In this document: positions 1 to 64,000 of the stretch, piece after piece
Layout of the letters: each line of letters begins with the position of its first letter
Position numbering within the stretch: position 1 is the first letter of the stretch
Source: Bilabrum cf. latius
Lineage: Eukaryota
Assembly (NCBI GenBank): GCA_965178125.1
Contig: OZ237735.1
Span: 1,736,001 to 1,800,000, forward strand
Length of the DNA stretch: 64,000 bases
Direction: 5' to 3'
Notes under the pieces: model-generated
The model's input: only the letters and a program-made list of their open reading frames with translations
Told to the model about the DNA's origin: nothing
The model's database searches: none
Made by a program: the position numbers and the translations under genes

Positions 1-4
1 ATAT

Positions 5-2924
5 TCAAGATACCGATAGTAGCCTCGGCGAATCTCGATCAATCCACTCATCGTGAGACTTCGGCCAGCCTGGGAAATGGAGACGAACTAACCCATTTTC
101 CAGCACCGCCACAACCACGACGACGAACACCTCGCCAAGTTTCCCAAGCAGTCCGATTCGTTGCCTTTTTCTGATGGTCTACCTGGCAGATGAACTAAGA
201 GCGCCCCCGGCACTTGCTACTACGTTTGAGTCAATCCCACTGCTGGCGTTGTGGCCGCTGCTGCCCGATGCGACAGCACCCTGCACAGCCCCAGAGTGTC
301 CCCGGGCCAGCTGTGAGGACGAGGCACCAGAGCTGAAAGCACGTTTCCCCGCCTGACTCGGCACAGACGTAGGCGTAGCACTCTTGCTGTTCGGTTTCGA
401 CACAGGCAGGTCCGGGTCAAGGAGGCAAGGTACGATCATCCCCTCGGCACTCAGCCGGCACTGCCCGTCCTCCAGACCGCTGCGAGCCATGTAATTTTCC
501 TTCTCCTCGAGGTAGCCGCAAAGAGCATACTCTGGATGCCCAGGCACGGGTGGAGGCAATTCCACAGCGGGCTGCGATGCCATCAGCGCAGCTAGTGACA
601 CTGGTTGAGAGATGGAAGCACCAGACGATGCAGCCGCTGAGCCGTAAGAAGCTGACGAGGCAGCTGAAGAGCTCGAGCTGGACGACGTCGGCTTTGAATC
701 AGACCCAGCTCTGTTCCGCAAGGGTTTTGATAGGGACTCAGTCGCATCTGCTTTGCTCCCAACGGCGCTCAAACGTGCAGAGCTCCCCTGTGAGCCAGCC
801 GACACGTGATCCAGCGTGCCAGGCCGTTGCCCTGCACCCACCCGAGAACGCTTGGAAGCACGGCCAGAGCCATAGTCCCCCGATCCTATCTGCTCAGTCG
901 ATGGCGCACCGACAGTTGAATAGCTGGAATGCACCGCCTCGCTCGCCGTCGCTGCAATTCCAGCTAAACGCAAGCGCATCAGTTGTTTCTACTCAGAGTG
1001 GGTCGCCACCGATGATGTACCCACGCTACCAGGTGGTGTATTCGTTTCACGGACTTGCACGCAGTGACCTGCATTTGACAAAAGTACTGCCTTGGGCATG
1101 CCATGCGAGGGCCCTACATCAATGCTGCGTGCACTGCCTAGAGACTGTTCTGTGGCCTCAACAGCTGGATGGTGCCTGGCGAGCTAGACTTGGCTCAGCA
1201 TCATATCTCTGCTTCGCTTTGATCCTGTAAGTCTTTCACCTGCTTGCACACGAAAGAGATGCCCGCTCACTGAGCGAGACGCCTAAGAAGACGTGGGATG
1301 TCCCGTCGAAGTGCGCAGGCTCCGAAGCAGGTGTGCTGCCCTGCTGGCCACAGCAGCCAGCCCTGAAGATGGGCTGTAGATCTGCATTCGAGACTAACGC
1401 TGCGGCTGTTTGGGGCCCAGCATGTTTCTGTAAGTCGGGATGGTCCCATTGAGTGAGCCAGCCGATACCGAAGGGTCCTACTAGCTTGCCCGTCCGAGGT
1501 TGTGTCGGGCCCTCCAGTCGTTCCCTCCATGCATTTGTAGCCTCTGGTCAAAGCATAATACGCGTGCCCCTTGAGCAGAGGGCTACATCCCATTCTGGGC
1601 GCGTGTGTGAGTATCACGGGTCGTTGATGATGCGAGGCGAGTGCAAGAAGATATCGCTGCGGCGGATTCGGCTAGATCCCAAGACATGGCACTCTTGGGC
1701 GGCGTCTCTTGGAAACTGTCAGTCGAATGGCCCGATGCCTTGCTGCTCGCTTGGCTTCTGTCGTCGCCAGCCGATCCGTGTGCAGCCAGCCGCAGCCGCC
1801 TTTTCCGTTCGAACAGCACCATGGCCCGCTCCAGGGCAGGCACGTCAATGCGCACATTGTCGGGGCGGCAGTTGCAAGCAGTCTTCAGTGCTGCTCGACC
1901 CCACGGGAGCCAGTCCCACGTGGCAAAATTCACCGCTTCTGCCACGTTCACTCCGGTATTGAACCCGGAATGGAACGCAGCTGGGTGCGTTATGACATAC
2001 TCTCCAGGGTACTGCATGACTCGGCGGACCGGAATCCCGCTCGTCCGCAGGTGACTAGGCGAAATGACGCTAGTCTTGTGCCGTAGGAAGTGCTTGCAGC
2101 CCGTGTCCATCTGCGTCTCTGCCAGGAGTCCTCCTGCTTTCTGCTCGAATCGAGCCGCGTCGTCGGGTCGGAGGACGTACCAGAACTTTGGAGAACCCTA
2201 ATGGAGGTAGTTGATCGAAGGCAAGTCAACGTCCTCTTTGTGCCAGGCAAATGATGATCTCCAAGTTCCAATGTAGAGCATCGACCGGTTGATGCCAGGG
2301 ATGTCTTGGCCCAGCAAGGCCAGCTCCGTATCCAAGCGATCCAAGTTCCACCCCCCTGCTTCCTGGGAGCCAAATAGTGTTCCAGTCTGATCTGATGCAT
2401 ACCTTGGAGGAATTGATGAGGTTGTTAGTGTCCACCAATACCTCCTTTCTATCTTTTTCCACGGCACGGAGGCTGCGCTGGTGGAAAAGGCATACGAGGC
2501 AGATCGTAGGTGCAGGCTTGGACGGCGCACAGCGGGCGAGAAAGCATTGATGTATCTTACGAGATAGTGAGCCGCTATTCTAATTTCCCCATTCAATAAA
2601 TTTCAAAAGAGGAAGCTGCTGAGGCACGCAGTCTCGCATAGCTAGCGTAACTACCCCGGACCTTCCCAGCGGAACCTACTCTGTTGGTTTGACAGTGAGC
2701 TTGCGCAAGGAATCATTGATATTTTTGAAATCTGCAAATTCCTTGGGCGCAACAACCTTGACAACACCCTCTTCTCTAAATCGTGGGTTCGAAGCCACGG
2801 ATGACTGCAAAAAACCTCGCAGGCCCAGCTTGAACTCTTCCGCTGTTGGACGCAGAACCAAGCAATCCGTTGCGTCTGTTTCTGGTGACTGATCAAAGCA
2901 ACATGGGATCAGTGGGTCCTGCAT
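5..2924 (-). CDS. KDM4/JMJD2-like JmjN-JmjC histone lysine demethylase with C-terminal chromo-barrel/Tudor-knot-like domain; exons 2924..2561 and 2472..5; about 943 aa with TAG=Gln
   Basis: JmjN motif LVLRPTAEEF...GVVKVVAP. JmjC motifs IERRYW, GINRSMLYIGTWRSSFAWHKED, INYLH*GSPKFWY, CKHFLRHK, QYPGEYVITHPAAFHSGFNTGVNVAEAVNFA and CNC give the Fe ligands H-x-E...H and KDM4-type Zn ligands. Track ORFs 2198..2596, 1583..2110 and 179..979 share one frame, interrupted only by TAG (about 11 in the whole gene). Start ATG at 2924 (AAAACAATG). First TAA/TGA is TGA at 7..5, after VRLHFPGWPKSHDEWIDRDSPRL. Confidence 0.9.
2473..2560 (-). other. Spliceosomal GT-AG intron (88 nt, phase 1) in the KDM4-like gene
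   Basis: Donor C|GTAAGA at 2560 and pyrimidine-rich acceptor CCTTTTCCACCAGCGCAG| ending at 2473. Removing it reconciles the frame change between the JmjN exon and the JmjC exon (...GSLS-P-SVPWKKIERRYW). Confidence 0.75.
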
Positions 2925-3407
2925 TGTTTTGAAGATTATGCTCAGAAAGTCTGCGTTGTCATCGAGAACACACCGACTTGGCCACACGTAATTGTCGCCG
3001 TATCGCTCAACAGTGGAGCAGCCGTAGATGTATCGTTATTGATGACAATCGCCACGACGCTGTTAGGTCGAGATTCGCGAAGGAGAATGGTCTGGAGAAG
3101 TCTAGACCCTGCGACCACGTGCCGGTTGTAACCATTGTGCGACGAAATTTTGGTTACAACCACTGTGTCGCTCAAACCTCAACGCTCCAGAAACTAGCCT
3201 TTTTCTTCGGCTATCCAAGAAGGGACCAAGCGTTTTACTCGGCCTTGTTATTTAAGAGCTAATCTTGCTTGGCAAGGCGACTAGATAGTAGCTGTAAGCT
3301 CAATATACTCTGACTATCAGCTTTCAAGAAGAATCGGCTGGACTCTGCCGCGTGGATTTGACTGAAAGACACGAGTTCCCAGCCTTGATTGGCTTACCAG
3401 TCGGATT
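2925..3407. promoter_or_regulatory. Short divergent intergenic region (about 480 nt), probable bidirectional promoter and 5' UTRs
   Basis: Lies between the head-to-head start codons of the KDM4-like gene (2924, minus) and the giant gene (3408, plus). No specific promoter element identified. Confidence 0.45.
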
Positions 3408-6400
3408 ATGGTTAGGATAAATGTAGCGCTAGCCGCAATGTGGCTGGTTGTGGGGAGCTCAGCCAAGCTTGATTTCGCTGAGCTAGCTTTGGATTCTACC
3501 GCGGTACCAGAGGTATCCAGCGCACACGGTGAGTCCCTTCAATTGCAATTCCGGCGCAACTTTTGCTAGTCCAGCTTAATTATCGTCACACGTGATATTT
3601 TTCTGGTTTTCAAACGCAGTCGATGTTGATGATGTTGTGCAGGCCTCGGGGTGTCGCATGGCTTCGATCGTATCGCCATCTTCGTAGTGCGTCTCCACTA
3701 ATGGTGGCTCAGCATATGCACATGAATCATCGCACAGTATTACTACCGATGGCCTGACCATTGGCGCCTGGGTCAGGGTCTTTGCCGCTGATTCTGGCCC
3801 ATCGCGATCGGTCTCTGGATGCCTCATGGCCGTAGGTAGCCCGGCAAGCACCGCTCGCGCTGAAGTTGACCCCTATACGGTACCATCTATCTGTCTTGTC
3901 CATCGTGGAACTCATTCTAGCGATGTTGGTGGCAACGATGACTTTGATATAGGAGCCTACGCGTGGGCAGCGGGCGCTGGGCAGTGCCAACAAGCCACGG
4001 AGTCGTCTCTCTGGCCCTGCAGCGGCATCGAAGAGCCCCCAGCCCTTGTATCGACCAGCGGAGCTGCAGAACAGAGAGGTGGGCTACTCTCAGGGCAAGC
4101 TGGTGGGCGCGCTGTCCATGCCGGAAGCGGGGCCCGTCGAAACCGGTGGCATTTTGTTGCTGCCTCGTGGTCGGCGTCTGGGCAAGGGCAGGCCACTGCA
4201 ACGATGTTCACGCAGGGCCTCGGCCATGCTACTACGCAGATGCTTTCTGTTGCAACGGGAACAACGCCTCTAGCACTCGGCATACCATCGTCGCCTTGGA
4301 TCGTGGGCGCAGTGGCGAGCCCCCACACCGTAACAGCAGGGTCGACCGAGCGGCCGCAAGCGACACCCCTCCTGGGTACTCCATGGCTTAAGCTCGATGG
4401 TAGCGTCGGACTTGCGCTTGCGATTAGGGCAGAGGTGGCAGGTGCCTTTTTGTACGGCCGTAGCCTATCGCCAGACGCTCTCGCTACGTTGGCCAGCGGT
4501 AGATTGGCTGCGTCCGGCATGCTGCCGCCGCTAGCTGGGGCCAGCACATTTGGGCTCCGGTTCAGTGGCCAACGCTTATCAGGAAACGATGTGTTGGCAG
4601 GGTCACCAGGAGTCATTGTTGAGCTGCCTCACATGTCCACGCTTGCAGCGGTTCCAGCTGCGGACGGGAGCCCCTTCGGTGTTTCGCTCGACGTGACCGC
4701 TGACCGAGTCGAGGGTGCTCGGGCTGGGCACGTGATGATACTGCTCGAGCACGTTTAGGACGGGCAGCTTTCGCTGAGACTTTAGCTGCGGTCTGCAGAC
4801 TAGGATGGTTTGAGCAGCTCCCAGTACCGAGTTGAGGTGATCGCATGTCCTGCATGCACTGGCGGTACTGGCCGGCTGGTGCAGTGGACACCTGGCTAGA
4901 TCCTGACTTTCGCTGTTGATGGTGATCACACACCCAGAATGCGGCGACTTGAAGTGGCCTGGACTAGCGATGAGATATCTCTTGCCATCGACGGGCAGTC
5001 TGCTGCAATCACTGGAGTTGCGAACCTATCAACAGTTGCGACGCTTGGCCAGCTGCCGGCGAGAGCTTGCATCAGCAATCGCGATGGATGGGTCATCGCT
5101 GCATCAGCCTCTTGCTCTGCCTACTCCGCCGCAGAGAAGGACGCTTCCAGTTTCAGGGGATCAGTGTCTCGGTTTCGAGTCCTTGGTTGGCCAGACGCAA
5201 TTGCATTCCTTTCTGCAGCGGAGCAGGACAGGTATTCAGCAGGGATTGCAGCCATCTCCAATGCACCCTCGGTGCTTTCGCTCGATTTTTTGGCCGGTAC
5301 TGGAAGCCATTTGATTGCTTCATACAGTAACTATGCTTGGCCAGCCGCTGCACCGTCCACATAGACTGCTGCAAGCGTTGTATTCGAGGTTGTTGGTGCA
5401 GCATCGACCCTGCAGGACACCCTGGAGTCCATAGACAGCGCAACGCAAGGCCTGTTTGGGGACAATCTCAATGGCAACACTCCGAAGTGGTGCACCGTGT
5501 CAGCGGCTTCTGGTGCCTCTTTCACCAATTAGAGCATCCCAAGGGCTCTTGATGTGGCTGGTCTCTTGTCTACGAGTGGTAGGCTCGCTTTTGGGGGACA
5601 AGCTGCAGCTGCAGCTCGAGTTGTGTTATCTGCTCGCGAGCAAGCCACCACAGGGGTTGGCTTGGCCTTTGTACTGGACACAGATGTCGCCGTACGCTCG
5701 GCCGATGGGACAGGCTTGGTAGCAAACGCTTGCATCGAAGCAGCCGTCGGATCTTCTGCAATCAACGACCGACACGCGTGCCTCGCTGCAGTGGCTGGCC
5801 AGGCGCTTGCGTCCATCGGAATTCAGAAGATGGTTGTTGCCTCATCGCTCTTGTACCCTCAATCAGACCTGGCGAGCTGTACCGATCTTCAGTCTGCACT
5901 AAAGGTGGAATTTACGCAGCCGATCACTGGCGCAGGGAAACGGCTCGCTGTGGCTCGGGTTACCTAGTCAGTTGCAGTGTTGGCGGCCTGCTTCGATGGT
6001 ACTATCCTTGCTAATGTTGAGGTTGCAAGGCCATCGCTTCGCAGCAACGGCGAAGCCAGTGCATTTCTTTCGCTAGACGTGCACTTCCAGCGTGGGAACT
6101 TGAGCAGCAACGTGCTGCGATATGCGCCAATAGAAGCCGCAGAAGATGCCTTTTTGAGGCTGTCTGATCCAGTCGCTTCCGCCCTAAATGGCACTGGCAT
6201 TGATCTTTTGTCGGTGGCTGCACTAGCCTACACGACCGTGTCGTTTCCTTCAAGCTTGGCCACTAGCACCATTGACCTGGTTCAAATGCTGGGCACACAT
6301 GTTGCTCGCAGTTTGGACGAGACCTCGAGAGCTGCCAACTCGGAGTGCTCTGCGGCTGGGACTGGTGCCTACCAGTACCAATAGGATGCGATGGCCGTGC

Positions 6401-9400
6401 TGACAAGCTCACCAGCAATAGCGCTTACGGTAGCCCTGCGTCCCCCCTCCGGTCCTTCTTTGGCTTTTTCGCAACATGGCGGTCACAGCCGCTTAGTAAT
6501 GGGCAACGGTAGCGTGCCTCTGTTCCAAGCGGCCGATTTGGACGTTGGTGAGGGTATGGGCGGCTAGCTGCTTGCTGATCTCTCCGTGTCAGAGGAGTAG
6601 ATTTTCAACGGGACAGAATCACCGCTGGATCTGGAGCGGTCAATCGCAACAGACGCTTCAATCGTGTTGCCCACGTCAATGGAGGCGTGGGTTGGCAGGA
6701 AGGACCTGCAAGGGTCCGATACGGAGGGGCGTATGGTACGCCAAGCCCGATTTCGCTTCCGACAAGAGGGCAGCGAGCGCTCTGTGGGTAGTCTTAGCAT
6801 GGAGATGCCCGCCACTCCGAGGTCCTTGCGGAGAAACGGGGCGGGCAGTCTGCGGAGGGGTTTCCCGAGCCGCGCAGTGGTCGATGTAGTTGTGTCCGAT
6901 GCAGGCGGCAGCCTCGAGCAGGGCGCAACCGCTCTAGCCAGGCGCTCCAGTTTTGCTGTAGGGGTTCGATCGTGCAATTCCGAGCTGCGCCTTGCTCCAG
7001 GACAAGCCACTTTTCTTGCGCCGCTGCTCGATGCACATGAGGATCACGTGGTTGAGATCGGGCTAGAATCGGGTAGTGTCCCTGCAGCAATGTCAAGGTA
7101 TGCCTCGATCGAAGCGGCAGCTACCGCAGCGAGTGCCTCCAGCGAGGACGTCCCTGCATTGCCGTGGATTTGGTGCAGCGCAGGCTCTTCGCTCACCCCA
7201 GCCGTAGGCGCACGTTCAGCAGGTAGCAGCGTGTTTTGTCGCGTTCCGATGGACGCTATCATTGCACAGAATGCTTCTGCAACGAATGGCTTAATATCGG
7301 TACAGATGCAGCTTATAAAGGTCGCCGTTGACTCCGTGTGCACCTCGAGTAGCTAGCAATTACAATTGGCTATTGGTTCCCTGGCTACTGTAGAGGATAG
7401 CACCAAGTGCTTCTCTGACGGGCACGGATCGCTGCAATGGCAATTGATGCTAAACGCCTCTGCGAATGGCTTGCGCGATGATCAGATCGTGGTGTCATGC
7501 GAGCGCCCTGATGGAACTGCATTTGAAGGATTTGCCGTTTCTAGCTCCTCTCTCTCGCAATATGTTGTGGAATGTCCTTGCCGTGGCATGCTGGCGGTTG
7601 GTTCGGTGTTCGCAGGGAAGCTTGACGTTAGTGTTGGTCTCAGCATTGGACCACTCCGTGGCCTGGCACAGATCGCTTCGCACATGAGTGCCCATCTGTT
7701 GTTGAGTCCCAGGATAAACAGCGCCAGCCAAGATCGCTCCGGAAACTTGGTTCTGCATGGCCAGAACTTCGGTTTGCTCACCAAGCCAGTCTGCTGGATA
7801 GAAGGGCTAAGCTTGCCAGCCACTCGCGTGAGAGAGGGTATCAATTGCGGACCCACTCCCGCGATTGCATCGCTACATGGATTCAGGAGGTTGGATGGCG
7901 CCTGCGGTCCCGCTTGCCCCGGTCTCGCTGTGCTCGTGTCTCTGTTCGATGAAGGCTAGGTGCCTTCACCAGCATAGCACAGGGGTATTGAGCTGGTGGT
8001 GAGTCAAATGACTGGGTACGCATCAGCCGATAGAACCAGGCAAATCAGAATGGTGCTCCTGAAAGCACCTGCTATTGCTGGTCACTCTCCAACAGTCATC
8101 AGCACCGTGTCTCCAGTCCCAGTATTGCTCAGACTGTCGCTGCAAGCCAATGCAACATCTTGGGCGGAGGTGTAGTTAGGAAGAGTATTTTGTGCGTTTA
8201 GAGGCTAGCATGGAAATGAGACGGTAGCAGAAGGTAGATTGATCGAAGAGGGTGGCTATGTATCCGCGGCTTGCCATCCCCCTCGGCTTCCGGCCGGAAC
8301 GTACACTCTCAGCGTGCGACCAGCCGGTGGCATGCTCTGGGAGCCAAGCAGCGGCTTAGCCTCTGCTGTTTTGCGTGTGGTCTCCAGATCTGCTTCGTTC
8401 CGTGTAGCACCTGGCCAAGCCACCTACTTGACTGTGGCTGGCAACGACTCGATCGATTCTTCTGGTTTCGAGTTTGACCTAGATCACGATGGAGATGCTC
8501 AAGTATTTGAAGCAGGAGTGCATTGCTAGCTTCGATTCCAGTCATCGGATTCCAGCCATACATTTCGAACACCTGCTACTGTGCTGGAACCGGGAGTTGT
8601 GCGATGCCAAGCACCTCCGGAGGCACTACGAGGTCAGGGATCAAGCGAAAACTTGATGTATATCGTTGCTGCGCCTGGTTTGGCATCTGAAGATCTTATC
8701 AGGAGCCCATGGCAAGATACAGAGGCAGCTACAGTTCGTCTGACCTCGCCATTGAGTGTTTCTATTGACCCTGCTGCACTGACCATTAGTGGAGCTGGCT
8801 GGAGCAACATCACGTTCGCTTTGAACAGCGATTCACAATATGACGTCGTGTGCACTTTTTGCGGCTTCTATGATTCTCCTGCCGTGCAGAATTAGGACAT
8901 TTGGACCTGCAAGGCCCCATCCATGGCTACACTGCTGAATATCAGTCGCTGCCCCGAATAGGAAGAAGGCCAGCTCCAGCTTCGTGTGCCGTTTTCCGTA
9001 CGGCGGCGTCGCGATGCTTTGCAGCTCGCCCCCTAGAGAGCTGTTGTTTTGATTCATTCGGACGTCGTTGCTGATTTACGATCGACAGTCCCCGTGATAG
9101 CATCTGTGTCTCAATCTTATCAGCTTAATCTGGATGGGGTTGACGCTGTGCTTAGCGGGGCGAGCGCTGCATCTACTTCGACTTTGGTTGTCGAGTGCTA
9201 GACAAGTGTCGGTGCAATTGTTGCCGCTCGCGCAGAGTAGTGGACGACAGCATCGTCTGTTCCCATCGAGCTTCTCGAGAAGGATTCGAAGTGTCGACTT
9301 GGCTTGCGGGTGGGTGAATCTGTCATGTTTAGTCCGCAACACTTCAGGGCGGTACGTGTGGAGCCGTTTGCACCCTCCTACGAAGGCTCAATACTACGAT

Positions 9401-12400
9401 TCTCGGACAGCTCTGTCGCAGTGAACGTCCGCCGGTCAAATTTTGTATCTGGTCTATCTGCTTCTTTTCAGTGTGCTGTTAGCTCCGACGGGTTGACATT
9501 TAGGTTTGTACCTGCCGTTGCCGTCACAGACTATGATAGCAGAATTGAAGTTCAGTGTCCGCTGCAACTGTCATGCTCTGACGACCAAGCACGGGACATT
9601 CGCGTTGCTGTGTTGCAGCACTAGTCGATGCAGCCTGAATCTGTCGAAGCATTTACCAGCATACCTGCATTGCAGTGTCTGTCGCACGCTGCATCAGTGC
9701 ATACAGGAACATTACGGTCCAGAAATTCTACCGAGGCAGTTCAGCTAGCTCTCACGGGCAACTATGGCCTCCCTGCCGGGTTCCATTTTGAATGCTCATG
9801 CGGTGGCTTGCTGGCTGGATTTGGTGCTTCGGGGTCATCAATCCCTTGTGTTGCATCAGATCAATGCCTTATTGACAGCAAGTATGTGTTTGAAGCAGTC
9901 GTTGTGGACGAGTCGGGTAGATATGCTCCAAGGGCTGACAACGTCAAGGTGGAGATTGGCGCCGCACCACAAATTCTGGCAGTCTTTGGGACTATCGGCG
10001 TGCGGAGGATCCATCTACAGCAATCTATAGTCCTTTTGAATGCATCAGTGGAAATTGATAGCGCCGTTGGCCAGGTTGCCCCATTATGCCGGCTCGCGCT
10101 CCTTCAGCGAAACCGAACTGTGTACGTGCTCGGAGAAGCAAGTAGCTTCGGCGTGTCGTCTGGTCGATTATCATGCACTCTGAATGCTGGAGAGATTCAG
10201 AGCAGCATTCATGCTGGAAGCAACTCCATTGGATACTTGGAGGTAAGCCTGGACTCGGTAACTTTCGTTCGCGAGCCTTCCCCAACGCGAATCATGGACT
10301 CCGATGCTTCTAGCATCGTGCCACTGTCAAGATTTGCATTGGGCATGAATGGCTCGTTAGCATCGTTTAGATTGCCAATTGGTGGGCACAGTGGCGATGC
10401 GGTGTGCGTCTTCCGGGGTCTCGGTGGAGCTGTATCATTCGAGACGTCAACTACACTGTCGGAATTCCAACGGCTACTCCAGTGTGACCTGCCCCCGCAC
10501 GCAGAGGGGAACTTCTTACTGAGCCTCAAGTCAGAGAGCATGGGCACAGTTTAGGCTGGCACCGTTTCTATAATTCGAAGTGCCTCAGCAAAGTCGCTGG
10601 GTGCAAGTCGAAGTGGGAGCACATTGACAGTTTCTGCACAGCTTGACTTCACGCCGAGTACAGATTTGCATCCTACGGCAGGGGTATGTACAATTGGCGC
10701 AGATTCGGATGTACAGGGCATTTGGAGTCTAGCTAATGACTCTAGCTCAGGCGAAGCATCCTGCGTTTTGCAAGGATCTGTGCTGCCCGGGCGATAGCTC
10801 GCATGTTTTCGCACTGAGGAGGCCCAGATAATTGCATGCGCTTTGGTGCACATTCCACACGAAGCCAGTTTAGCTGTCATTTCTGTTGCCCCATCTACTT
10901 TGACTGATGCTGATGGTCTGGTTGAAGACTATAGTGGATAGTTTTATCCAGTGGCAGCAGGCTCTGTTGCAGTAGATATAACTCCTGTGGAGCACTCTAG
11001 CCTACTGTAGGCTACAGCAGCAGCCGGGCAGCAAATATTTTGCGTTTGGCATGTCTTGTCACACCTCGAAATTATTGAGCGTGTAGCTTGCTTAGAGAGT
11101 CTTGGTGTGCAAGATCAAACTGCTAGATGCCTGCTTCCCTCCGATTTGCGCGGAGCAAATTCAACCCTGTTGTCACTCGCTGCTGGTATCTCGTGCAATA
11201 AGGCCTCGAGCATCTCGTTTCCGAAGCAGCTTTTGTTTATGCCTGTGCAATCGCGCGCAATTGGAGCTACGCTTCTGGTTGGCCTGGATGCATCAGGACA
11301 ACACGAGCTTGTAGTGCGCACATCAGGAGCCATACACCCGAGCTCCTTCCTTTTCGACTGGTGTGATGGCAGGCGAAGTATGGATTGCGTTTCGTCTTTT
11401 TAGTGTCATCCCAGCTAGTTTGCTGATTTCATCAGTTGCTTAGGCGGTGATTCCTCCTCATTTGACCCAGTCGTGCTGCGAAGCGCAAGGCTGTTTCAGA
11501 GCGCCGACGGATTCAACTGGATTAGCTCTGCATTGAAACCTGGCGCCTTGGATGTCATAATTTCACCGGAGCTGGACTTGGTGCAGCCGGCACTTCTTGT
11601 TCGTGATGGGGGGGTTCTTAGATTTTATTTGAGAAACGTTGACACCGCAGCCACTGCAGCTAGGCTCTCTGTCAAGGTTGGTGGGGCTTTGTGCCAGACA
11701 CAACTTGCGACTACTTCGACACTTGAATGCCTTGCACCACCCTCCTGGATAGTCGGTAGCACGAATAAGGTTCCTATATCCGCATCATTTGAGGCGGCCG
11801 CAGGGGTTGCAAGAGCGGTATCATTATCTGGTCCAGGTTACGTCACATACCTTGACGGTGTGCGCGTGGTGTCGTTCATCCCAAGTCGAATAACAGCGGG
11901 TGCGACGACTGAGCTACGCATTGATCTGCAAAACGCTGCCTTGTGGCTAGCTGCAGCCCCTGGTATAAAGGCGCAGTGTACTGTCGGACCGTTGACCACA
12001 ACGAATGCCACCATCGATGTGAACGATGGCTTGGTTCGCTGCGATGTCCCGCGTCAGCTTGTCCCAGACAGTCCTGTTTTCGTCAAGGTACATTTGTATG
12101 CTGGAGATGATCTACTACTGACGTCGTCATCGCCGGTACTTGTACCAGTGCTGGCACCATCGAGTGCAATCGGCCGGTCGCTGGTGAGCAGGGACAGCGG
12201 AGACCCTAGCTTTGTTCTCGTCAGCATAGACATGGAGTCTTCATTCAGAAGTGTAACTGCAGAGGTATTTTGTAGGGCGTGTAGTGTGGTGACTCAAGCG
12301 AGTTTGATCTCTGTCAGCTAGGTTTAGTGCAAGGTATTGCAGTCTTGCTTGGCGGGTGGAGTGGAGACTTCCGTTAATGGCTTTGACTGGGAGCACATTG

Positions 12401-15400
12401 ATGGTATTCACCTGCAGGTGGTTGAAGGAACCATAACAGGGATTAACCCGCGATTCATCTCACAAGATTCCACTACTTTACAGCTGACGGCGCGGGGATT
12501 GGCGGTGCCTTACTTGCGAGTCTTCCTTGCTGGCGCGCCCTGCGTCTTGCCAGGGGTAGGGCATGGCACTGTTGGTTCCGTGCTACTTGGCGAGGGAGGA
12601 ATAACTACAATTACATGTGAAAACGTTGTGTACAACAGCACAGTTTAGTCACAGATTGTTTCAACAGCCTTTGTTCGACTTGGAGCAGGGAATATAGCGT
12701 CTACTTCAACGTCGTAGGGTGGGGTGGCAGTGTTTAGCGGCCAGACATTCTCCGTTGCTGCAATTGGCGAGCTGTCGCAGGGATACTCCACCTTCAAACC
12801 TCCAGCTAGTTGCACAGGCGCTAACGCTTCATTGCACGAGAAAACACTGCTGCAGTTCAGGTTTGATGGGGATCTTAGGAGTCTAGTGGATCAGGCCGGA
12901 GTCCATCTTTCCTGTGAGCTTGAGCTAGTCGCAAATTCGCTTCAAAACAGTACAATAGTTGGGAGTGGCAGCCTTGCAAGCGATGATATACTCTCGTGCA
13001 AGATGGATATTGAAGACCTGCTAGGTGCTGCCGCAAGCTGCTCCAGCTATCGGCAGCTTGCTAGAGCACCTCTGACAATCAAGGTTGTCCTTGGCGGTGG
13101 CGGCTTGGATACGAAAGTGATACTAGCCCGACATTTTGCGTAGATTCGAGCTCTTCCATTGTTTGTGCAGCCAGCCAAGTAGCCCACCGTTAGGATTGTC
13201 GAGACGGCTAGCTTGCTTGAATTCAAGGTTAGTGGCTTGCTTGACCGCAGTTTGGTTTCTGGGGCAGCACTGCAGTGCGTACCGTCGGATGGGCGCTGGA
13301 GTTCTGCAGTAGAGTTTTGCAGATTTGAAACAGGATTGTGCTGCACGATTCCACCAGTGACGAACGTTGGAGAGGAAATCGTGTAGGTACAAGTAGTGCC
13401 GCACAAGTTCGTGCTGCATCGGCAGGACACTGTAGTTGTGCCACCCCCACGCATTTCGTCCTCAACTGTTGCATCTGACGATGCAAATACAGTTGTCATC
13501 AGTGGTAGCGATTTTATGGCATACTCTGGGTTGGACCTAGAATGCGCTGTGGCACAAAGCGCGGAACAAATCGAGGTAGAATCAGCTCGTGCTTCCATCG
13601 CAAGCGACTCTATGTTGAGGTGCAAATTCGGCCGCTAGTATTCTTCAGCTTAGATTTGCCTTCGCCCTACTGGCACTGTATGCACCATTTCTCAATGGGT
13701 GGAGATTGATTCGAAGTGGAATCCATGTGTAGAGCAGGTGGCTCCCCGCTCAGCTGTTTGGGACGGTAGCGGAACCCCATGGCAAGTCGTGCTTGGACAA
13801 CACAACAGCGGATTATGCGAGCAATTGGATCCCGCAGTGACGTCCATTCATGCCGACTCGGCACAAGGTGTGTTGTGCTGCGTGTTCGATTTTGGATGGT
13901 CATCACCGCTAAAGATGCCTGCAAATGTGTACAGCGCTCGGGGTGTTTCAAGGATCGTTGCTGACTGTGATCTTGAGGCAGCAGCAGGGCCTAGTATTCG
14001 TGATATCGTTTCTTCAGTTGGAATTGTTCGGGGTGTGCTGGGTGTTCAGTACTGTGATAGCACTCGGCAGCCACTACATATGCCAATAGCGGCTGCACTT
14101 ACTCGCCAAGTTACTCTTCGGGATGTTCGGCCCGCAGTGCTTAGACTTTCACGAGCGGGAAGTAGCACTCGAGCCGTGACAGTTGTGTTTTACGCTGATC
14201 ACGCTATCCCGGAGGATGAGCAACGAATCATTTGCCGCCTTAATGATGTTTTGGCTTTCTCGATTGCTCGTGTGTCGGCAGATGCGGTCATGTGCGATTT
14301 CAGCTCCGATTCTCTTACACCTGGCAAATACTCGCCATCACTGTCCGTAAACGGTGCAGATTTCAGCGAACTCGATACAGTGGTGATCGTGCTGCCCCCG
14401 AGCTCGCTGAGGTATGTATCGGGCAGTGGTGTATCGGACCCTATTCGGTCGAACCGGGACATCGAGATTTCATTCGGACTGGAGGTATCACAGTCTAGCT
14501 CGATATTCGCGTGCAGTATTACCCCGGGCGACTATGCGGCCGCAGCCGCTGTGCGAGTTTTCGCAACTCAGTTTGGCACCAATGAGTTCCAGTGCAAGAT
14601 GGAGCCCGATGTCCTTCACAATGCATAGAGTGCAGCTGTGCAGGTCCTTCAGTGCCCGTCTGGCTCCAGACTGACTGAGGACTGTGAGATCATATATACA
14701 GCTTCGCAAGTCCCAGTGGAGCACTCCGATGACTTGCATGTCATGTCGCGCGTAGCACTTGTGCGTGAAGATGGGTCCTTTAGCATCGAGGTGTCGGGCC
14801 AGAACGTCAGTATACTGTGGCTTCGTGAAACCGGCAGTGAGCTCAATGCCTGCACTCAGCTTGCTTGCGAACACCAAGCCAGCACACTTGTTTGCTCTGG
14901 ATTTGAAGCCAATTACACCAAAGATTCTTTGGATGTCATTGCTCCGTCGATAAGTGAGCCGGATTGCCTTGCTGAGCCGGCCATCGGCGTCGTCTCACTA
15001 TCTGGCGGCGCATTGCAGCTGCACGCGAGCCCGTAGGAGCTCTTTATTGGCTAGATTTCTGCATTCCAAATTCTGAGTTTAGTTGGTCCAGGCATTGGGC
15101 GCTTCATTGGCTCCTATTGTGAAGCCTCTCGCAATGGCCAGCGGTTATTCTCAACCCCAGCTATTCGGTTGTCCGACGATTTGGTGGAGTGCGCGAACGC
15201 TGCATCGTTGCTTCAGTCCTCCGACGTGTAGCCAGGCACTATGATTCTGGCAATTAATACATGCCCTAAGTGTGTTGCGCTGGCTGCAACGCGACTTACG
15301 GGTCATGCAGAAGTGGATGTGCAATTGCTGCCGAGAGTATCTCTGGTGTCGCCAGATGTCATAGCCGTTCATGACGGTGTTGACGAGCAGCTCGTAACAG

Positions 15401-18400
15401 TGAACGTTTCCGGAACCGGCTTCTCTTCTAGTAGCGATAGGTGTTGGATGACTGACAGTGATAACCACGTGGTCGCGCTCGGCAGGTTTTCGAGTTCATC
15501 AGCAACCCAGGGACGCTGCGACTGGGTTGAGCGTGGGGCTGGTTTGCAGGAAGCATCAGTGTACATTAGCGTCGGTCGTTTCCAGCATACCGCAGCTGGG
15601 TCAGCGCGCATATCCCGGGTAAAACTTTCCGAATTTGCTGGATATTCTGACTCTGGCGTGGCCATTGTTTCGTTCTAGCGTCTTGGTGAGAAGATTGAAC
15701 TCGTGCACGACTTGGTTCGCCTCGGATAGTAGAGTTTGACCGACGCATGTTCAACAACGAAGGTTGTTGTTGCCGCCGCCGGAATCTAGACAGAGTCGAC
15801 CTGGTAGGTTGTGGGAGGTGCAGTATATGCCTCGGTTTAGGGAATCCTATCGAAGTTCCTGGAGTCTGCAAGCTCTGAAACGGTATCAGTTGACGCGAGC
15901 TTCTCCGGCTGCATCTTTGAGGGCGGTGTCATGAGACTGACGATCATTTTTGCAGAAGTTCCTGTTGCCCGCGGTAGTCCAGTCGTAGCAATGCGCGGAG
16001 ACGTTGGTGTTGCGTATGCAACATTTCACGTTTCGAAGCTGCCTACCTCGAGTTTTGGCAACCTTGTGGCAATCTGGGAATCACCGAGCAGTCCGCAGCT
16101 CACCTCCTCTTGCATCGTGCAGAGGTAGACAGAATTGCGTTGTGACATACCAGAGCCTGCACGAACCAGCGTTGGGTACTCTGTTTACTTTAAAGTAGTA
16201 GATGATCAGTTCGAGGCGACGACCAGTGCTGTGCAGCGTTCCGACGTGCTAGCACATTAGATGGTCAGCTTAGTGCCGCCATTACGAGTCCATGTAGAAC
16301 CACAGTATGTCATCGCGACAAACTCTGAGGTTGGCATTTTGCTCTCTGGCATTGAGGCATCGAGCGCCGCAACCCACTGCTTGGTTCTGCGGTGTAGTGC
16401 TGGAGGGACTGGTCCGGTTTTACTGGACACTGTCGATCGAGACGGTTCCCTGTATTGTCCGTTGCCTGCTGGAACTCTGCATCAGCCTGGAGTTTTGCAA
16501 CTGTTTGTGTTGCCTGCAATTGACCCTACCTTCTTGGAGGGCTCCACGGCTCTATCTGCTGGCTGTGAAACGGATGGTACGGACAACCAGATCACTGTTT
16601 TGGTGCAGGCGACAGTATCTGAGGCGAGATGGAACTCAAACGAGCGCAGAATTGATGTAATTGGTGACTTTGATAGTCTGTCGTCCCGAATAATACCAGT
16701 TTGTTCTGTGTCTGGCGATCTGGTTGCAGGGACGACACGGGTGCAAGCCGTGCAAGTTGATGGCTCGACACTGGCATGTATCGGACTTGCTCCAGAACTG
16801 TTTCATGGACAAGGTATGATACAAGTGTCTATTGGCGTTCCAGACTAGCCATGGTCGTACTCTCGTCCTGTTCTGGTTTAGGTGCTCGAAGAGAAACGCC
16901 TCCGCGCTCTCAGTGCTAAGGTCGTAGTTGGTGCGTCCGACGAGATATTGTTAGAGATTCGCGAATACAGGCGTAGCGCTCTAGGCACATGCACATTCTC
17001 GCTAGCAACTCGAGAGGTGGTCAGTGTCGCTTCAGTTTCTGCTGGTCTCGCCAGCTGTCAAATGCCTGCTGAGATAAATTCTGGTGATCTCGGCCGGTCA
17101 GCAAGAGTGCTCCTTTCATTGGAGAACAGGACTGTAGGCGCATTTACAGTTCAATTTCTGCGTCCATCTGAGCTTATACGGGCGGACGCCTGTTTCGTTG
17201 CTATGTATGACGGCGTAGCGCGTACGAGTAGTTTACAGTGGCGTGTAGACGCTACATCTGATGGGTTTTCGTATCTACGGCTTGGTAATAATACGTTCAG
17301 GTCGCCCTCGTTTGACCCATTGGACAGGTTTAATGATTCTGCACACTTTAGAACCGTCCACGACCCGTCGTTCTTGCTTCGCGACACTGCGGCGTCAGTT
17401 GAAACAGCATTCATCGGTGTTTCTGCTGCTGGATTATCGCCCGAATTATCTACATAGGCTGAATGCCCAGTCCTGCACGCCAACAACATCCTCATTGAAG
17501 CGACCAATCGACCGGGTGATATCCAAACCCTCTCGGTACGAACAGCGTCTCCTGGCCAAGCAAGACTGTTGTTGAGCCTTCTGGAGAGGGGTGGAGTTAC
17601 GGCGTCTGCAAGGTGTAGATCTGCCTCTGATGGTGTTCATGACATTAGAACCACGCTGTCTGGCACTGATAACGAGTTTGTGGTGCTGACTGGAACATTC
17701 CCCATCAAATCAGAATGCTCAGCTGCCCTCGAATTTGCTGATCAAGCACTTGCCGAGCTTAATTGGGCAACCGAATCGCAGTCCGATCTGGAGTTGGAGG
17801 TCGTTTACGTCGGGCCTAGCGGCCTCGCTGCTCTAGTTGCGACCAATACGGCACTGCCTGCTGACGCACTGTCTGGCAACGTCTGCTACTTGCGGCTCGA
17901 TGGGACCGCGTCATTACAAGGTGAACTGGGAATTTCTAGCGCTGACGGCACCGTGTACTGCCTCGTGTCTGATAGCGCGAATGCTTTGGGCCCTTCTATT
18001 GAGGTGTGTCTCGGTGCCGAGGCTGGGAGCACAGGCGACAGAAAGCGAGCCTCAGCCTGCCGTAATGTATCGCATATTGCTACGATCAAGGCTGCTTTCT
18101 CATCAGGTGATGGCTTCATCGAGTTGAGTGGAGACTTCTTTCCAACGGGAAGTATCGCGGATCGCTGGGAGTGCGAAGGATTTCTGCCAGAAGGTACTCG
18201 CGTATTGGGTTAGTATGTTGCGATCGGTGATTCATCTCAGAAAGGTCTATGCAAGTTTGCGAGTGCTCAGGCTGGTTCAGTGATAACCATAGAGCTACGG
18301 CTGTCCGCTCTGTAGGAGTTCAGTAGTGGTCCAGTTGTAGTCAGCTCAGGAAGCACTAGATTTCAACCGCTGTTATGGTATCCTCAGATCGTACCATACG

Positions 18401-21400
18401 GTACCCACGTTAGTGCAATTGATGTATCAGCACGCATCAGCGTAGATCTTAGCCGAGTATCGATCTACTGCTAGGCCGATGGAGTCGATTTAGTTGGCTC
18501 GATCCTCAAGGCGCACACCGTCCAGAGTGATGAGATAAGCGCTGTAATCAGGTGCCCGGTGAATGCCACGCTCATTTCGACTGTTCAAGTGGATATCTGG
18601 GTTCTTCCCCTTGGTATGGAAGCCGTTCTAGAAGATTCACGGTAGTCTGTTACCGTAAACGTGCGGAAGCAGTCGGTTGGACTTGACGGTATTGCGATGG
18701 TGTAGTCCAGCAGATCTGGAATGGTAGTGCATGGGGCCTTTGCTCAAGGAACGGGTGACACCCTGACCGATGATGGCTTGGAGTGCTCGTTTACACCGGC
18801 TGTCTCGGCGAGATTCCGCACTGCGCTCATGAAAACAGATTACGCCGGCAGCACCCTGATGGCCTGTACCATCCGTAGCGATGAGGACGCCGGAGGCTAT
18901 GTGGGCTATAGTAGTTTGTCTGTCAGAAGTGTTGCCGATGGGTCTATTCTCGCAGCTGTCAAGCCAAGGGATGTGTTTGTGCAGCCATTGTTGCCCACAC
19001 ATGTCTCTATTGTAGCCACCGGCAACACCAGGACTCTGGAGTTTCGCGTCGAATTTGAGGACAGTTTTGATTCTTTTGGACACTCAGTTGCTGTGTTTGA
19101 GGGTACAGGTGCAGGTGAAATAGTTCCTCATCCGGTATATGCGCAGGGGGGCGGCTGGGCGGTCAATATTGACGGCATGAGGGGTGGTGGATTTTTGTCT
19201 GCTGCCTGGTTGCCGGCTCACATGGTGCACACTTCCGAACAACTGAGCTACCTCAGTTTGGTGCGGAGCACTGCCGTCACTATTGGTATCCCAGCTGATA
19301 AACCGGTGGTGTTTCAGTCGATGTCACCCGCTGTGCTAGTGGCTGGCTCTACCGTGGGAGTGACCTTCAAGGTATCAGTGGGGATCGCGTTCACTGGGGG
19401 TGTCGACTGCGTGGGACTATCTGGCAACCGTACGGTTCTGTTCACAGCGGCTGCGAGTATGCTTGATCCATTTACTGGAACATGCACCGTGAGCGTGCCA
19501 ACGCAGCTGCCACAGCTAGATTCAGCACAGATTGAGCTCCAAGATTCCGTGACTGGTTCAGCTGTGGTAAGCTCAGCTAGTTTGCCCATCGTGGCAATGG
19601 ACTACTAGGGCGACACAGTGATTCTCAGCTCTAGCCGCGACGGCGTGATAGTGTCAAGCCCCATTTCAATTGACCCAACATACGTTGATATTGCGTCTTG
19701 TTGGCTGTGCTCGGATTTGGAGTGCAGCGGGCCGATTATGGGAGCACTCAGCACGGTCGAGGCAGTCAGTGATGCTGTGTCGTGCAGCTGGAAGGGAATT
19801 CCAGGCAGCGGTTAGACCCTCTGGGTAGCTCTTGGTGTTGCAAGCATTGACAACTCGATCGTAGTTGGAGCGGCATCGTTGAAACCAGATGCGGTGTTCG
19901 CATCAAGGGCATCCTCTGATGCTCCGGTCGAGCTCACCGTAATTCGCGAGTCGGAAGCAGTTTCAGAAATCTAGACAGCAACGGTTGCAATTGTTGGTCT
20001 GGACTTGAACTTTGCGATATATCAACCCTTGTGCGAATTTCGAGCCAGTAGCGGCTGGGTGGGTGCCTCTGATGGATCCATCGCCGTTGGGGACCTGGAC
20101 AGCGTCCACGAAATCCACTGCCCAATCCCTTCGGTATGGACTGTATTAAACGATACTTTCGAGCATCCTATTGGGGTTCGAGTCATCCTTGATGAGTCGC
20201 GGAGTATCATTTCGAATTGGGTGCAACTGGTCGGCGGCGTATCGGTTTCCATCTAGTCTGTAAAACCGTCAACAGTGTTGGTAGGGCACACAGCTGGCGA
20301 TATTTCGCTATCCATTGATTCTCATACGCTAAGCTCATGCTAGTACCCGCTTTGCGTACAGTCGAACGGGGAATCCTCATCGTTGACCCGAACTGGGGCA
20401 TTCTCAGGCGTTTGCATGCTCAGCACCCTCGGATTCTCAGGGGTGTCTGAGCTTGCAATTTCTGTACGTTGTGGTAGTGGAAACGTCAACAGCTTGCACA
20501 ATGATTTCTCCATAAGGACGGTTTCTCAAGGCGCGGTTACGCTCGTCTCATCGAGCGAGCTTGCCCGTCCAGAGCCGTCAAGCACCCAACGTTCGTGTTC
20601 GATTCGGTTGGTATTGAGTGGTAGGTCTGATGCGCTGCTCGGACTGCAGCGCAACCTGGATGCCTTATTTACTCAAGGTACTTTTGAGCAGGCCTTTGAG
20701 GTGTCTTGTGTTGAATGCATCGGTAGTACATGCGTCTGCAGCACAGTTGTTAGCTCACCGACGACTTGCTCAGGGCTGGTTCGTGTTCGGGCGCTCGATG
20801 CGGCTGGATTCGCGTACGCACGTCTACACGGGGCCGTATCTGTACAAGACATCGGCACTTTGACATCAGCGTCGGTTGACACGAGTTCAATTAAGGTGCC
20901 AATCGTGTCAACATCGTCCTGGAGAATCGATCTACCATCGCCGTCTGCACGCACCAGCTCGTCGGCGATGATGCCGGAGACCATTACTTGCGCGATCGCT
21001 AGGAACGGCGAAGAACCCAGCGTTGCTGCTGTAATGGCAGGCATTGTGCTGCTATCAGAGTCCGTTTAGCAGCCTTTAGACAGTGGTGGACGGCTGACAT
21101 GCACCTTCGGTCCTGTCATGGACATCACAGATCTGTCGACGCAGAGCCCACAGGTGTACGTTTTTGACGCCCTGGATCTAGATGCAACCGCAACATTAGT
21201 CACCCCCAAGGTCATTGCAAGCACGCTGCCATACTTTGAGCTGGTCTCCACTGAAGCTGTCATCGTTGACGTTGGCCAGTCTGCCTCGATTCCCATGCGA
21301 ATTCGTGGTGCCGACGCGCGCCCTGCTGATCTGACCGAGATTGAGTGTCGGATATCAACTGATCTTGCGTTTGGAACTGGTTTTATCCAATGGACAAATT

Positions 21401-24400
21401 CGACTAGCGCTGATTCCGTAGTGTTTTGTGTAGTGTCCTCGTTTGGAGCGGAATTTGGCTCGTAGGATGCACGAGGGTCCGCATTGGTGGTGCACCGTCC
21501 GTCGGGAGCATAGCTCCTGTTATACCCGGGGTAGTATATCCAAGCCATCAACTCTTCCGCAATGACGATTGACGAGCAGAGGAGCAGCATCAGTACATCA
21601 GGAGGAGCACTTGTATTATCTGGAGCAGGTGGTTTCGGTGTTGCGATTGAGATTGAGTTGCGACTGGGTGATGGGAATCGGCTGACATCTTCCAGCTGTG
21701 ATCCTGCACCTTTTTCGTCCATTTCGTGCATGTTTGGACCAGCTGATACACAGCTAGTGCCAAGCCGCGCGCGTGTTTGCGTGTCTACGGCGCAATTGCC
21801 CGAAATCGCCTGTATTGGTGATATCGAACTCCCTGCAGTTTTCTCTGAGTCTCTGGAGCCGGGCGTGCACGCTGGGCATTGGGCTGGGGGTGATAACGTC
21901 ACACTTATTGGCTTCGATTCCGGTCTTCATTTGAAGTAGACGTGGTGCGTGTTCGGTCACGTGGCTGTGGCTGCCACTAAACGAAGCCGAATCGCATCGT
22001 CGTGCAATGCGCCACCTATGTTGCAGGCCTCCGAAGCTGCAAAGAGTGCAGCTACAGCGGTTTCGAAGTCTCTTTGGGTCGATGGTCTCGGCCTTCCTGT
22101 TGGCTAGATTGGCAGCGATACATTCTACCGTAGTCTTGCTCGCCAGGATGCCAACAAGGTGTGCTTAAAAATGGTGGTAGCTGCAGACAGCTTGACGGCT
22201 GTGGAGGCTGCGCGTGGAGGCGAGTCCGATTGCCGCACGTACACATACCTGCCTCCTGCTCAACTACATGGTGTGACGCCAGCCGTTGTGCCTCGTGCTG
22301 GTGCACCAGTAGTCACTTTATTGTTTTCGTCCGCTTCTCCTGACGAGGTCGTCTTCGGCTCACGTGCAGTGTGTTCAAATGGATACAGGCAAGAATTCTC
22401 CAGCTCCGGTGTTGTAGGACCGACCATCAATACGTCATACAACTCAACGTAGCAGGTATCGATTAAGCTGGATTTTGACCAGTCTAGTTGCGCTGTGGAC
22501 CAATTTGAGATTGGCTGGCGATTTAATGATGGTCAAGACTGGCAACACGACACGATTGCGGTTCATAGTTTCGCCGTGCCGCACATCGAACAGATCGTCC
22601 CATCTACTGTATTGAGTACCTACGCGGGGCAGCGAGGAATGCCACAGGCCATCATGCTTGTTGTCAAAGACCTCCCAGACAGTGCCTGGAGTGTACGCAG
22701 AGGTGAGTTGCACGACGTATTTGATGGTCGCACGAGCATTGGGACAGCCGCTGGTTTGCTTGCGGGCACAGCCTTTTCGTGCAAGATTGGCAGCCAGTTC
22801 GTGGTGCGGGCCAGCATTATCGATTCCAGTGCTGTTTTATGCGAGCTGCCCAAACATATTGAGACTGGCACTATTGATGTGTCGCTCGTTCTTGGTGACG
22901 AGCTTCTCGCAGTGCATGGTAATGGTGTGCAGTTGAAGGCTGTCCCTGCTCCGAAGCTAGTGCGCCCCGATGGAGCACTCGCTGGCCCAGTCTCAGGAGG
23001 CTAGCTCATACGAATAGCTGGCATAGGTTTCAGGAGCATTCAGTCGTCTCATGAATACCTTTGCAAGGCTGGCAACGTGTCGAGTATAGCCACAGTTGTC
23101 TCTGACACCGAGCTCGCTTGCCTGTCACCATCCTTCCTTGGCTCAGCTGGAGTCTCGTCCACATCGATGGCAATTGCGGACATCACATCTTTCGTTGGTC
23201 TTACATTGTCAATTCTTGTTCGTCCAAAGGTTGCCTCGGCTGCTTCAGAGGGCGATGTATTGAGAATAGCATCGATTTCGAATGCTGCGGCCGCGGCTTC
23301 GCATTCGATTCATCTTCCGTGGCGCGGCCCTGAGCCTTAGTTTTACGTCTTCGAGAGCCCTCGTATTGTAGACCACCACCCTTGGGCAATTGACTGCTCT
23401 ACGACAGAAAATGTGGATGAAGTTGCGGCCATTCCGTTGTCAGTTTCCCTGTCTAGTGTGCAATGGACAGAGATTCCATCTTTACGCCTTACGTGTTTCG
23501 TTGAGGCCTCCGGAATGCCAAAAGTATCAGTCCCTGCTGGTGTGGTAGGACAGAGTGTCGAGTGTGAGTTCTAGGCCCGACAGATTTGTCCTCGGCATCG
23601 TGATACTACGGTGACGACTGCATAGCTTGGACTATCTGTCGATTATGGCAAAACTGCAGTAGAAGGAACTTTCTCCACAATTATAGTGCTAAGCAGCATC
23701 GCCACACGGCTCGCTAACGTTGCGATTAGCAGCATTTCAGCCTAGCAAAGTCGTACTGTGAAATACGATGTATATCTTGATGTGGGAAGTCTGCAAGTAC
23801 GTGCTGTGCACCCCGTTGCAATCATTCGCTAGGCTGTAGCTAGTACAACAGGCGGCTGCCGTGGATTCCTCGCATCCTCGCACCGGTCCATTGCATTGAA
23901 GCCGAAAGATGTCGTACCCTTGAATGCCACGCACGCCATTGTGCGTTGTGAGTTGCTGATGAATGAGGGAGATGGACTTGAAGGCGCTCGCTTGGGCATC
24001 ACACTCGATGGCCTGTCTGTTCGTCTTCATTCTGTCAATAACGTTGTGGCGGTTGGCTACGATACGGTTCATGCGAGCCCATCAGTTCTGATTGATGGAG
24101 AGAGCGGGGAATTGGTTGTGGAGTATACCGGTCCCAGTCAGTCAGCGCCTTTGCCGAACGCTTGCTACTTGTGTGGAAGCCTACTACCAGCTACATCTTC
24201 ATCAAGTCGCTCGGTCTCGTGTGTTGTACCTTCTGGCCTGTGGTTGCGTGTTGGCCTGGGGTCCGACGGCTGCATCGTGGCCGTTGGCTCTGGCGATGCC
24301 GTTGACATCCCCGTCGCCAGGAGCTATGATTTTTTCGCCGAGAACTATCTATCGGGTAGCAAGTTAACTTAGGCGCATGTGAAGATAGTTGCTGGAGGGC

Positions 24401-27400
24401 CGGGACAACTTGCAGTGTCGCCGAAGCTCGTTCCTTCGCAGGGATCTCCAATCGAAGTTCAAACTGCCAGGCAAATTGGAAGCCATGAGTCTGTGTGGTG
24501 CCATGGCCATGATCCTACCACTGGAAGTTCGTCCATCTTCATTTCACGCGGGTCCCCGATGTCTGCTCAGGCTGTTGATTGTGGGGTAATTGACTTCTCG
24601 ATGTTTGAATCTTCCGTAGTAGCGTTCAGCATCGAGACTACTTCGCATCGTGTTGCCTACGGGACCACCAGTCTATCAGCCATGCCTTTTATGGAGATTG
24701 GCGGCGGCTACATTGCTGTGGACTCCGTCCACCCTACCGCAGTGCAGGGCAATATGACCGTGTACCGGGCAAAACTCGCATCCCGCCAACCTATCAGCAG
24801 CGTGAGCGACAAATTCTGTGCATTGGTTGACTCAGATTTGAGCACCAAAGTATCGAATTGCGGGCAACTTTTCGCGGACGGGCCCCGCGCAGACGGCACC
24901 CATCAGTACGGCTGCAACGTTCCAGTCCACCACAGCATCTTTTCGAATACCAAATCGCCATTCCGGGTGCTGGGTGGTCGGTCTCCAGCGTATTCGTAGC
25001 GATTCAGCATTGGGCTCGAATTGGACAGGGTCGAGCCTCGACGCTACCTCATTGAGGCGAAATCAAACTCTACTGCTCTTTATGGGGATCGACATCTACG
25101 GTTGTCGTCTGGGTGGGCGGACGATCCTATCCCAGTCGAGTTAGCGAGTGTCTAGGAGCTCGAGTTTGTAGGTCTATCTCAGATTGATGCAAGCAAGCCA
25201 GCCTTTTTCACGGTCCAGATGGAGAGCTTTGTATCTGAACCTATTCGCGTTGGCGCCAGCGCTGCGGATGTCAAGCAAGCAATTCAGTCCCTTGATTGTA
25301 TCGGTGATGTTGATGTATCCAGCATTGGTAGCCAAGCCGGTCCGATAGGCTACTAGGTCACATTCCGCCGCAACTGCTTTGCTAGTGGCGAGTTGATATC
25401 TGGTAATTTGACCGGATTTGCTGCGGAAACGGTAAAGCATCACGCTGTCATGGTAACAACCACACAGAATTGCTCTATCCATGCGCTTTCAGGAAACTTC
25501 GAGTTGTCAGCAGGATCTTAGAGTTCGGGGCCTATCGCAGTTGCTGGGCAATCGGCGCCGCAGCTTGCCAGCACGGTACAAGCTTTCTTTGATGAAGCTG
25601 CCGTGAAGGCAGTGCTTGGCTAGGTAGTAGTTTCAGACGCGGGCGGTGGGATGTCAGGCGTGGGGTATGATTTGGCCATTTCGATCATGTCGCTCACGGT
25701 GGAGACTGGCACAGCGGCTCTGTCATCAGCTAGTGGCGATCTCGCAGACTTGAGCTTGAGTTCAAGTAGCTTAAGCAGAGCTGTCGTTGCTAGCGACATT
25801 GCGTTGCAACTTACAGCACACTGCGATACTCAGGTGGCAGCCTCTGGGTGCAATTCAAGTGTGTCTGCGCAGCTCGGCCCCTCTCAGGACGGCTAGCCGA
25901 TGGGAGCATCGTTCACTCTGCAGTGGGCGGTGACCGGCGAATTTCGAACTGTATCCACGGACCCGATTTCCGTTTACTCCAGTCCGCGTGAAATCGAGCT
26001 CGAGCTCAGAAGGTCTGGCTTCCCTGTAGAAGTTCCCTTTCTTCGCGTCGATCTTGTTGACAGCAACAGTCTACCGTTCACGCGGCAGTGGGTTGTGACT
26101 ATCGACCCATCGTTCTCCAGCGTTGCACCGGAAAATTTGCTTTTGGCTGTTCAGGCTTTTGAGAGTGATGTAGGCATGAAAAGCCCTGTGATGGTGCAAA
26201 CGCGGATTTTGCCATCGACCTCAGGGCCAATCATTGGTACTGCAAGTCTTCTGCTTGGCAATTTGACGGCTAGTATTGATGCCATGCAGTCCGCATCCGA
26301 TGTAAGGTCCATTATGGTGGGTCTATGGAGCGCGCAAGGCCTTCAGGTTGGCATTAACGATATTGTTGTCGTCAAGCAGGGCCGGTCATTGGCAGGAACA
26401 GCTGCTCGCAACGTGCCATTTACACAGCAAGGGGGTGATGCTAATTGGGTGGTCCTGGACTGCTCTCCATTGGAGTCCTGTGAACTTCATAGGGAACAAA
26501 CTATGTTAGCAATGCCAGCGGTGCGTTTCTTGCTTTGGAACATTGCAGGTGAGGCTAAGTTGCCGACGCCTGCAGTCGCTGGTGCTCAATTGCGATCCAG
26601 TAGCTTCCCGCTTAAGTCAACAGCAGCATTTGAGAACGCTGTAGAGCTGCATGTATTGTCAGGGTAGCAGTGCAATGCAGACTTCACGTTTGCGATGGAT
26701 AAGTCAATTACCACGGTGCAGGACGATGATATGCTGCTCGCACAGTCCTTGATTGACCTTCAGTTCTGGGCTTAGCCTGTTGACGGCAAGGTTGCGCGAG
26801 CCCGCCTGTCTGAGCAACTGCGGGTCGATGACCTCTCCATCCTTGTTGCTGCTGGAGACGGAGTGCACACTGGATCGGTTCGTACTTTGTTTGGTGCTCA
26901 TTCGATCGTTGCGTGCGTGCTTGTCGATCATGCTGATTCCACAAGGCCCATTGCAACCTCCACATCTGTGCAGCCTGAACACACGATGGTGTTGGCCGAA
27001 TCGTTGTCGATTAGGTGCCCTCCAGTGCATGCTATAACGAGTGCACTATAGGAAACAGGGGCTGCAAGTTTGTCGGATCTAGAGTTGCGTGCCTCTGTGT
27101 CTGTCACCGAGCAAAGCGGCTTGTCGACTGTTCTGCCATCCATAGGGAGCGTGTCGCTTAACGCAGTTGCCGATGCTGCAATACTGGCCGTATGGCCTCG
27201 AGTCGTCACCAATGACCTATAGGCTGGCTCACACGTGTATGCAAGGATACGCACTGCGGGTTTGGTATCCGCACTGCGAGTAGGCGATGCTGTCTCATGC
27301 GTTTTTGAGGCGACTGCCAATGGGACCACCTACTCAGTGCCTGCCTCAGTTGTCGAACTCCGGCCGGGCAAGGCTATAGTTCAGTGCCTAGTTGAAGCAA

Positions 27401-30400
27401 TTCTACACAATTTGCACGGCTTTTTGCGTGTTGTCATCGCAGTCGATGTTGGGGAGCCACCACAGCGTCTACAAGCGAGTGGGATGGGAGCTGGTAGTGT
27501 CCTCATGTTGCAAGCCAGACCCATAGGGAACTTGCTGCCCGCGAGCCTCACATGGGTACCCACTCAAACAGATCACCATCGAGTCATTGCTATTGATCAA
27601 GAGGATATCTTGCGAGAACACCTGGATTCCGAACTTGTTTGCACCTCTATGGGGTCTGAAGAGGCTTGTCACCCGGACGACTGCGAGTGCCTCTCGTTGG
27701 CGGCTTTGCCAATGCGATCTGCAGCAGCAGTACAGCCATCTGCCACAGGTAGGCTTGCGGTTGAATGTAAAGGTCTTGGGGTGGATTTGGAGTTTGTCTA
27801 GTAGGTATAGAACGCATGCAATGGTACTTGGCCATTCGTTCGGCCAATTCAGCACAATGACTCGAGCAACGGGACTTCGAGTAGAACAGCTCGGTCTGCA
27901 TCATCCACTGACATTGTAGAGGCTTCAACCGACGTTTCAATCTCCATCCTGCCAAGGCATAGACATAAATCCTTTACGTTCCATTGGCGATCTGGTACCG
28001 GCAATGAACAGACGGTTTTCCTAATTCTGTCAAGGCGAGTAGTCGTGGCTGGCTCGGTCCTATGCAGCACCGACTCGATCGCGGTTTCGAGGATGTAGTC
28101 TGCTGCAGCTATACAGACTGCCATTGCGGAGCAAGCTGCTGTGGTTGGATCACTGCAAGTGGTATAGATCGCGGGTTCGTCTGCCATGGAATTCAAGCTG
28201 TTGGATATGCATTCGCGGAGTGAGCAGCAGCAGCTCGGTGTCGGAATCTCAAGCGCATCAGTCGAGCCAGACGTCTGCCTGGTGGACGCGGCTGCTGGCG
28301 ATTTCCAGATTCTTGCAACTGGAATAGCTCCAACCAGTCTTGCCGAAGTCATCCTCCGAAACGACAACCAACCCGCGGCCAGGAGTCTGTCTTCTTCGAA
28401 CCATATCCATATCGTCTCGATACGATCGCCAAGACCGTAGCTTGAGGTACAAAGAGTGGTGCTAGCCTTCGAGAGCGCCAGGCCGCAAGTTGCTACGTTC
28501 TCTCTGACAAGCTCCGGAGCCCTCGGCGGATCGATTGAAGTTGGTGTGGCTGGCTCAGCATTCACAGTGGCCCTATCGTTGTCTTCCAGTGAGGTATCAA
28601 TTTCTGCTGGGCTGCGACGGGTAATATGGGCGGCCTTCAACGAGTCGAATCCTGGTCTATGTCGATCTGAACTAGATGGCTCATGGATTCGCGGCCATGT
28701 AAGGGTCGAATCGTCCGCTACATCTGAGACCTGGGTATGGACAGAGTACGGGCCGCATGCGGGTGACTGCGACCTCGGCTTGACTTGGCCGCGTGCTGCC
28801 ATTCAGATCACGTCATTGTCTGCATTGACTGGTACTGGTGCCTCGGCCTCCATAGCAGTGTAGACTGGTCTACGTGTTGTTCCTGGTGAGGTTGCTCTAA
28901 GCCTTGCAACCAACGGCAACGCATCTGCTCTCGCAGCGGCGGGTGCGCACCAGGCAGGAGCTGCCGGCGCGACAAAGCTTGCGCAAGCTGGCAACGCTTT
29001 TTAGGACGCCGCCAGAATGACTTTAGACCTAGCCACCAGTAGCCTGTCGTACATTGCCCACCAACTGGAATCGATCACGCTCGATGCTGGTGCTGGTGAG
29101 TCTGTAGTTCGGGTGCAACTGGCGTCTGGAAATGCGGCAGTTTATTCAGCAGCAACAGCCGGTCTCCAGCTTCCGGCCGGGGTGAATTATAGCGTGATTG
29201 TTGCAGACGTGGCCTTCATCGGATCTGCTGGGGCCGTGCCCTTAATCTCGGTTAATGCCACTGCTTCATCGAATGTTACGGTTGCTTCTGCAAGGATCCG
29301 CCCGGGAGTCCTGCCGATGCTTACCAGCCCTCACGCTCTTCCTGACGGTCCACAGTTTGGCAGTGGCCGCTATGCTGGAAGCAGCTGGAATGCGACCGTC
29401 GCATCAGTTGCTGTGCCACTTTCGATTAGAATGACTGGATGGGCGAGCTCGGTTTTGCAGCATGTACCTGAATTTGGCAGAAACGCGTCTGGGTCGACTG
29501 CAGCGCTTGACATGTTGGCGATGCGCTTATCTGACCAAGGGGTTGGGCGTCCAGAGTTCCAGTCCAGCTGTTTGGGCCTGTCAAGCTCTGGTGCGTGTTT
29601 CCGAGGGGATATGTTGATCCCCACCAGCCAAGCGCAGCTACGATCAGAACTCGAGATCATTGCTGGGATGAAGGGGCTAGCAGTTATTGGTGGGCAACGC
29701 ACGGCTGCCAGCATCATCTTCGATGCTCTTGGAAGCCCGGAGACGCAGTCAACGGTTTCAGTGAGAGCATCCGCGATGTCGCTTCTGCTGAATACCAGCT
29801 CCGCCGCGCTCGCTATTGTTACAGAGGCTGACTACCAAAGCGGTTTACCGGTTTCCTTGATAGACTTTGATGTTGTCGAGTATGCGATAATTTGGCCATC
29901 TCCTATCGGTGTGGTGGAGCTATCGGGGAATGCAAGTAGCGCAGCGTCATCAAGCTGGGATCAAGCTTTTGAAACTGACGCGTGCGGAGGCGGGGAATTG
30001 CGTGTAGCAGGTTGTACTGCTACTGTTGCAGTTCGCATCGTACAGAATAGCACTTTTGAACCTGTGGCTGGAAATTTGTCGATCACGGGCCCATGGGATG
30101 AAGGCGTTGCTCCCAACGTGTCTGTTTTTGCCACCGTTACAGAGGTGCTCGCCGCAGTGGAGGAGGCTGCCTCACTTCTGCCCGGGCAGGTGCATCCACA
30201 GCTTGCAGCAGCAGGCAGCGTTGCGTTCTTTGATGTCGAAAACGCGGTGCGGTCCGCTGAGCTCGTCCACTCGGTCGAATTGCCTGTTGCTCCAAGGCTC
30301 ATTGGCGGCAATGAGTCTATTTGGCCGACTGCTGCGATGCATGATTTGCTGGTTGCCAATGGAAGCTCTTTGCCGGTTCTTGTCGAGGCGAGCGCCAGGG

Positions 30401-33400
30401 TTGCTGTTGACGGCGGGATCTTTGGATGCAGAGCGCTTGATGGTATCTAGCTTCGGTTTCGCATGTTTGGTGCCAATGAGATTCTGAGGATCTCACCGGT
30501 TGGACATGTAGCTGAAAATAGCATCGACTGGGGCGTTGCACAATCACCTTTTGTGCGGCATCACGGGCTGCGGAGGTCAGTAGAAATGCATGTTGCCCAG
30601 CCAGTGCCGGACTGGATGCCCGCTTCTGTCCGTGCCATTTCGCATGGCATCATTCGATTCGATGCTTCTGCAGTACCGACACTCCAAATTGGAAGCATAT
30701 CTCCCGATCGAGTTGAAGACCGCGCGAGCACCCACGTCCAAGCAGCCGTCGGGCCGTACGATCCTGCTGCGTCTCAAGATGGCTTTTCACTGGCAGCTTG
30801 GCTGGCAACTACGAGGAGTTATCGATCATCTATTCTGGCAGCGACTGCCAATGTGAGCCAAAGCTGTATTGAGGTCCCGGCTTCGTGCAAGGCCGAGATT
30901 GCAGTCGGGCGCCGTCTCCTGGAGGCTGGTCGAAGCCTTGGTACGTTGTACTATGCTTGGCATTCTATGGAGTCCGAATCCGTACGTCTTGCAGTTGACA
31001 AGGGGACTATGATTAGTGCCATGGGAACACAACGTCGTGGATTGAGATTCGTTGAAGCCACATTGCGGCCATGTGCTGATGGTATCGCGTGCAACGTCGG
31101 CAAGGAATCTACAGTGCAATTGGTCGTATCAGATGCTATTGGCTAGCTTGTCGGATCGCCCTCTGATGCTGCACTGGTCACAGTCGGTGGAGGGGCGGAT
31201 AGTATTGTCACTGGGAGGGCTCTCTCCGACATCCCAAGCGTGCTACCCGTTGTGTGGAGCACCGACGGAGACTTCGTGGCTGCTATCAAGTTGCCTTATC
31301 GGTTCACTACCCGGGCACCAGAGCGAGTTGTGGTAAACATTTCAACGCTCGCTGGTAGCGTCATTGCTACAGCAGTTGTTCAGCCGGAACTAGCAGCCAT
31401 ACAGCTGTGGGACTCAATCGCGCGCTTACGGGGTGGTGCACCTGTCTACCTGCCTGGTCCGCTGTAGTGCCCAGCGATGGCTGAGCCACTTCTGTATGTT
31501 TCGCCAGAAGAGTTTGAGCAGACAATGTAGTCTGCGAGCGCGAAGTGTCCTAGGCTCGGGGTCCACTTGCCGGAAGCATCGGTGGCTTTAGTTGCTGTCC
31601 CCAGCCTGCGAGGGCTTGTAGCAAGACAATCATCGGCGCAAAGGCTCAAGGTCTCCATTGATGTCATGATGAATGCCATGCAGTCTCGCTCCATTACAAA
31701 AACGACTGTTCCTGTGTAGGCTGCCACTTTACCGCTCCGAGTCGCTGCCAGTGAGCTCGAGCTGCCTGGTTCAGTCGTTGTGCGTGGAGGTCCCTTTGAA
31801 GATGGCGACGGCATCGTCTGCCGGATCGGCGACACTGATATTGTCGGCAATCTTGTTGACGACGAAACAGCAATGTGCGCCCTGACTGATGCTGTTGAGC
31901 AGCATGAGGTTCAGCGAGTTACTTTTAGGGCTGTGTTGCAGTCGCCACTTGGCGTACTACAGGATATATTGTCTGATTCTGATTCAATCCCAAGCAATGG
32001 ATGGGATGTTGCCAATGCTTTAGTCGATAGCGCGTTCAACAGCAGTCAGTTGAATTCACGGAGTGCTGTTCTTGTTGCTGTGGATTGGCCTGCTTCAATT
32101 CGTTGCAGGGTGCAAGACTCGAACGTTGTGCAAGCTTTCGCTGCACTGGGTGTCGACGAGGTTTACGACAGCATTGGATTTAGACTCCCAGGCTGGCTGG
32201 CGAGCGCCATCATGAGTACACCCTTCGATGCAAAGCTTGGACTGCACCGCCAGGCAGTCCTGTCTGATGCTGGATATACGGTTGCTACTTCTGTGCTACA
32301 GCGCATCTACAACGGCTCTGCCTTCCATGCCGGTGCCGAAGCAGCGCTGTACGACCATGTCACAATTGGTGCAGCGTTTTGGCTCCAATGGGAGCTGCAG
32401 CGCGCACTTGGCAACTCCACAGTGGAACAGTGTGCATCCCTTGGCTGTGGTATCAACTCTACGGTGCCAGTTCTTACCATGCGGAACGCCTCCTCTGTAG
32501 CAGTGATGGCAGTGCCTACCACGGAAGCAGAGGCTTCGTTCGCACCATGGCTAGTGAGGCCTATGGAACCAGTCAGGGACGAAGCAGGGACGTTGTTGCT
32601 GTCAGTTCTTGACAAGTTAGATACTGTTGAGAGCCTCGGAAGGAGCATAGCCACTGGCTAGCCGTGTCCGGTGCTCAACCGTACCGCTATGCTGGGTGAA
32701 GCACTTAGCAATGTCACGGTGACTGGACCGCGTTACGCGGCAGTGCTCAATCTGACCCAGCTAGATTCTGCGAGCTTGCAGCTCGCAGTTGAAGCTTTGG
32801 ATGGATTAGCAGGGACCCTAGTGCACGAAGTTCCTGTTTGGGCTACCGGATCGTCTACTTTGCACGGTGATGTGAATGACGCGGCCGGCTCCTTCCATGC
32901 AGCTGCAGCCGCCATGGGGCTTCAGAACGTGAAGGGCACCGACAAAAGCAGATGGCTGTCTGTTGTCCCGCGCAGTGGTGTATGTCCTTTGCGCGCTAAA
33001 CTTGACAGTTTCCTGCGAAACTCTAGCTGTGTTGCGGCTGGCACCGATCGCAATTCAACCGAAGCCATGCTGGCTCTACTGAGCGGCGTTCTCAGTGATG
33101 AAACGATTGAAGCAATCAGAGCAGACAGCTCCATTCAACTGGAACGTAGCTTTGATCTGTATGTATCTGGTAAGCGAAATGCCAAGAGCCCACAATCCGG
33201 ATGTGGCGACTTGCCGAATTTGCACGTGTAGTTAGCAAGTCCTGGCGAGATGCTCACGGCGCTTGTGCTGTCGCGATACGCAGGGGTAGATGTGCCGCAA
33301 TACGGCCCTGTATAGCTGTCTTCAGTCCTGGAGCTGCAACCTGGTGCGTGCCCTCGAAATGGCGGCCCTCTTCGGGTAGAACTCTCGACTGATGGCGGTT

Positions 33401-36400
33401 TCAATTTCCAATCGGTAGCTGTCAGTCGAAGCATGGACCTTGTACCTGATTCTGCATGGCCAGCCCATTTGCTACCGTCCAGCATCGCAGCTAGTACTGT
33501 ATCACCTGGTGCCGGACAGCGTCTCGCTTCAACGCGCATCGAAGTTGCCGCACCCGTGGCCAACACGCTCATCCGCTCACCAGCTGGCGCTTGGAGGACT
33601 GACAGTGCGCTTGGAGCAGATGGGAGAAACAACACCTTGTTTTGTCCGTTCAGTACTTCAGGTTCAAACTACTCAAACTGTGTTTCGGCTGTGCACATGG
33701 CAGGAGCATGGATCGGGGAGGTTAGTCCGAAGCTTCCTTATGTGGATACGTCTGCTTGGCTACGAACACTTTCGTCTGGGGTATTGCCTCCCACAAGAGA
33801 CGCCAGCATCGCATTCCAAGGTGGGGTTTATCAAGCACGTGACCTGTTTTTACGCTGCAAATTTACTTCAGTCGGAAGTCATGACCTGGTGCTCCAAGCT
33901 CAATCGCCAGAAGTTGTCTCCTCTGATGTCTCTCTTTGCATTGTTCCCTCCGGAAGCTTGGAAGACGAAGTGAGTGTGCAGCTGCGCCCTGTGTTGTCTT
34001 CGAGGCTGAGTATTTATGCCATGAACACTGATGCGGCCGGTACTGGTGCCGTCTTCAGTTACCAGGATGCAGCGACTCTCCAAAGTGTTGTTCCATCCAT
34101 CGTGGAGGCATGGGCAAGTGACACCTTAGTTGTTGTAGATGGCAATGGTTTTATCCCGTCTGAGCGTCTGGCCTGCGTGATTCGGTCACGCTCGGATTCA
34201 CTCAGCTCAGTTGACCTGCTACGCCAAGGCATGCAACTGCGTATGCTTGGTAGTGCCGAGCAGTCTGCGAACGGAACAGCAACAGAAGCAACTGCGTCAT
34301 CGACGCGCATTGTGCTGCTACCACTAGCCAACGGAACCTAGGTACCAGTTTCTGTACCTGAACTGGATGCTGGAAGTGAGCAGGAGGCATCCGAGTTCTA
34401 TGAGTACTTTGGGCTCGTGGGATACACTGAACAGCAGTTCGCTGCTAATTTCGGCAATTTCACAGTTCACATAGATGCAGTCATCGCAGACCCCTGGTTT
34501 GCATCGTAGCTTGGAGCTCGACCACAAGGTGCCATTATGGCTCGCGCTGAGTATATTTCAGCATCGACGGTTGGATGCGTACTGCCAGCGTTGCCCCCCG
34601 GGCCATTTTCAATTGCCATTTCAAACGACGGTCGCTTCTCGACAGACACTGACGCTCATGGAATCGCTCTAGAGCATGGGGAATCGCTACAGATTACGGT
34701 GGCAGCGGCTCCGAGGATCGATTCGACCGACGAGGTGCTCGTTGGCTCGTCAGGCGGCACAGTCATCACAGTTCGTGGCCGCAACTTCTTGAACACAAGC
34801 ACATTGGCGTGCAACTTCAATCGAATTGCAGTTCCAGCTGTGTTTGTTGATTCAGAGACGTTGCTGTGCGAGTCTCCGCCTCAGCCTGCTATTCAGAGGT
34901 TTGGCTTCTCCGATGAAACGCCAGACGTACGCCCTGGTGATCTTGGGGCTGTCGATAGCGTTAGTGGCCGATCTCTTGGCGACGCAGTGGGTTCTGTTGC
35001 CGCCAGATTGAACGATCCTCTCTACAGAAATGCACCGTCTTTCGAGGACGATATTGACTAGGTTCTCAATGCAAGCACGATCGCTAGAAGCATCCTTTCG
35101 AACGCTTCGGCATCCATAGAAGGTGTAAATCCAACAGACTTTGAGGAGGTCAGAGAAGCGATGGTTGCACTGGGGCCACTTCTTAACCTCACGATCGCCA
35201 CAGTGCCAGAGGGACCAAGGGCGAGGTGGCTGTACCTAGCCGAACTGCGGCACGAGCACGTCGATCCATACTCACTTACTGATCTCGTCGCCCCGGAAAC
35301 AGCGCAGTAGGAGCCCGTGCTTGCGCTCCCAGTAAACTTTGAAGTGTCCAACGATGGATTGCAATTCACATCAAGCGGACGATCGATCATTTACGTGCCA
35401 GAATTGAGCGTGTCCGGAGTGCAACCTGCCGCAGTCCTAGCGGATGGCGGCCCCGTACCTCTTCTGGTGAGCGGATCCAACTTCATCAATACGACGTCAC
35501 TTCGATGTGCGATTGGGACAACTGTGGTGCGTGCACAGTACATTAGTAGCACGATAGTGCTTTGCCTGATCCCTACTCGGGGCGGTCTGGCGCCGACAAT
35601 AAATTAGCTCAAGATTTCTGCGGGTAGTGCATCTGCGTTTCGTCCAGAGTCTGTTGTCACTGGTTACCACCAGACTACAGTTACACCGGACGCCGTAGAG
35701 CAAGATCATGGCGGTCTTGGTGCATGCTCTGGATCCATATCGCAGGCCACGAATGCCTCGGCACCGTATGGAGACTTTATTGCTTGCCGGGAAGTACAGC
35801 AGTTCTTCGCTGCTGGATCCCCGAATTCTATGTAGCTTGTGCGAGTAACAGTGAATGGACAGGACTTTGCTGGCGGACAAGAGAGTCATTCTCATGTCTA
35901 TCTATAGATCAAAGGCCTTTGTCCCCCAGGCAGCTACTGTCCTGGCGCCGGTCGCTAGACCGATGCCAAGCCAGACGCCGCCACAGCCGGCGACCTACAG
36001 CTACCGTGCCCTGCTGGCACCTACTGCCCTGGCGCAGGGAGGAGCAATTTCACCTTGTGCCCCCAGGGCACGTACCAGCCAATGACTGGTCAAACCGATT
36101 GCTTACGGTGCCCCGTTGGTCACATCTGCCCCGACCGTGGGATGATGGCCCCCCGCCTCTGTCCTGCTGGCTTTGTGTGCGAGGTTTCTGGGCTGGAGCG
36201 CGCGGAGCAGCCGTGTCCAGAAGGTCATTACTGTTTTGAAGGCACTGCAACGTCGGACACAACCTGTGGAGCTGGAACTGATTCCAGCCTGGACAGTCAG
36301 ATGAGCTTATCGCTGAGCCATGCAGAGATGACAACAACGATGCGCCCTGGACGGTAGGCTGACGGACACCGCCTCGTGGCTGGCGCTCGCAACTCGCAGT

Positions 36401-39400
36401 GCTTTGACAACTCAACGGATGACTTCGGCATACAAACATCTATGTTCCCCGCGCGGTACTGGCAGGAAGCTCACTAGCTGCCGCTGTCTCCGGACTCTGA
36501 GTTCTAGGCAATTCGCGGTCGCTACTGTCTTGACGATCAGTGTGCTAGACTTGCTGATTTAGATGACGTTTCATTGACCGATCCATTTTTCAGCCACAGG
36601 TCCGCAGGGGTGAGTATGCGGCGGCCGCGCCCGTGCCCCCCAGGAGTACACTGTCGGGCAGGAACTGCATCGCCTGTGGTACCAGCTCACTTGGACTTTG
36701 CCATAGTGCCTGGATCTGGCGAAAATGGTAGCGCAGCGCAGCCATGCCTGCCAGCTGCTTACTGCCCGGAGGGGTCGGCAACTCCGAGAGGCGTCGACCA
36801 ATGTTAGCCAGGCTTTTTCTGTCCCGGATGGTGGGGTACCGAAAGGCCTGCAACAGCGCAGGTGTCCGATTCAAATTCAACCAACTCCACCTCATCGAAC
36901 TCAACTAGTTCTAGCCCAGGTTACGTGCCGGCTAGCACGACCGATGGGGCACAGATAAGAGAGTTGACGGATTACTCAAGCGGGCGTATTCCATGTCCAG
37001 TGGGCACAAAGTGCCCTCGATCTGGATTGACGGAGCCAGTACCGTGCGAACCTGGTACTTTCAATGGCATGATCGGACAGCTGGAGTGTTCGACCTGTCC
37101 ACGCGGGTACATTTGTCCCGGGTTTGGACGCATCGACCCGGCAATTTGCCCTCCTGGATACATCTGTTCGGATGAAGGACTAGCAACTCCGAACCTGGTG
37201 TGCCCAGTTGGATTCTACTGTAACAATGGTACAATAACTGGAGATCCGTTCCGCAACGACACTTCTCTGCGCCCGTATCCGTGCAGGCCCGGATCGTGGT
37301 GCCCAAGAGGCGTTGGTTTCGATTTGGTTCGCGTGGGAGATCCGCTGTATGCCCAGAATTGTACTGCAGGTTTCTACTGCGAAGCTGGCTCCACCAGCCC
37401 GACGGGTTCTGGTATTTGTCCTCCGGGTTTCTTCTGCCCAGCAGGCACAGCTACTCCGATTCCAACTCCGCCAGGCTTCTTTGCTGAGAACGAGGGTACT
37501 ATCCAGCCTGCCAGGTGTCTGCCTGGCACATATGCACCAACGATTCAAACGGTGACTTGCATCCCATGCCCTCCTGGTACTTCCTGCGAGGCTGAGGGTA
37601 CGATCGAGCCAGACGTTTGCCCACCTGGGTCGTACCAGGGTGCCGTCGATACCGACGCACCGGTTTGCCAGTCGTGCCCTCAAGGCACTTGGTCGAAGCA
37701 ATGGGGACTTCGCGACTCAACAGAATGCATCCGATGTGCGCCTGGTACTGTGTGCCCTGTCTTGGGCATGTTTGCACCTTGCACTCCGGTTGACCTGCCC
37801 CAGCCGTATATTGCGTTGAACGACGGGAGCTCGTACGAGGAGTGTCTTGAAAGGAACCTTCGAGATGGAGAAGATGGCGGGGGGGAGATCCTTCGCCGAT
37901 CCCAGGAGTTCTTCTGGGGCTACCCCACAAACGTAACTTGGACCACAGACGAGCCAGTGCCGACAATTGTGGAGGTGGCGGAGGATGCCGGTGGAGAGTG
38001 CTTCTAGAATTCGTAGCCGTTCGGTTCAGTCATCTATCAGCGCATGAAGGACTACCATGGTGCTCTGTATTTCATGCAGATAGGTGAGCTATACCAAGGG
38101 TATGGAGACCCCAACCAGTACAACGGCTTCTTCGGAGAGGGTGCGGGTCCAATCCGACTGCCGGTTCCCAATGGGGGTCTCTACTACCCGCCTCGGAACT
38201 GCACCTCTGGATTCTTCTATCGTGGCGAGTGGTTCCCTGGGTCGTGCGAAGCGGACCTTATCTGTGATGTTCCGGATGCGATCACTATCTAGACGGAGTC
38301 CTCTCCGTGTCCTGAGGGATTCGTGTGTCCAGAGGCCACTGAGGAGTCGGACACCAGCGGCTCACCTTGTCCTGCGGGATACTCGTGCGATGTCGGCACC
38401 ACGCCAGATGTCAGTTTGTTTGCACCACGAGGTACCTACAGCAACTTGTGCCCTGCCGGCTATGTCTGTTAGCAAGGGACTCCGTTTACCGGTCGATTCC
38501 AGCTTTAGTGCCCGCAGAACTATTTCTGCCCGACCGGGACCGCACTGCCGTAGCTTGGGTACATGGCAAACGATGCAATCAACAGAGATCTCAATTCAAG
38601 CGCTGCAGATCCATTTGCTCCAATTCTGCAATGCGGCGTACAGCTACCGGGCGAGCGGCTGCCGCGGTGCATATCAACGCATGACCAACGATGCTTCGAT
38701 GGGATCAGTGAGGAGGTCAAGCAGCAGACTGTCATTCGTCTCTTCGATGGGGAGGAGGAACGAGGGCTGGATGGCGATCCAGAGGCTGACCTTGGACCTG
38801 TAAACGCTGCAGATGTCTCCAATCTATTGTGCGCGCGAGACCACAAGTGGCGGTTAGTTCGGGCTGCCCAAGAGCGCCGCGTGTGCTTTTGTGCGGAGCA
38901 GTACCGCCTCGCACACGAAGTCTATCGCCTTTGGAAATGCACTGGTGAGAGCGGTCAAGCCCCGTCGCCGTCCATCGTTGAGGCGCAGGCTCAAGCAGAT
39001 GCATCTGGCGGCACCGCGTCGCAGACAATCGCGCAGACACAGCGCTTGCAATGCAGGTTCGTCGGCCCGGATCCTTCCACCGCCTTGGATGCCGATGTGT
39101 GGGATCACAGTGCTCCGAATGGAACGAACTCCCGATATGCGGACATCAATGGCCAGTCTGTTGGAAGATGGGACGGAGTTGCGCTAGAGTGGTTCTTGCA
39201 CGGAGATGCTGTCATGCTTCCGTTGCCTGGTGATTCCCCCCACTACTTCCGCTAGCAGTGCAGGTCCGAACCCGTGCGAAACTGCACCCTGACCTCGGGC
39301 GCGGAGGCGAGGCTGGGTGGGGTCTCATGGAGCAATGCAGGAAGAGCATGTCCGCAGTTCTGCTCTTTTATGGAGCTCAAGCGTTACATTGACCCACTGT

Positions 39401-42400
39401 TTGAGCCCTTGGCGCAGGCGAAGCTGGCCGGTGAGATCGAAAGAATCGACAGGTTTTTCTATGATATCAAGTACGTTGTGGACCTAATTGACACGTATGA
39501 TCTTGTTCGAACGTCGACAGAGGCTGTTGAGCAGGCTACGAATCTCATTGCTGAAGTGGACAGCGATGCTGCGATTGACTCGGGCGTCGTTACAACAACA
39601 AACTTGGTAACTGCTGCGGACGTGAACGTTCTGACTCTGCAGCTCACTGACAACGAGCAATATGCGGTCGGAGACAGGCTACCAGAACTGGTACGCTTGG
39701 TTGAGCCGGTCGGTGGATTCCAAAGCGCCCTAAATGCTCTTGTTGATGATGCCAGGCAGGTGGCAGCTAGCGGAGCCCCACTAGAGACTGTCCGAGCTGC
39801 GGAACTGGAGGTCGCGATTGCCATCGAAAGTCCCTCGACTCTGTGGAAACCGGCACGTCTGGACGTATGCGGATGTGAGGACCTCCTGCGCTGCCCGAAT
39901 GGAACGTTCAGTGGGACCAGGGCAGAGAGTATTGAGTCTTGCATGACGGATACTGCAGAGCCCGAAATCCTGCAGAGATCCATGCCTGTCCCTCGTACGA
40001 ACCAGTGGATATCGGACCCCGACGAGCTGGCCGAACTGACTGATCCAGAGTCACCCATCAGTGGTGTTGGCAAGCTGAGGCTTCTCGGTATGGAGACTGC
40101 GGTTGTCACTTTCAATTTGACCTCCCTAGCTGCTAACATGACCTACTTTGAGCATTACAGGCTCAGTGCTTACGTGGATTGCACCCCATGTCCCCCGCGG
40201 TACGGCTGCGACACTGGGACTACTCCACCAACCTGCTCAGCCTCCGCAGAGCAGCAGGCATCGGATGGCTATGACTGTGAGGCCTGTTGTCTGTGCTAGC
40301 GCAAGGTACTGCCTAGGTGGTTTGAGGTCTACGATGAGGCTCTGCAAGTGCTTGTGAGCAACAATATCGCCGGGGACGACCCCTAGGATGAATTCTGGCC
40401 TTATCCGGACAACAAGCACACAGTGTGGCAGATTGAACTCAAAGCGCTCCGCTCTATTGAGGTACTGCTCGTCTTTGAGCTGTTGCACGGCAGGTACTAT
40501 CCAGAATTCACCACTGAGCTTGTCAATGTAGCAGATGTGGTGGTTTAGACGCCGTCCCGAGCGGTTAACTTCCGGGAGGCATACCAGAAGGATGATCTTG
40601 CAGCTATTTTTTCGGACGTATGGGACGTGGTTGCGTCCGACTATGAGGATCCGCTTGGTCCAGGGAGCGCGGACGCGATTGACTAGCCTGCACCAGAGGC
40701 CTCTAATGTAGCGACAGGTACATCAAGCCTCTTGAGTGACGCCGCTGCATCTATCGCAGCTCGCCGTGTCTTGTAGGGCGCTGTGGAGGATTCAACGACT
40801 TCAGGGTCAGTCCAGCAGATCCTGCCTTGGGACTAGCCAGACAAGAATGGTCGATTTTCTAGGGGTGGCTTTAGGTTGGGTGACACGTTCCTTGGCACCA
40901 CGGCAGTATTTGCCAGACCCGATGATCCTCGGGGTGAAATCTTCCCACCGAGGTTCTCGTTTTTGGCCCTGCTGGACAGGAGCGATTTTGATACGGATGC
41001 TGAAGATTCTGCCAGTGCGCTGGCGCTCCCATTGAACCTGCCTGAGTCACTGTAGAAGCTGCCTGGCGGTCCCCGCAGTGGCTATGCTCGATTCATTGAG
41101 AATGACATGTTCATTGGACGGAATGCCGAGTGGTCTGACGGCGATCCTGGGTACGTCTTGAGACATAATGGCAGCCGATCTGCACTTGAGGCGGCTGCTT
41201 TGTCGGAGAGCCTGCAGGAGTCAAGTCGAGAGGCGCAGGCTGCGGGTCTCCTGGACATTGTTCCCGATGCTGGCGACTGTGAACAACGCGGATAGACGCG
41301 GCGGCCAGCCCGAGATGTCGTGATCGATAGCCTCAGCACAGTTGAGAATGAGCTCACCTGGTTTGACAATGCCGACTCTCTGGAGACAGACGGTTCCATC
41401 GACATCTTGTCGCTGCCATACCTGCCATTCTTCTCCAACTGTGAGTTGGGAGACTCGCAGATGTACATTGCTCGACTTATGGAAGGGCATCCCGACTGTT
41501 CTCTGGTCCATGCAGATGACACGAAGCCGGTGCGGCCATATCCGTTTGATCTTGACCTGGACCCAACTGCAGACACCTGCAGCGTGAATGGGCGCTCGCT
41601 GTGCCCATTGGAGCGAAACGGGGGTCCATCAACAAGGCAGTACGGCGCGCAGGTGCACTGCTACTACGAAGAGAACATTTTTGAGCCGGGATTACGCCGG
41701 CGGTGGTATGAACTGTCAGCGGACGAAGTGATGTTCTATTTGACCAAGCAACCTGTGAGCTACTAGGAGTTTCGACCAACCGCGACGCAGCGGTGGGGCA
41801 GGGCGAACTCCATCGCCAGTCTGCTCGGTACTGATGACCTCGTTGAAGTATCAATTGATCCTCTCATGCCTGGCTCTGAACTGCTGGTTCCTCGACGAGT
41901 CAACCTGGACCTAGAATTTTTCCAGGAAAATGCTGCACGAAAGCGAATAGTGCGGGCAACCGTGGGCTTTGAGCAGTTTTGCTCCATCAGCGATCGCGAT
42001 TCTGATCTCAATAGGCTAGCGAGACTGAATCCCCCCATCCTGCCATGCACCGTGGCAACAATCGAGGCAGAAACCAACGGTACGGGTAACGGTATCTAGA
42101 GCGATGCATCCGCCGTCTTTGGCTTTGATGTGCAGACTGCAACTAGTGGTGGAATACCAACGACATACAATGACAGGAACTACACGCTGGAGGTCAGAGT
42201 GATCGCGCTTTCGTACCTAGACCTTCTCAATCTGTTCGAGTTTGACGCAGACGTGTACGTTGTGTTCTTCTTGCTCATGTGTTTTGTTGTTGTCATGGGT
42301 GGCGTCTCCATATACCTGTGCTTCCGCTGCGCCACCAGATTGCCCTACGTGCCCCCGTTGCGATTCTTCGATTTGCTGTACGTGATGTCGCCCGCTCCCA

Positions 42401-45400
42401 TCTACGGCGTGCTCATTGCTTATGTGCCGTTCGCCTTGGCACTTGCATTCACGTGGGTTTGGTTCTTTGAGCTTCGAGGCGCTGAGCCTTTTGAGGAACC
42501 GCAAGCAATCAACTTCGAGGGTGTTCCCGAGAATTGGGCGTCCAGGGGAGTGATTCAAGAGGAGGATCTCCTACGATTGCTGAGGGGAAGATACGGTACG
42601 GCATTATAGTTCGTTGGGTTCTTCACGCTCGTGCTGGGAGCCTACTTGCTCATACCGGAGGGCGTGCAAGACCCGCTGTACGATGATGATGTTCGAGTCG
42701 AAAAGGTCAAGTTCGAGGCTGATGCGTACGACGACCGTCTGTATGCAGGCGAAAATCTGGGCGATGTTACTTCCGATGAGAAGGCTGAAATAACGCAGCC
42801 CAAGGTTGGGGAAGGCGGCGAGCGGAGCTACCTAGCCTTCCCGTCTTGGCAGCCGTTCCTAGGTCGCCGGGCTCTCATGATCCTGATCGCGTACCTCGTA
42901 CTCTTCATCGATTTGGCCGTGCTGGAGTTCTCATTCAGTGGAATCTACGCAGACAATCAGTACCTGTCTATCGTGACGTTCAAGCTATTCAACATGTTCC
43001 TGGAACTCATGCTGAATGAGCTCATCCGAGAGAACCTTCTCGTCTCTCCAGTCATGGTTCTGAGCGTTATCATTGAGCTGCTGATCACGCTGGGTGCCGT
43101 CGATTTCACGGACTTCGTCGTTGCCTACTATGTTGAGCTGTCGTTGGGTGTGGCTGAGCGATTGTTCATTGACCCTCTCATCAAGTCGATACAGGCCTAT
43201 GGACCGTTGTATGGCATGAACTGCAAGCGAATGTGCCGCCGAAACCGAGCGATTCGAACCCGGGCCGAGCGGAAGGCAGATGAGGAGCAGTACCGCGCAG
43301 CCTTAGAAACTGTCTACAGGGAGACCGAGTCTGTAGAGCCTATTCTAGACAGCTACTTGACGTACAGCAACAACTTGGCTGGGTTGCTCTTGTCACCAGC
43401 GATCCAGGTATTCCTGCTGATCACAGACACTACTGGAATTCGGGTAACTCAAATCCCTGAGCTGTACGAGATCAGGAGCACCGACTTGTTCTACTACACG
43501 ATCTTTGCCGTCGTGATTATTCCTGCCACAATGGCAATGGACATCTTCCTGATGAATGCTCTCGAGTTGATCCACGGGTGGAAGATTTACGACTTCCTAG
43601 TGTTCCAAGACTTCAGGTTTAGCGTTCGAGAGAAGAGGTGGCAGATGAATCAGAAGGACTTCGATACGAGCGTGTCTGGACCGCTGTAGAGCGCAGACCT
43701 GCTGTGCTTTTCGTCTCAATTCTTTTTCATCATCAGCGTCACAGCATTTGGGCTGTTTTTTATCATCATCGGTATGTTGATCCACCTCAGGATCGGTTGG
43801 AACATGCTTGGAGATCCTTGGCTCCTTGTCATTCTGATCGTATCGTATTTGTTCGTCTACTTGTCTAAGTGGCTGTTCTTCTACATTGCCGAGTTCCTTG
43901 GCATGTGGCCTATCCCTGGCGTCAGATCGCTGCTCGATAACGTGTCGTGGGACAAGAAGATTGCAGAAGCGCAGGCTGAGGCGAGGCGCAAGGCTCTCGA
44001 GGAGGCCGAGAACAGGCGAATCGAAGCCAAGGCGCTGCGTGATGACGCCTTCCGTCACAGGTGGATCGAGCGGAACAAGCCGTGGCTTCTCAAGCAGCTC
44101 GAGAGACTCCTGACTCCTCGGACCCTACAGCGCGAAGGTCCTGGCGGACATCCTGTGGAGTCGTACGTTCGTGAAGTGTACGATGCACTGGTTGCTGAGG
44201 GTCGCCGCGGCCTGGGAATGGAAGCCGGTCCTGGTATTGACGGGCTCGTGGATCGCGGGCTTGCTGCCGGACGCCGTCGTCCAGGCGATCGCGGGGATAT
44301 TTCCGATACGGACTCGGATGAGCTAGAGCAGCCGGAGTGGGCCAAACGGCCGTTGGATCCGCTTCCATCTGGGGCCGAGGAAATGATGCGCATGTGGCTC
44401 GCCAAGGCACGGCGCCGGCGCATGTACGAGATCGCGGTCGAGGACCTGATCCGCATCGAGAAGGAGAAACTCAGGCGCTCGCTACCTGCTCCTCGAGACG
44501 GCGGTCCACAGCGCTTTGACGTGTTCTTGGCACTGCCGTCTACGCAGGAGGCCCACCCACTGGCCCTGAACTACTACATTCGAGACTATGAGGTTGAGTT
44601 CCCCGAGGCAGCCAAGCCAGACGCTGAGTTCGACAGGAACAAGTGGAGGGCCTTCTTCAGGGCCAATGCTAAGTACACTGTTCGAGAGATCGATCGACAG
44701 GCCGCTGCGCAGCGTGAGCAGCAGCGTCTCGACCGGCAGCGGCGACGGGAGCTGCAGGGTCGCCGCACCAGACCAGGAGATATCAGCGGCAGCGATTCGG
44801 ATTCAGACCTTAGCCACATGGAGGATGGCAAGCCTGCGTTCGACATCATGGTGGTGGATCGCGACAAAGCAGTTGGCAAGCTGCTACGCAAGTGGCTTGG
44901 CGCCGCTCGTACGCGTATTGGAGGCGTGTTCCCGAAGCAAGAGGCTGCCGGAGATGTCGCCAAGTATCTGCAGGAAGCCCGAGATCTCTCCAGGAAGCGC
45001 GCAGAGCGGAGAGCAGGCCTGGGCTCCAAGGACAGGAAGGGCAAGAAGTCACCCACCGGCACGAAACCAGGCTCCAAGGATGGTGCAGCAGGATCAGACC
45101 CCAGCAGTGCCTTCCCGCAGTCAGTGCAGGTCAACGCTGCCTCTGCTGGTCTCATGCAGCGCTGGATCCAAGCGGCAAGAGACAGGCAATTTGCGGCCAC
45201 TCGTGCCGAGCTCGACGACCATATGGACCGTCTGGAAGACATTGTTGGGCCGCAGTTGCACGAGGCTAACGACTGGTACTTTGGTGTTGGTGTCCGGCTG
45301 CAAGGCGAGGAGCTCGTTGAGGATGGCAGGAGGCTGGCCCAGGAGCGGCAGCGCGGGGCGAGCGAGGCCGAGCACAAGGCTCGCAGGCTCTTGCATGAAT

Positions 45401-46251
45401 TTGACGAGCGACGGACAGAGCAGCAAGCCAAGTCTCGCAAGGAGCGCGAAGAGATGCGGTCCGCTTGGGAGGACGAGGTGCGCTAGAAGGACGCCGAGCT
45501 GGCAGAGCGCGCAGAGAACCTGCTCGCCATCATGGTTGCAAAGGACACGCGCCTGAGGCGGGAGCACGACCTTCCCAAGGCGGACCCGCGTCAATACATG
45601 ATGGCTGCCGCGAAACCAATGACGACATCGTCTGCGTCGGGGGCGGCCACTGGTGGTGCTGCCGACGAGAGTCCAGCGACAGCTGCCGGAACCACAGCGG
45701 CGAGGGGCGGCGCCAAGGATGCCGCTGGGGCAGGCGCTGTTGAGGACGAGGGCGAAGGGCGCGTGACGGATGCTGCTACCAAATCGGATACTCCAGATGT
45801 GGACTCCCTCGATCTCCCAGACGTGCAGGAGGTGCCCAGCGTGGACACCGACATCATCGACAAGATCACTGAGGATGAAGCCGAAGACATACAGGGGATC
45901 GCTGCGAATCTTGCGGCGGCGGCCGCCGAGCGAAGTAGTCACCGACGGGCAGCCCAGGCAGATTTGCAGGCAAGGTTGCGCGAACTCGGCCTCAAGCAAC
46001 AGAAGCGGTCCGCTGCACTCGAGAACCGACGCAAGCGTGCCGAGCGGGAAGCCAACCAAGTCAAGTTCCACGCCGCAGAAGCATCTCGTTCGCATGAATC
46101 GAAGTGGAATGGTGAGGCTGAGCGATGGCTAGAGAAGGTGGAGCGTAGACTGGAGTAGCGACGCCGCGAAGAGGCAGAAGAACTTGGCAGAGAGGCTGCT
46201 GAGGACCTGGCCCAGAGACAGCGAAGGATGCAACGTGGCGCAGGCTTCTGA
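3408..46251 (+). CDS. Giant (~14,250 aa) multi-pass membrane surface protein: signal peptide, LamG-like, many IPT/TIG-like repeats, GCC2/GCC3-type Cys repeats, ~9-11 TM helices, cytoplasmic tail; exons 3408..3528 and 3620..46251
   Basis: About 60 consecutive plus-strand track ORFs (3826, 4939, 5554 ... 43774, 45532) are all in frame 1 and each ends at TAG. Reading the gaps by hand gave about 136 in-frame TAG and no TAA or TGA between 3580 and the TGA at 46249..46251. N-terminus MVRINVALAAMWLVVGSSA looks like a signal peptide. Domain motifs run straight through TAG codons (GPVSGG*LIRIAGIGF, C*PGFFCP, PL*SADLLCFSSQFFF). Confidence 0.9.
3529..3619 (+). other. Spliceosomal GT-AG intron (91 nt, phase 1) in the giant gene
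   Basis: Donor G|GTGAGT at 3529 and acceptor TTTTTCTGGTTTTCAAACGCAG| ending at 3619. It contains the frame-1 TAA (3577) that bounds the long frame upstream. Splicing joins the signal-peptide exon (frame 3) in frame to the long exon (frame 1). Confidence 0.8.
3751..5190 (+). other. Two probable laminin-G/concanavalin-A-like (LamG3-type) domains of the giant protein
   Basis: GLTIGAWVRV (3751), RWHFVAASW (4144) and EVAGAFLYGRSLS (about 4432-4470) fit the LamG3 pattern. The second unit has LEVAW...LAIDGQ...FRGSVSRFRV (5152). Confidence 0.55.
7700..35900 (+). repeat. Array of degenerate IPT/TIG (Ig-like) repeats within the giant protein
   Basis: Recurring pattern P-x-I/V-x-S-V-x-P...G-G...V-x-G-x-N-F...C-x-F...C-x-x-P...V-S-x-N-G-x-D/Q-F. 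Clearest copies are PRIDSTDEVLVGSSGGTVITVRGRNFLNTSTLACNFNRIAVPAVFVDSETLLCESPP (about 34711-34881) and VSGVQPAAVLADGGPVPLLVSGSNFINTTSLRCAIG...YISSTIVLCLIP (about 35410-35574). Also SLSVNGADFS, VETSVNGFDW, EVSNDGLQFT. Boundaries are approximate and the repeats are visible at protein level only. Confidence 0.7.
35923..38550 (+). repeat. Cysteine-rich GCC2/GCC3 (ephrin-receptor-like / TNFR-like) repeats within the giant protein
   Basis: More than 20 CPxGx(Y/F)CP-type units: CPPGSYCP, CPAGTYCP, CPQGTYQP, CPVGHICP, CPAGFVCE, CPEGHYCF, CPRGYICP, CPVGFYCN, CPPGFFCPAGT, CPAGYVC, CPQNYFCPTGT. Confidence 0.85.
42253..43908 (+). other. Multi-pass transmembrane domain (about 9-11 helices) of the giant protein
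   Basis: Successive hydrophobic segments: VYVVFFLLMCFVVVMGGVSIYLCF, IYGVLIAYVPFALALAFTWVWFF, AL*FVGFFTLVLGAYLLI, ALMILIAYLVLFIDLAVL, LLVSPVMVLSVIIELLITLGAV, LAGLLLSPAIQVFLLI, LFYYTIFAVVIIPATMAM, FFFIISVTAFGLFFIIIGMLI, WLLVILIVSYLFVYL. Confidence 0.85.
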
Positions 46252-46577
46252 GCCGTGGACATTTTCTGTGTGTAATTAATTGAACTACATTTAGTCGAAA
46301 TACCTTTAGTAAACGATTAGTCATCAGAGCCAACTAGTAGGCTTCGTCGTTGTAGCGACGAGGTCGCCGCGGCTCTCTGTGTATCTGTGCTATTATTATG
46401 TACTGCTACTACTAGTAGTTATATCAAAATAATATGAAGTAAATAATAAATTGGGAAATGCAAGTTTGGAAGATTCGGAGCTCTCTTGGATCCGCAAAGG
46501 AAAACCCCAAGCTGTCTTACGACACACAGACCCCATTAAGACTTAAATAGTTTACTCTGTGCTCAGCTAAATTTGAA

Positions 46578-48788
46578 ATGATAATGGCATGCTGCTTTGT
46601 GCTTGCGGCGACACTCTGCATCGGGGTGATCAGCGAGCAGCCGCCTGCATGGCGGCCAACTTATCGACGGAGATCCATTTTAAAGTCTTCAGAAAGCAAT
46701 TTAGTGGACACTGGACCAGTTGAATTGACATCGCAGGAACAATAGCGGTGGCAGTCCAGATTTCCGTACTGGGTATTTGACGTATAGCCGATTCGCCGAA
46801 TACCGTGGTACGATCTGTGGCGTCCAGAGCATTGGCGGTATCGCAGGGGGCTTGTCCCCTTCATAACTTCTCGCGTTAAGTCGGATTGGGTTCCTACTTC
46901 AGACAACCGAGGCCTTAGGCTTGGAGTTCGCCAGTCATGGATGGCCGTCGACATTCTACGCACTTTTGGCAATGTTTATGGAAGTCTGAAAGTGACAAAC
47001 CTAAAAAATCGGTAGGAGCAGTCAAATTACACCAACATGGAATTGACAGTCGGGGATGCGATAGCATTAATGAGGTCCGAGGCGGAATCTCTCCTGAAGA
47101 CTAGCGAAAGGCAGGCCGCCAGAACTGGTTGGCGCGATGGCCTGGGGGTACACCCAGCGAATGGAACGAACGAAGTGCTCGACACTTGGTTGAGGTATGC
47201 TTGGCGGCGACGTGCAGAAACTGTTGTAGCCGGTGCATCTTTTGAGACCGTGCGGATGACCTAGCGTGAAAGGCGACCAGAGTCTTTGCCAGCCTGGGGT
47301 GCTATTGGCGGCATAGAGGCGCCCAGTATGGCACCAGGCATGTACATGCTTGCCAACATTGACGATTAGACATGGGAGTCTATCTCTGCAAGGTCTAGAC
47401 CTAATACTGAGCCTTCAAACAGCCAGGCTTTGCCCTGGTTTGCCTCGTCGGACGAAGGCTGGATGCAGTGGTGCCTACCTCGCTCTACCAACAGCACTCA
47501 TTCGGGCGACAGCCTAAGAGACTAGTTTGTTAAATCGTCATTCTGGCGGATGCTTACAATTGGTGCCCCTGGTGCCGGCATGCTAGCCCACAGGGACTCG
47601 CTACGAGTGTCTTCGTTCCAGCTGCAGCAGCGAGGAGCGAAGCGTTGGCTGCTGTGCCCTCCAAATGGCGCCCTATCCTCTTCTAGTCCTGGCGCGGGAA
47701 ATCATTCTTATATTGCGAATGACTAGGTGCTTCAGAGGGCTATTTAGCTAGGCATTGACATGACTGACATTCGCGAATCGGACTACGCCCGTCTTCCCCT
47801 GCTCCGCCGCCTGTCCAATTGCTTCGCCGTCGACGTGCAGCCGGGAGAGATGTTGTATTACCCAGCTGACTACTGGCATGCTACAGATACACGAGTAGGC
47901 CCATGGCGAGGTGCAGCTGTTGGTAGCGGTCCTTGGGTGGATGCGACCCTGGCTGCAGCGGCAAAGGCTGCAGGCCACGGCTATGCTCGCACAGCCGACA
48001 ACAACGTGAACGGACGGAAGGTGGACAACCGCCTTCGAGATCCTGCCAGCACAGCCAAGATTGGTGTTGCCGTCAGTGGTTCCATCATCAACACGGACAA
48101 CATGCGGGCCTCCATGCTCTCACTGTTCCGAATGTGCGCCAGGTCTGACGGGATGCAGAGTGAGTCTAGCGCGGAACTGTATAGCAGCCTCCTCTGCTAG
48201 TAGCTTGGCTCCTGCTTCGATTGGTGGGCCGTAGCATTTGGAGAAGGCTGGAACGATGCATGGCAAGCGTCTGGGCCAGTGGCTGCAACTCGAGCAATGC
48301 ACCATCTTCACCAACGCCAGCAATCGAACGTCAATACACAGGCGTAGCGTGCGGAAGAGTTGCACCTTGCGGAGCGCCGGCTTGCTCAGGACCAAACCGA
48401 ATGGAGAAGTCTGCTAACATTGTCTCAAAGGCCGGGTACATTGTCATTTGTCGACGCAAATTTTGCCGCAAAACTCGAGGCTAGTCGGTGGGGCTAGGAT
48501 GCAGTACGGCACGGGTTCCCCGGGACATGGCCTTCAAGTTAGTGGCCGAATCGAATGTCAAAGTCTAGTCCTCCTCAATGGAAACGGGTGCGGCGCGATC
48601 CAGTTCGCATGCATTCTGATGCTTCAGTCCGAGGGCCGATTCATTCAAGTGAGGACATTGGGAAAGTGTCTATCGCTGCTGGAAGTATCCAGTCTGAATG
48701 GGGTGTAACTGATGGACCAGACGGACCGATCGAGCTTGGGTGGACAGAGAGATACTGCGATAGGTTCAAGGACGCACCTGTGCATTAA
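46578..48788 (+). CDS. JmjC/cupin-like 2-oxoglutarate Fe(II) oxygenase with N-terminal signal peptide, about 736 aa (TAG=Gln), apparently single exon
   Basis: Frame 3 is open from ATG 46578 (MIMACCFVLAATLCIGVISEQ) to TAA 48786..48788, with only TAG interruptions, linking track ORFs 47037, 47760 and 48555. JmjC core WRMLTIGAPGAGMLAHRDSLRVSSFQLQQRGAKRWLLCPP...VQPGEMLYYPADYWHAT carries an intact H-x-D...H triad. The start could be the ATG two codons later. Confidence 0.8.
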
Positions 48789-49003
48789 GGGGTAAGTGGA
48801 ACGCCACAACTTCCAATAATCAAATCCGTTTTCCAGATCCAGGATGCTAAGTCGGGCTGGTGTCCACCGTTCGTAGTGGTCACACCATGCCAATCTAGAT
48901 CAGATTCCAAGATCGAAAGGTCATGTAGGCTGAGTTGGGAACTTCTGGAATGATGTTTGTATAGATATTTTCAGATTAACCTCAAGATTGCATCTTCTTA
49001 CAC

Positions 49004-52000
49004 TCAAAAAGAGTTCGACTCATTCACAAGCCTAACCCACTGCTGGACTGTGTCCGCCAATACCTGAGGAAGCTTGCCGTGATCTTGCACGACCACGTAA
49101 AATGGGAATGGATACCCATCCAGGTACGGGCGGCGCACCCACTTGCCTTGCACCATTGAAATGGACTCCGTCTCAAGGATACTGGTCTTGAACTATGAAG
49201 CAGCAGGCGCAAGCTGCGCCTTTGCCTTCGCCTCATCCAAGGTCAACCCGCCGCTGGTGTCTGGGTCGCTGGCCCCGCCGCTTGCTGCACCTGCTGCGGA
49301 GGATGAAGGCTGCTGTGCGTCCAGAACAATCATAATGACCAGGACACCGAGCTGCTTGGCCCTCATCAGCTGCTGCGTGACCTCATTCCGTTTCGATTGC
49401 TCCAACATGCCGTCGCTGATTACAAACAGGAGTTGCGTGCACGACACACCAAGACCGCTAGATGCCGCGCTAGCTGCCCCAAACGCATTTGCCTGTTTTT
49501 CAAACTCCGCAAGGGATACCCGAAGCATTTTTGCTGGATCTGTTTGGGTTTGTGCAAACGTCAGCTCGCGCAGTAGCTGGCCACCACCTGCCCGCGTGAA
49601 TGGCTTGCTCAAGTCGTGCACAACTCGCGAGTCTTTCCCAAAGCTAACAACTCCGACTTGACCGACCTCAAGCTTGTTGAGAGCCTACGATATCATTGCA
49701 ATGCTATCCACAGCAAACTTGGCGGTTGATCCAGCTTGCATACTCTTCGAGTCGTCAATCGCCAGGAGAACCTGGTAAGTCCGCTGTGATGCCTTCGTCC
49801 GCCGAAGCCAAATCTTGTCCTTGCGGAACTACGAAGCAATGTACTGAATAACACGCCGCATATTGATGCGTTTCCCTGTTCTGTAGTCGCCAGCAAGCCG
49901 ACTTGCCTTCGTAGGTGACAGGATTAGCCGCAATTTCTCGCAAAGCTGCTGGGCTCTTGTAGATGTCTCAGCCACGGCTCGGGACCACATTTCTGAGCAC
50001 CTCCGCTCGTCGCCGAGGTTCGCAGCAATTGCTACCACCACATCACCACCATCGTCCATATCAACAGCAAGATCTGCACCGTCTTCTTGGCGCTAAACCA
50101 GGCCAACTCGCACACTTGGCTCAACAATTGGCCTTGCTTGCGTGTCGGGGCTCTTGCTTGCCTCGCCAGAGCCGTCACGAGATTCTCCTAACTCTGCCTC
50201 CGAGCTAGATTCATCAGCTTCGTGGCTTGCAGGGGGCTCCAGCAAATCAATGGCAGTCTTCGACTCTTGTGCCTCGAAACCATCTTCTGGAGAATCCTCG
50301 TCCACCATCGCAGTCTGCTAAACATCAGCTCCGACTGCTTCAGCGGCTGCGTCAGTCTCCCCAGTTGTCTTTGCAGCAGCGTCATCGAACGACTCCCCAT
50401 CCTCGTCGACCATGTCCTGTTGCTTCCTTCTGCTCCGAGCATCAGTGTCTGCCTGCTGCTCTGACATGTCGAGTCCAAGAGCGGCAGATGACCCAGTAGC
50501 GTCTGGCGCCATCTCAGCTGCTCTCATTTCCGATCCATTCACCTGGTCACCCGATTCTACAGCAGGTTCATCCTGCATGGCGTTGCTAAGAGCGTGATCG
50601 ATTGCATCGTCAAAACCGCTTTCAAAAGGGTTCATGGCATCTTGGAATCGAGACGCCGCATCAATCATGTCCTGCAGTGACTGCTCAGTCGGACCGTCGT
50701 TTTCACCGTCACCATCGTCCTCTTGGCCTATGCCCCGACTCTGCAGCACGGCGCTGCTGGCGGCGCCACCAGAAGTTCCCTCATCCTGTTGGCCAGAACC
50801 AGAGGCAGGAGCATCGTTATCGTCATCGTCATCAGGCAAATCTTCTCCTTCAATGCTGTCACCAACACCAGCATCGGCGCTCTGCAAGTCAGGTGGCTCG
50901 TCACCAGATTCCATGGGAGCCTACCCGTCGGTACCAGACCCGCCAGCTTCTTGGCCCTCTGCTGCCTCGCCTGCATCTTGCCCAGCTGGCTGTTCGGTGG
51001 AATTGTCTTCGTGGTCAACGTCCTCGCTAACACTCGATGCTGCCGCATCTTCCTCATTGTCCATCTCGCTAGAACCTCCGTCGTCATCGGCGTCACTACC
51101 TGCCGCATCATCTGCTGTAGGCTCCGGGGCGGCACCATCGGCCACGTCGCCGTCCTTGTCAGGCTCTGCATCAGCAGCGTCTCCGGCAGCGGTCTCCTCA
51201 GGCTCATCATCTTCACACAGGTCCATCTCGGCCTACGCTTGGTCCTCCTCCTAATTGCTGCCATTCTTAAGACCAAGTTGCTCGGGCTCTTCGTCCTGCG
51301 CGCCCGGTATTTCATCGTTTTCATCAGCTTCCGAGTCTGAAGCCTTGCCATCTTCCTCACCTGATATGCCATCTTCATTCTGCATGTCTGGTTGGTCGTT
51401 GGAGTCTTCTCTCTCAGCGTTGCCATCCGCGTCATCGTCCGCACTGGCTCCCAATTCATCGTTGGCATTGGTCGTGGGGCCGTCATCGGCTGCTTCTCCA
51501 GCATCACCCTCAGCCTCGTCGGCACCGTCCTCGCCTTGCACTGAGCCAGCGTCCGCTTGCTCATCGTCGGCGCCGTCTTTTTCGCCCTCCCACAGGCTAA
51601 CATCAATCGCCTCGTCGAGCTCCCCACCATCTCCCATTTCCTCGTCAAGGTCAGTGGTCTCTGGCTCATCGTCGCTGGCTTCACCATCCGATGCCTGTTC
51701 GATCTCTTGTGCTGCGCCGTCCTCACCCATCCCTCCGACTTCAATTCCAGTTTCATCCTCAGGTTTAGGCGGTTCGCCTTCCTGTTGAACATCGGCACCT
51801 CCAGCTACATCTCCCTCACCATCCAAGGCCTGCTGCTTGTCATCATCGTTCTAGTCACTGCCTGGCTGCGGGCCAGCATCAACGGTTTCGTCGTCCTTCA
51901 GGCCCTCAATCTGACCCATATCCGCGCCTTCCTTTGCTAATTGCTCGGAAATGTCTTCTTCCCCAGTCCCGGTACCAAGACCAGTGCCCTCTTCTGCTTC

Positions 52001-55000
52001 GCCTTGACCAGATCCAGCCTGGGCCTCCTGCCCGGCCTCTTCTCCAGACTTGGAATCGCGCTCGGCCTGTGGACGGCAAAGCCCACGTCGGAGCAAAAAG
52101 ATAATGCTGCACAACGAAACATGCCCTGCAGCGGATGAAGCAACGTGGTCCTCAGTAATTGCTTGCATGATACTCTCGAGGTGGCGGACGACAGGTTTGA
52201 CCATGATGAGTCCAGCATCTATTGCCTGCCTTGCTGCGGACGTGCTTGAAGCGTCCGGTGCGGAGGCAAGCACCTCAAGCGCAGACCCTGCCAATCTCGA
52301 TAGAGCAAGGCGAATGGGACCAATCCGAAGTGCTGCAAGCGAGTGCAGCCAATACTTTTGTAGTGCAAAGCAGCCTGCATCTGCCTACAGATCCGCAAGC
52401 TTGCGAACACGCTGGGCAGAAAGCATGCATTGTTTGACGAAATCTTGAAACGTCTCAGCAAGACCTTTGTCAAGCTTAGCACCATGGGACAAAGCCGAAG
52501 AGCCGAGCAGCTCAGAGTCCAATGATAGAATCTCGGTGAGCTCATCACAGACGGCCTGCACATCGCTTCGAGTAGTGTCTAGAACGGACGCTGCCAGCGG
52601 GGATGGACTAGCAAGAATTTGCATCTGCCGGTCAGATGCATCAGTCAAATCTACCCCAAGATCTGCTGAGAGCCTATCAAGCTCTCTAATGGACTCCTGT
52701 ACAGCCACTACAACCTCTGTTTCTGTGTTCAACCACTCAGCCTGGGTTGTGACCACGGGAGTTGCTCGAGCTGCAACGGTTTTGCAACACACGCCTAGGA
52801 TTAGGTTAGAAGTATCAGCATGACCGGACAAATGTTCAGCTGCCTTATTAAGCGAACGCAAACAATCTGAGAGCGACTCGTTGCACGAGACTGCACGGCT
52901 AGTTGCGAACCAAGCCAAGTCCCGGTCGCTTGACGGGAGCTTGCTGCCGGAGAGCTCTGGTGCAAGCTCTGCGACTGTCTTCAACGCTTCCTGGCAAGTA
53001 GTCATCGCAGGCTTTGCGGCAGCCTATACGCTAGCAATTACAGACCTTGTACGAAGTATGCGCTGCTGAATCTTAGCCAACAAGACTCCTGCCAGCCGCA
53101 ATCTTTCGACAGCGACGTTAGGGTGGAGGCCTGCGGCCGGTTCTACGTCCTGGATGCGGCGAACTAGCACGTCGATAGCATACAGGTGAGCTGAAAGGCC
53201 TGCAATCATGGCTCTAGATTGGGTTCTGTACACCAACTACGACTCTGCTGCCGTTCCCAGGGCCTCAATCTGGCTCGGAGAAAGGTCCCCTTCCCCAAGC
53301 ACGACACCATCCGCCTGTGTGGTGCTTGAGCCACCGAACGATGAATGCTGCGTTTGAGCAAGCATAACACGGACCCGGACAGCAAGGTCGTAGTCCCGCC
53401 AATGCTAAGACTCAAGGTCAGCACCAACTGTGCCTCCTTCAACAGAATGAGTGCCAATGCTGACTGGTGGGATGGAAGATCCAAACAGGGCGGCAGCACC
53501 TACCATTGCAGACCCGTGCAGCTTGCGCACCAGCTTGGAAGCAGACCCATTCTCCCAACCGATCGATTTTGTTCTCTTCAAAAGCATATGAAACAGCGTG
53601 TACTTCTGGGGCGTTGTTGACTTCTCCTTGCTGACTTCACCAACCGCATCGGATGCGGTGGCTTGGTCAGGCGGCTTCTGGACAAACTCAACGAATGCCT
53701 ACCATTGGCGCACAAAATCCCGCCAATCGTCTGCTTCGCTTCGAGCGACAGGCGTATTTCTCCGCAGCATATCTTCCAGGCGACGGGGCAGCTTGGATAG
53801 CGCTCCGAGCATTTTGCAGACCTACTGGTGGTCTTGCGAACTGGGATCAAGCAGTCCCGCAGGCAAAGCTGCTGGAACAGAAGCTGCGAAAGGAATTGGG
53901 CTAAAGCTCTAAATGACTGGCGCGCCTGCAAGTGGATTCGATGGTAAACGAGCCGCGGCTCCGCCAACAAAGTGGCATAGGATTCCCACCGTGCCTAGCT
54001 CGCCAATGTGTTTGGAACCTCCGCTCGAGCCAAATCGCAATGATTGCGCCTCCAGTATGGTCGACACAGGCACTGAAAGACACTCGTTCCATTTCTTTGC
54101 AGTGTGAATCAGTTTGCTATGGCCAGCGCGGGAACTCTACTGCGCACTTTCATACGTTTGAGACTACCAGCGGTGTAACCGAATCGCGTCGTTTAATTCT
54201 TGCTCAACCTAGTAGCGCATGGTCTTGGCATGTTCGGCAACGGCAGGCATATGACTCCAGAAGTAGGCAACTAGCTGCAACATAGTCCGGCCAATGCGCT
54301 CGACGCAAATGCGCCTTGAAGGCGAGCTTTGCGCAAGCACAATTAGCGATTTGGCATTGCTGAGAACAATTTGCATCCTTGTTCCGAACTCGCCGACTGG
54401 AGAACTCCTCAAAAATCTCTCGGAAGCTTCAAATGCAACACGAATTGCAGCTCCCTGCCGAGAGACACCTTCGAGCGTGGCCCCAGCGCTTGAAACTGAC
54501 ACATCAGCAACCAGGGAAGGGCTGGGATCCTCTCCACCAGCTCCTGAGCTTGGTGAACGAACAACCGCAGCTGCATTTGCGAACCCTACGTCAGGTTTCT
54601 AAGCCGTGAACAACCATTTATCAGCCTCTGAAATACCTGCGGCGTCTGCATAGATACTCTACTGCTGCGGTCGACTGCTAGCATTGCCATCACCGTCAGA
54701 ATACTAGTCTTCTATGGATGCCAGCCCAGCAGCGCGGTGAAACATGAGGGCGAGAGCCCTTGCTCGCAGCTCGAATCGTCTTTGGATCGACAACAGCACA
54801 GATGACCAAGAACCGAGCTCCAGTCTCCGCCACCGAGCGCACACAGCCTGCACCATGAGCAAAGCCTTGCCGAGAGCTGCTTTCTCGGCCGCGTACTTCT
54901 CGTATCGCTACGAAGCCGCAACTAGCCTTTCACCAGCTCCAAGGGCGCTTGCAATCGGCGAAAACAGAGGGATTTCCTTCGTGGACTTGACCACTCGAAG

Positions 55001-58000
55001 TATTTCTGAGAGCACATCTTGACCTGGAAACACACGAAGCAATTGCAATACTCGCATGTGGAGTGAGTCACAAGCCGACAAGAATATTGACATCTCTGAG
55101 ATGCACGGTGATCGATAGAAATCGAATCCATTGCCAGAAGGCTCTGGAATGGCCGGATCAAGCTTGTCACTGCTGGCTGTGGAGCCACTATTGATAGCCC
55201 CGCGACCAATCAAGCGGTCCAGAGACGCCTCAATAGACGCATCGATGCCTGGCTCTGAAAGGACAACGCCTGTCCGCCGCTCAATCCTCGAATGGGCTCG
55301 GGCTTGCGTTGAAAGACTAGCAACTCGCCGGGCAACTGCAAATACTGCCGAATCACAAATCTCAGCGGTAGGCTCTGCCACGGTGCCTGCAGCACCATCG
55401 TACGTTGCAGCAAGGCACTCATCCGCGCACAGTGATGCCAACGCATTCTGGGTAGCCTATTGCCGAGATACTGCTGGTATTCTTCCTGCATGCAGCAAAC
55501 TAAAACTACTGGAGCCACCAGTCCTTCCAAACCCGAAACACTCCCATTGCAACCGAAGTAATTGAAATATGTCCTCGGGGTCGTCGAATAGATATGGCTC
55601 AGGCATGTCTCTCGATCCACTGACCAGTCCACTTTTGCCAGGCTCGGGTGCAGACTCCGAGGGGTCGTCGAAAAGATCCTCCTGGGTCTCCTATATCTCA
55701 GCATGCAAATGCCGATCACCGATCGCGTAATCTCGTAGCTGGTCTTCCTCAACTTGGTCCACCTCGGAACTGAACACACTGATTCCCATCTTGAAACTTG
55801 GGGCGGGCTCATCCCTTCTACGACGGATGTCATCAACTGCTGTAGAGATGTCTGAGCAGGTTGCGAACACTTCTTGAATCATGGCGGCAAAGTCCTCTCC
55901 AGAGCTCACAAGTGCTGCGGTACCCGCAACGCTGGACAAGTGTCGCAGCGAAGCACACCACTCTCGCAAATGACACCTTACTGCCTTCGAGGAGGGCCGA
56001 GACTTGGCCTGTGCATCGGATATTTCCCGCTGGTACTCTTTTAGAGCAGAAAGCAGGCGCCCACTTGCACCAGGACTGCCACCGGTTGCCTTCTGCGGAC
56101 CTGCCAGGCTGATGACACTCACAATTAATCTCCCTGCCGTCTACAGGGCATCCATGAGGGGCACTGCAACGTCACTGAATCCAAGGAGCGCAGATGGTGC
56201 TAAGACACTAAGGACTGCATCTACGGATGCAAGCGTAGATCTCAGCAGTTGATCGGTACCTCGACGCCTCTGGAACGCACCTTGTACACATTGTACTAGC
56301 AACGAGCTGCTTTCGATGCTTGTATCAAACTCAACCTGCTCAATGGGACTGCGACTTCGCAAAACCTCAGCGAGAGATGCAAGAGCCGCATCAGAGGAGA
56401 GCAGGGTTCTGGCAAACTACGCTTGCTCACGGAGTGAGTCATACTGCTGAGAGGAAAACGCGATAGGGTCCTCCTGCTGGGCTGCGGCGGCAGCCGCAGC
56501 AATGCCACGTGACTCAAATATGATCTCGTCATTGTTTTCCACCCTATCGAGGACCTCACATCGATGAGATCCAGAAAAACGCACAGTTGGAGCGTGGGCA
56601 AGAGACGATGGAAATCCGTTCGAGCTCGAAGCTGCCAAAATGGCTTGTTCAGCTAGGACAGCGGGTACCGATTCAGCCTTTTTCAAGTTGATACCAACTA
56701 GTGGCACAGCAATCGCTCCATCACTGCACCATTCACCAGCTTTTGCCTGCTGGGCAGCCCTGTCGAAAACCACGCGCTTGAGTCGATGCATCGCATCCGC
56801 GGCCTACTCTCGACGCATGCCTCCAAGCAGCTAGGCGTCAACAATAGAGAGCCTGCAAGCTTTATCAATTTGTATTTCACACGCTACAGTAGATGCTAAG
56901 AGGTCTAGAATCGTGCACGTTTCACTAGAGGAGGTCTGAATCCGCTCAGTAAGAAGAAGCAAGATTTCCGCCAGCAGCGACGTCCGACTCGGTGAATGGA
57001 ACTCTTCGCGGACCTCCTGCGCGAGACGGATCATGCGCGATGGGGGGCATTCTTCCGAGGTGTTCGCAGTACGCCTCAAAAAATCACGCTCAGGTACTTG
57101 CTGTGCAAGCGCTCGAAGTTGCCTGGACAAACGTAGACCCGCATGCTTGGTGAGCGAGGGCACCGTAACTGCGCTAGGCACCAGTGATGCAAGTCCTGCT
57201 AGTGTCGCAGCACTTCGTGACACATAAGCATCCAAATCACCGATTGTCCGGCTTACCGACCCCGCATTCTCTGCACCTAATATTATCTGCGACGCTTCCG
57301 AAGCCTGCATCCCGCTTAAACAGTCTCGACGCGACGCAACTGGAACTGCTGCATACGCTTGATCCAGTATGACTCGAGCCTCCAAGTTGTCTGCAGAAGG
57401 CTCATGATGAACTGCATGGCGCTCTTCTTGTCGCCGCAAGTAGTTCAAAAGCACCCGGGCTGGGCGAATAAGTTGCAACAGCTCTGTGGAAGTCCCTAGC
57501 TCGGGCTTGCTAGTCGCACGCCAGGTAGCGAGCATGCACAAGGCAGCCGCGACCCTCCATGCAGGCGCAAGTTCTGTAGACTGGATGGAATGGGCACTGC
57601 CTACAACACGAGATAGCACCGCAACAGCTGCTTCCTAGCCAAGCCGTATCTCATCCCTAGCACTGCTTGCGTGCCGCTCCAACCATTTTAACGAACTGAG
57701 AAGTCTGGCATAGGCACCCACTCTCGAGGACTACTAGCCAGACACCAAACCGAAGACCTGCTTACCGGCTCTACCAGCCGATGTAGGGGAAAACTCAACG
57801 TGGACTTTGGCTTCGTCCGCTGGTTCAGCATCGTCATTTTCTCCATGAAGATCGGATCGAATCCACTTTAAGAATACTACGCCTTCCTGTGCCTTGGAAT
57901 CGCCTGTTTTTGAGTCAAGGACGAACTTCGGACGCTACATTCGGGATGCAACAGACGTTGAAGTGTCAGCCTCTGCGCCATTCACAAGCTTCCACGCGTC

Positions 58001-61000
58001 TTCAGCTGGTAGAATATCCTGAGGAGATAGCCTTGTCAGAATTCCATCAACACCTGCGGAATAGCTTTGCAAGGCCCCATCAGTCAGAGCGCCGAGTCTC
58101 TGCCGAACTTCAACTTCGCGCTCAGTTTCGTCAATCTTCCTGAATGCTGAGGAACCAATGACGTATGCGATGGCCTCGGTCGCCTCATAGTCCAATCCAG
58201 ATGCTGAGATGCCGGACACTAGCTTGTGGAACATAGGTGCATCATCTACAGTCATCGCAGGAATTGAGAACCCCATATGAACAAGGCTCAAGTATTTCTT
58301 ACAAATATCGGTCGACAAGCTGCGGATGATCGGCAAAGGCTGTCCGACTGCTACCGGATCTTCATGTGGCGCCAAGGTCAGACTCACGTGAGCTAATCTC
58401 GAGCCAACTAACTTATCTACACTCTCTATAGCGTCTGAAGTAGCGCGCAAAAGCTCACTGTTGCCAGTACCAGTGACTTGAGCGAGACACTACAAGCAAG
58501 CAATTGATGCGAGACAGCTCGATGCGACATCAGGAGGCATGTCAGCACTGCTAAGAGCGTCAACTAGGTTGCGAATGCTAGCAGCTGCATCGCAGAGAGA
58601 AACATGCAGTCGAACCGCACCAAGCTGGCTTCCAGACGGTGCCAATGCAGTAAGAAAAGCTCTGAGCGTGAGCGAAGCAGTGCTCATAAGACGGTGGCCC
58701 AAAATGGCCTGCATAGAACCAGAAGCCGCACTTGAAATCACAGCCTCCGCAAGAAATGCAACAGACTGTGGTAACAAGTACGCACACCCGATTGCCTCCA
58801 CAGCTGCATGTGGTCGAAGCTGCAGGCCAATCGAACGGAATCTACCAGTTGCAACTGTTTCCAAGTTCGAGTATTCCTGTCGCCATAAAGAGTCTCGTAA
58901 TACAGGTGACTCAAGTCTCATGATAGTGTCGACGAATTCGACTGCACGGCTGCTAACACCAACTCCGTCTCCTTGAAGCAATATCTATATACTATCGGAA
59001 GACTGAAGCCCCAAGAGAATGGCTCCTATCGTATCAAAGCTCATAGAGCGAACGGAGGCTGGCAACTCATCAATCAGAACAGGCGCTTGCGTCGCTCTGT
59101 CGCTACCGACAACAGTCTTCGCCGCGATTGATCCATTCCCAGCATGTGTTACGGCACAAGCTTCGATGGCTCTACGAAAGCTGGAGACACCCAGCCAGCT
59201 GCAAGATCCCAGTGGTTCAGTGTGCATCTCCAAGCGTCTGCTTGCAGGCAGTGCGAGGCGTCCAGTAAGCAGACTTGGCAGCGCTGACGGTTCATCTTGC
59301 AGTACCTGAGACCACCTTGGAAAATGCGCCGGTAAGTCTACTCGTTCGGTTTGAACGGACACTTGAAGACTGGATTCATCGTTATCAGCGTCGACAGTCT
59401 CTACAGGCATTGCGATTTCAAGACATCGGTTTCGCATGGCACGGCTAAGCTCCGGACCGACACACTCTCTCGAGTCCACGTGTATATCTACAAGAAATGC
59501 AATACGAAACATTGGGTGTGTAGGGACAACCCGTGCTACACCATCAGCTGATGTACCACATTCAGGGATAGATAGAACACCATCCGGTTCTAGCAAGGCA
59601 TTAAGCCGATCGAGCACTGCCGGTGGCGCAACGTTTGCGCCTCGGATAACAAGCATCAGGCCATCGCGTACCGCCCGGGTGAGAGGTCCATCCACCCACA
59701 CGAACCTTCCTAAGTCTACACGCTCATTAGAAGACTGCTTTTGTCTCAACTGGCTCAACAGCCCCTGCAGGACCCGATAGTGATCCGGATCTGCATGGTT
59801 CATAGCTAGTGCAGCACATGACTCTGCACATACCCTGAGACTAGCAAACGTATCAACAGGTTTCACATCACTACGTGAGTCTGATACTGCTTGCTCCGAC
59901 ATTTGTAGTAGCTTACATATGCTAGTCGACAGTCGCACCCTTGCAGACGCACCACAGCTCGAGCAGAGCTGAGAGGCCACGACAGCAACCTCATGTGCCA
60001 GACGCAAAATCAGCTTCTGTGAAGCTGCAATAGGATTCACCGCAACCTACTCAAATGATCCAACCAAATCAGCTGCATCCGTTGAAGATGAGAGCTGCAG
60101 AACTAAATAATCAGTCTTATGCCCAGCGAGAGAAGCTGCCTGGCGGAGAGCAGAGAGACGTCTTGAACCTCCAGTTCCATATACCAGCAGTGGAAGCCTA
60201 GCACGTATGCCAACCATGCATGAAAGACAAACAAAACCCAAGTTCTTGGTTGTACCACCATCACCCGCGGCAAAATTGTTGAGCATTTCAGACATTTTCA
60301 CAATGAACTCGTTGGGGAGGCTTTGGTTGAAGCAGCGCGCAAACTCAATCGCAACAGTATTGCGGCCAGTACGCGACCTAAACCTACCTGCGAAGCACAT
60401 AAGTACAGCCAGTTGGAACGCAAACTGTTGCTACTGTGAAACGCTGTTTACTCGCTGGAGAGGTTGGCACGGCCAAAGCTACAGCAACGTCTGCATTGCA
60501 GTGCGAAGTCTACCGATGTCTCGCAGATTGAACTCAAACGGCGTTCCAGGCCCAAAATAGTCAACAGATGATCGATGAGACATGCTAGCTAAGCTTGAGA
60601 CAAAGCGGACCAACCGAGCAAGCGTGTCTTCGTTCCAAAGCGGCAAATGTGGACTTGCACCAGGAGTTGCCTGATCTGGCGAGAACGAATGTCTCAGAAT
60701 GGCAATGCTGTCTTCGGCCGCGAGCTCACGAAGGTAAACCTTCGAGAAACGGTTTAAGAATGACTTCGGTAGCTGCTTGCGGCCACCGCCTTGGCTCACA
60801 GGATTCTACGTCGCGAATACTCTGAACGTAGAAGGGCAATGGACCGTCTGCCCGAGCTCCGGGATGAACACGGAGGCGCGGTGGTCAAGAATCGCATTCA
60901 AGCCCTCCAAAACTGGCTATGGAGCCAGATTCAGCTCATCCAACAGCACCCAATCGCCTCGTTTTAAAGCAGCTAGGAGAACGCCATCTCTCCACACAAA

Positions 61001-64000
61001 ACTGCGATCTGCAGACTCCCCAGCAGAGTCAGAAGCAACTGGAAGGTCTGCACCAATCAGGTCAGCTATGTCAGTCTAATCACTCAAATTGATGCGAACA
61101 AGGGGATTTCCAGAAACGGCAGCGAGAGCCTGCACTAGGGAGCTCTTACCTACTCCTGGAGAGCCTTCGAGCAACACGGGCTGCGTGCTCTACAACGCTC
61201 GAAGCACCCTGCCAACGTTTGCTCGGACTGTTGGTGCATCGAACGCAAATGGGATTTCACCAACCGGTTTGGGCTCAACAGATCCATATTGGAGCAAGAA
61301 TGAACCAAGGCGGATTCCATGCGATGAGCCTGACAGCTCTCCATCAACTTCGCCGTCAAAAGCCGCTATGCTCCGCGAGAGAGTATCCTCACGTGCCGAG
61401 CCGCCGAGTCTTGCAATGAACTTGCATAATGTGTGTACACCGCTGTCTGTGCCTGCTTGCGCATCCACTGAGGTTCCAAGGCCGAACCCATCGAGCAGCA
61501 CAAGCGCAGCAGCGTGGCCGAAGCCCTCCCAAGCTCTTGCATCCAGGGTGGAGCTGGGTGAGCCAGCTGCACGTTGCTACGCGCAAAACTCAATTATGTA
61601 CTCGGCCCACTGTCGCACATCCCTTAATGTGAATGGAACGTGCTGCACGTCAACCATGCTCTGCAAAGAGTCTCCGTCATCGGAGCAGGCTTGGCTCGTA
61701 TACTGAATAAAAAGCTACCTCAGTCCACCCACCATCGATGTTAGCAGATCAGGGGGCAGCTGCAGCTACTACGCAAGCGATGCTTGCACAAATATCTAAG
61801 AAACGACTGCGTCAATATCCTCTGCTGAATCGATTTGTGGGACCCAAATCTCCGTGAACCTGCTTCGGAGGGCAGGGGACAGCTCTCGCTTCCCAAAATC
61901 ATCGCCTGGGTTCATTGTTGCAATGAAGCGGAATCCCTCCTTTGCCTTGACGTGGATACTATCAAGGTTTGAATCACCAGCACCACTTGAGGGCTCATCA
62001 GCCGAGCACCTCTCTGGAACAGTCAACTTCCGCTCAGGTTCAAGTACGCTATTGAGACGTTCCAAGACTGCATCTTCCGCCAGCGAAACTTCATCTAGAA
62101 GAAACATGCTTCCGTCAAGCATAGATTCAACCAAAGGACCATCAGCCCATTCGAATAGTTGCCTTGCGCTGTCACGACAGGACACAACAATGTCTCGTGT
62201 ACGCTCAACACTCGGATCTACCTCAGATTGCGGCTCCGAGGCTGCGGCTTCGCTTCTACCAGTGGCAGTTCTGCGAACCTTGGCGGCTTGGTGCTCCTCT
62301 AGCTGCTTGTCAGGCCGCTCACGCTTGTCACCCGACCTGTCGCGGTCATCATTGTCTATCAAGCGAAGCATATCATCGTAAGCCATCTAAGCAAGGTGGT
62401 CGAGCTCAGGTGGGGAGTCATCGCTAGTACGGGACAAGTATGCAAACACGGCAGTAGCGGCATCGTACTTAAGTTGCCTTCGTCGTTGAGCTCGAAGCGG
62501 GCGCATGCTTCCGATAAAATCCGTAGCGTCCATCGTCTAGTGGCAATTGACAATGCGAAGAGCCTGGTTCCTCAGCTTTGCGACAAACTGCACAGCACTG
62601 GTTTTACCTGTCCCAGTTTCTCCGACTAAAAGTACTGGTTCCTTGTAGAACATGCATTTAACGAGAAGCGCAACGACTCGCCTAAGCTGCTGGGTCCACG
62701 TCAGGTCTGGGAGCTCCTTCGAGTCCATGGTATCCGCAACCCTGCTATTGGACGTAGTAGAGGGGCTTGCTTGAGCGGGAGCAGACGCTGCTTTGTCGCC
62801 GTGCGCATACAAAGCAGGGTCTCCATACAGATCTGATGGACATAACGAGCACTTGCAGGTTCTTTGCAACACATCCATCAGCACGTTTTGCTCATCCTTG
62901 ACACGCAGCCGTTCTGCCAAGAGCATGTACCCACTGCAGCCAAGTTCTTGCCAAGTTGACGGCACACGGGCAGCCCAGCGCAGTAGGTCCCGTGTAGTAA
63001 CGAACGAAGTGCTTCCAGCAAATACGTCAGAAGCCTGCCGTGCACGCCGAAGCTCAGCAGCGACTCGAACCATTGCCTCAGCAAACGGAGGTGCAATATG
63101 AGACGACTTCACGATAATCTCCTTGAGCTCACTCTCAGGTGCCTCATCTACACGAAGTTCAAAAAATCGATTTCGAAACGCTCGGCTGAGGGGCTTCCTT
63201 CCACCGTATGTGCCGCCGGCCGGGTTCTAGGTTGCGAATAGCCTGAACCGCGGGGAAGCTCGCACAACCTCCTGAGTCTCCGGGATATAAAGCTCCCGAT
63301 TGTCGTCCAACAATCGGTTCAAAGCTTCTAGAACTTCTGTAGGTGCAAGGTTTAGCTCATCTAGCACAAGCCAAGCGCCCTACCTCGCAGCTGCGACCAG
63401 TACCCCCTCCTTAAACTCCAAAGAACCAGCACCAGTTGGCTAAAAAGAACCAAAATACTCACTAATATCAGTATTCTAGTGGTTGTTCACCCTATAGCAC
63501 ATGTTTCCGGTCCGGGCGGCGAGGTACTCAACAAGAGAGGTTTTGCCTGAGGAAGTGGGTCCCTGCAGGAGCACAGGAGACTTGGAACACGCTACGGCCC
63601 GGGCAAGGTTACGCAGATTGAATTGTACGCTCGCGGTCATGACATACCTGCGCTGTCCAGCTGCATCGTCTGCTGAGAACCCAGCTGCCCAATCGAGTGG
63701 CTCAGAATCACCGGTGGCTATGTCGAAGCAGTCAATTAAAACGCCGCTAGCCCGTACTTCTGGCACAGACATGTCACCGGGGAGGTTCGACACTGCAGAG
63801 TGGCAGGCGAGTACTAGCTAAGCATATCCAGCAGAATCGGTACCCGATGATCGAAGCTCACGCAAGAAGTCTATTGATTGCACGGCAGTACCTGGGCTCC
63901 CACGAGCGGTCTTCTTGGACCCCTTGGACTTGCGCTTCTTGGATTTGCCCAGGTTGGCTGTGTCTATAGCTGGCTGGATCTGCGTCGCGTACGCAGCGCA
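49004..64000 (-). CDS. MDN1: Midasin (Rea1/MDN1) dynein-related AAA+ ATPase for 60S ribosome maturation, 5'-truncated by the window edge; about 5,000 codons visible (AAA3-AAA6, linker, D/E-rich tail, MIDAS)
   Basis: VLLQGPTSSGKTS (AAA3), LLVGETGTGKT and FEWADGPLV...LLDEVSLAEDAVLERLNSVLE...FIATMNPG (AAA4), LLEGSPGVGKS and GGRKQLPKSFLNRF (AAA5), FVWVDGPL...VLDRLNALLE...ELSRAMRNR (AAA6), RWRRLELGSW, EGTGLGTGTG, an acidic tail, and MIDAS GDYRTGKRINMRRVIQYIAS*FRKDKIWLRR...LAIDDSKSM...YLDGYPFPFY. About 25 minus-strand track ORFs share this frame and each ends in TAG. Terminal TGA at 49006..49004. Confidence 0.97.
49030..49950 (-). other. MIDAS/VWA domain of midasin
   Basis: LCEKLRLILSPTKASRLAGDYRTGKRINM, DDSKS (DxSxS motif), LEVGQVGVVSFG, QLLFVISDG, YPFPFYVVV. 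Confidence 0.92.
50090..52000 (-). other. Asp/Glu-rich low-complexity tail region of midasin
   Basis: Track ORFs 50093, 50318, 50921, 51251 and 51851 are D/E/G/A-rich and lie between the EGTGLG motif and the MIDAS domain, as expected for midasin. Confidence 0.85.

What the first reader, a model, noticed from the sequence alone, without database searches (positions are those of the whole stretch)
5..64000. Nuclear genetic code variant: UAG reassigned to glutamine
Seen: all four genes, on both strands, are continuous frames broken only by TAG (about 136 in the giant gene, dozens in midasin, about 11 in KDM4, more than 10 in the second JmjC gene) and never by internal TAA or TGA over about 20,000 codons. 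In midasin the TAGs occupy FAT*NP (63227 and 60806), RINLSD*TD (61076), LNLAP*PVLEG (60917), RAL*STQPVLLEG (61190), VNCH*T (62537), GSFE*V (60047) and YIAS*FRKDK (49829). In KDM4 one occupies KPTE*V (2676). Established: the family motifs, as I recall them, are FATQNP, RINLSEQTD, NLASQSVLEG, RAMQ, HQ, FEQV, YIASQFRKDK and KDM4 PIQQ. Midasin is an essential gene, so pseudogenisation is implausible. Inference: UAG=Gln. Nuclear UAG=Gln with UAA kept as stop is rare; I know it from the fornicate Iotanema and some phyllopharyngean ciliates. This DNA is moderately GC-rich, unlike typical ciliates, so it may be an independent origin.
Basis: partly seen in the sequence, partly recalled or inferred. Interest (0 to 1): 0.96.

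Follow-up and report, generated by a model that had tools for sequence, protein, structure and literature searches.

The report
Nuclear code: UAG read as glutamine
This stretch of a compact, fairly GC-rich eukaryotic genome uses the stop codon TAG as an ordinary glutamine codon and stops at TGA and TAA, a rare code variant seen here in an organism that fits none of the lineages described with it.

Summary
With TAG read through, the window has four long genes: KDM4-like JmjC, a 14,197-codon giant gene, a cupin/JmjC-like gene and midasin. Together they hold 214 in-frame TAG and no internal TAA or TGA in 20,874 codons. They end in TGA three times and TAA once.

In a masked profile test on midasin, TAG scores as glutamine, 14.3 log units ahead of Glu. 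Four TAGs sit in columns that are Q in 56 of 56 homologues, and two more at 54 and 52 of 56.

The same DNA, without one changed letter, is in assemblies of four studies. Two of these look like transcript assemblies, which argues against U-to-C editing.

The code itself is known (UAG=Gln, UAA/UGA stop): Iotanema, Protocruzia tuzeti and two phyllopharyngean ciliates. Codon and stop usage, GC and contig size do not fit Iotanema or the described phyllopharyngeans.

The closest relative found is a metagenome contig (L007), which also has TAG-only frames. Midasin trees put the pair on a long branch near stramenopile-like sequences, but a ciliate affinity is not rejected (p-AU 0.062).

Verdict: a real reassignment and probably a further lineage with a known variant. 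The organism remains unidentified.

The parts
5..2472 (-). KDM4-like gene, exon 2 (JmjC domain, C-terminal MBT-like repeat), 9 in-frame TAG, stop TGA at 7..5
   Evidence: Pfam JmjC E 7e-33 and MBT E 4e-5. PDB KDM4A E 1.6e-53. Frame and codon counts.
2473..2560 (-). GT..AG intron, 88 nt, phase 1, joining the two frames of the KDM4-like gene
   Evidence: Read from the sequence. The spliced model has 943 codons with no TAA or TGA. No RNA reads were laid here.
2561..2924 (-). KDM4-like gene, exon 1 (JmjN-like), ATG at 2924, TAG at 2676-2674 and 2583-2581
   Evidence: Weak collinear match to the KDM4B/4D N-terminus, E 0.33.
3658..46251 (+). Giant single-exon gene of 14,197 codons with 136 in-frame TAG, stop TGA at 46249-46251. 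It has IPT/TIG domains, Cys-rich ephrin-receptor-like repeats, and a hydrophobic (read by eye as multi-pass membrane) and charged C-terminal part.
   Evidence: Pfam TIG E 1.5e-17 and Ephrin_rec_like E 3.5e-4. A 43,007-nt contig of run X5 ends at 46313.
46578..48788 (+). Cupin_8/JmjC-like gene, 736 codons from the ATG at 46578, 13 in-frame TAG, stop TAA at 48786-48788
   Evidence: Pfam Cupin_8 E 4.4e-11.. The choice of start is inferred.
49004..64000 (-). Midasin (MDN1) gene, 3' 4,998 codons. AAA3-AAA6, linker, acidic region and MIDAS/VWA are present; the 5' end lies beyond the window. 54 in-frame TAG, stop TGA at 49006-49004.
   Evidence: Pfam AAA_5 (5 stretches) E 5e-79, AAA_lid_7, VWA_2. 1,185 homologues..
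60806..60808 (-). TAG at the Q of 'FATQNP' (AAA5), Q in 56/56 homologues. Equivalent sites: 63227-63229, 60917-60919 and 60047-60049 (56/56), 61076-61078 (54/56), 61190-61192 (52/56).
   Evidence: DNA read.

Best explanation
The window is nuclear DNA of a compact, intron-poor eukaryote with about 54% GC. In it UAG is fully reassigned from stop to glutamine, while UGA and UAA still terminate (the code of NCBI table 15).

Shown here:
- TAG occurs in frame at about the background rate, in all four genes.
- TAG falls on invariant glutamine columns.
- TAA and TGA never occur inside genes and close all four of them.

Inferred from what is established for other UAG-only codes (PMC5304391, PMC11687900):
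- A tRNA-Gln with anticodon CUA reads UAG but not UAA. It probably arose from a tRNA-Gln(CUG) copy.
- The release factor eRF1 has lost most of its affinity for UAG.
- Decoding must be nearly complete. A gene with 136 TAGs would yield almost no full-length product otherwise.
For: Frames and counts:
- 214 TAG, 0 TAA and 0 TGA in 20,874 in-frame codons. Off-frame TAA+TGA is 2.94%, giving log10 P of about -270.
- In-frame TAG rate is 1.03%, against 1.18% off frame.
- TAG is 21.8% of Gln codons overall; per-gene shares worked by hand's counts are 20-34%.

Meaning of TAG:
- The profile was built from 56 of the 120 listed homologues, with TAG masked as X.
- Over 19 well-aligned TAG columns Q is best, 14.3 log units above E.
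- Q makes up 40.7% of the homologue residues at TAG columns, against 18.5% at CAA and 20.8% at CAG columns.
- Against its closest relative L007, 8 of 23 window TAG sites (35%) face Q. Canonical Q codons face Q at 24 of 77 (31%).

UAA is not sense:
- 0 TAA were seen where about 143 would be expected if it were used as CAA is relative to CAG.
- One gene ends in TAA.

Not an assembly error or editing:
- Contigs of four runs from four studies show 0 other letters and 0 indels over 44001-64000.
- X5 and X6 have gene-sized contigs that break at the gene ends (46313/46285 and 48981/48997).
- Depth in X5 and X6 differs several-fold between adjacent genes, as expected of RNA.
Against: - No tRNA gene is in the window and no whole genome is held. 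The decoding tRNA and eRF1 are therefore untested.
- The RNA nature of X5 and X6 is my inference. The tool labels X5 'probably DNA'.
- Only four terminators are seen, so a dual stop/sense role of UAG elsewhere cannot be excluded.
- The single-gene test mis-assigned 7 of 61 ordinary codons: ATA, ATC and ATG to L, CAA to E, and CAT, TGC and TGT weakly.
- 11 of the 19 TAG columns are not Q-dominated.
- The one TAG inside the JmjC domain aligns with F of KDM4A.
Confidence: 0.93

Rival explanations
1. Both UAA and UAG mean glutamine (table 6, as in many ciliates, hexamitins and some ulvophytes), and TAA is merely rare here.
For: UAR=Gln is by far the commoner variant (PMC5304391, passages). The motif scan found such midasin genes: L001 has 54 TAG and 40 TAA, L006 has 41 and 15.
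Against: There are 0 TAA in 20,874 codons against about 143 expected from the CAA:CAG ratio. The cupin-like gene ends in TAA. Read through, its frame would run 47 more codons (counted by eye in the printed sequence, no script) to a TGA near 48930, past the end at 48911 of the X5 contig that covers that gene. A TAA also bounds the giant frame upstream.
Confidence: 0.01
2. UAG is a stop in the mRNA sense, and the transcripts are edited (U to C) so that ribosomes read CAG.
For: None found.
Against: X5 and X6 look like transcript assemblies and carry the genomic letters at every covered site, with 0 differences listed. This is weak only because their library type is a guess and contigs drop rare variants.
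Confidence: 0.02
3. UAG is sense but stands for another amino acid (Glu, Lys, Leu, Ser, Tyr or pyrrolysine).
For: Other UAG meanings exist: Leu in the rhizarian exLh and in TARA phyllopharyngeans, Ser in Scotinosphaera (PMC11687900, passages). In the relative L007 my test gave K slightly above Q over 15 columns (dLL 2.3). L007 TAG sites most often face S in the window protein, at 6 of 25.
Against: For the window itself Q wins by 14.3 log units with posterior 1.0000. Six TAGs lie in columns that are Q in 52 to 56 of 56 homologues.
Confidence: 0.02
4. The genes are pseudogenes, or the TAGs are assembly artefacts.
For: None beyond the in-frame stops themselves.
Against: All four genes are affected, and by one codon only. 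Domains are intact. The sequence is identical in four studies. Midasin is a conserved ribosome-assembly factor (established knowledge).
Confidence: 0.005

Closest known systems
Iotanema spirale (Fornicata) nuclear code: UAG=Gln, UAA and UGA stop (PMC5304391, passages read)
   Same: The same codon change, with UAA and UGA kept as stops. The expected mechanism is the same: tRNA-Gln(CUA) and an altered eRF1 (T32G in Iotanema).
   Different: In Iotanema, UAA closes 104 of 119 genes and UAG is about 8% of Gln codons. Here there are 3 TGA to 1 TAA (P 0.007 under Iotanema's ratio) and TAG is 21.8% of Gln codons (P 4e-41). The nearest relative L007 encodes a carnitine O-acyltransferase, which is not expected in an anaerobe with reduced mitochondria (inference from general knowledge). 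No fornicate midasin was available for the tree.
Hartmannula sinica and Trochilia petrani (Phyllopharyngea, ciliates): UAG=Gln (PMC11687900, passages read)
   Same: The same code. UAG share of Gln codons there is 18.5% and 31.8%; here it is 21.8%. GC in the class reaches 53.6%.
   Different: - There UAA is the preferred stop and UGA closes 1.7-13.1% of genes. Here 3 of 4 genes end in TGA (P 0.008).
- Contigs described for the class are about 12-13 kb and telomere-capped. Here four genes lie on a contig of at least 130 kb with no telomere repeats in the window.
- The S1 Table with their GC and assembly sizes is a supplement I could not open.
Protocruzia tuzeti (ciliate): UAG=Gln (named in PMC11687900; original report not seen)
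   Same: The same code, as cited.
   Different: I have no data on its genome. P. adherens prefers CAA over CAG (2.91 vs 1.24%, table in PMC10942620), whereas here CAG exceeds CAA (460 vs 307). This candidate is not excluded.
UAR=Gln codes (NCBI table 6), e.g. spirotrich ciliates
   Same: TAG at the same invariant Q of midasin 'FATQNP' in L001-L006. L005 and L006 carry C4A4/G4T4 telomere repeats.
   Different: Those loci also use TAA in frame (15 to 40 times). The window and L007 do not (0).
Other UAG-only reassignments: UAG=Leu (rhizarian exLh, TARA phyllopharyngeans), UAG=Ser (Scotinosphaera)
   Same: UAG is uncoupled from UAA.
   Different: A different amino acid. Here Q is favoured over every other residue. 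Green algae group apart from the query (UFBoot 100 for the green clade).

Membership tests
UAG=Gln, UAA/UGA=stop nuclear code (NCBI table 15 type) | In-frame UAG in conserved, evidently functional genes | tested here: met
   214 TAG in four genes with intact domains.
UAG=Gln, UAA/UGA=stop nuclear code (NCBI table 15 type) | UAG positions correspond to glutamine in homologues | tested here: met
   Q is best by 14.3 log units over 19 columns. Six columns are Q in 52-56 of 56 homologues. 35% of window TAG sites face Q in L007.
UAG=Gln, UAA/UGA=stop nuclear code (NCBI table 15 type) | No in-frame UAA or UGA; both used as terminators | tested here: met
   0 TAA and 0 TGA in 20,874 codons. Terminators are TGA three times and TAA once.
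UAG=Gln, UAA/UGA=stop nuclear code (NCBI table 15 type) | UAG never used as a terminator | tested here: inconclusive
   None of the four genes ends at TAG, but four genes are too few.
UAG=Gln, UAA/UGA=stop nuclear code (NCBI table 15 type) | tRNA-Gln with anticodon CUA; eRF1 altered in its stop-recognition motifs | not testable with these tools
   No tRNA gene in the window or in L001, L005, L006, L007. No genome is held. eRF1 is not in the window.
UAG=Gln, UAA/UGA=stop nuclear code (NCBI table 15 type) | UAG present in the mRNA (no editing) | tested here: inconclusive
   Transcript-like contigs of X5 and X6 keep TAG, but the library type is a guess.
UAR=Gln code (NCBI table 6) | UAA also used as a sense codon | tested here: not met
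   0 TAA in frame against about 143 expected.
Iotanema lineage (Caviomonadidae, Fornicata) | Codon and stop usage as reported (UAA about 87% of stops, UAG about 8% of Gln codons) | tested here: not met
   1 TAA among 4 stops (P 0.007). TAG is 21.8% of Gln codons (P 4e-41).
Iotanema lineage (Caviomonadidae, Fornicata) | Phylogenetic placement among fornicates | not testable with these tools
   No named fornicate midasin was among the proteins returned.
Phyllopharyngean ciliates with UAG=Gln | UAA the preferred stop, UGA rare; small telomere-capped macronuclear chromosomes | tested here: not met
   3 of 4 stops are TGA (P 0.008). Four genes lie on a contig of at least 130 kb. There are no telomere repeats in the window.
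Ciliophora in general | Midasin groups with ciliate midasin | tested here: inconclusive
   IQ-TREE LG+G4+F and the PMSF tree keep the query apart from the spirotrich loci. FastTree joined them with SH 0.97. The AU test does not reject the union: dlnL 10.2, p 0.062.
Midasin (MDN1/Rea1) | Ring of AAA modules, long linker, acidic region, C-terminal MIDAS/VWA domain | tested here: met
   Pfam AAA_5 in 5 stretches, AAA_lid_7 and VWA_2 at 4744-4863. 36-46% identity to midasins of many phyla. AAA1 and AAA2 lie outside the window.

The most novel reading that the evidence does not exclude
The window organism and the environmental contig L007 form a so far undescribed, aerobic, fast-evolving eukaryotic lineage, possibly allied to heterotrophic stramenopiles. 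It reassigned UAG to glutamine independently of Iotanema and of the ciliates, after parting from a standard-code relative (P0172). Unlike every described UAG=Gln lineage it uses UGA rather than UAA as its main stop. That would be the first nuclear code change in or near the stramenopiles. It would also be a counter-example to the idea that such changes need an AT-rich genome with UAA-dominated termination.
Probability: 0.45. Interest if true: 0.75.

Novelty: new member of a known kind. Interest (0 to 1): 0.6.

Why it matters
Codes in which UAG and UAA part ways are few: four Gln cases plus Leu and Ser cases in the passages I read. They bear on how eRF1 and suppressor tRNAs co-evolve.

A further case would add an independent data point if it comes from a 54% GC genome that ends most genes in UGA and has a relative sharing the trait. 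It would help test codon-capture against ambiguous-intermediate scenarios.

It also gives a natural eRF1 and tRNA-Gln(CUA) pair of interest for amber-suppression work.

In practice, standard gene callers will shatter this organism's genes. The 14,197-codon gene and midasin would be missed or called pseudogenes unless table 15 is used.

Tried and rejected
Tools that gave nothing:
- Whole genome of the window: none held.
- tRNA scan of the window and of L001, L005, L006, L007: none found.
- Rfam at gathering score: no match.
- Bacterial-type promoter and terminator scan of 46200-49100: at shuffle level.

Attempts to name the organism:
- Protein searches returned no homologue above about 46% identity over long stretches.
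- The Atlas call on a database fragment (P0133) returned only generic VWA clusters.
- Run names are coded.

Run search: no RNA holder is listed on record.

Other steps:
- The search for related loci with alignment A1 failed because the query was over 5000 aa; I did not pursue it.
- My first motif pattern missed the window because of one extra residue. The corrected pattern hit it once.

Ideas considered and dropped:
- Amoebophrya sp. ex Karlodinium: AT-rich, with all three stops in frame.
- A green alga, suggested by TGTAA after two of three stops: the green clade excludes the query.
- Fornicate affinity for the clade that FastTree drew: the UAR members proved to be spirotrich-type nanochromosomes.

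Papers:
- Searches found no report of a GC-rich or stramenopile UAG=Gln lineage.
- The library lacks most subscription journals, and supplements were closed.
Full report
**1. The observation.**
With TAG read as a residue, the window resolves into four long frames:
- 5..2602(-): 865 aa, 9 TAG.
- 3580..46251(+): 14,223 aa, 136 TAG.
- 46443..48788(+): 781 aa, 14 TAG.
- 49004..64000(-): 4,998 aa, running off the window, 54 TAG.

Under the standard stops no frame exceeds 598 aa. GC is 52-58% in 4-kb bins.

In frame there is no TAA or TGA other than the terminal codon of each frame, whereas the two off-frames of the same stretches hold hundreds. With gene models (next section) the tally is 20,874 codons: TAG 214, TAA 0, TGA 0, CAA 307, CAG 460. 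At the off-frame TAA+TGA rate of 2.94%, the absence has log10 P of about -270. The in-frame TAG rate (1.03%) is close to the off-frame rate (1.18%), so TAG is not avoided. The terminators are TGA, TGA, TAA, TGA.

**2. The genes.**
- *Midasin.* Pfam finds AAA_5 in five stretches (E 5e-79), AAA_lid_7 and a C-terminal VWA_2. The window lacks the first two AAA modules.
- *KDM4-like gene.* The first gene has JmjC (E 7e-33) and an MBT-like repeat. It matches human KDM4A at E 1.6e-53. Its JmjN-like start lies in another frame. From the sequence I read exon 1 as 2924..2561, a GT..AG intron of 88 nt as 2560..2473, and exon 2 as 2472..8. The spliced model has 943 codons without TAA or TGA. No RNA was laid on it, so the intron is inferred.
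- *Cupin-like gene.* The third gene is Cupin_8/JmjC-like (E 4.4e-11).
- *Giant gene.* It shows only IPT/TIG domains and a Cys-rich ephrin-receptor-like repeat. A hydrophobic and then highly charged C-terminal part is visible in the translation.
- No tRNA gene and no Rfam family at gathering score is in the window.

**3. What TAG means.**
*Method.* From the 120 midasin homologues listed (of 1,185 scored), I kept 56. These were at least 4,500 aa long and shared at most a quarter of their 5-mers with any sequence kept before them. I aligned them and built a profile. I then aligned the window protein with X at every TAG, so that the alignment could not be biased. For each codon I summed the log emission probabilities of the well-aligned columns (posterior 8 or better).

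*Result.* TAG has 19 such columns. Q is best with posterior 1.0000, 14.3 log units above E.

*Control.* The test recovers 54 of the 61 ordinary codons. The misses are ATA, ATC and ATG to L, CAA to E, and CAT, TGC and TGT weakly. This shows the limits of one gene.

*Raw columns.*
- Q in 56 of 56 homologues at 63227, 60917, 60806 and 60047.
- Q in 54 of 56 at 61076, 52 of 56 at 61190, 36 of 56 at 54908 and 21 of 56 at 49829.
- At 62537, A 26 and Q 21.
- Q leads none of the other 11 columns, which include 62537.
- Overall Q is 40.7% of the residues at TAG columns, against 18.5% and 20.8% at CAA and CAG columns.

*Other genes.* In the KDM4-like gene the TAG at 2676 faces the second Q of 'PIQQ' of KDM4B, in a weak but collinear match (E 0.33). 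The TAG in 'INYLHxG' faces F of KDM4A.

*UAA.* It is not a sense codon. If it were used relative to TAG as CAA is to CAG, about 143 would be expected, and none is seen.

**4. Is it in the DNA and in the RNA?**
Eleven runs of six studies hold the stretch or part of it; their names are coded. I laid four of the 14 listed runs (X1, X5, X6, X7) on 44001-64000. No other letters, indels or joints were reported.
- X1 covers everything with one 130,137-nt contig at even depth. It may be the source assembly.
- X5 has a 43,007-nt contig ending at 46313. By arithmetic it should begin near 3307, which would span the giant gene. It also has a 17,773-nt contig beginning at 48981, which is midasin. The gene between them has only thin, broken cover (depth about 5-7 against 32-36).
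- X6 contigs stop at 46285 and start at 48997, and leave 46669-48002 uncovered.

Gene-sized contigs and several-fold depth differences between neighbours are what RNA gives. I therefore take X5 and X6 as transcript assemblies that keep TAG. This is an inference, because the tool marks their type as a guess and X5 as 'probably DNA'.

**5. Known cases.**
From passages of PMC11687900 and PMC5304391:
- UAG-only = Gln is reported for Iotanema spirale, Protocruzia tuzeti and, twice independently, the phyllopharyngean ciliates Hartmannula sinica and Trochilia petrani.
- UAG = Leu is reported in the rhizarian exLh and in TARA phyllopharyngeans, and UAG = Ser in Scotinosphaera.

*Iotanema.* It ends 104 of 119 genes in UAA, and UAG is about 8% of its Gln codons. 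The window's 1 TAA in 4 stops (P 0.007) and its TAG share of 21.8% (P 4e-41) do not fit.

*Phyllopharyngeans.* UAA is the preferred stop, UGA closes 1.7-13.1% of genes, and the contigs described are about 12-13 kb and telomere-capped. Here 3 of 4 stops are TGA (P 0.008), four genes lie on a contig of at least 130 kb, and the window has no telomere repeats.

*Amoebophrya sp. ex Karlodinium.* It is AT-rich and has all three stops in frame.

*Literature searches.* Six searches found no report of a GC-rich or stramenopile lineage with this code.

**6. Relatives.**
I scanned the metagenome contigs for the midasin motif F-x-[LV]-F-A-T-TAG-N-P...G-G-R-K. Seven loci came back.

*L001-L006.* They use both TAG and TAA in frame and are 50-70% identical to one another. 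L005 and L006 carry C4A4/G4T4 telomere repeats, so they are spirotrich-type nanochromosomes.

*L007.* It has GC 51.8% and a 3,611-codon frame with 41 TAG and no TAA or TGA. It is 46.6% identical to the window midasin over 2,272 aa, the best long match found. It shares TAG with the window at two Q columns, one of them by the design of the scan. Upstream it has a carnitine O-acyltransferase gene in two frames, with in-frame TAGs.

*Meaning of TAG in L007.* This is not settled. My test gives K slightly over Q (dLL 2.3, 15 columns). Its TAG sites face S (6 of 25) more often than Q (2 of 25) in the window protein. In the other direction, 8 of 23 window TAG sites (35%) face Q in L007, like canonical Q codons at 24 of 77 (31%).

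**7. Placement.**
All trees use midasin only.
- *FastTree, 57 and 67 rows.* It put the query on a long branch with unnamed, mostly GC-rich environmental sequences. No source names them. Their best named hits are oomycetes at 43-45%.
- *FastTree, 71 rows, 1,174 columns, loci added.* It joined query+L007 (SH 1.0) to P0172, P0186 and the spirotrich loci (SH 0.97).
- *IQ-TREE LG+G4+F, 42 of those 71 rows (29 dropped for time).* Support values were: query+L007+P0172 100; with the GC-rich clade 97; with P0138 83; with Hondaea+P0175 85; with ochrophytes and oomycetes 45. Green algae stand apart at 100.
- *Site-heterogeneous model (LG+C20+F+G4 PMSF, quick search).* It gave query+L007 100 on a stem of 1.32 and P0172 as sister at 91. 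The group sits inside a 22-row assemblage with oomycetes, ochrophytes, Hondaea and the GC-rich clade (SH-aLRT 82), with its position there open. The spirotrich loci are apart on a stem of 1.77.
- *AU test.* It does not reject query+L007 plus the spirotrich loci as one clade (dlnL 10.2, p 0.062).

No named ciliate, fornicate, rhizarian or haptophyte midasin was in the set. The lineage is thus unresolved. It is not a green alga. It is weakly stramenopile-like. A ciliate affinity is disfavoured by genome features but not excluded.

P0172 was called as an unbroken 5,494-aa protein by its source, so it presumably uses standard stops. That would date the change to the stem of query+L007 (inference).

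**8. Mechanism.**
The shown part is the decoding outcome. The inferred part follows the cited papers:
- A tRNA-Gln(CUA) pairs with UAG but not UAA. It is one anticodon change away from tRNA-Gln(CUG).
- eRF1 no longer competes at UAG.

With 136 TAGs in one gene, even 95% read-through per site would give under 0.1% full-length product. Reassignment must therefore be essentially complete.

**9. Verdict.**
The observation and the reading UAG=Gln are confirmed. The code is a known kind. The organism, together with L007, is probably a further lineage carrying it, and it differs in relying on UGA stops and in its GC. That rests on four terminators and one marker gene.

Noticed in passing
window 3658..46251 (+): A single uninterrupted gene of 14,197 codons (about 42.6 kb), among the largest protein genes known to me. 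It has IPT/TIG domains, Cys-rich ephrin-receptor-like repeats, and a hydrophobic and then highly charged C-terminal part. Run X5 has a contig of 43,007 nt ending 62 nt after its stop, as if the whole gene were one transcript.
   Followed up: partly
L001-L006 (metagenome loci): Midasin genes with both TAG and TAA in frame: L001 has 54 and 40, L006 has 41 and 15. L005 is a complete 13,967-bp molecule with C4A4/G4T4 telomere repeats at both ends, and L006 has them at one end. They are single-gene nanochromosomes of spirotrich-type ciliates carrying a 12-14 kb frame free of TGA. L006 has 57% GC.
   Followed up: partly
L007 116..2706 (-): The closest relative's contig has a carnitine O-acyltransferase gene (Pfam E 1.4e-62 and 8.5e-23) split over two frames, with 10 in-frame TAGs. 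The split is probably an intron. The meaning of TAG in this organism is unresolved (K, Q or S).
   Followed up: partly
window 46252..46285 and 48981..49003: TGTAA lies 19 nt after the giant gene's stop and 2 nt after midasin's stop, just upstream of where the transcript-like contigs end. The third gene has GGTAA instead. It may be a UGUAA-type polyadenylation signal, known to me from green algae, although the trees exclude a green alga.
   Followed up: no
window 48789..49003: The convergent cupin-like and midasin genes are 215 bp apart. The transcript-like contigs end at 48911 and 48981, so the 3' untranslated regions are very short (about 23 nt for midasin).
   Followed up: no
window 40545..42419 (-), 43393..45590 (-) and others: With TAG read through there are long antisense frames (up to 624 aa) inside the giant gene. 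I take them as a by-product of codon bias in GC-rich coding sequence, not as genes.
   Followed up: no
run list: The same sequence, at or near identity, is held by runs filed under at least four different coded organism names in different studies. 'Algae metagenome' and 'protist metagenome' runs hold small shares. The organism may be a frequent companion or contaminant of other cultures, or may be filed under several names.
   Followed up: no

Follow-up and report, generated by a model that had tools for sequence, protein, structure and literature searches.

A giant gene read with TAG as glutamine and the predicted surface protein that it encodes

Can a region that appears under the standard genetic code as a series of short reading frames encode one continuous protein, and if so, what might that protein do? 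This question is raised by positions 3408-46251 of the window, by which we mean the whole 64,000-nt stretch of DNA analyzed here. A first-pass annotation proposed that the region, which it described as about 60 fragments under the standard code, is a single gene for a receptor-like protein in which TAG specifies glutamine. All features described below lie on the forward (+) strand.

Genetic code and gene structure

The meaning of TAG was examined in the neighboring midasin gene, in which 30 TAG columns had at least 30 of 120 homologs aligned and 13 of these were at least 50% conserved. The conserved residue was glutamine in 8 of the 13 columns, three of which were glutamine in 120 of 120 homologs, and the TAG-column profile correlated at 0.908 with glutamine, as compared with 0.388 for glutamate, the next residue. 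Recoding TAG alone is enough to open all four long ORFs of the window (~20,700 codons), which thus contain no in-frame TAA or TGA; they stop at TGA in three cases and at TAA in one. This test, which rests on four genes within the 64,000-nt window, shows that the nuclear code of the organism reads TAG as glutamine and retains TAA and TGA as stops (NCBI table 15 type), in agreement with the proposed recoding. Inside the giant gene itself the TAG columns are mostly variable, and a few coincide with positions at which other residues are conserved (aa 11,050, proline in 54 of 69; aa 12,984, hydrophobic in 99 of 127).

The literature on code variants (PMC11687900) lists UAG as glutamine with UAA as stop (table 15 type) in phyllopharyngean ciliates, Protocruzia tuzeti and Iotanema spirale. 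The code of the window resembles that of these lineages, with TAG as glutamine and TAA and TGA as stops; what sets it apart is that the giant gene clusters with that of the stramenopile Cafeteria. Our literature search found no report of a TAG = glutamine-only code in stramenopiles, and in the midasin tree the source organism occupies a long branch (1.85) without firm placement.

A direct count of the frame 3580-46251 (+) gave 14,223 codons with 136 TAG, 0 TAA and 0 TGA before the TGA stop at 46249-46251, while each of the remaining five frames across the same span contained 56-119 TAA, 130-181 TAG and 138-461 TGA. With TAG read as glutamine, the ORF listing contains a single ORF at 3658-46251 (+), which is 14,197 aa long and includes 136 recoded codons; the standard code leaves a longest ATG ORF of 570 aa within the span. 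Splitting the frame at TAG yields 137 pieces, of which 71 have at least 60 aa and 49 at least 100 aa, so the earlier figure of about 60 fragments was roughly correct. Gene calls in public databases shred the gene, as had been anticipated: proteins P0003 and P0036 terminate precisely at TAG codons of the giant.

Transcript evidence comes from public run X5, in which one 43,007-nt contig starts 192 nt upstream of the ATG at 3408. This contig aligns to 3216-3527, leaves out 91 nt (GT..AG, cut +1) and continues across 3619-22999 with 0 gaps. The comparison spans 3000-22999, and the second half and 3′ end of the transcript are placed by arithmetic only: 23,314 nt of the contig lie past 22999, which gives a computed end 62 nt past the TGA stop. 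Run X5 carries the label ‘RNA? (probably DNA)’, and it is in its contig that the intron skip is seen; a 130-kb contig of run X1 retains the 91-nt intron. The neighboring contig ends at 3048 and differs in depth (158 vs 36). Runs from three studies contain contigs with the same sequence, and two of these studies have one contig each that spans 3000-22999.

The gene begins with a 5′ UTR (3216-3407) that starts where the X5 contig starts and contains no ATG. The coding part of exon 1 (3408-3528), consisting of 40 codons plus 1 nt, encodes a hydrophobic, signal-peptide-like N-terminus and joins exon 2 in frame. The sole intron seen, 91 nt with GT..AG borders, lies at 3529-3619. It is followed by exon 2 (3620-46251), which is 42,632 nt long with the TGA stop counted, holds all 136 in-frame TAG codons and has no TAA or earlier TGA, and by a putative 3′ UTR of 62 nt (46252-46313). 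The joined coding sequence of two exons measures 42,753 nt and encodes 14,250 aa (1,508.7 kDa, pI 4.95). Together, these observations show one nuclear gene with two exons (3408-3528 and 3620-46251) and an mRNA of ~43 kb, encoding a 14,250-aa, 1.5-MDa protein. The main structural claims of the first-pass annotation are thereby upheld, namely the start at 3408 in a signal-peptide exon, the single 42.6-kb exon, the size of ~14,250 aa and ~1.5 MDa, and a frame in which no TAA or TGA had been missed.

The C-terminal module and its relatives

Searches with the transmembrane (TM) domain using phmmer returned 895 relatives at E<=1e-3 and 217 at E<=1e-30, none of them named as proteins; those bearing organism names come from stramenopiles, a jakobid and a Symbiodinium assembly. 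The best relative, Cafeteria KAA0165573.1, matches at E 1.8e-284 and is 51% identical over the TM part; in a tree of the TM domain, the giant is sister to Cafeteria (SH-aLRT 100). The Cafeteria roenbergensis protein (FNF28_03425/FNF27_01581/FNF31_03093; KAA0165573.1, KAA0176759.1, KAA0162829.1) has 3,811-3,907 aa and is collinear with aa ~10,100-14,197 of the giant from about residue 145 to its end, the two having in common TIG domains, Cys-rich repeats, a juxtamembrane region, the TM domain and a tail. Only the giant has ~10,000 more N-terminal residues and 136 TAG codons. Tiles of the giant from aa 10,001 onward match, in order, between 37 and 164 of the 168 family proteins. As judged from sequence, the C-terminal ~4,100 aa represent the ortholog of this 3.8-3.9-kaa Cafeteria protein, within an unnamed family. 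The annotation had not recognized the full architecture as that of a named protein; the architecture does have relatives, namely, for its C-terminal module, this ortholog and a family of 895 detectable members.

The module opens with three TIG domains (aa 10085-10191, 10298-10407 and 10547-10639; 33910-35574), which Pfam detects as three stretches at E 5.1e-20. These are followed by ephrin-receptor-like Cys-rich repeats (aa ~10,750-11,700; 35905-38757), for which self-BLAST gave repeats to E 5e-22 and the Cys content is 5.6%. The Cys repeats of the annotation are supported, with the Ephrin_rec_like profile (PF07699) itself remaining below its cut-off of 23.1 bits in the giant (22.4 and 18.8 bits) and present in the precomputed domain lists of relatives. 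A family-conserved juxtamembrane region (aa ~11,700-12,866; 38758-42255) matches 37-138 family members per tile and belongs to no Pfam family.

The predicted multi-pass TM domain (aa 12,867-13,407, numbered on the protein starting at 3658; 42256-43878) shows 8 strong Kyte-Doolittle peaks and probably has 9 helices, with Arg residues directly after TM1. The remaining 790 aa (43879-46248) form a charged, putatively cytoplasmic tail with 145 K+R and 145 D+E and no Cys past aa 13,500. Conservation with Cafeteria P0151 extends over the first ~600 aa of this tail. The annotation had described both the multi-pass domain and a charged tail of ~780 aa. A model of a homolog's TM domain (64-sequence alignment; pLDDT 84.8, pTM 0.85) has ~9-10 long helices. 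Comparison of the family TM-domain model with solved structures by Foldseek and VIA-align gave no match (Foldseek best E 0.2); all GPCR rows in Foldseek had E >= 0.8, and no 7tm or GPS/GAIN Pfam hit indicative of an adhesion GPCR was obtained (E<=0.01-0.5).

The N-terminal extension

The unusual feature of this protein is an N-terminal extension of ~10,000 aa (3658-33657) that has no detectable homolog among the family proteins or in a metagenome scan. When tiles of the extension were searched by phmmer against the 168 family proteins, the sole matching part was aa 6,371-6,500, and self-BLAST found no repeats in the extension. Among the 150 matches listed, no family member exceeds 7,926 aa, a length comparison that is biased because public assemblies often truncate long genes, and a profile search for longer relatives returned 1 unnamed protein. 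The relative codon usage (RSCU) of the extension correlates with that of midasin at r=0.90 in frame 0, as opposed to r values of 0.36 and 0.53 for the two remaining frames. The encoded sequence is acidic, rich in Ser, Val and Ala, and carries sequons and paired Cys; the ectodomain as a whole has 107 sequons and 332 Cys.

An iterated HMM (E<1e-3) identified 12 TIG-like domains in total and no decoys. Nine of the 12 belong to the extension and are located at aa 1535-1653 (8260-8616), 2682-2798 (11701-12051), 2882-2988 (12301-12621), 3224-3324 (13327-13629), 3537-3649 (14266-14604), 4365-4470 (16750-17067), 6019-6119 (21712-22014), 6386-6491 (22813-23130) and 9320-9409 (31615-31884). Pfam alone detects one PF01833 TIG in the extension, which corresponds to the domain at aa 6386-6491 (E 4.1e-10, Pfam stretch aa 6,442-6,504). 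Together the nine domains account for 9.6% of the residues up to aa 10,000, and ~90% of the extension is without an assignable domain. At a looser cut-off (>=0 bits) there are 18 TIG-like domains in the first 10,000 aa, as compared with no more than 1 in any of 11 decoys. A Cys triple pattern occurs 27 times in the extension, against 16.1 +/- 2.5 in shuffles (shuffle maximum 28), and a model of Cys-anchored units was a weak detector of the known TIG-like domains, with 6 of the 12 found at E<=1, a best E of 0.013 and 1 decoy. An AlphaFold single-sequence model of aa 2,650-3,699 was unusable (pLDDT 39.6). The very long TIG-like array that had been proposed is partly supported, by 9-18 domains detected in the first 10,000 aa, a stretch that for the most part has no assignable fold.

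Near the N-terminus, aa 146-208 (4093-4281) gave a weak match to Laminin_G_3, a concanavalin-like family (PF13385; E 6.6e-4, 20.3 bits vs a cut-off of 27.6), and aa 1-560 matched no PDB sequence at E<=10. Of the two LamG-like domains suggested previously, one is represented by a sub-threshold hit and the second was not detected, and the suggested lectin-like tip is weakly supported.

Possible roles of the predicted protein

The reading that we favor, and regard as probable, is that of a single transcribed giant gene, read with TAG as glutamine, whose product acts as a contact or adhesion sensor at the cell surface. The role itself is assigned by analogy: the TM domain has no match among solved receptors and channels, so ‘sensor’ is not a conclusion from homology, and the earlier designation as a surface sensor or adhesin is plausible on the same footing. 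The signal peptide and the Arg residues after TM1 would place the N-terminus outside the cell and leave the tail in the cytoplasm. In that case the ~12,900-aa ectodomain may form a glycosylated, disulfide-stabilized filament composed mostly of beta-sandwich domains, with a length of a few hundred nm if it is extended. The far part of this filament would attach to a particle, a prey cell or a substrate and relay the pull or binding to the conserved membrane domain and the cytosolic helices, with the extension mainly setting the reach.

This working mode is modeled on adhesion-type giant receptors and on the CRMPs of apicomplexans and ciliates. In ADGRV1/VLGR1, fibrocystin/PKHD1 and plexins of animals, beta-sandwich domains (Calx-beta or TIG) are strung into long chains that precede membrane helices and a cytoplasmic tail, and some large adhesion receptors include a LamG or pentraxin module. 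The giant appears to differ from these in its 8-9 predicted helices, with no 7TM/GAIN Pfam signature and no structural match to a GPCR above noise. Two studies (PMC9815656, PMC9670195) describe CRMPs of Toxoplasma, Plasmodium and Tetrahymena as having a giant variable ectodomain, ephrin-receptor-like or EGF-like Cys-rich modules, about nine TM helices and an N-terminus outside the cell, and as proposed contact sensors for regulated exocytosis. The CRMP core has two EGF-like modules plus the TM helices (nine, five in Tetrahymena). By these descriptions, the giant may work in a similar way, given its ectodomain, Cys-rich modules and predicted TM count, but CRMPs have Kringle, MAR or lectin modules in place of TIG arrays and are far shorter.

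A closer relationship, in which the module is homologous to CRMPs and extrusome discharge or feeding is triggered when prey or substrate is touched, appears unlikely. The layout would fit, from the variable N-terminal ectodomain to the Cys-rich modules beside ~9 TM helices, and the same studies report relatives of CRMPs beyond the alveolates, in Dictyostelium (PMC9815656, PMC9670195). However, this likeness is one of description; none of the relatives with organism names is annotated as a CRMP, and the single match of the profile search is unnamed. Similarly doubtful is a passive fiber, that is, a membrane-anchored hair, coat or attachment filament of mastigoneme- or glycocalyx-like character in which the TM domain is an anchor without signaling. 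The ectodomain is indeed very long, glycosylatable and Cys-rich, and the extension evolves too fast for homologs to be detected, as is typical of surface coats. Furthermore, the sole solved-structure sequence match of the Cafeteria ortholog is the Chlamydomonas mastigoneme protein Mst1 (PDB 8tx1, E 5.4e-4). That match, however, covers only ~140 residues of a common ephrin-receptor-like Cys-rich module; Mst1 is a secreted filament subunit that is not known to have the TM domain of the giant. One helix would suffice for an anchor, whereas the domain of 8-9 helices and the cytosolic helices are the best-conserved part of the family, and this conservation (217 hits at E<=1e-30, nearly invariant residues) argues that the TM domain has an activity of its own.

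Another reading is a polycystin- or OSCA/TMEM63-like channel or transporter, in which the filament would mechanically gate the flow of ions or lipids through the conserved helical domain. VIA-align rows for OSCA1.2, OSCA2.3, OSCA3.1, TMEM16A and TMEM16K (239-281 aligned residues) point in this direction, but their Z values of 5.5-5.9 (rmsd 7.2-8.7 Å) lie below those of designed helical bundles (Z 7.0) and are common for helical models, and Foldseek gave nothing better than the E value noted above; we consider this very improbable. Least credible of all is that the giant is not one protein, with only the ~4,100-aa module made and the extension untranslated, separately translated or an artifact of assembly or annotation. 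Cafeteria homologs of the module do begin about where the extension stops. Against this, no TAA or TGA occurs over its 10,000 codons, its codon usage is midasin-like in frame 0 only, the first AUG of the transcript contig starts the signal peptide in frame with everything downstream, and the same sequence recurs in runs of three studies, with a contig spanning 3000-22999 in two.

The contact-sensor reading can be taken further, tentatively and with the odds against it. The source organism would be a free-living heterotrophic stramenopile near Cafeteria that switched TAG only to glutamine, and its 1.5-MDa protein would be the largest of an undescribed, eukaryote-wide family of giant contact sensors, with a conserved 9-helix membrane fold that has no solved counterpart and is ancestral to the CRMP invasion sensors of apicomplexans. 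If true, TAG = glutamine in a stramenopile would place this code in a lineage from which it has not been reported.

One open frame and its candidate transcript

When TAG is read as a sense codon, a single open reading frame extends over 3658..46251 (+), comprising 14,197 aa and 136 recoded codons; under the standard code, the longest ATG-initiated frame within the span of the giant gene is 570 aa. A direct codon count from 3580 to the TGA at 46249-46251 gave 14,223 codons, 136 of them TAG and none TAA or TGA, whereas each of the five alternative frames over this span contains 56-119 TAA, 130-181 TAG and 138-461 TGA codons, so that an open frame of this kind arising by chance is excluded. Reading TAG as stop divides the frame into 137 pieces, 71 of which are at least 60 aa long, in agreement with the "about 60 fragments" described by the first-pass annotation, whose central observation, a hidden giant ORF in which no in-frame TAA or TGA had been missed, is thereby confirmed.

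The gene begins with an ATG at 3408 (+), and exon 1 supplies 40 codons; at the N-terminus these encode a short basic segment and then the hydrophobic segment typical of signal peptides, as had been proposed. A 91-nt intron (GT at 3529, AG at 3618-3619) follows, and exon 2, from 3620, keeps the frame. The full product was computed at 14,250 aa and 1,508.7 kDa with a pI of 4.95, matching the earlier estimates of ~14,250 aa and ~1.5 MDa; residue numbers used here count from the protein starting at 3658. An mRNA of ~43 kb with a 42.6-kb exon encoding 14,250 aa lies near the upper end of known one-piece eukaryotic transcription and translation.

Contigs of four public sequencing runs matching the window (X1, X5, X6 and X7) were compared with positions 3000-22999. 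None of these runs is recorded as RNA; an RNA type for X5, X6 and X7 is a guess, and X5 carries the label "RNA? (probably DNA)". In X1, one 130-kb contig spans the compared stretch with the intron retained and is probably source DNA. X5, which comes from another study and bears another organism label, provides a single 43,007-nt contig at a depth of 36 that covers 3216-3527, omits exactly the 91-nt intron and then continues collinearly over 3619-22999 without a gap or a mismatched letter. A second X5 contig, 2,944 nt long and at a depth of 158, stops at 3048, the expected start of a divergently oriented JmjC gene and 167 nt from the start of the giant transcript. X5 behaves as a transcriptome assembly would in three respects: its joint lacks the intron, its contigs break within these 167 intergenic nt, and their depths differ fourfold. 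The 23,314 nt of its long contig that remain past 22999 would, if collinear, end at 46,313, 62 nt past the stop codon, and by the same arithmetic a 5' UTR of 192 nt, which contains no ATG, a coding sequence of 42,753 nt and these 62 nt add up to 43,007 nt, the length of the contig. X6 and X7 yielded only short low-depth pieces in 3000-22999. Loose ends at 19509 and 20646 were rejected as gene joints because they come from an unrelated 2,598-nt record matching ~20 nt.

Two JmjC/cupin-type genes flank the giant gene. The upstream one, at 5-2281 (-), encodes JmjC and an MBT repeat (E 6.1e-33) and, because the 2,944-nt X5 contig ends at 3048, probably has more 5' exons within 2282-3048; the downstream one, at 46458-48788 (+), matches Cupin_8 (E 4.4e-11). 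The fourth gene, at 49004-64000 (-), encodes midasin (MDN1/Rea1; 312 matches, the named ones being midasin), with an acidic linker and then a VWA/MIDAS region at its end. Its single frame stays open over at least 4,998 codons, continues past the window edge and thus needs no intron.

Decoding of TAG

All four long ORFs of the window use TAG as a sense codon (9 times in 5-2281 (-), 136 in the giant gene, 14 in 46458-48788 (+) and 54 in 49004-64000 (-)), and in-frame TAA is absent from each of them; their stops are TGA in three cases, the giant gene included, and TAA in one. The 54 midasin TAG codons were masked as X and aligned to 120 midasins by BLASTP. Thirty of the resulting columns had at least 30 homologues aligned and 13 were at least 50% conserved; the conserved residue was Gln in eight of these 13, including three columns with Gln in 120 of 120 homologues, and E, V, P, D and E in the remaining five. 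The residue profile of the TAG columns correlated with that of genuine Gln codons at 0.908, the runner-up being Glu at 0.388. Together with the use of TAA and TGA as stops, this alignment with conserved Gln establishes a code of the NCBI table 15 type, with TAG read as Gln, as the first-pass annotation had assumed. ARAGORN found no tRNA within the window.

In the giant protein itself, most of the 33 TAG columns past aa 10,000 vary; Gln outnumbers every other residue at aa 13,344 (77 of 155) and aa 11,453 (15 of 27). Two TAG codons are odd if TAG is always Gln: at aa 11,050 (window 36805-36807) relatives have Pro in 54 of 69 cases, and at aa 12,984 (window 42607-42609), within the third TM helix, a hydrophobic residue in 99 of 127. 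These columns may represent lineage-specific substitutions.

Four database proteins of 136-270 aa (P0003, P0022, P0036 and P0052) are 95-100% identical to the giant protein and match aa 12,272-13,343. Two of the three mapped fragments, P0003 and P0036, end exactly before TAG codons of the giant gene, and P0022, derived from a variant showing three differences, stops at a position occupied by GAG in the window. The fragments ending at TAG indicate that public gene calls of near-identical organisms have been shredded, which had been predicted for standard gene finders.

Among lineages described with a code in which TAG alone is reassigned to Gln are phyllopharyngean ciliates, Protocruzia tuzeti and Iotanema spirale (PMC11687900). 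A full-text literature search found no report of such a code in stramenopiles, and its presence in a stramenopile-like organism, if true, would be an additional independent case of UAA/UAG uncoupling.

Family relationships and domain organization

A search of 1.84 billion cluster representatives with aa 12,400-13,450 identified 895 relatives at E≤1e-3, 494 at ≤1e-10 and 217 at ≤1e-30. Cafeteria roenbergensis supplies the top match, a hypothetical protein (3,811 aa, E 1.8e-284, 51% identity); others come from Cantina marsupialis, Pythium, Phytophthora, Odontella, Ectocarpus, Chaetoceros, Andalucia godoyi and a Symbiodinium assembly, along with unnamed metagenome proteins. Among the matches listed, lengths reach 7,926 aa and the annotation is "hypothetical" throughout; a profile search for longer relatives gave one match, an unnamed protein. 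When the giant protein was tiled against 168 family proteins, aa ~10,100-14,197 were collinear with the Cafeteria protein from its residue ~145 on, and aa 1-10,000 had no match except a TIG domain at aa 6,371-6,500. The homologue search and length comparison suggested by the first-pass annotation therefore leave the N-terminal extension of ~10,000 aa without a counterpart. That annotation had not recognised the full architecture; the giant protein is a new extreme variant of an existing but undescribed family rather than an architecture without relatives. Pfam found no families at E≤1e-3 in relatives P0002, P0004, P0009 and P0017, a protein-atlas comparison of homologue P0015 reached unnamed clusters only (score 0.86, below the 0.9 that would make it more than a lead), and a literature search on the family found nothing.

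In a maximum likelihood tree built from 568 columns of the TM domain in 41 rows, the giant protein is sister to the Cafeteria protein and a metagenome protein that shares 84% identity with it (SH-aLRT 100), and this group is nested in a 13-row clade (98) that includes Cantina. On the basis of this one gene family, the sister relationship to Cafeteria makes the organism most likely a heterotrophic stramenopile near bicosoecids. A midasin tree (31 rows) put the window's midasin on a very long branch (1.85) with seven unnamed metagenome midasins and gave no organism placement.

The shared C-terminal part begins with Pfam TIG matches near aa 10,085-10,640 (E 5.1e-20, three stretches). A Cys-rich region at aa ~10,750-11,700 follows, in which self-BLAST recovered the Cys repeats that had been described; the suggested Ephrin_rec_like assignment fell just short, at 22.4 and 18.8 bits for a threshold of 23.1. 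Eight strong hydrophobicity peaks for TM helices lie at aa 12,867-13,407, followed by a tail of 790 aa with 145 K+R, 145 D+E and no Cys, in accordance with the proposed multi-pass domain and charged tail of ~780 aa. Arg residues directly after the first helix, together with the N-terminal signal peptide, suggest an N-out, C-in topology, which would need an odd number of helices, probably nine. A short acidic patch rich in Ser and Asp occurs three times in the tail (window 44008-46248); 30-45 residues after each copy lies a basic, amphipathic segment in which a Trp-Leu...Ala-Arg pattern is conserved, an arrangement also visible in the family consensus.

We modeled the TM domain on homologue P0039 (768 aa) from a 64-sequence alignment. 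The model (mean pLDDT 84.8, pTM 0.85) predicts a small beta domain, then ~9-10 long helices, and cytosolic helices. Foldseek returned nothing better than E 0.2 among 350,542 PDB chains, and VIA-align against 48,161 representatives gave a top Z of 7.0, to designed helical proteins, values that exclude no family. Sequence-profile searches for solved relatives found none, the TM profile of the family matching only low-complexity noise in the PDB (E≥0.086). The most conserved part of the family is thus, as modeled, without a recognisable solved counterpart, from which novelty of the fold does not follow.

The extension gave far fewer assignments. Pfam, applied to 5,000-aa pieces and 1,000-aa tiles, found nothing in eight of the first ten tiles; the other two held a single TIG (aa 6,442-6,504, E 4.1e-10) and one Laminin_G_3 match (aa 146-208) whose 20.3 bits are below the cut-off of 27.6, where two LamG-like domains had been claimed. 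A Robl_LC7 match (E 0.16) was disregarded. Self-BLAST of aa 1-10,000 detected no repeat at E 1e-3, despite a "database" of just 14 kaa; a PDB sequence search with aa 1-560 gave no match at E≤10, and a metagenome scan with aa 1-1,100 matched 56 patterns and confirmed none. A TIG profile iterated over the 168 family proteins and then over the giant protein alone converged on 12 TIG-like domains, nine of them in the extension, with no matches in reversed or locally shuffled decoys; at ≥0 bits it gave 18 matches, against at most one in each of 11 decoys. These domains have a common three-Cys spacing, and aa 1,100-7,000 contain 27 instances of C-x(65-88)-C-x(17-30)-C, compared with 16.1 +/- 2.5 in 200 shuffles, at least one of which reached 28. 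When 19 further Cys-anchored units, outside those already detected, were used to build an HMM, it matched the known TIG-like domains only weakly (6 of 12 at E≤1, with one decoy). Single-sequence AlphaFold on aa 2,650-3,699 was unusable (pLDDT 39.6), and its mostly beta secondary structure is no evidence. The proposed long array of diverged TIG-like domains thus finds partial support in the sequence: the nine domains and the excess of the Cys pattern favor it, but the nine domains occupy only 9.6% of the first 10,000 aa, and most of the extension, especially aa 7,000-10,000, is without an assigned fold. The earlier interpretation of the protein as a whole is likewise partly supported.

A putative contact receptor

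The giant protein combines a secretory signal, a huge ectodomain with Cys and sequons, conserved TIG and Cys-rich modules, beside them a strongly conserved multi-helix domain, and a conserved charged tail. We suggest that it may be a filamentous surface receptor: its distal part would touch particles, prey or substrate, and the binding or tension would be transduced by its membrane domain. The main role of the 10,000-aa extension, which evolves rapidly, would be to determine how far the receptor reaches; as a chain of ~100-aa domains it would span a few hundred nm. This function is unproven and is proposed by analogy.

A passive hair or anchor seems unlikely as an alternative; a single helix would suffice for anchoring, and the multi-helix domain is the most conserved part of the family. 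Less probable still is a mechanically gated channel: OSCA and TMEM16 channels aligned with the P0039 model at Z 5.5-5.9 and rmsd 7-9 Å, which is within the background for helical models. We consider it very improbable that the extension is untranslated; codon usage in the first 10,000 codons correlates with that of midasin at an RSCU r of 0.90 in frame 0, as against 0.36 and 0.53 in the other two frames.

For the contact receptor that we favor, the closest functional analogy in print appears to be the CRMP (cysteine repeat modular protein) complex of Toxoplasma and Tetrahymena. As far as they are described in the sources drawn on here (PMC9815656, PMC9670195), CRMPs are giant proteins that combine Cys-rich modules and nine or five TM helices with large, variable, outside-exposed N-termini, have relatives noted in Dictyostelium, and are proposed as contact sensors that trigger rhoptry or mucocyst exocytosis. 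Judged from these descriptions, they would share with the giant protein a layout of Cys-rich modules, multiple TM helices and a large outside N-terminus.

The giant locus is a concrete case of stop-codon reassignment hiding genes, and the TAG-ended fragments in public protein sets imply that any standard-code proteome of this organism would be shredded. The analysis also puts on the map an uncharacterised family of 895 detectable members, from stramenopiles, a jakobid and others, whose confidently predicted membrane domain appears like no solved structure. Should kinship between this family and CRMPs prove true, the origin of the apicomplexan invasion sensor could be approached through free-living flagellates.
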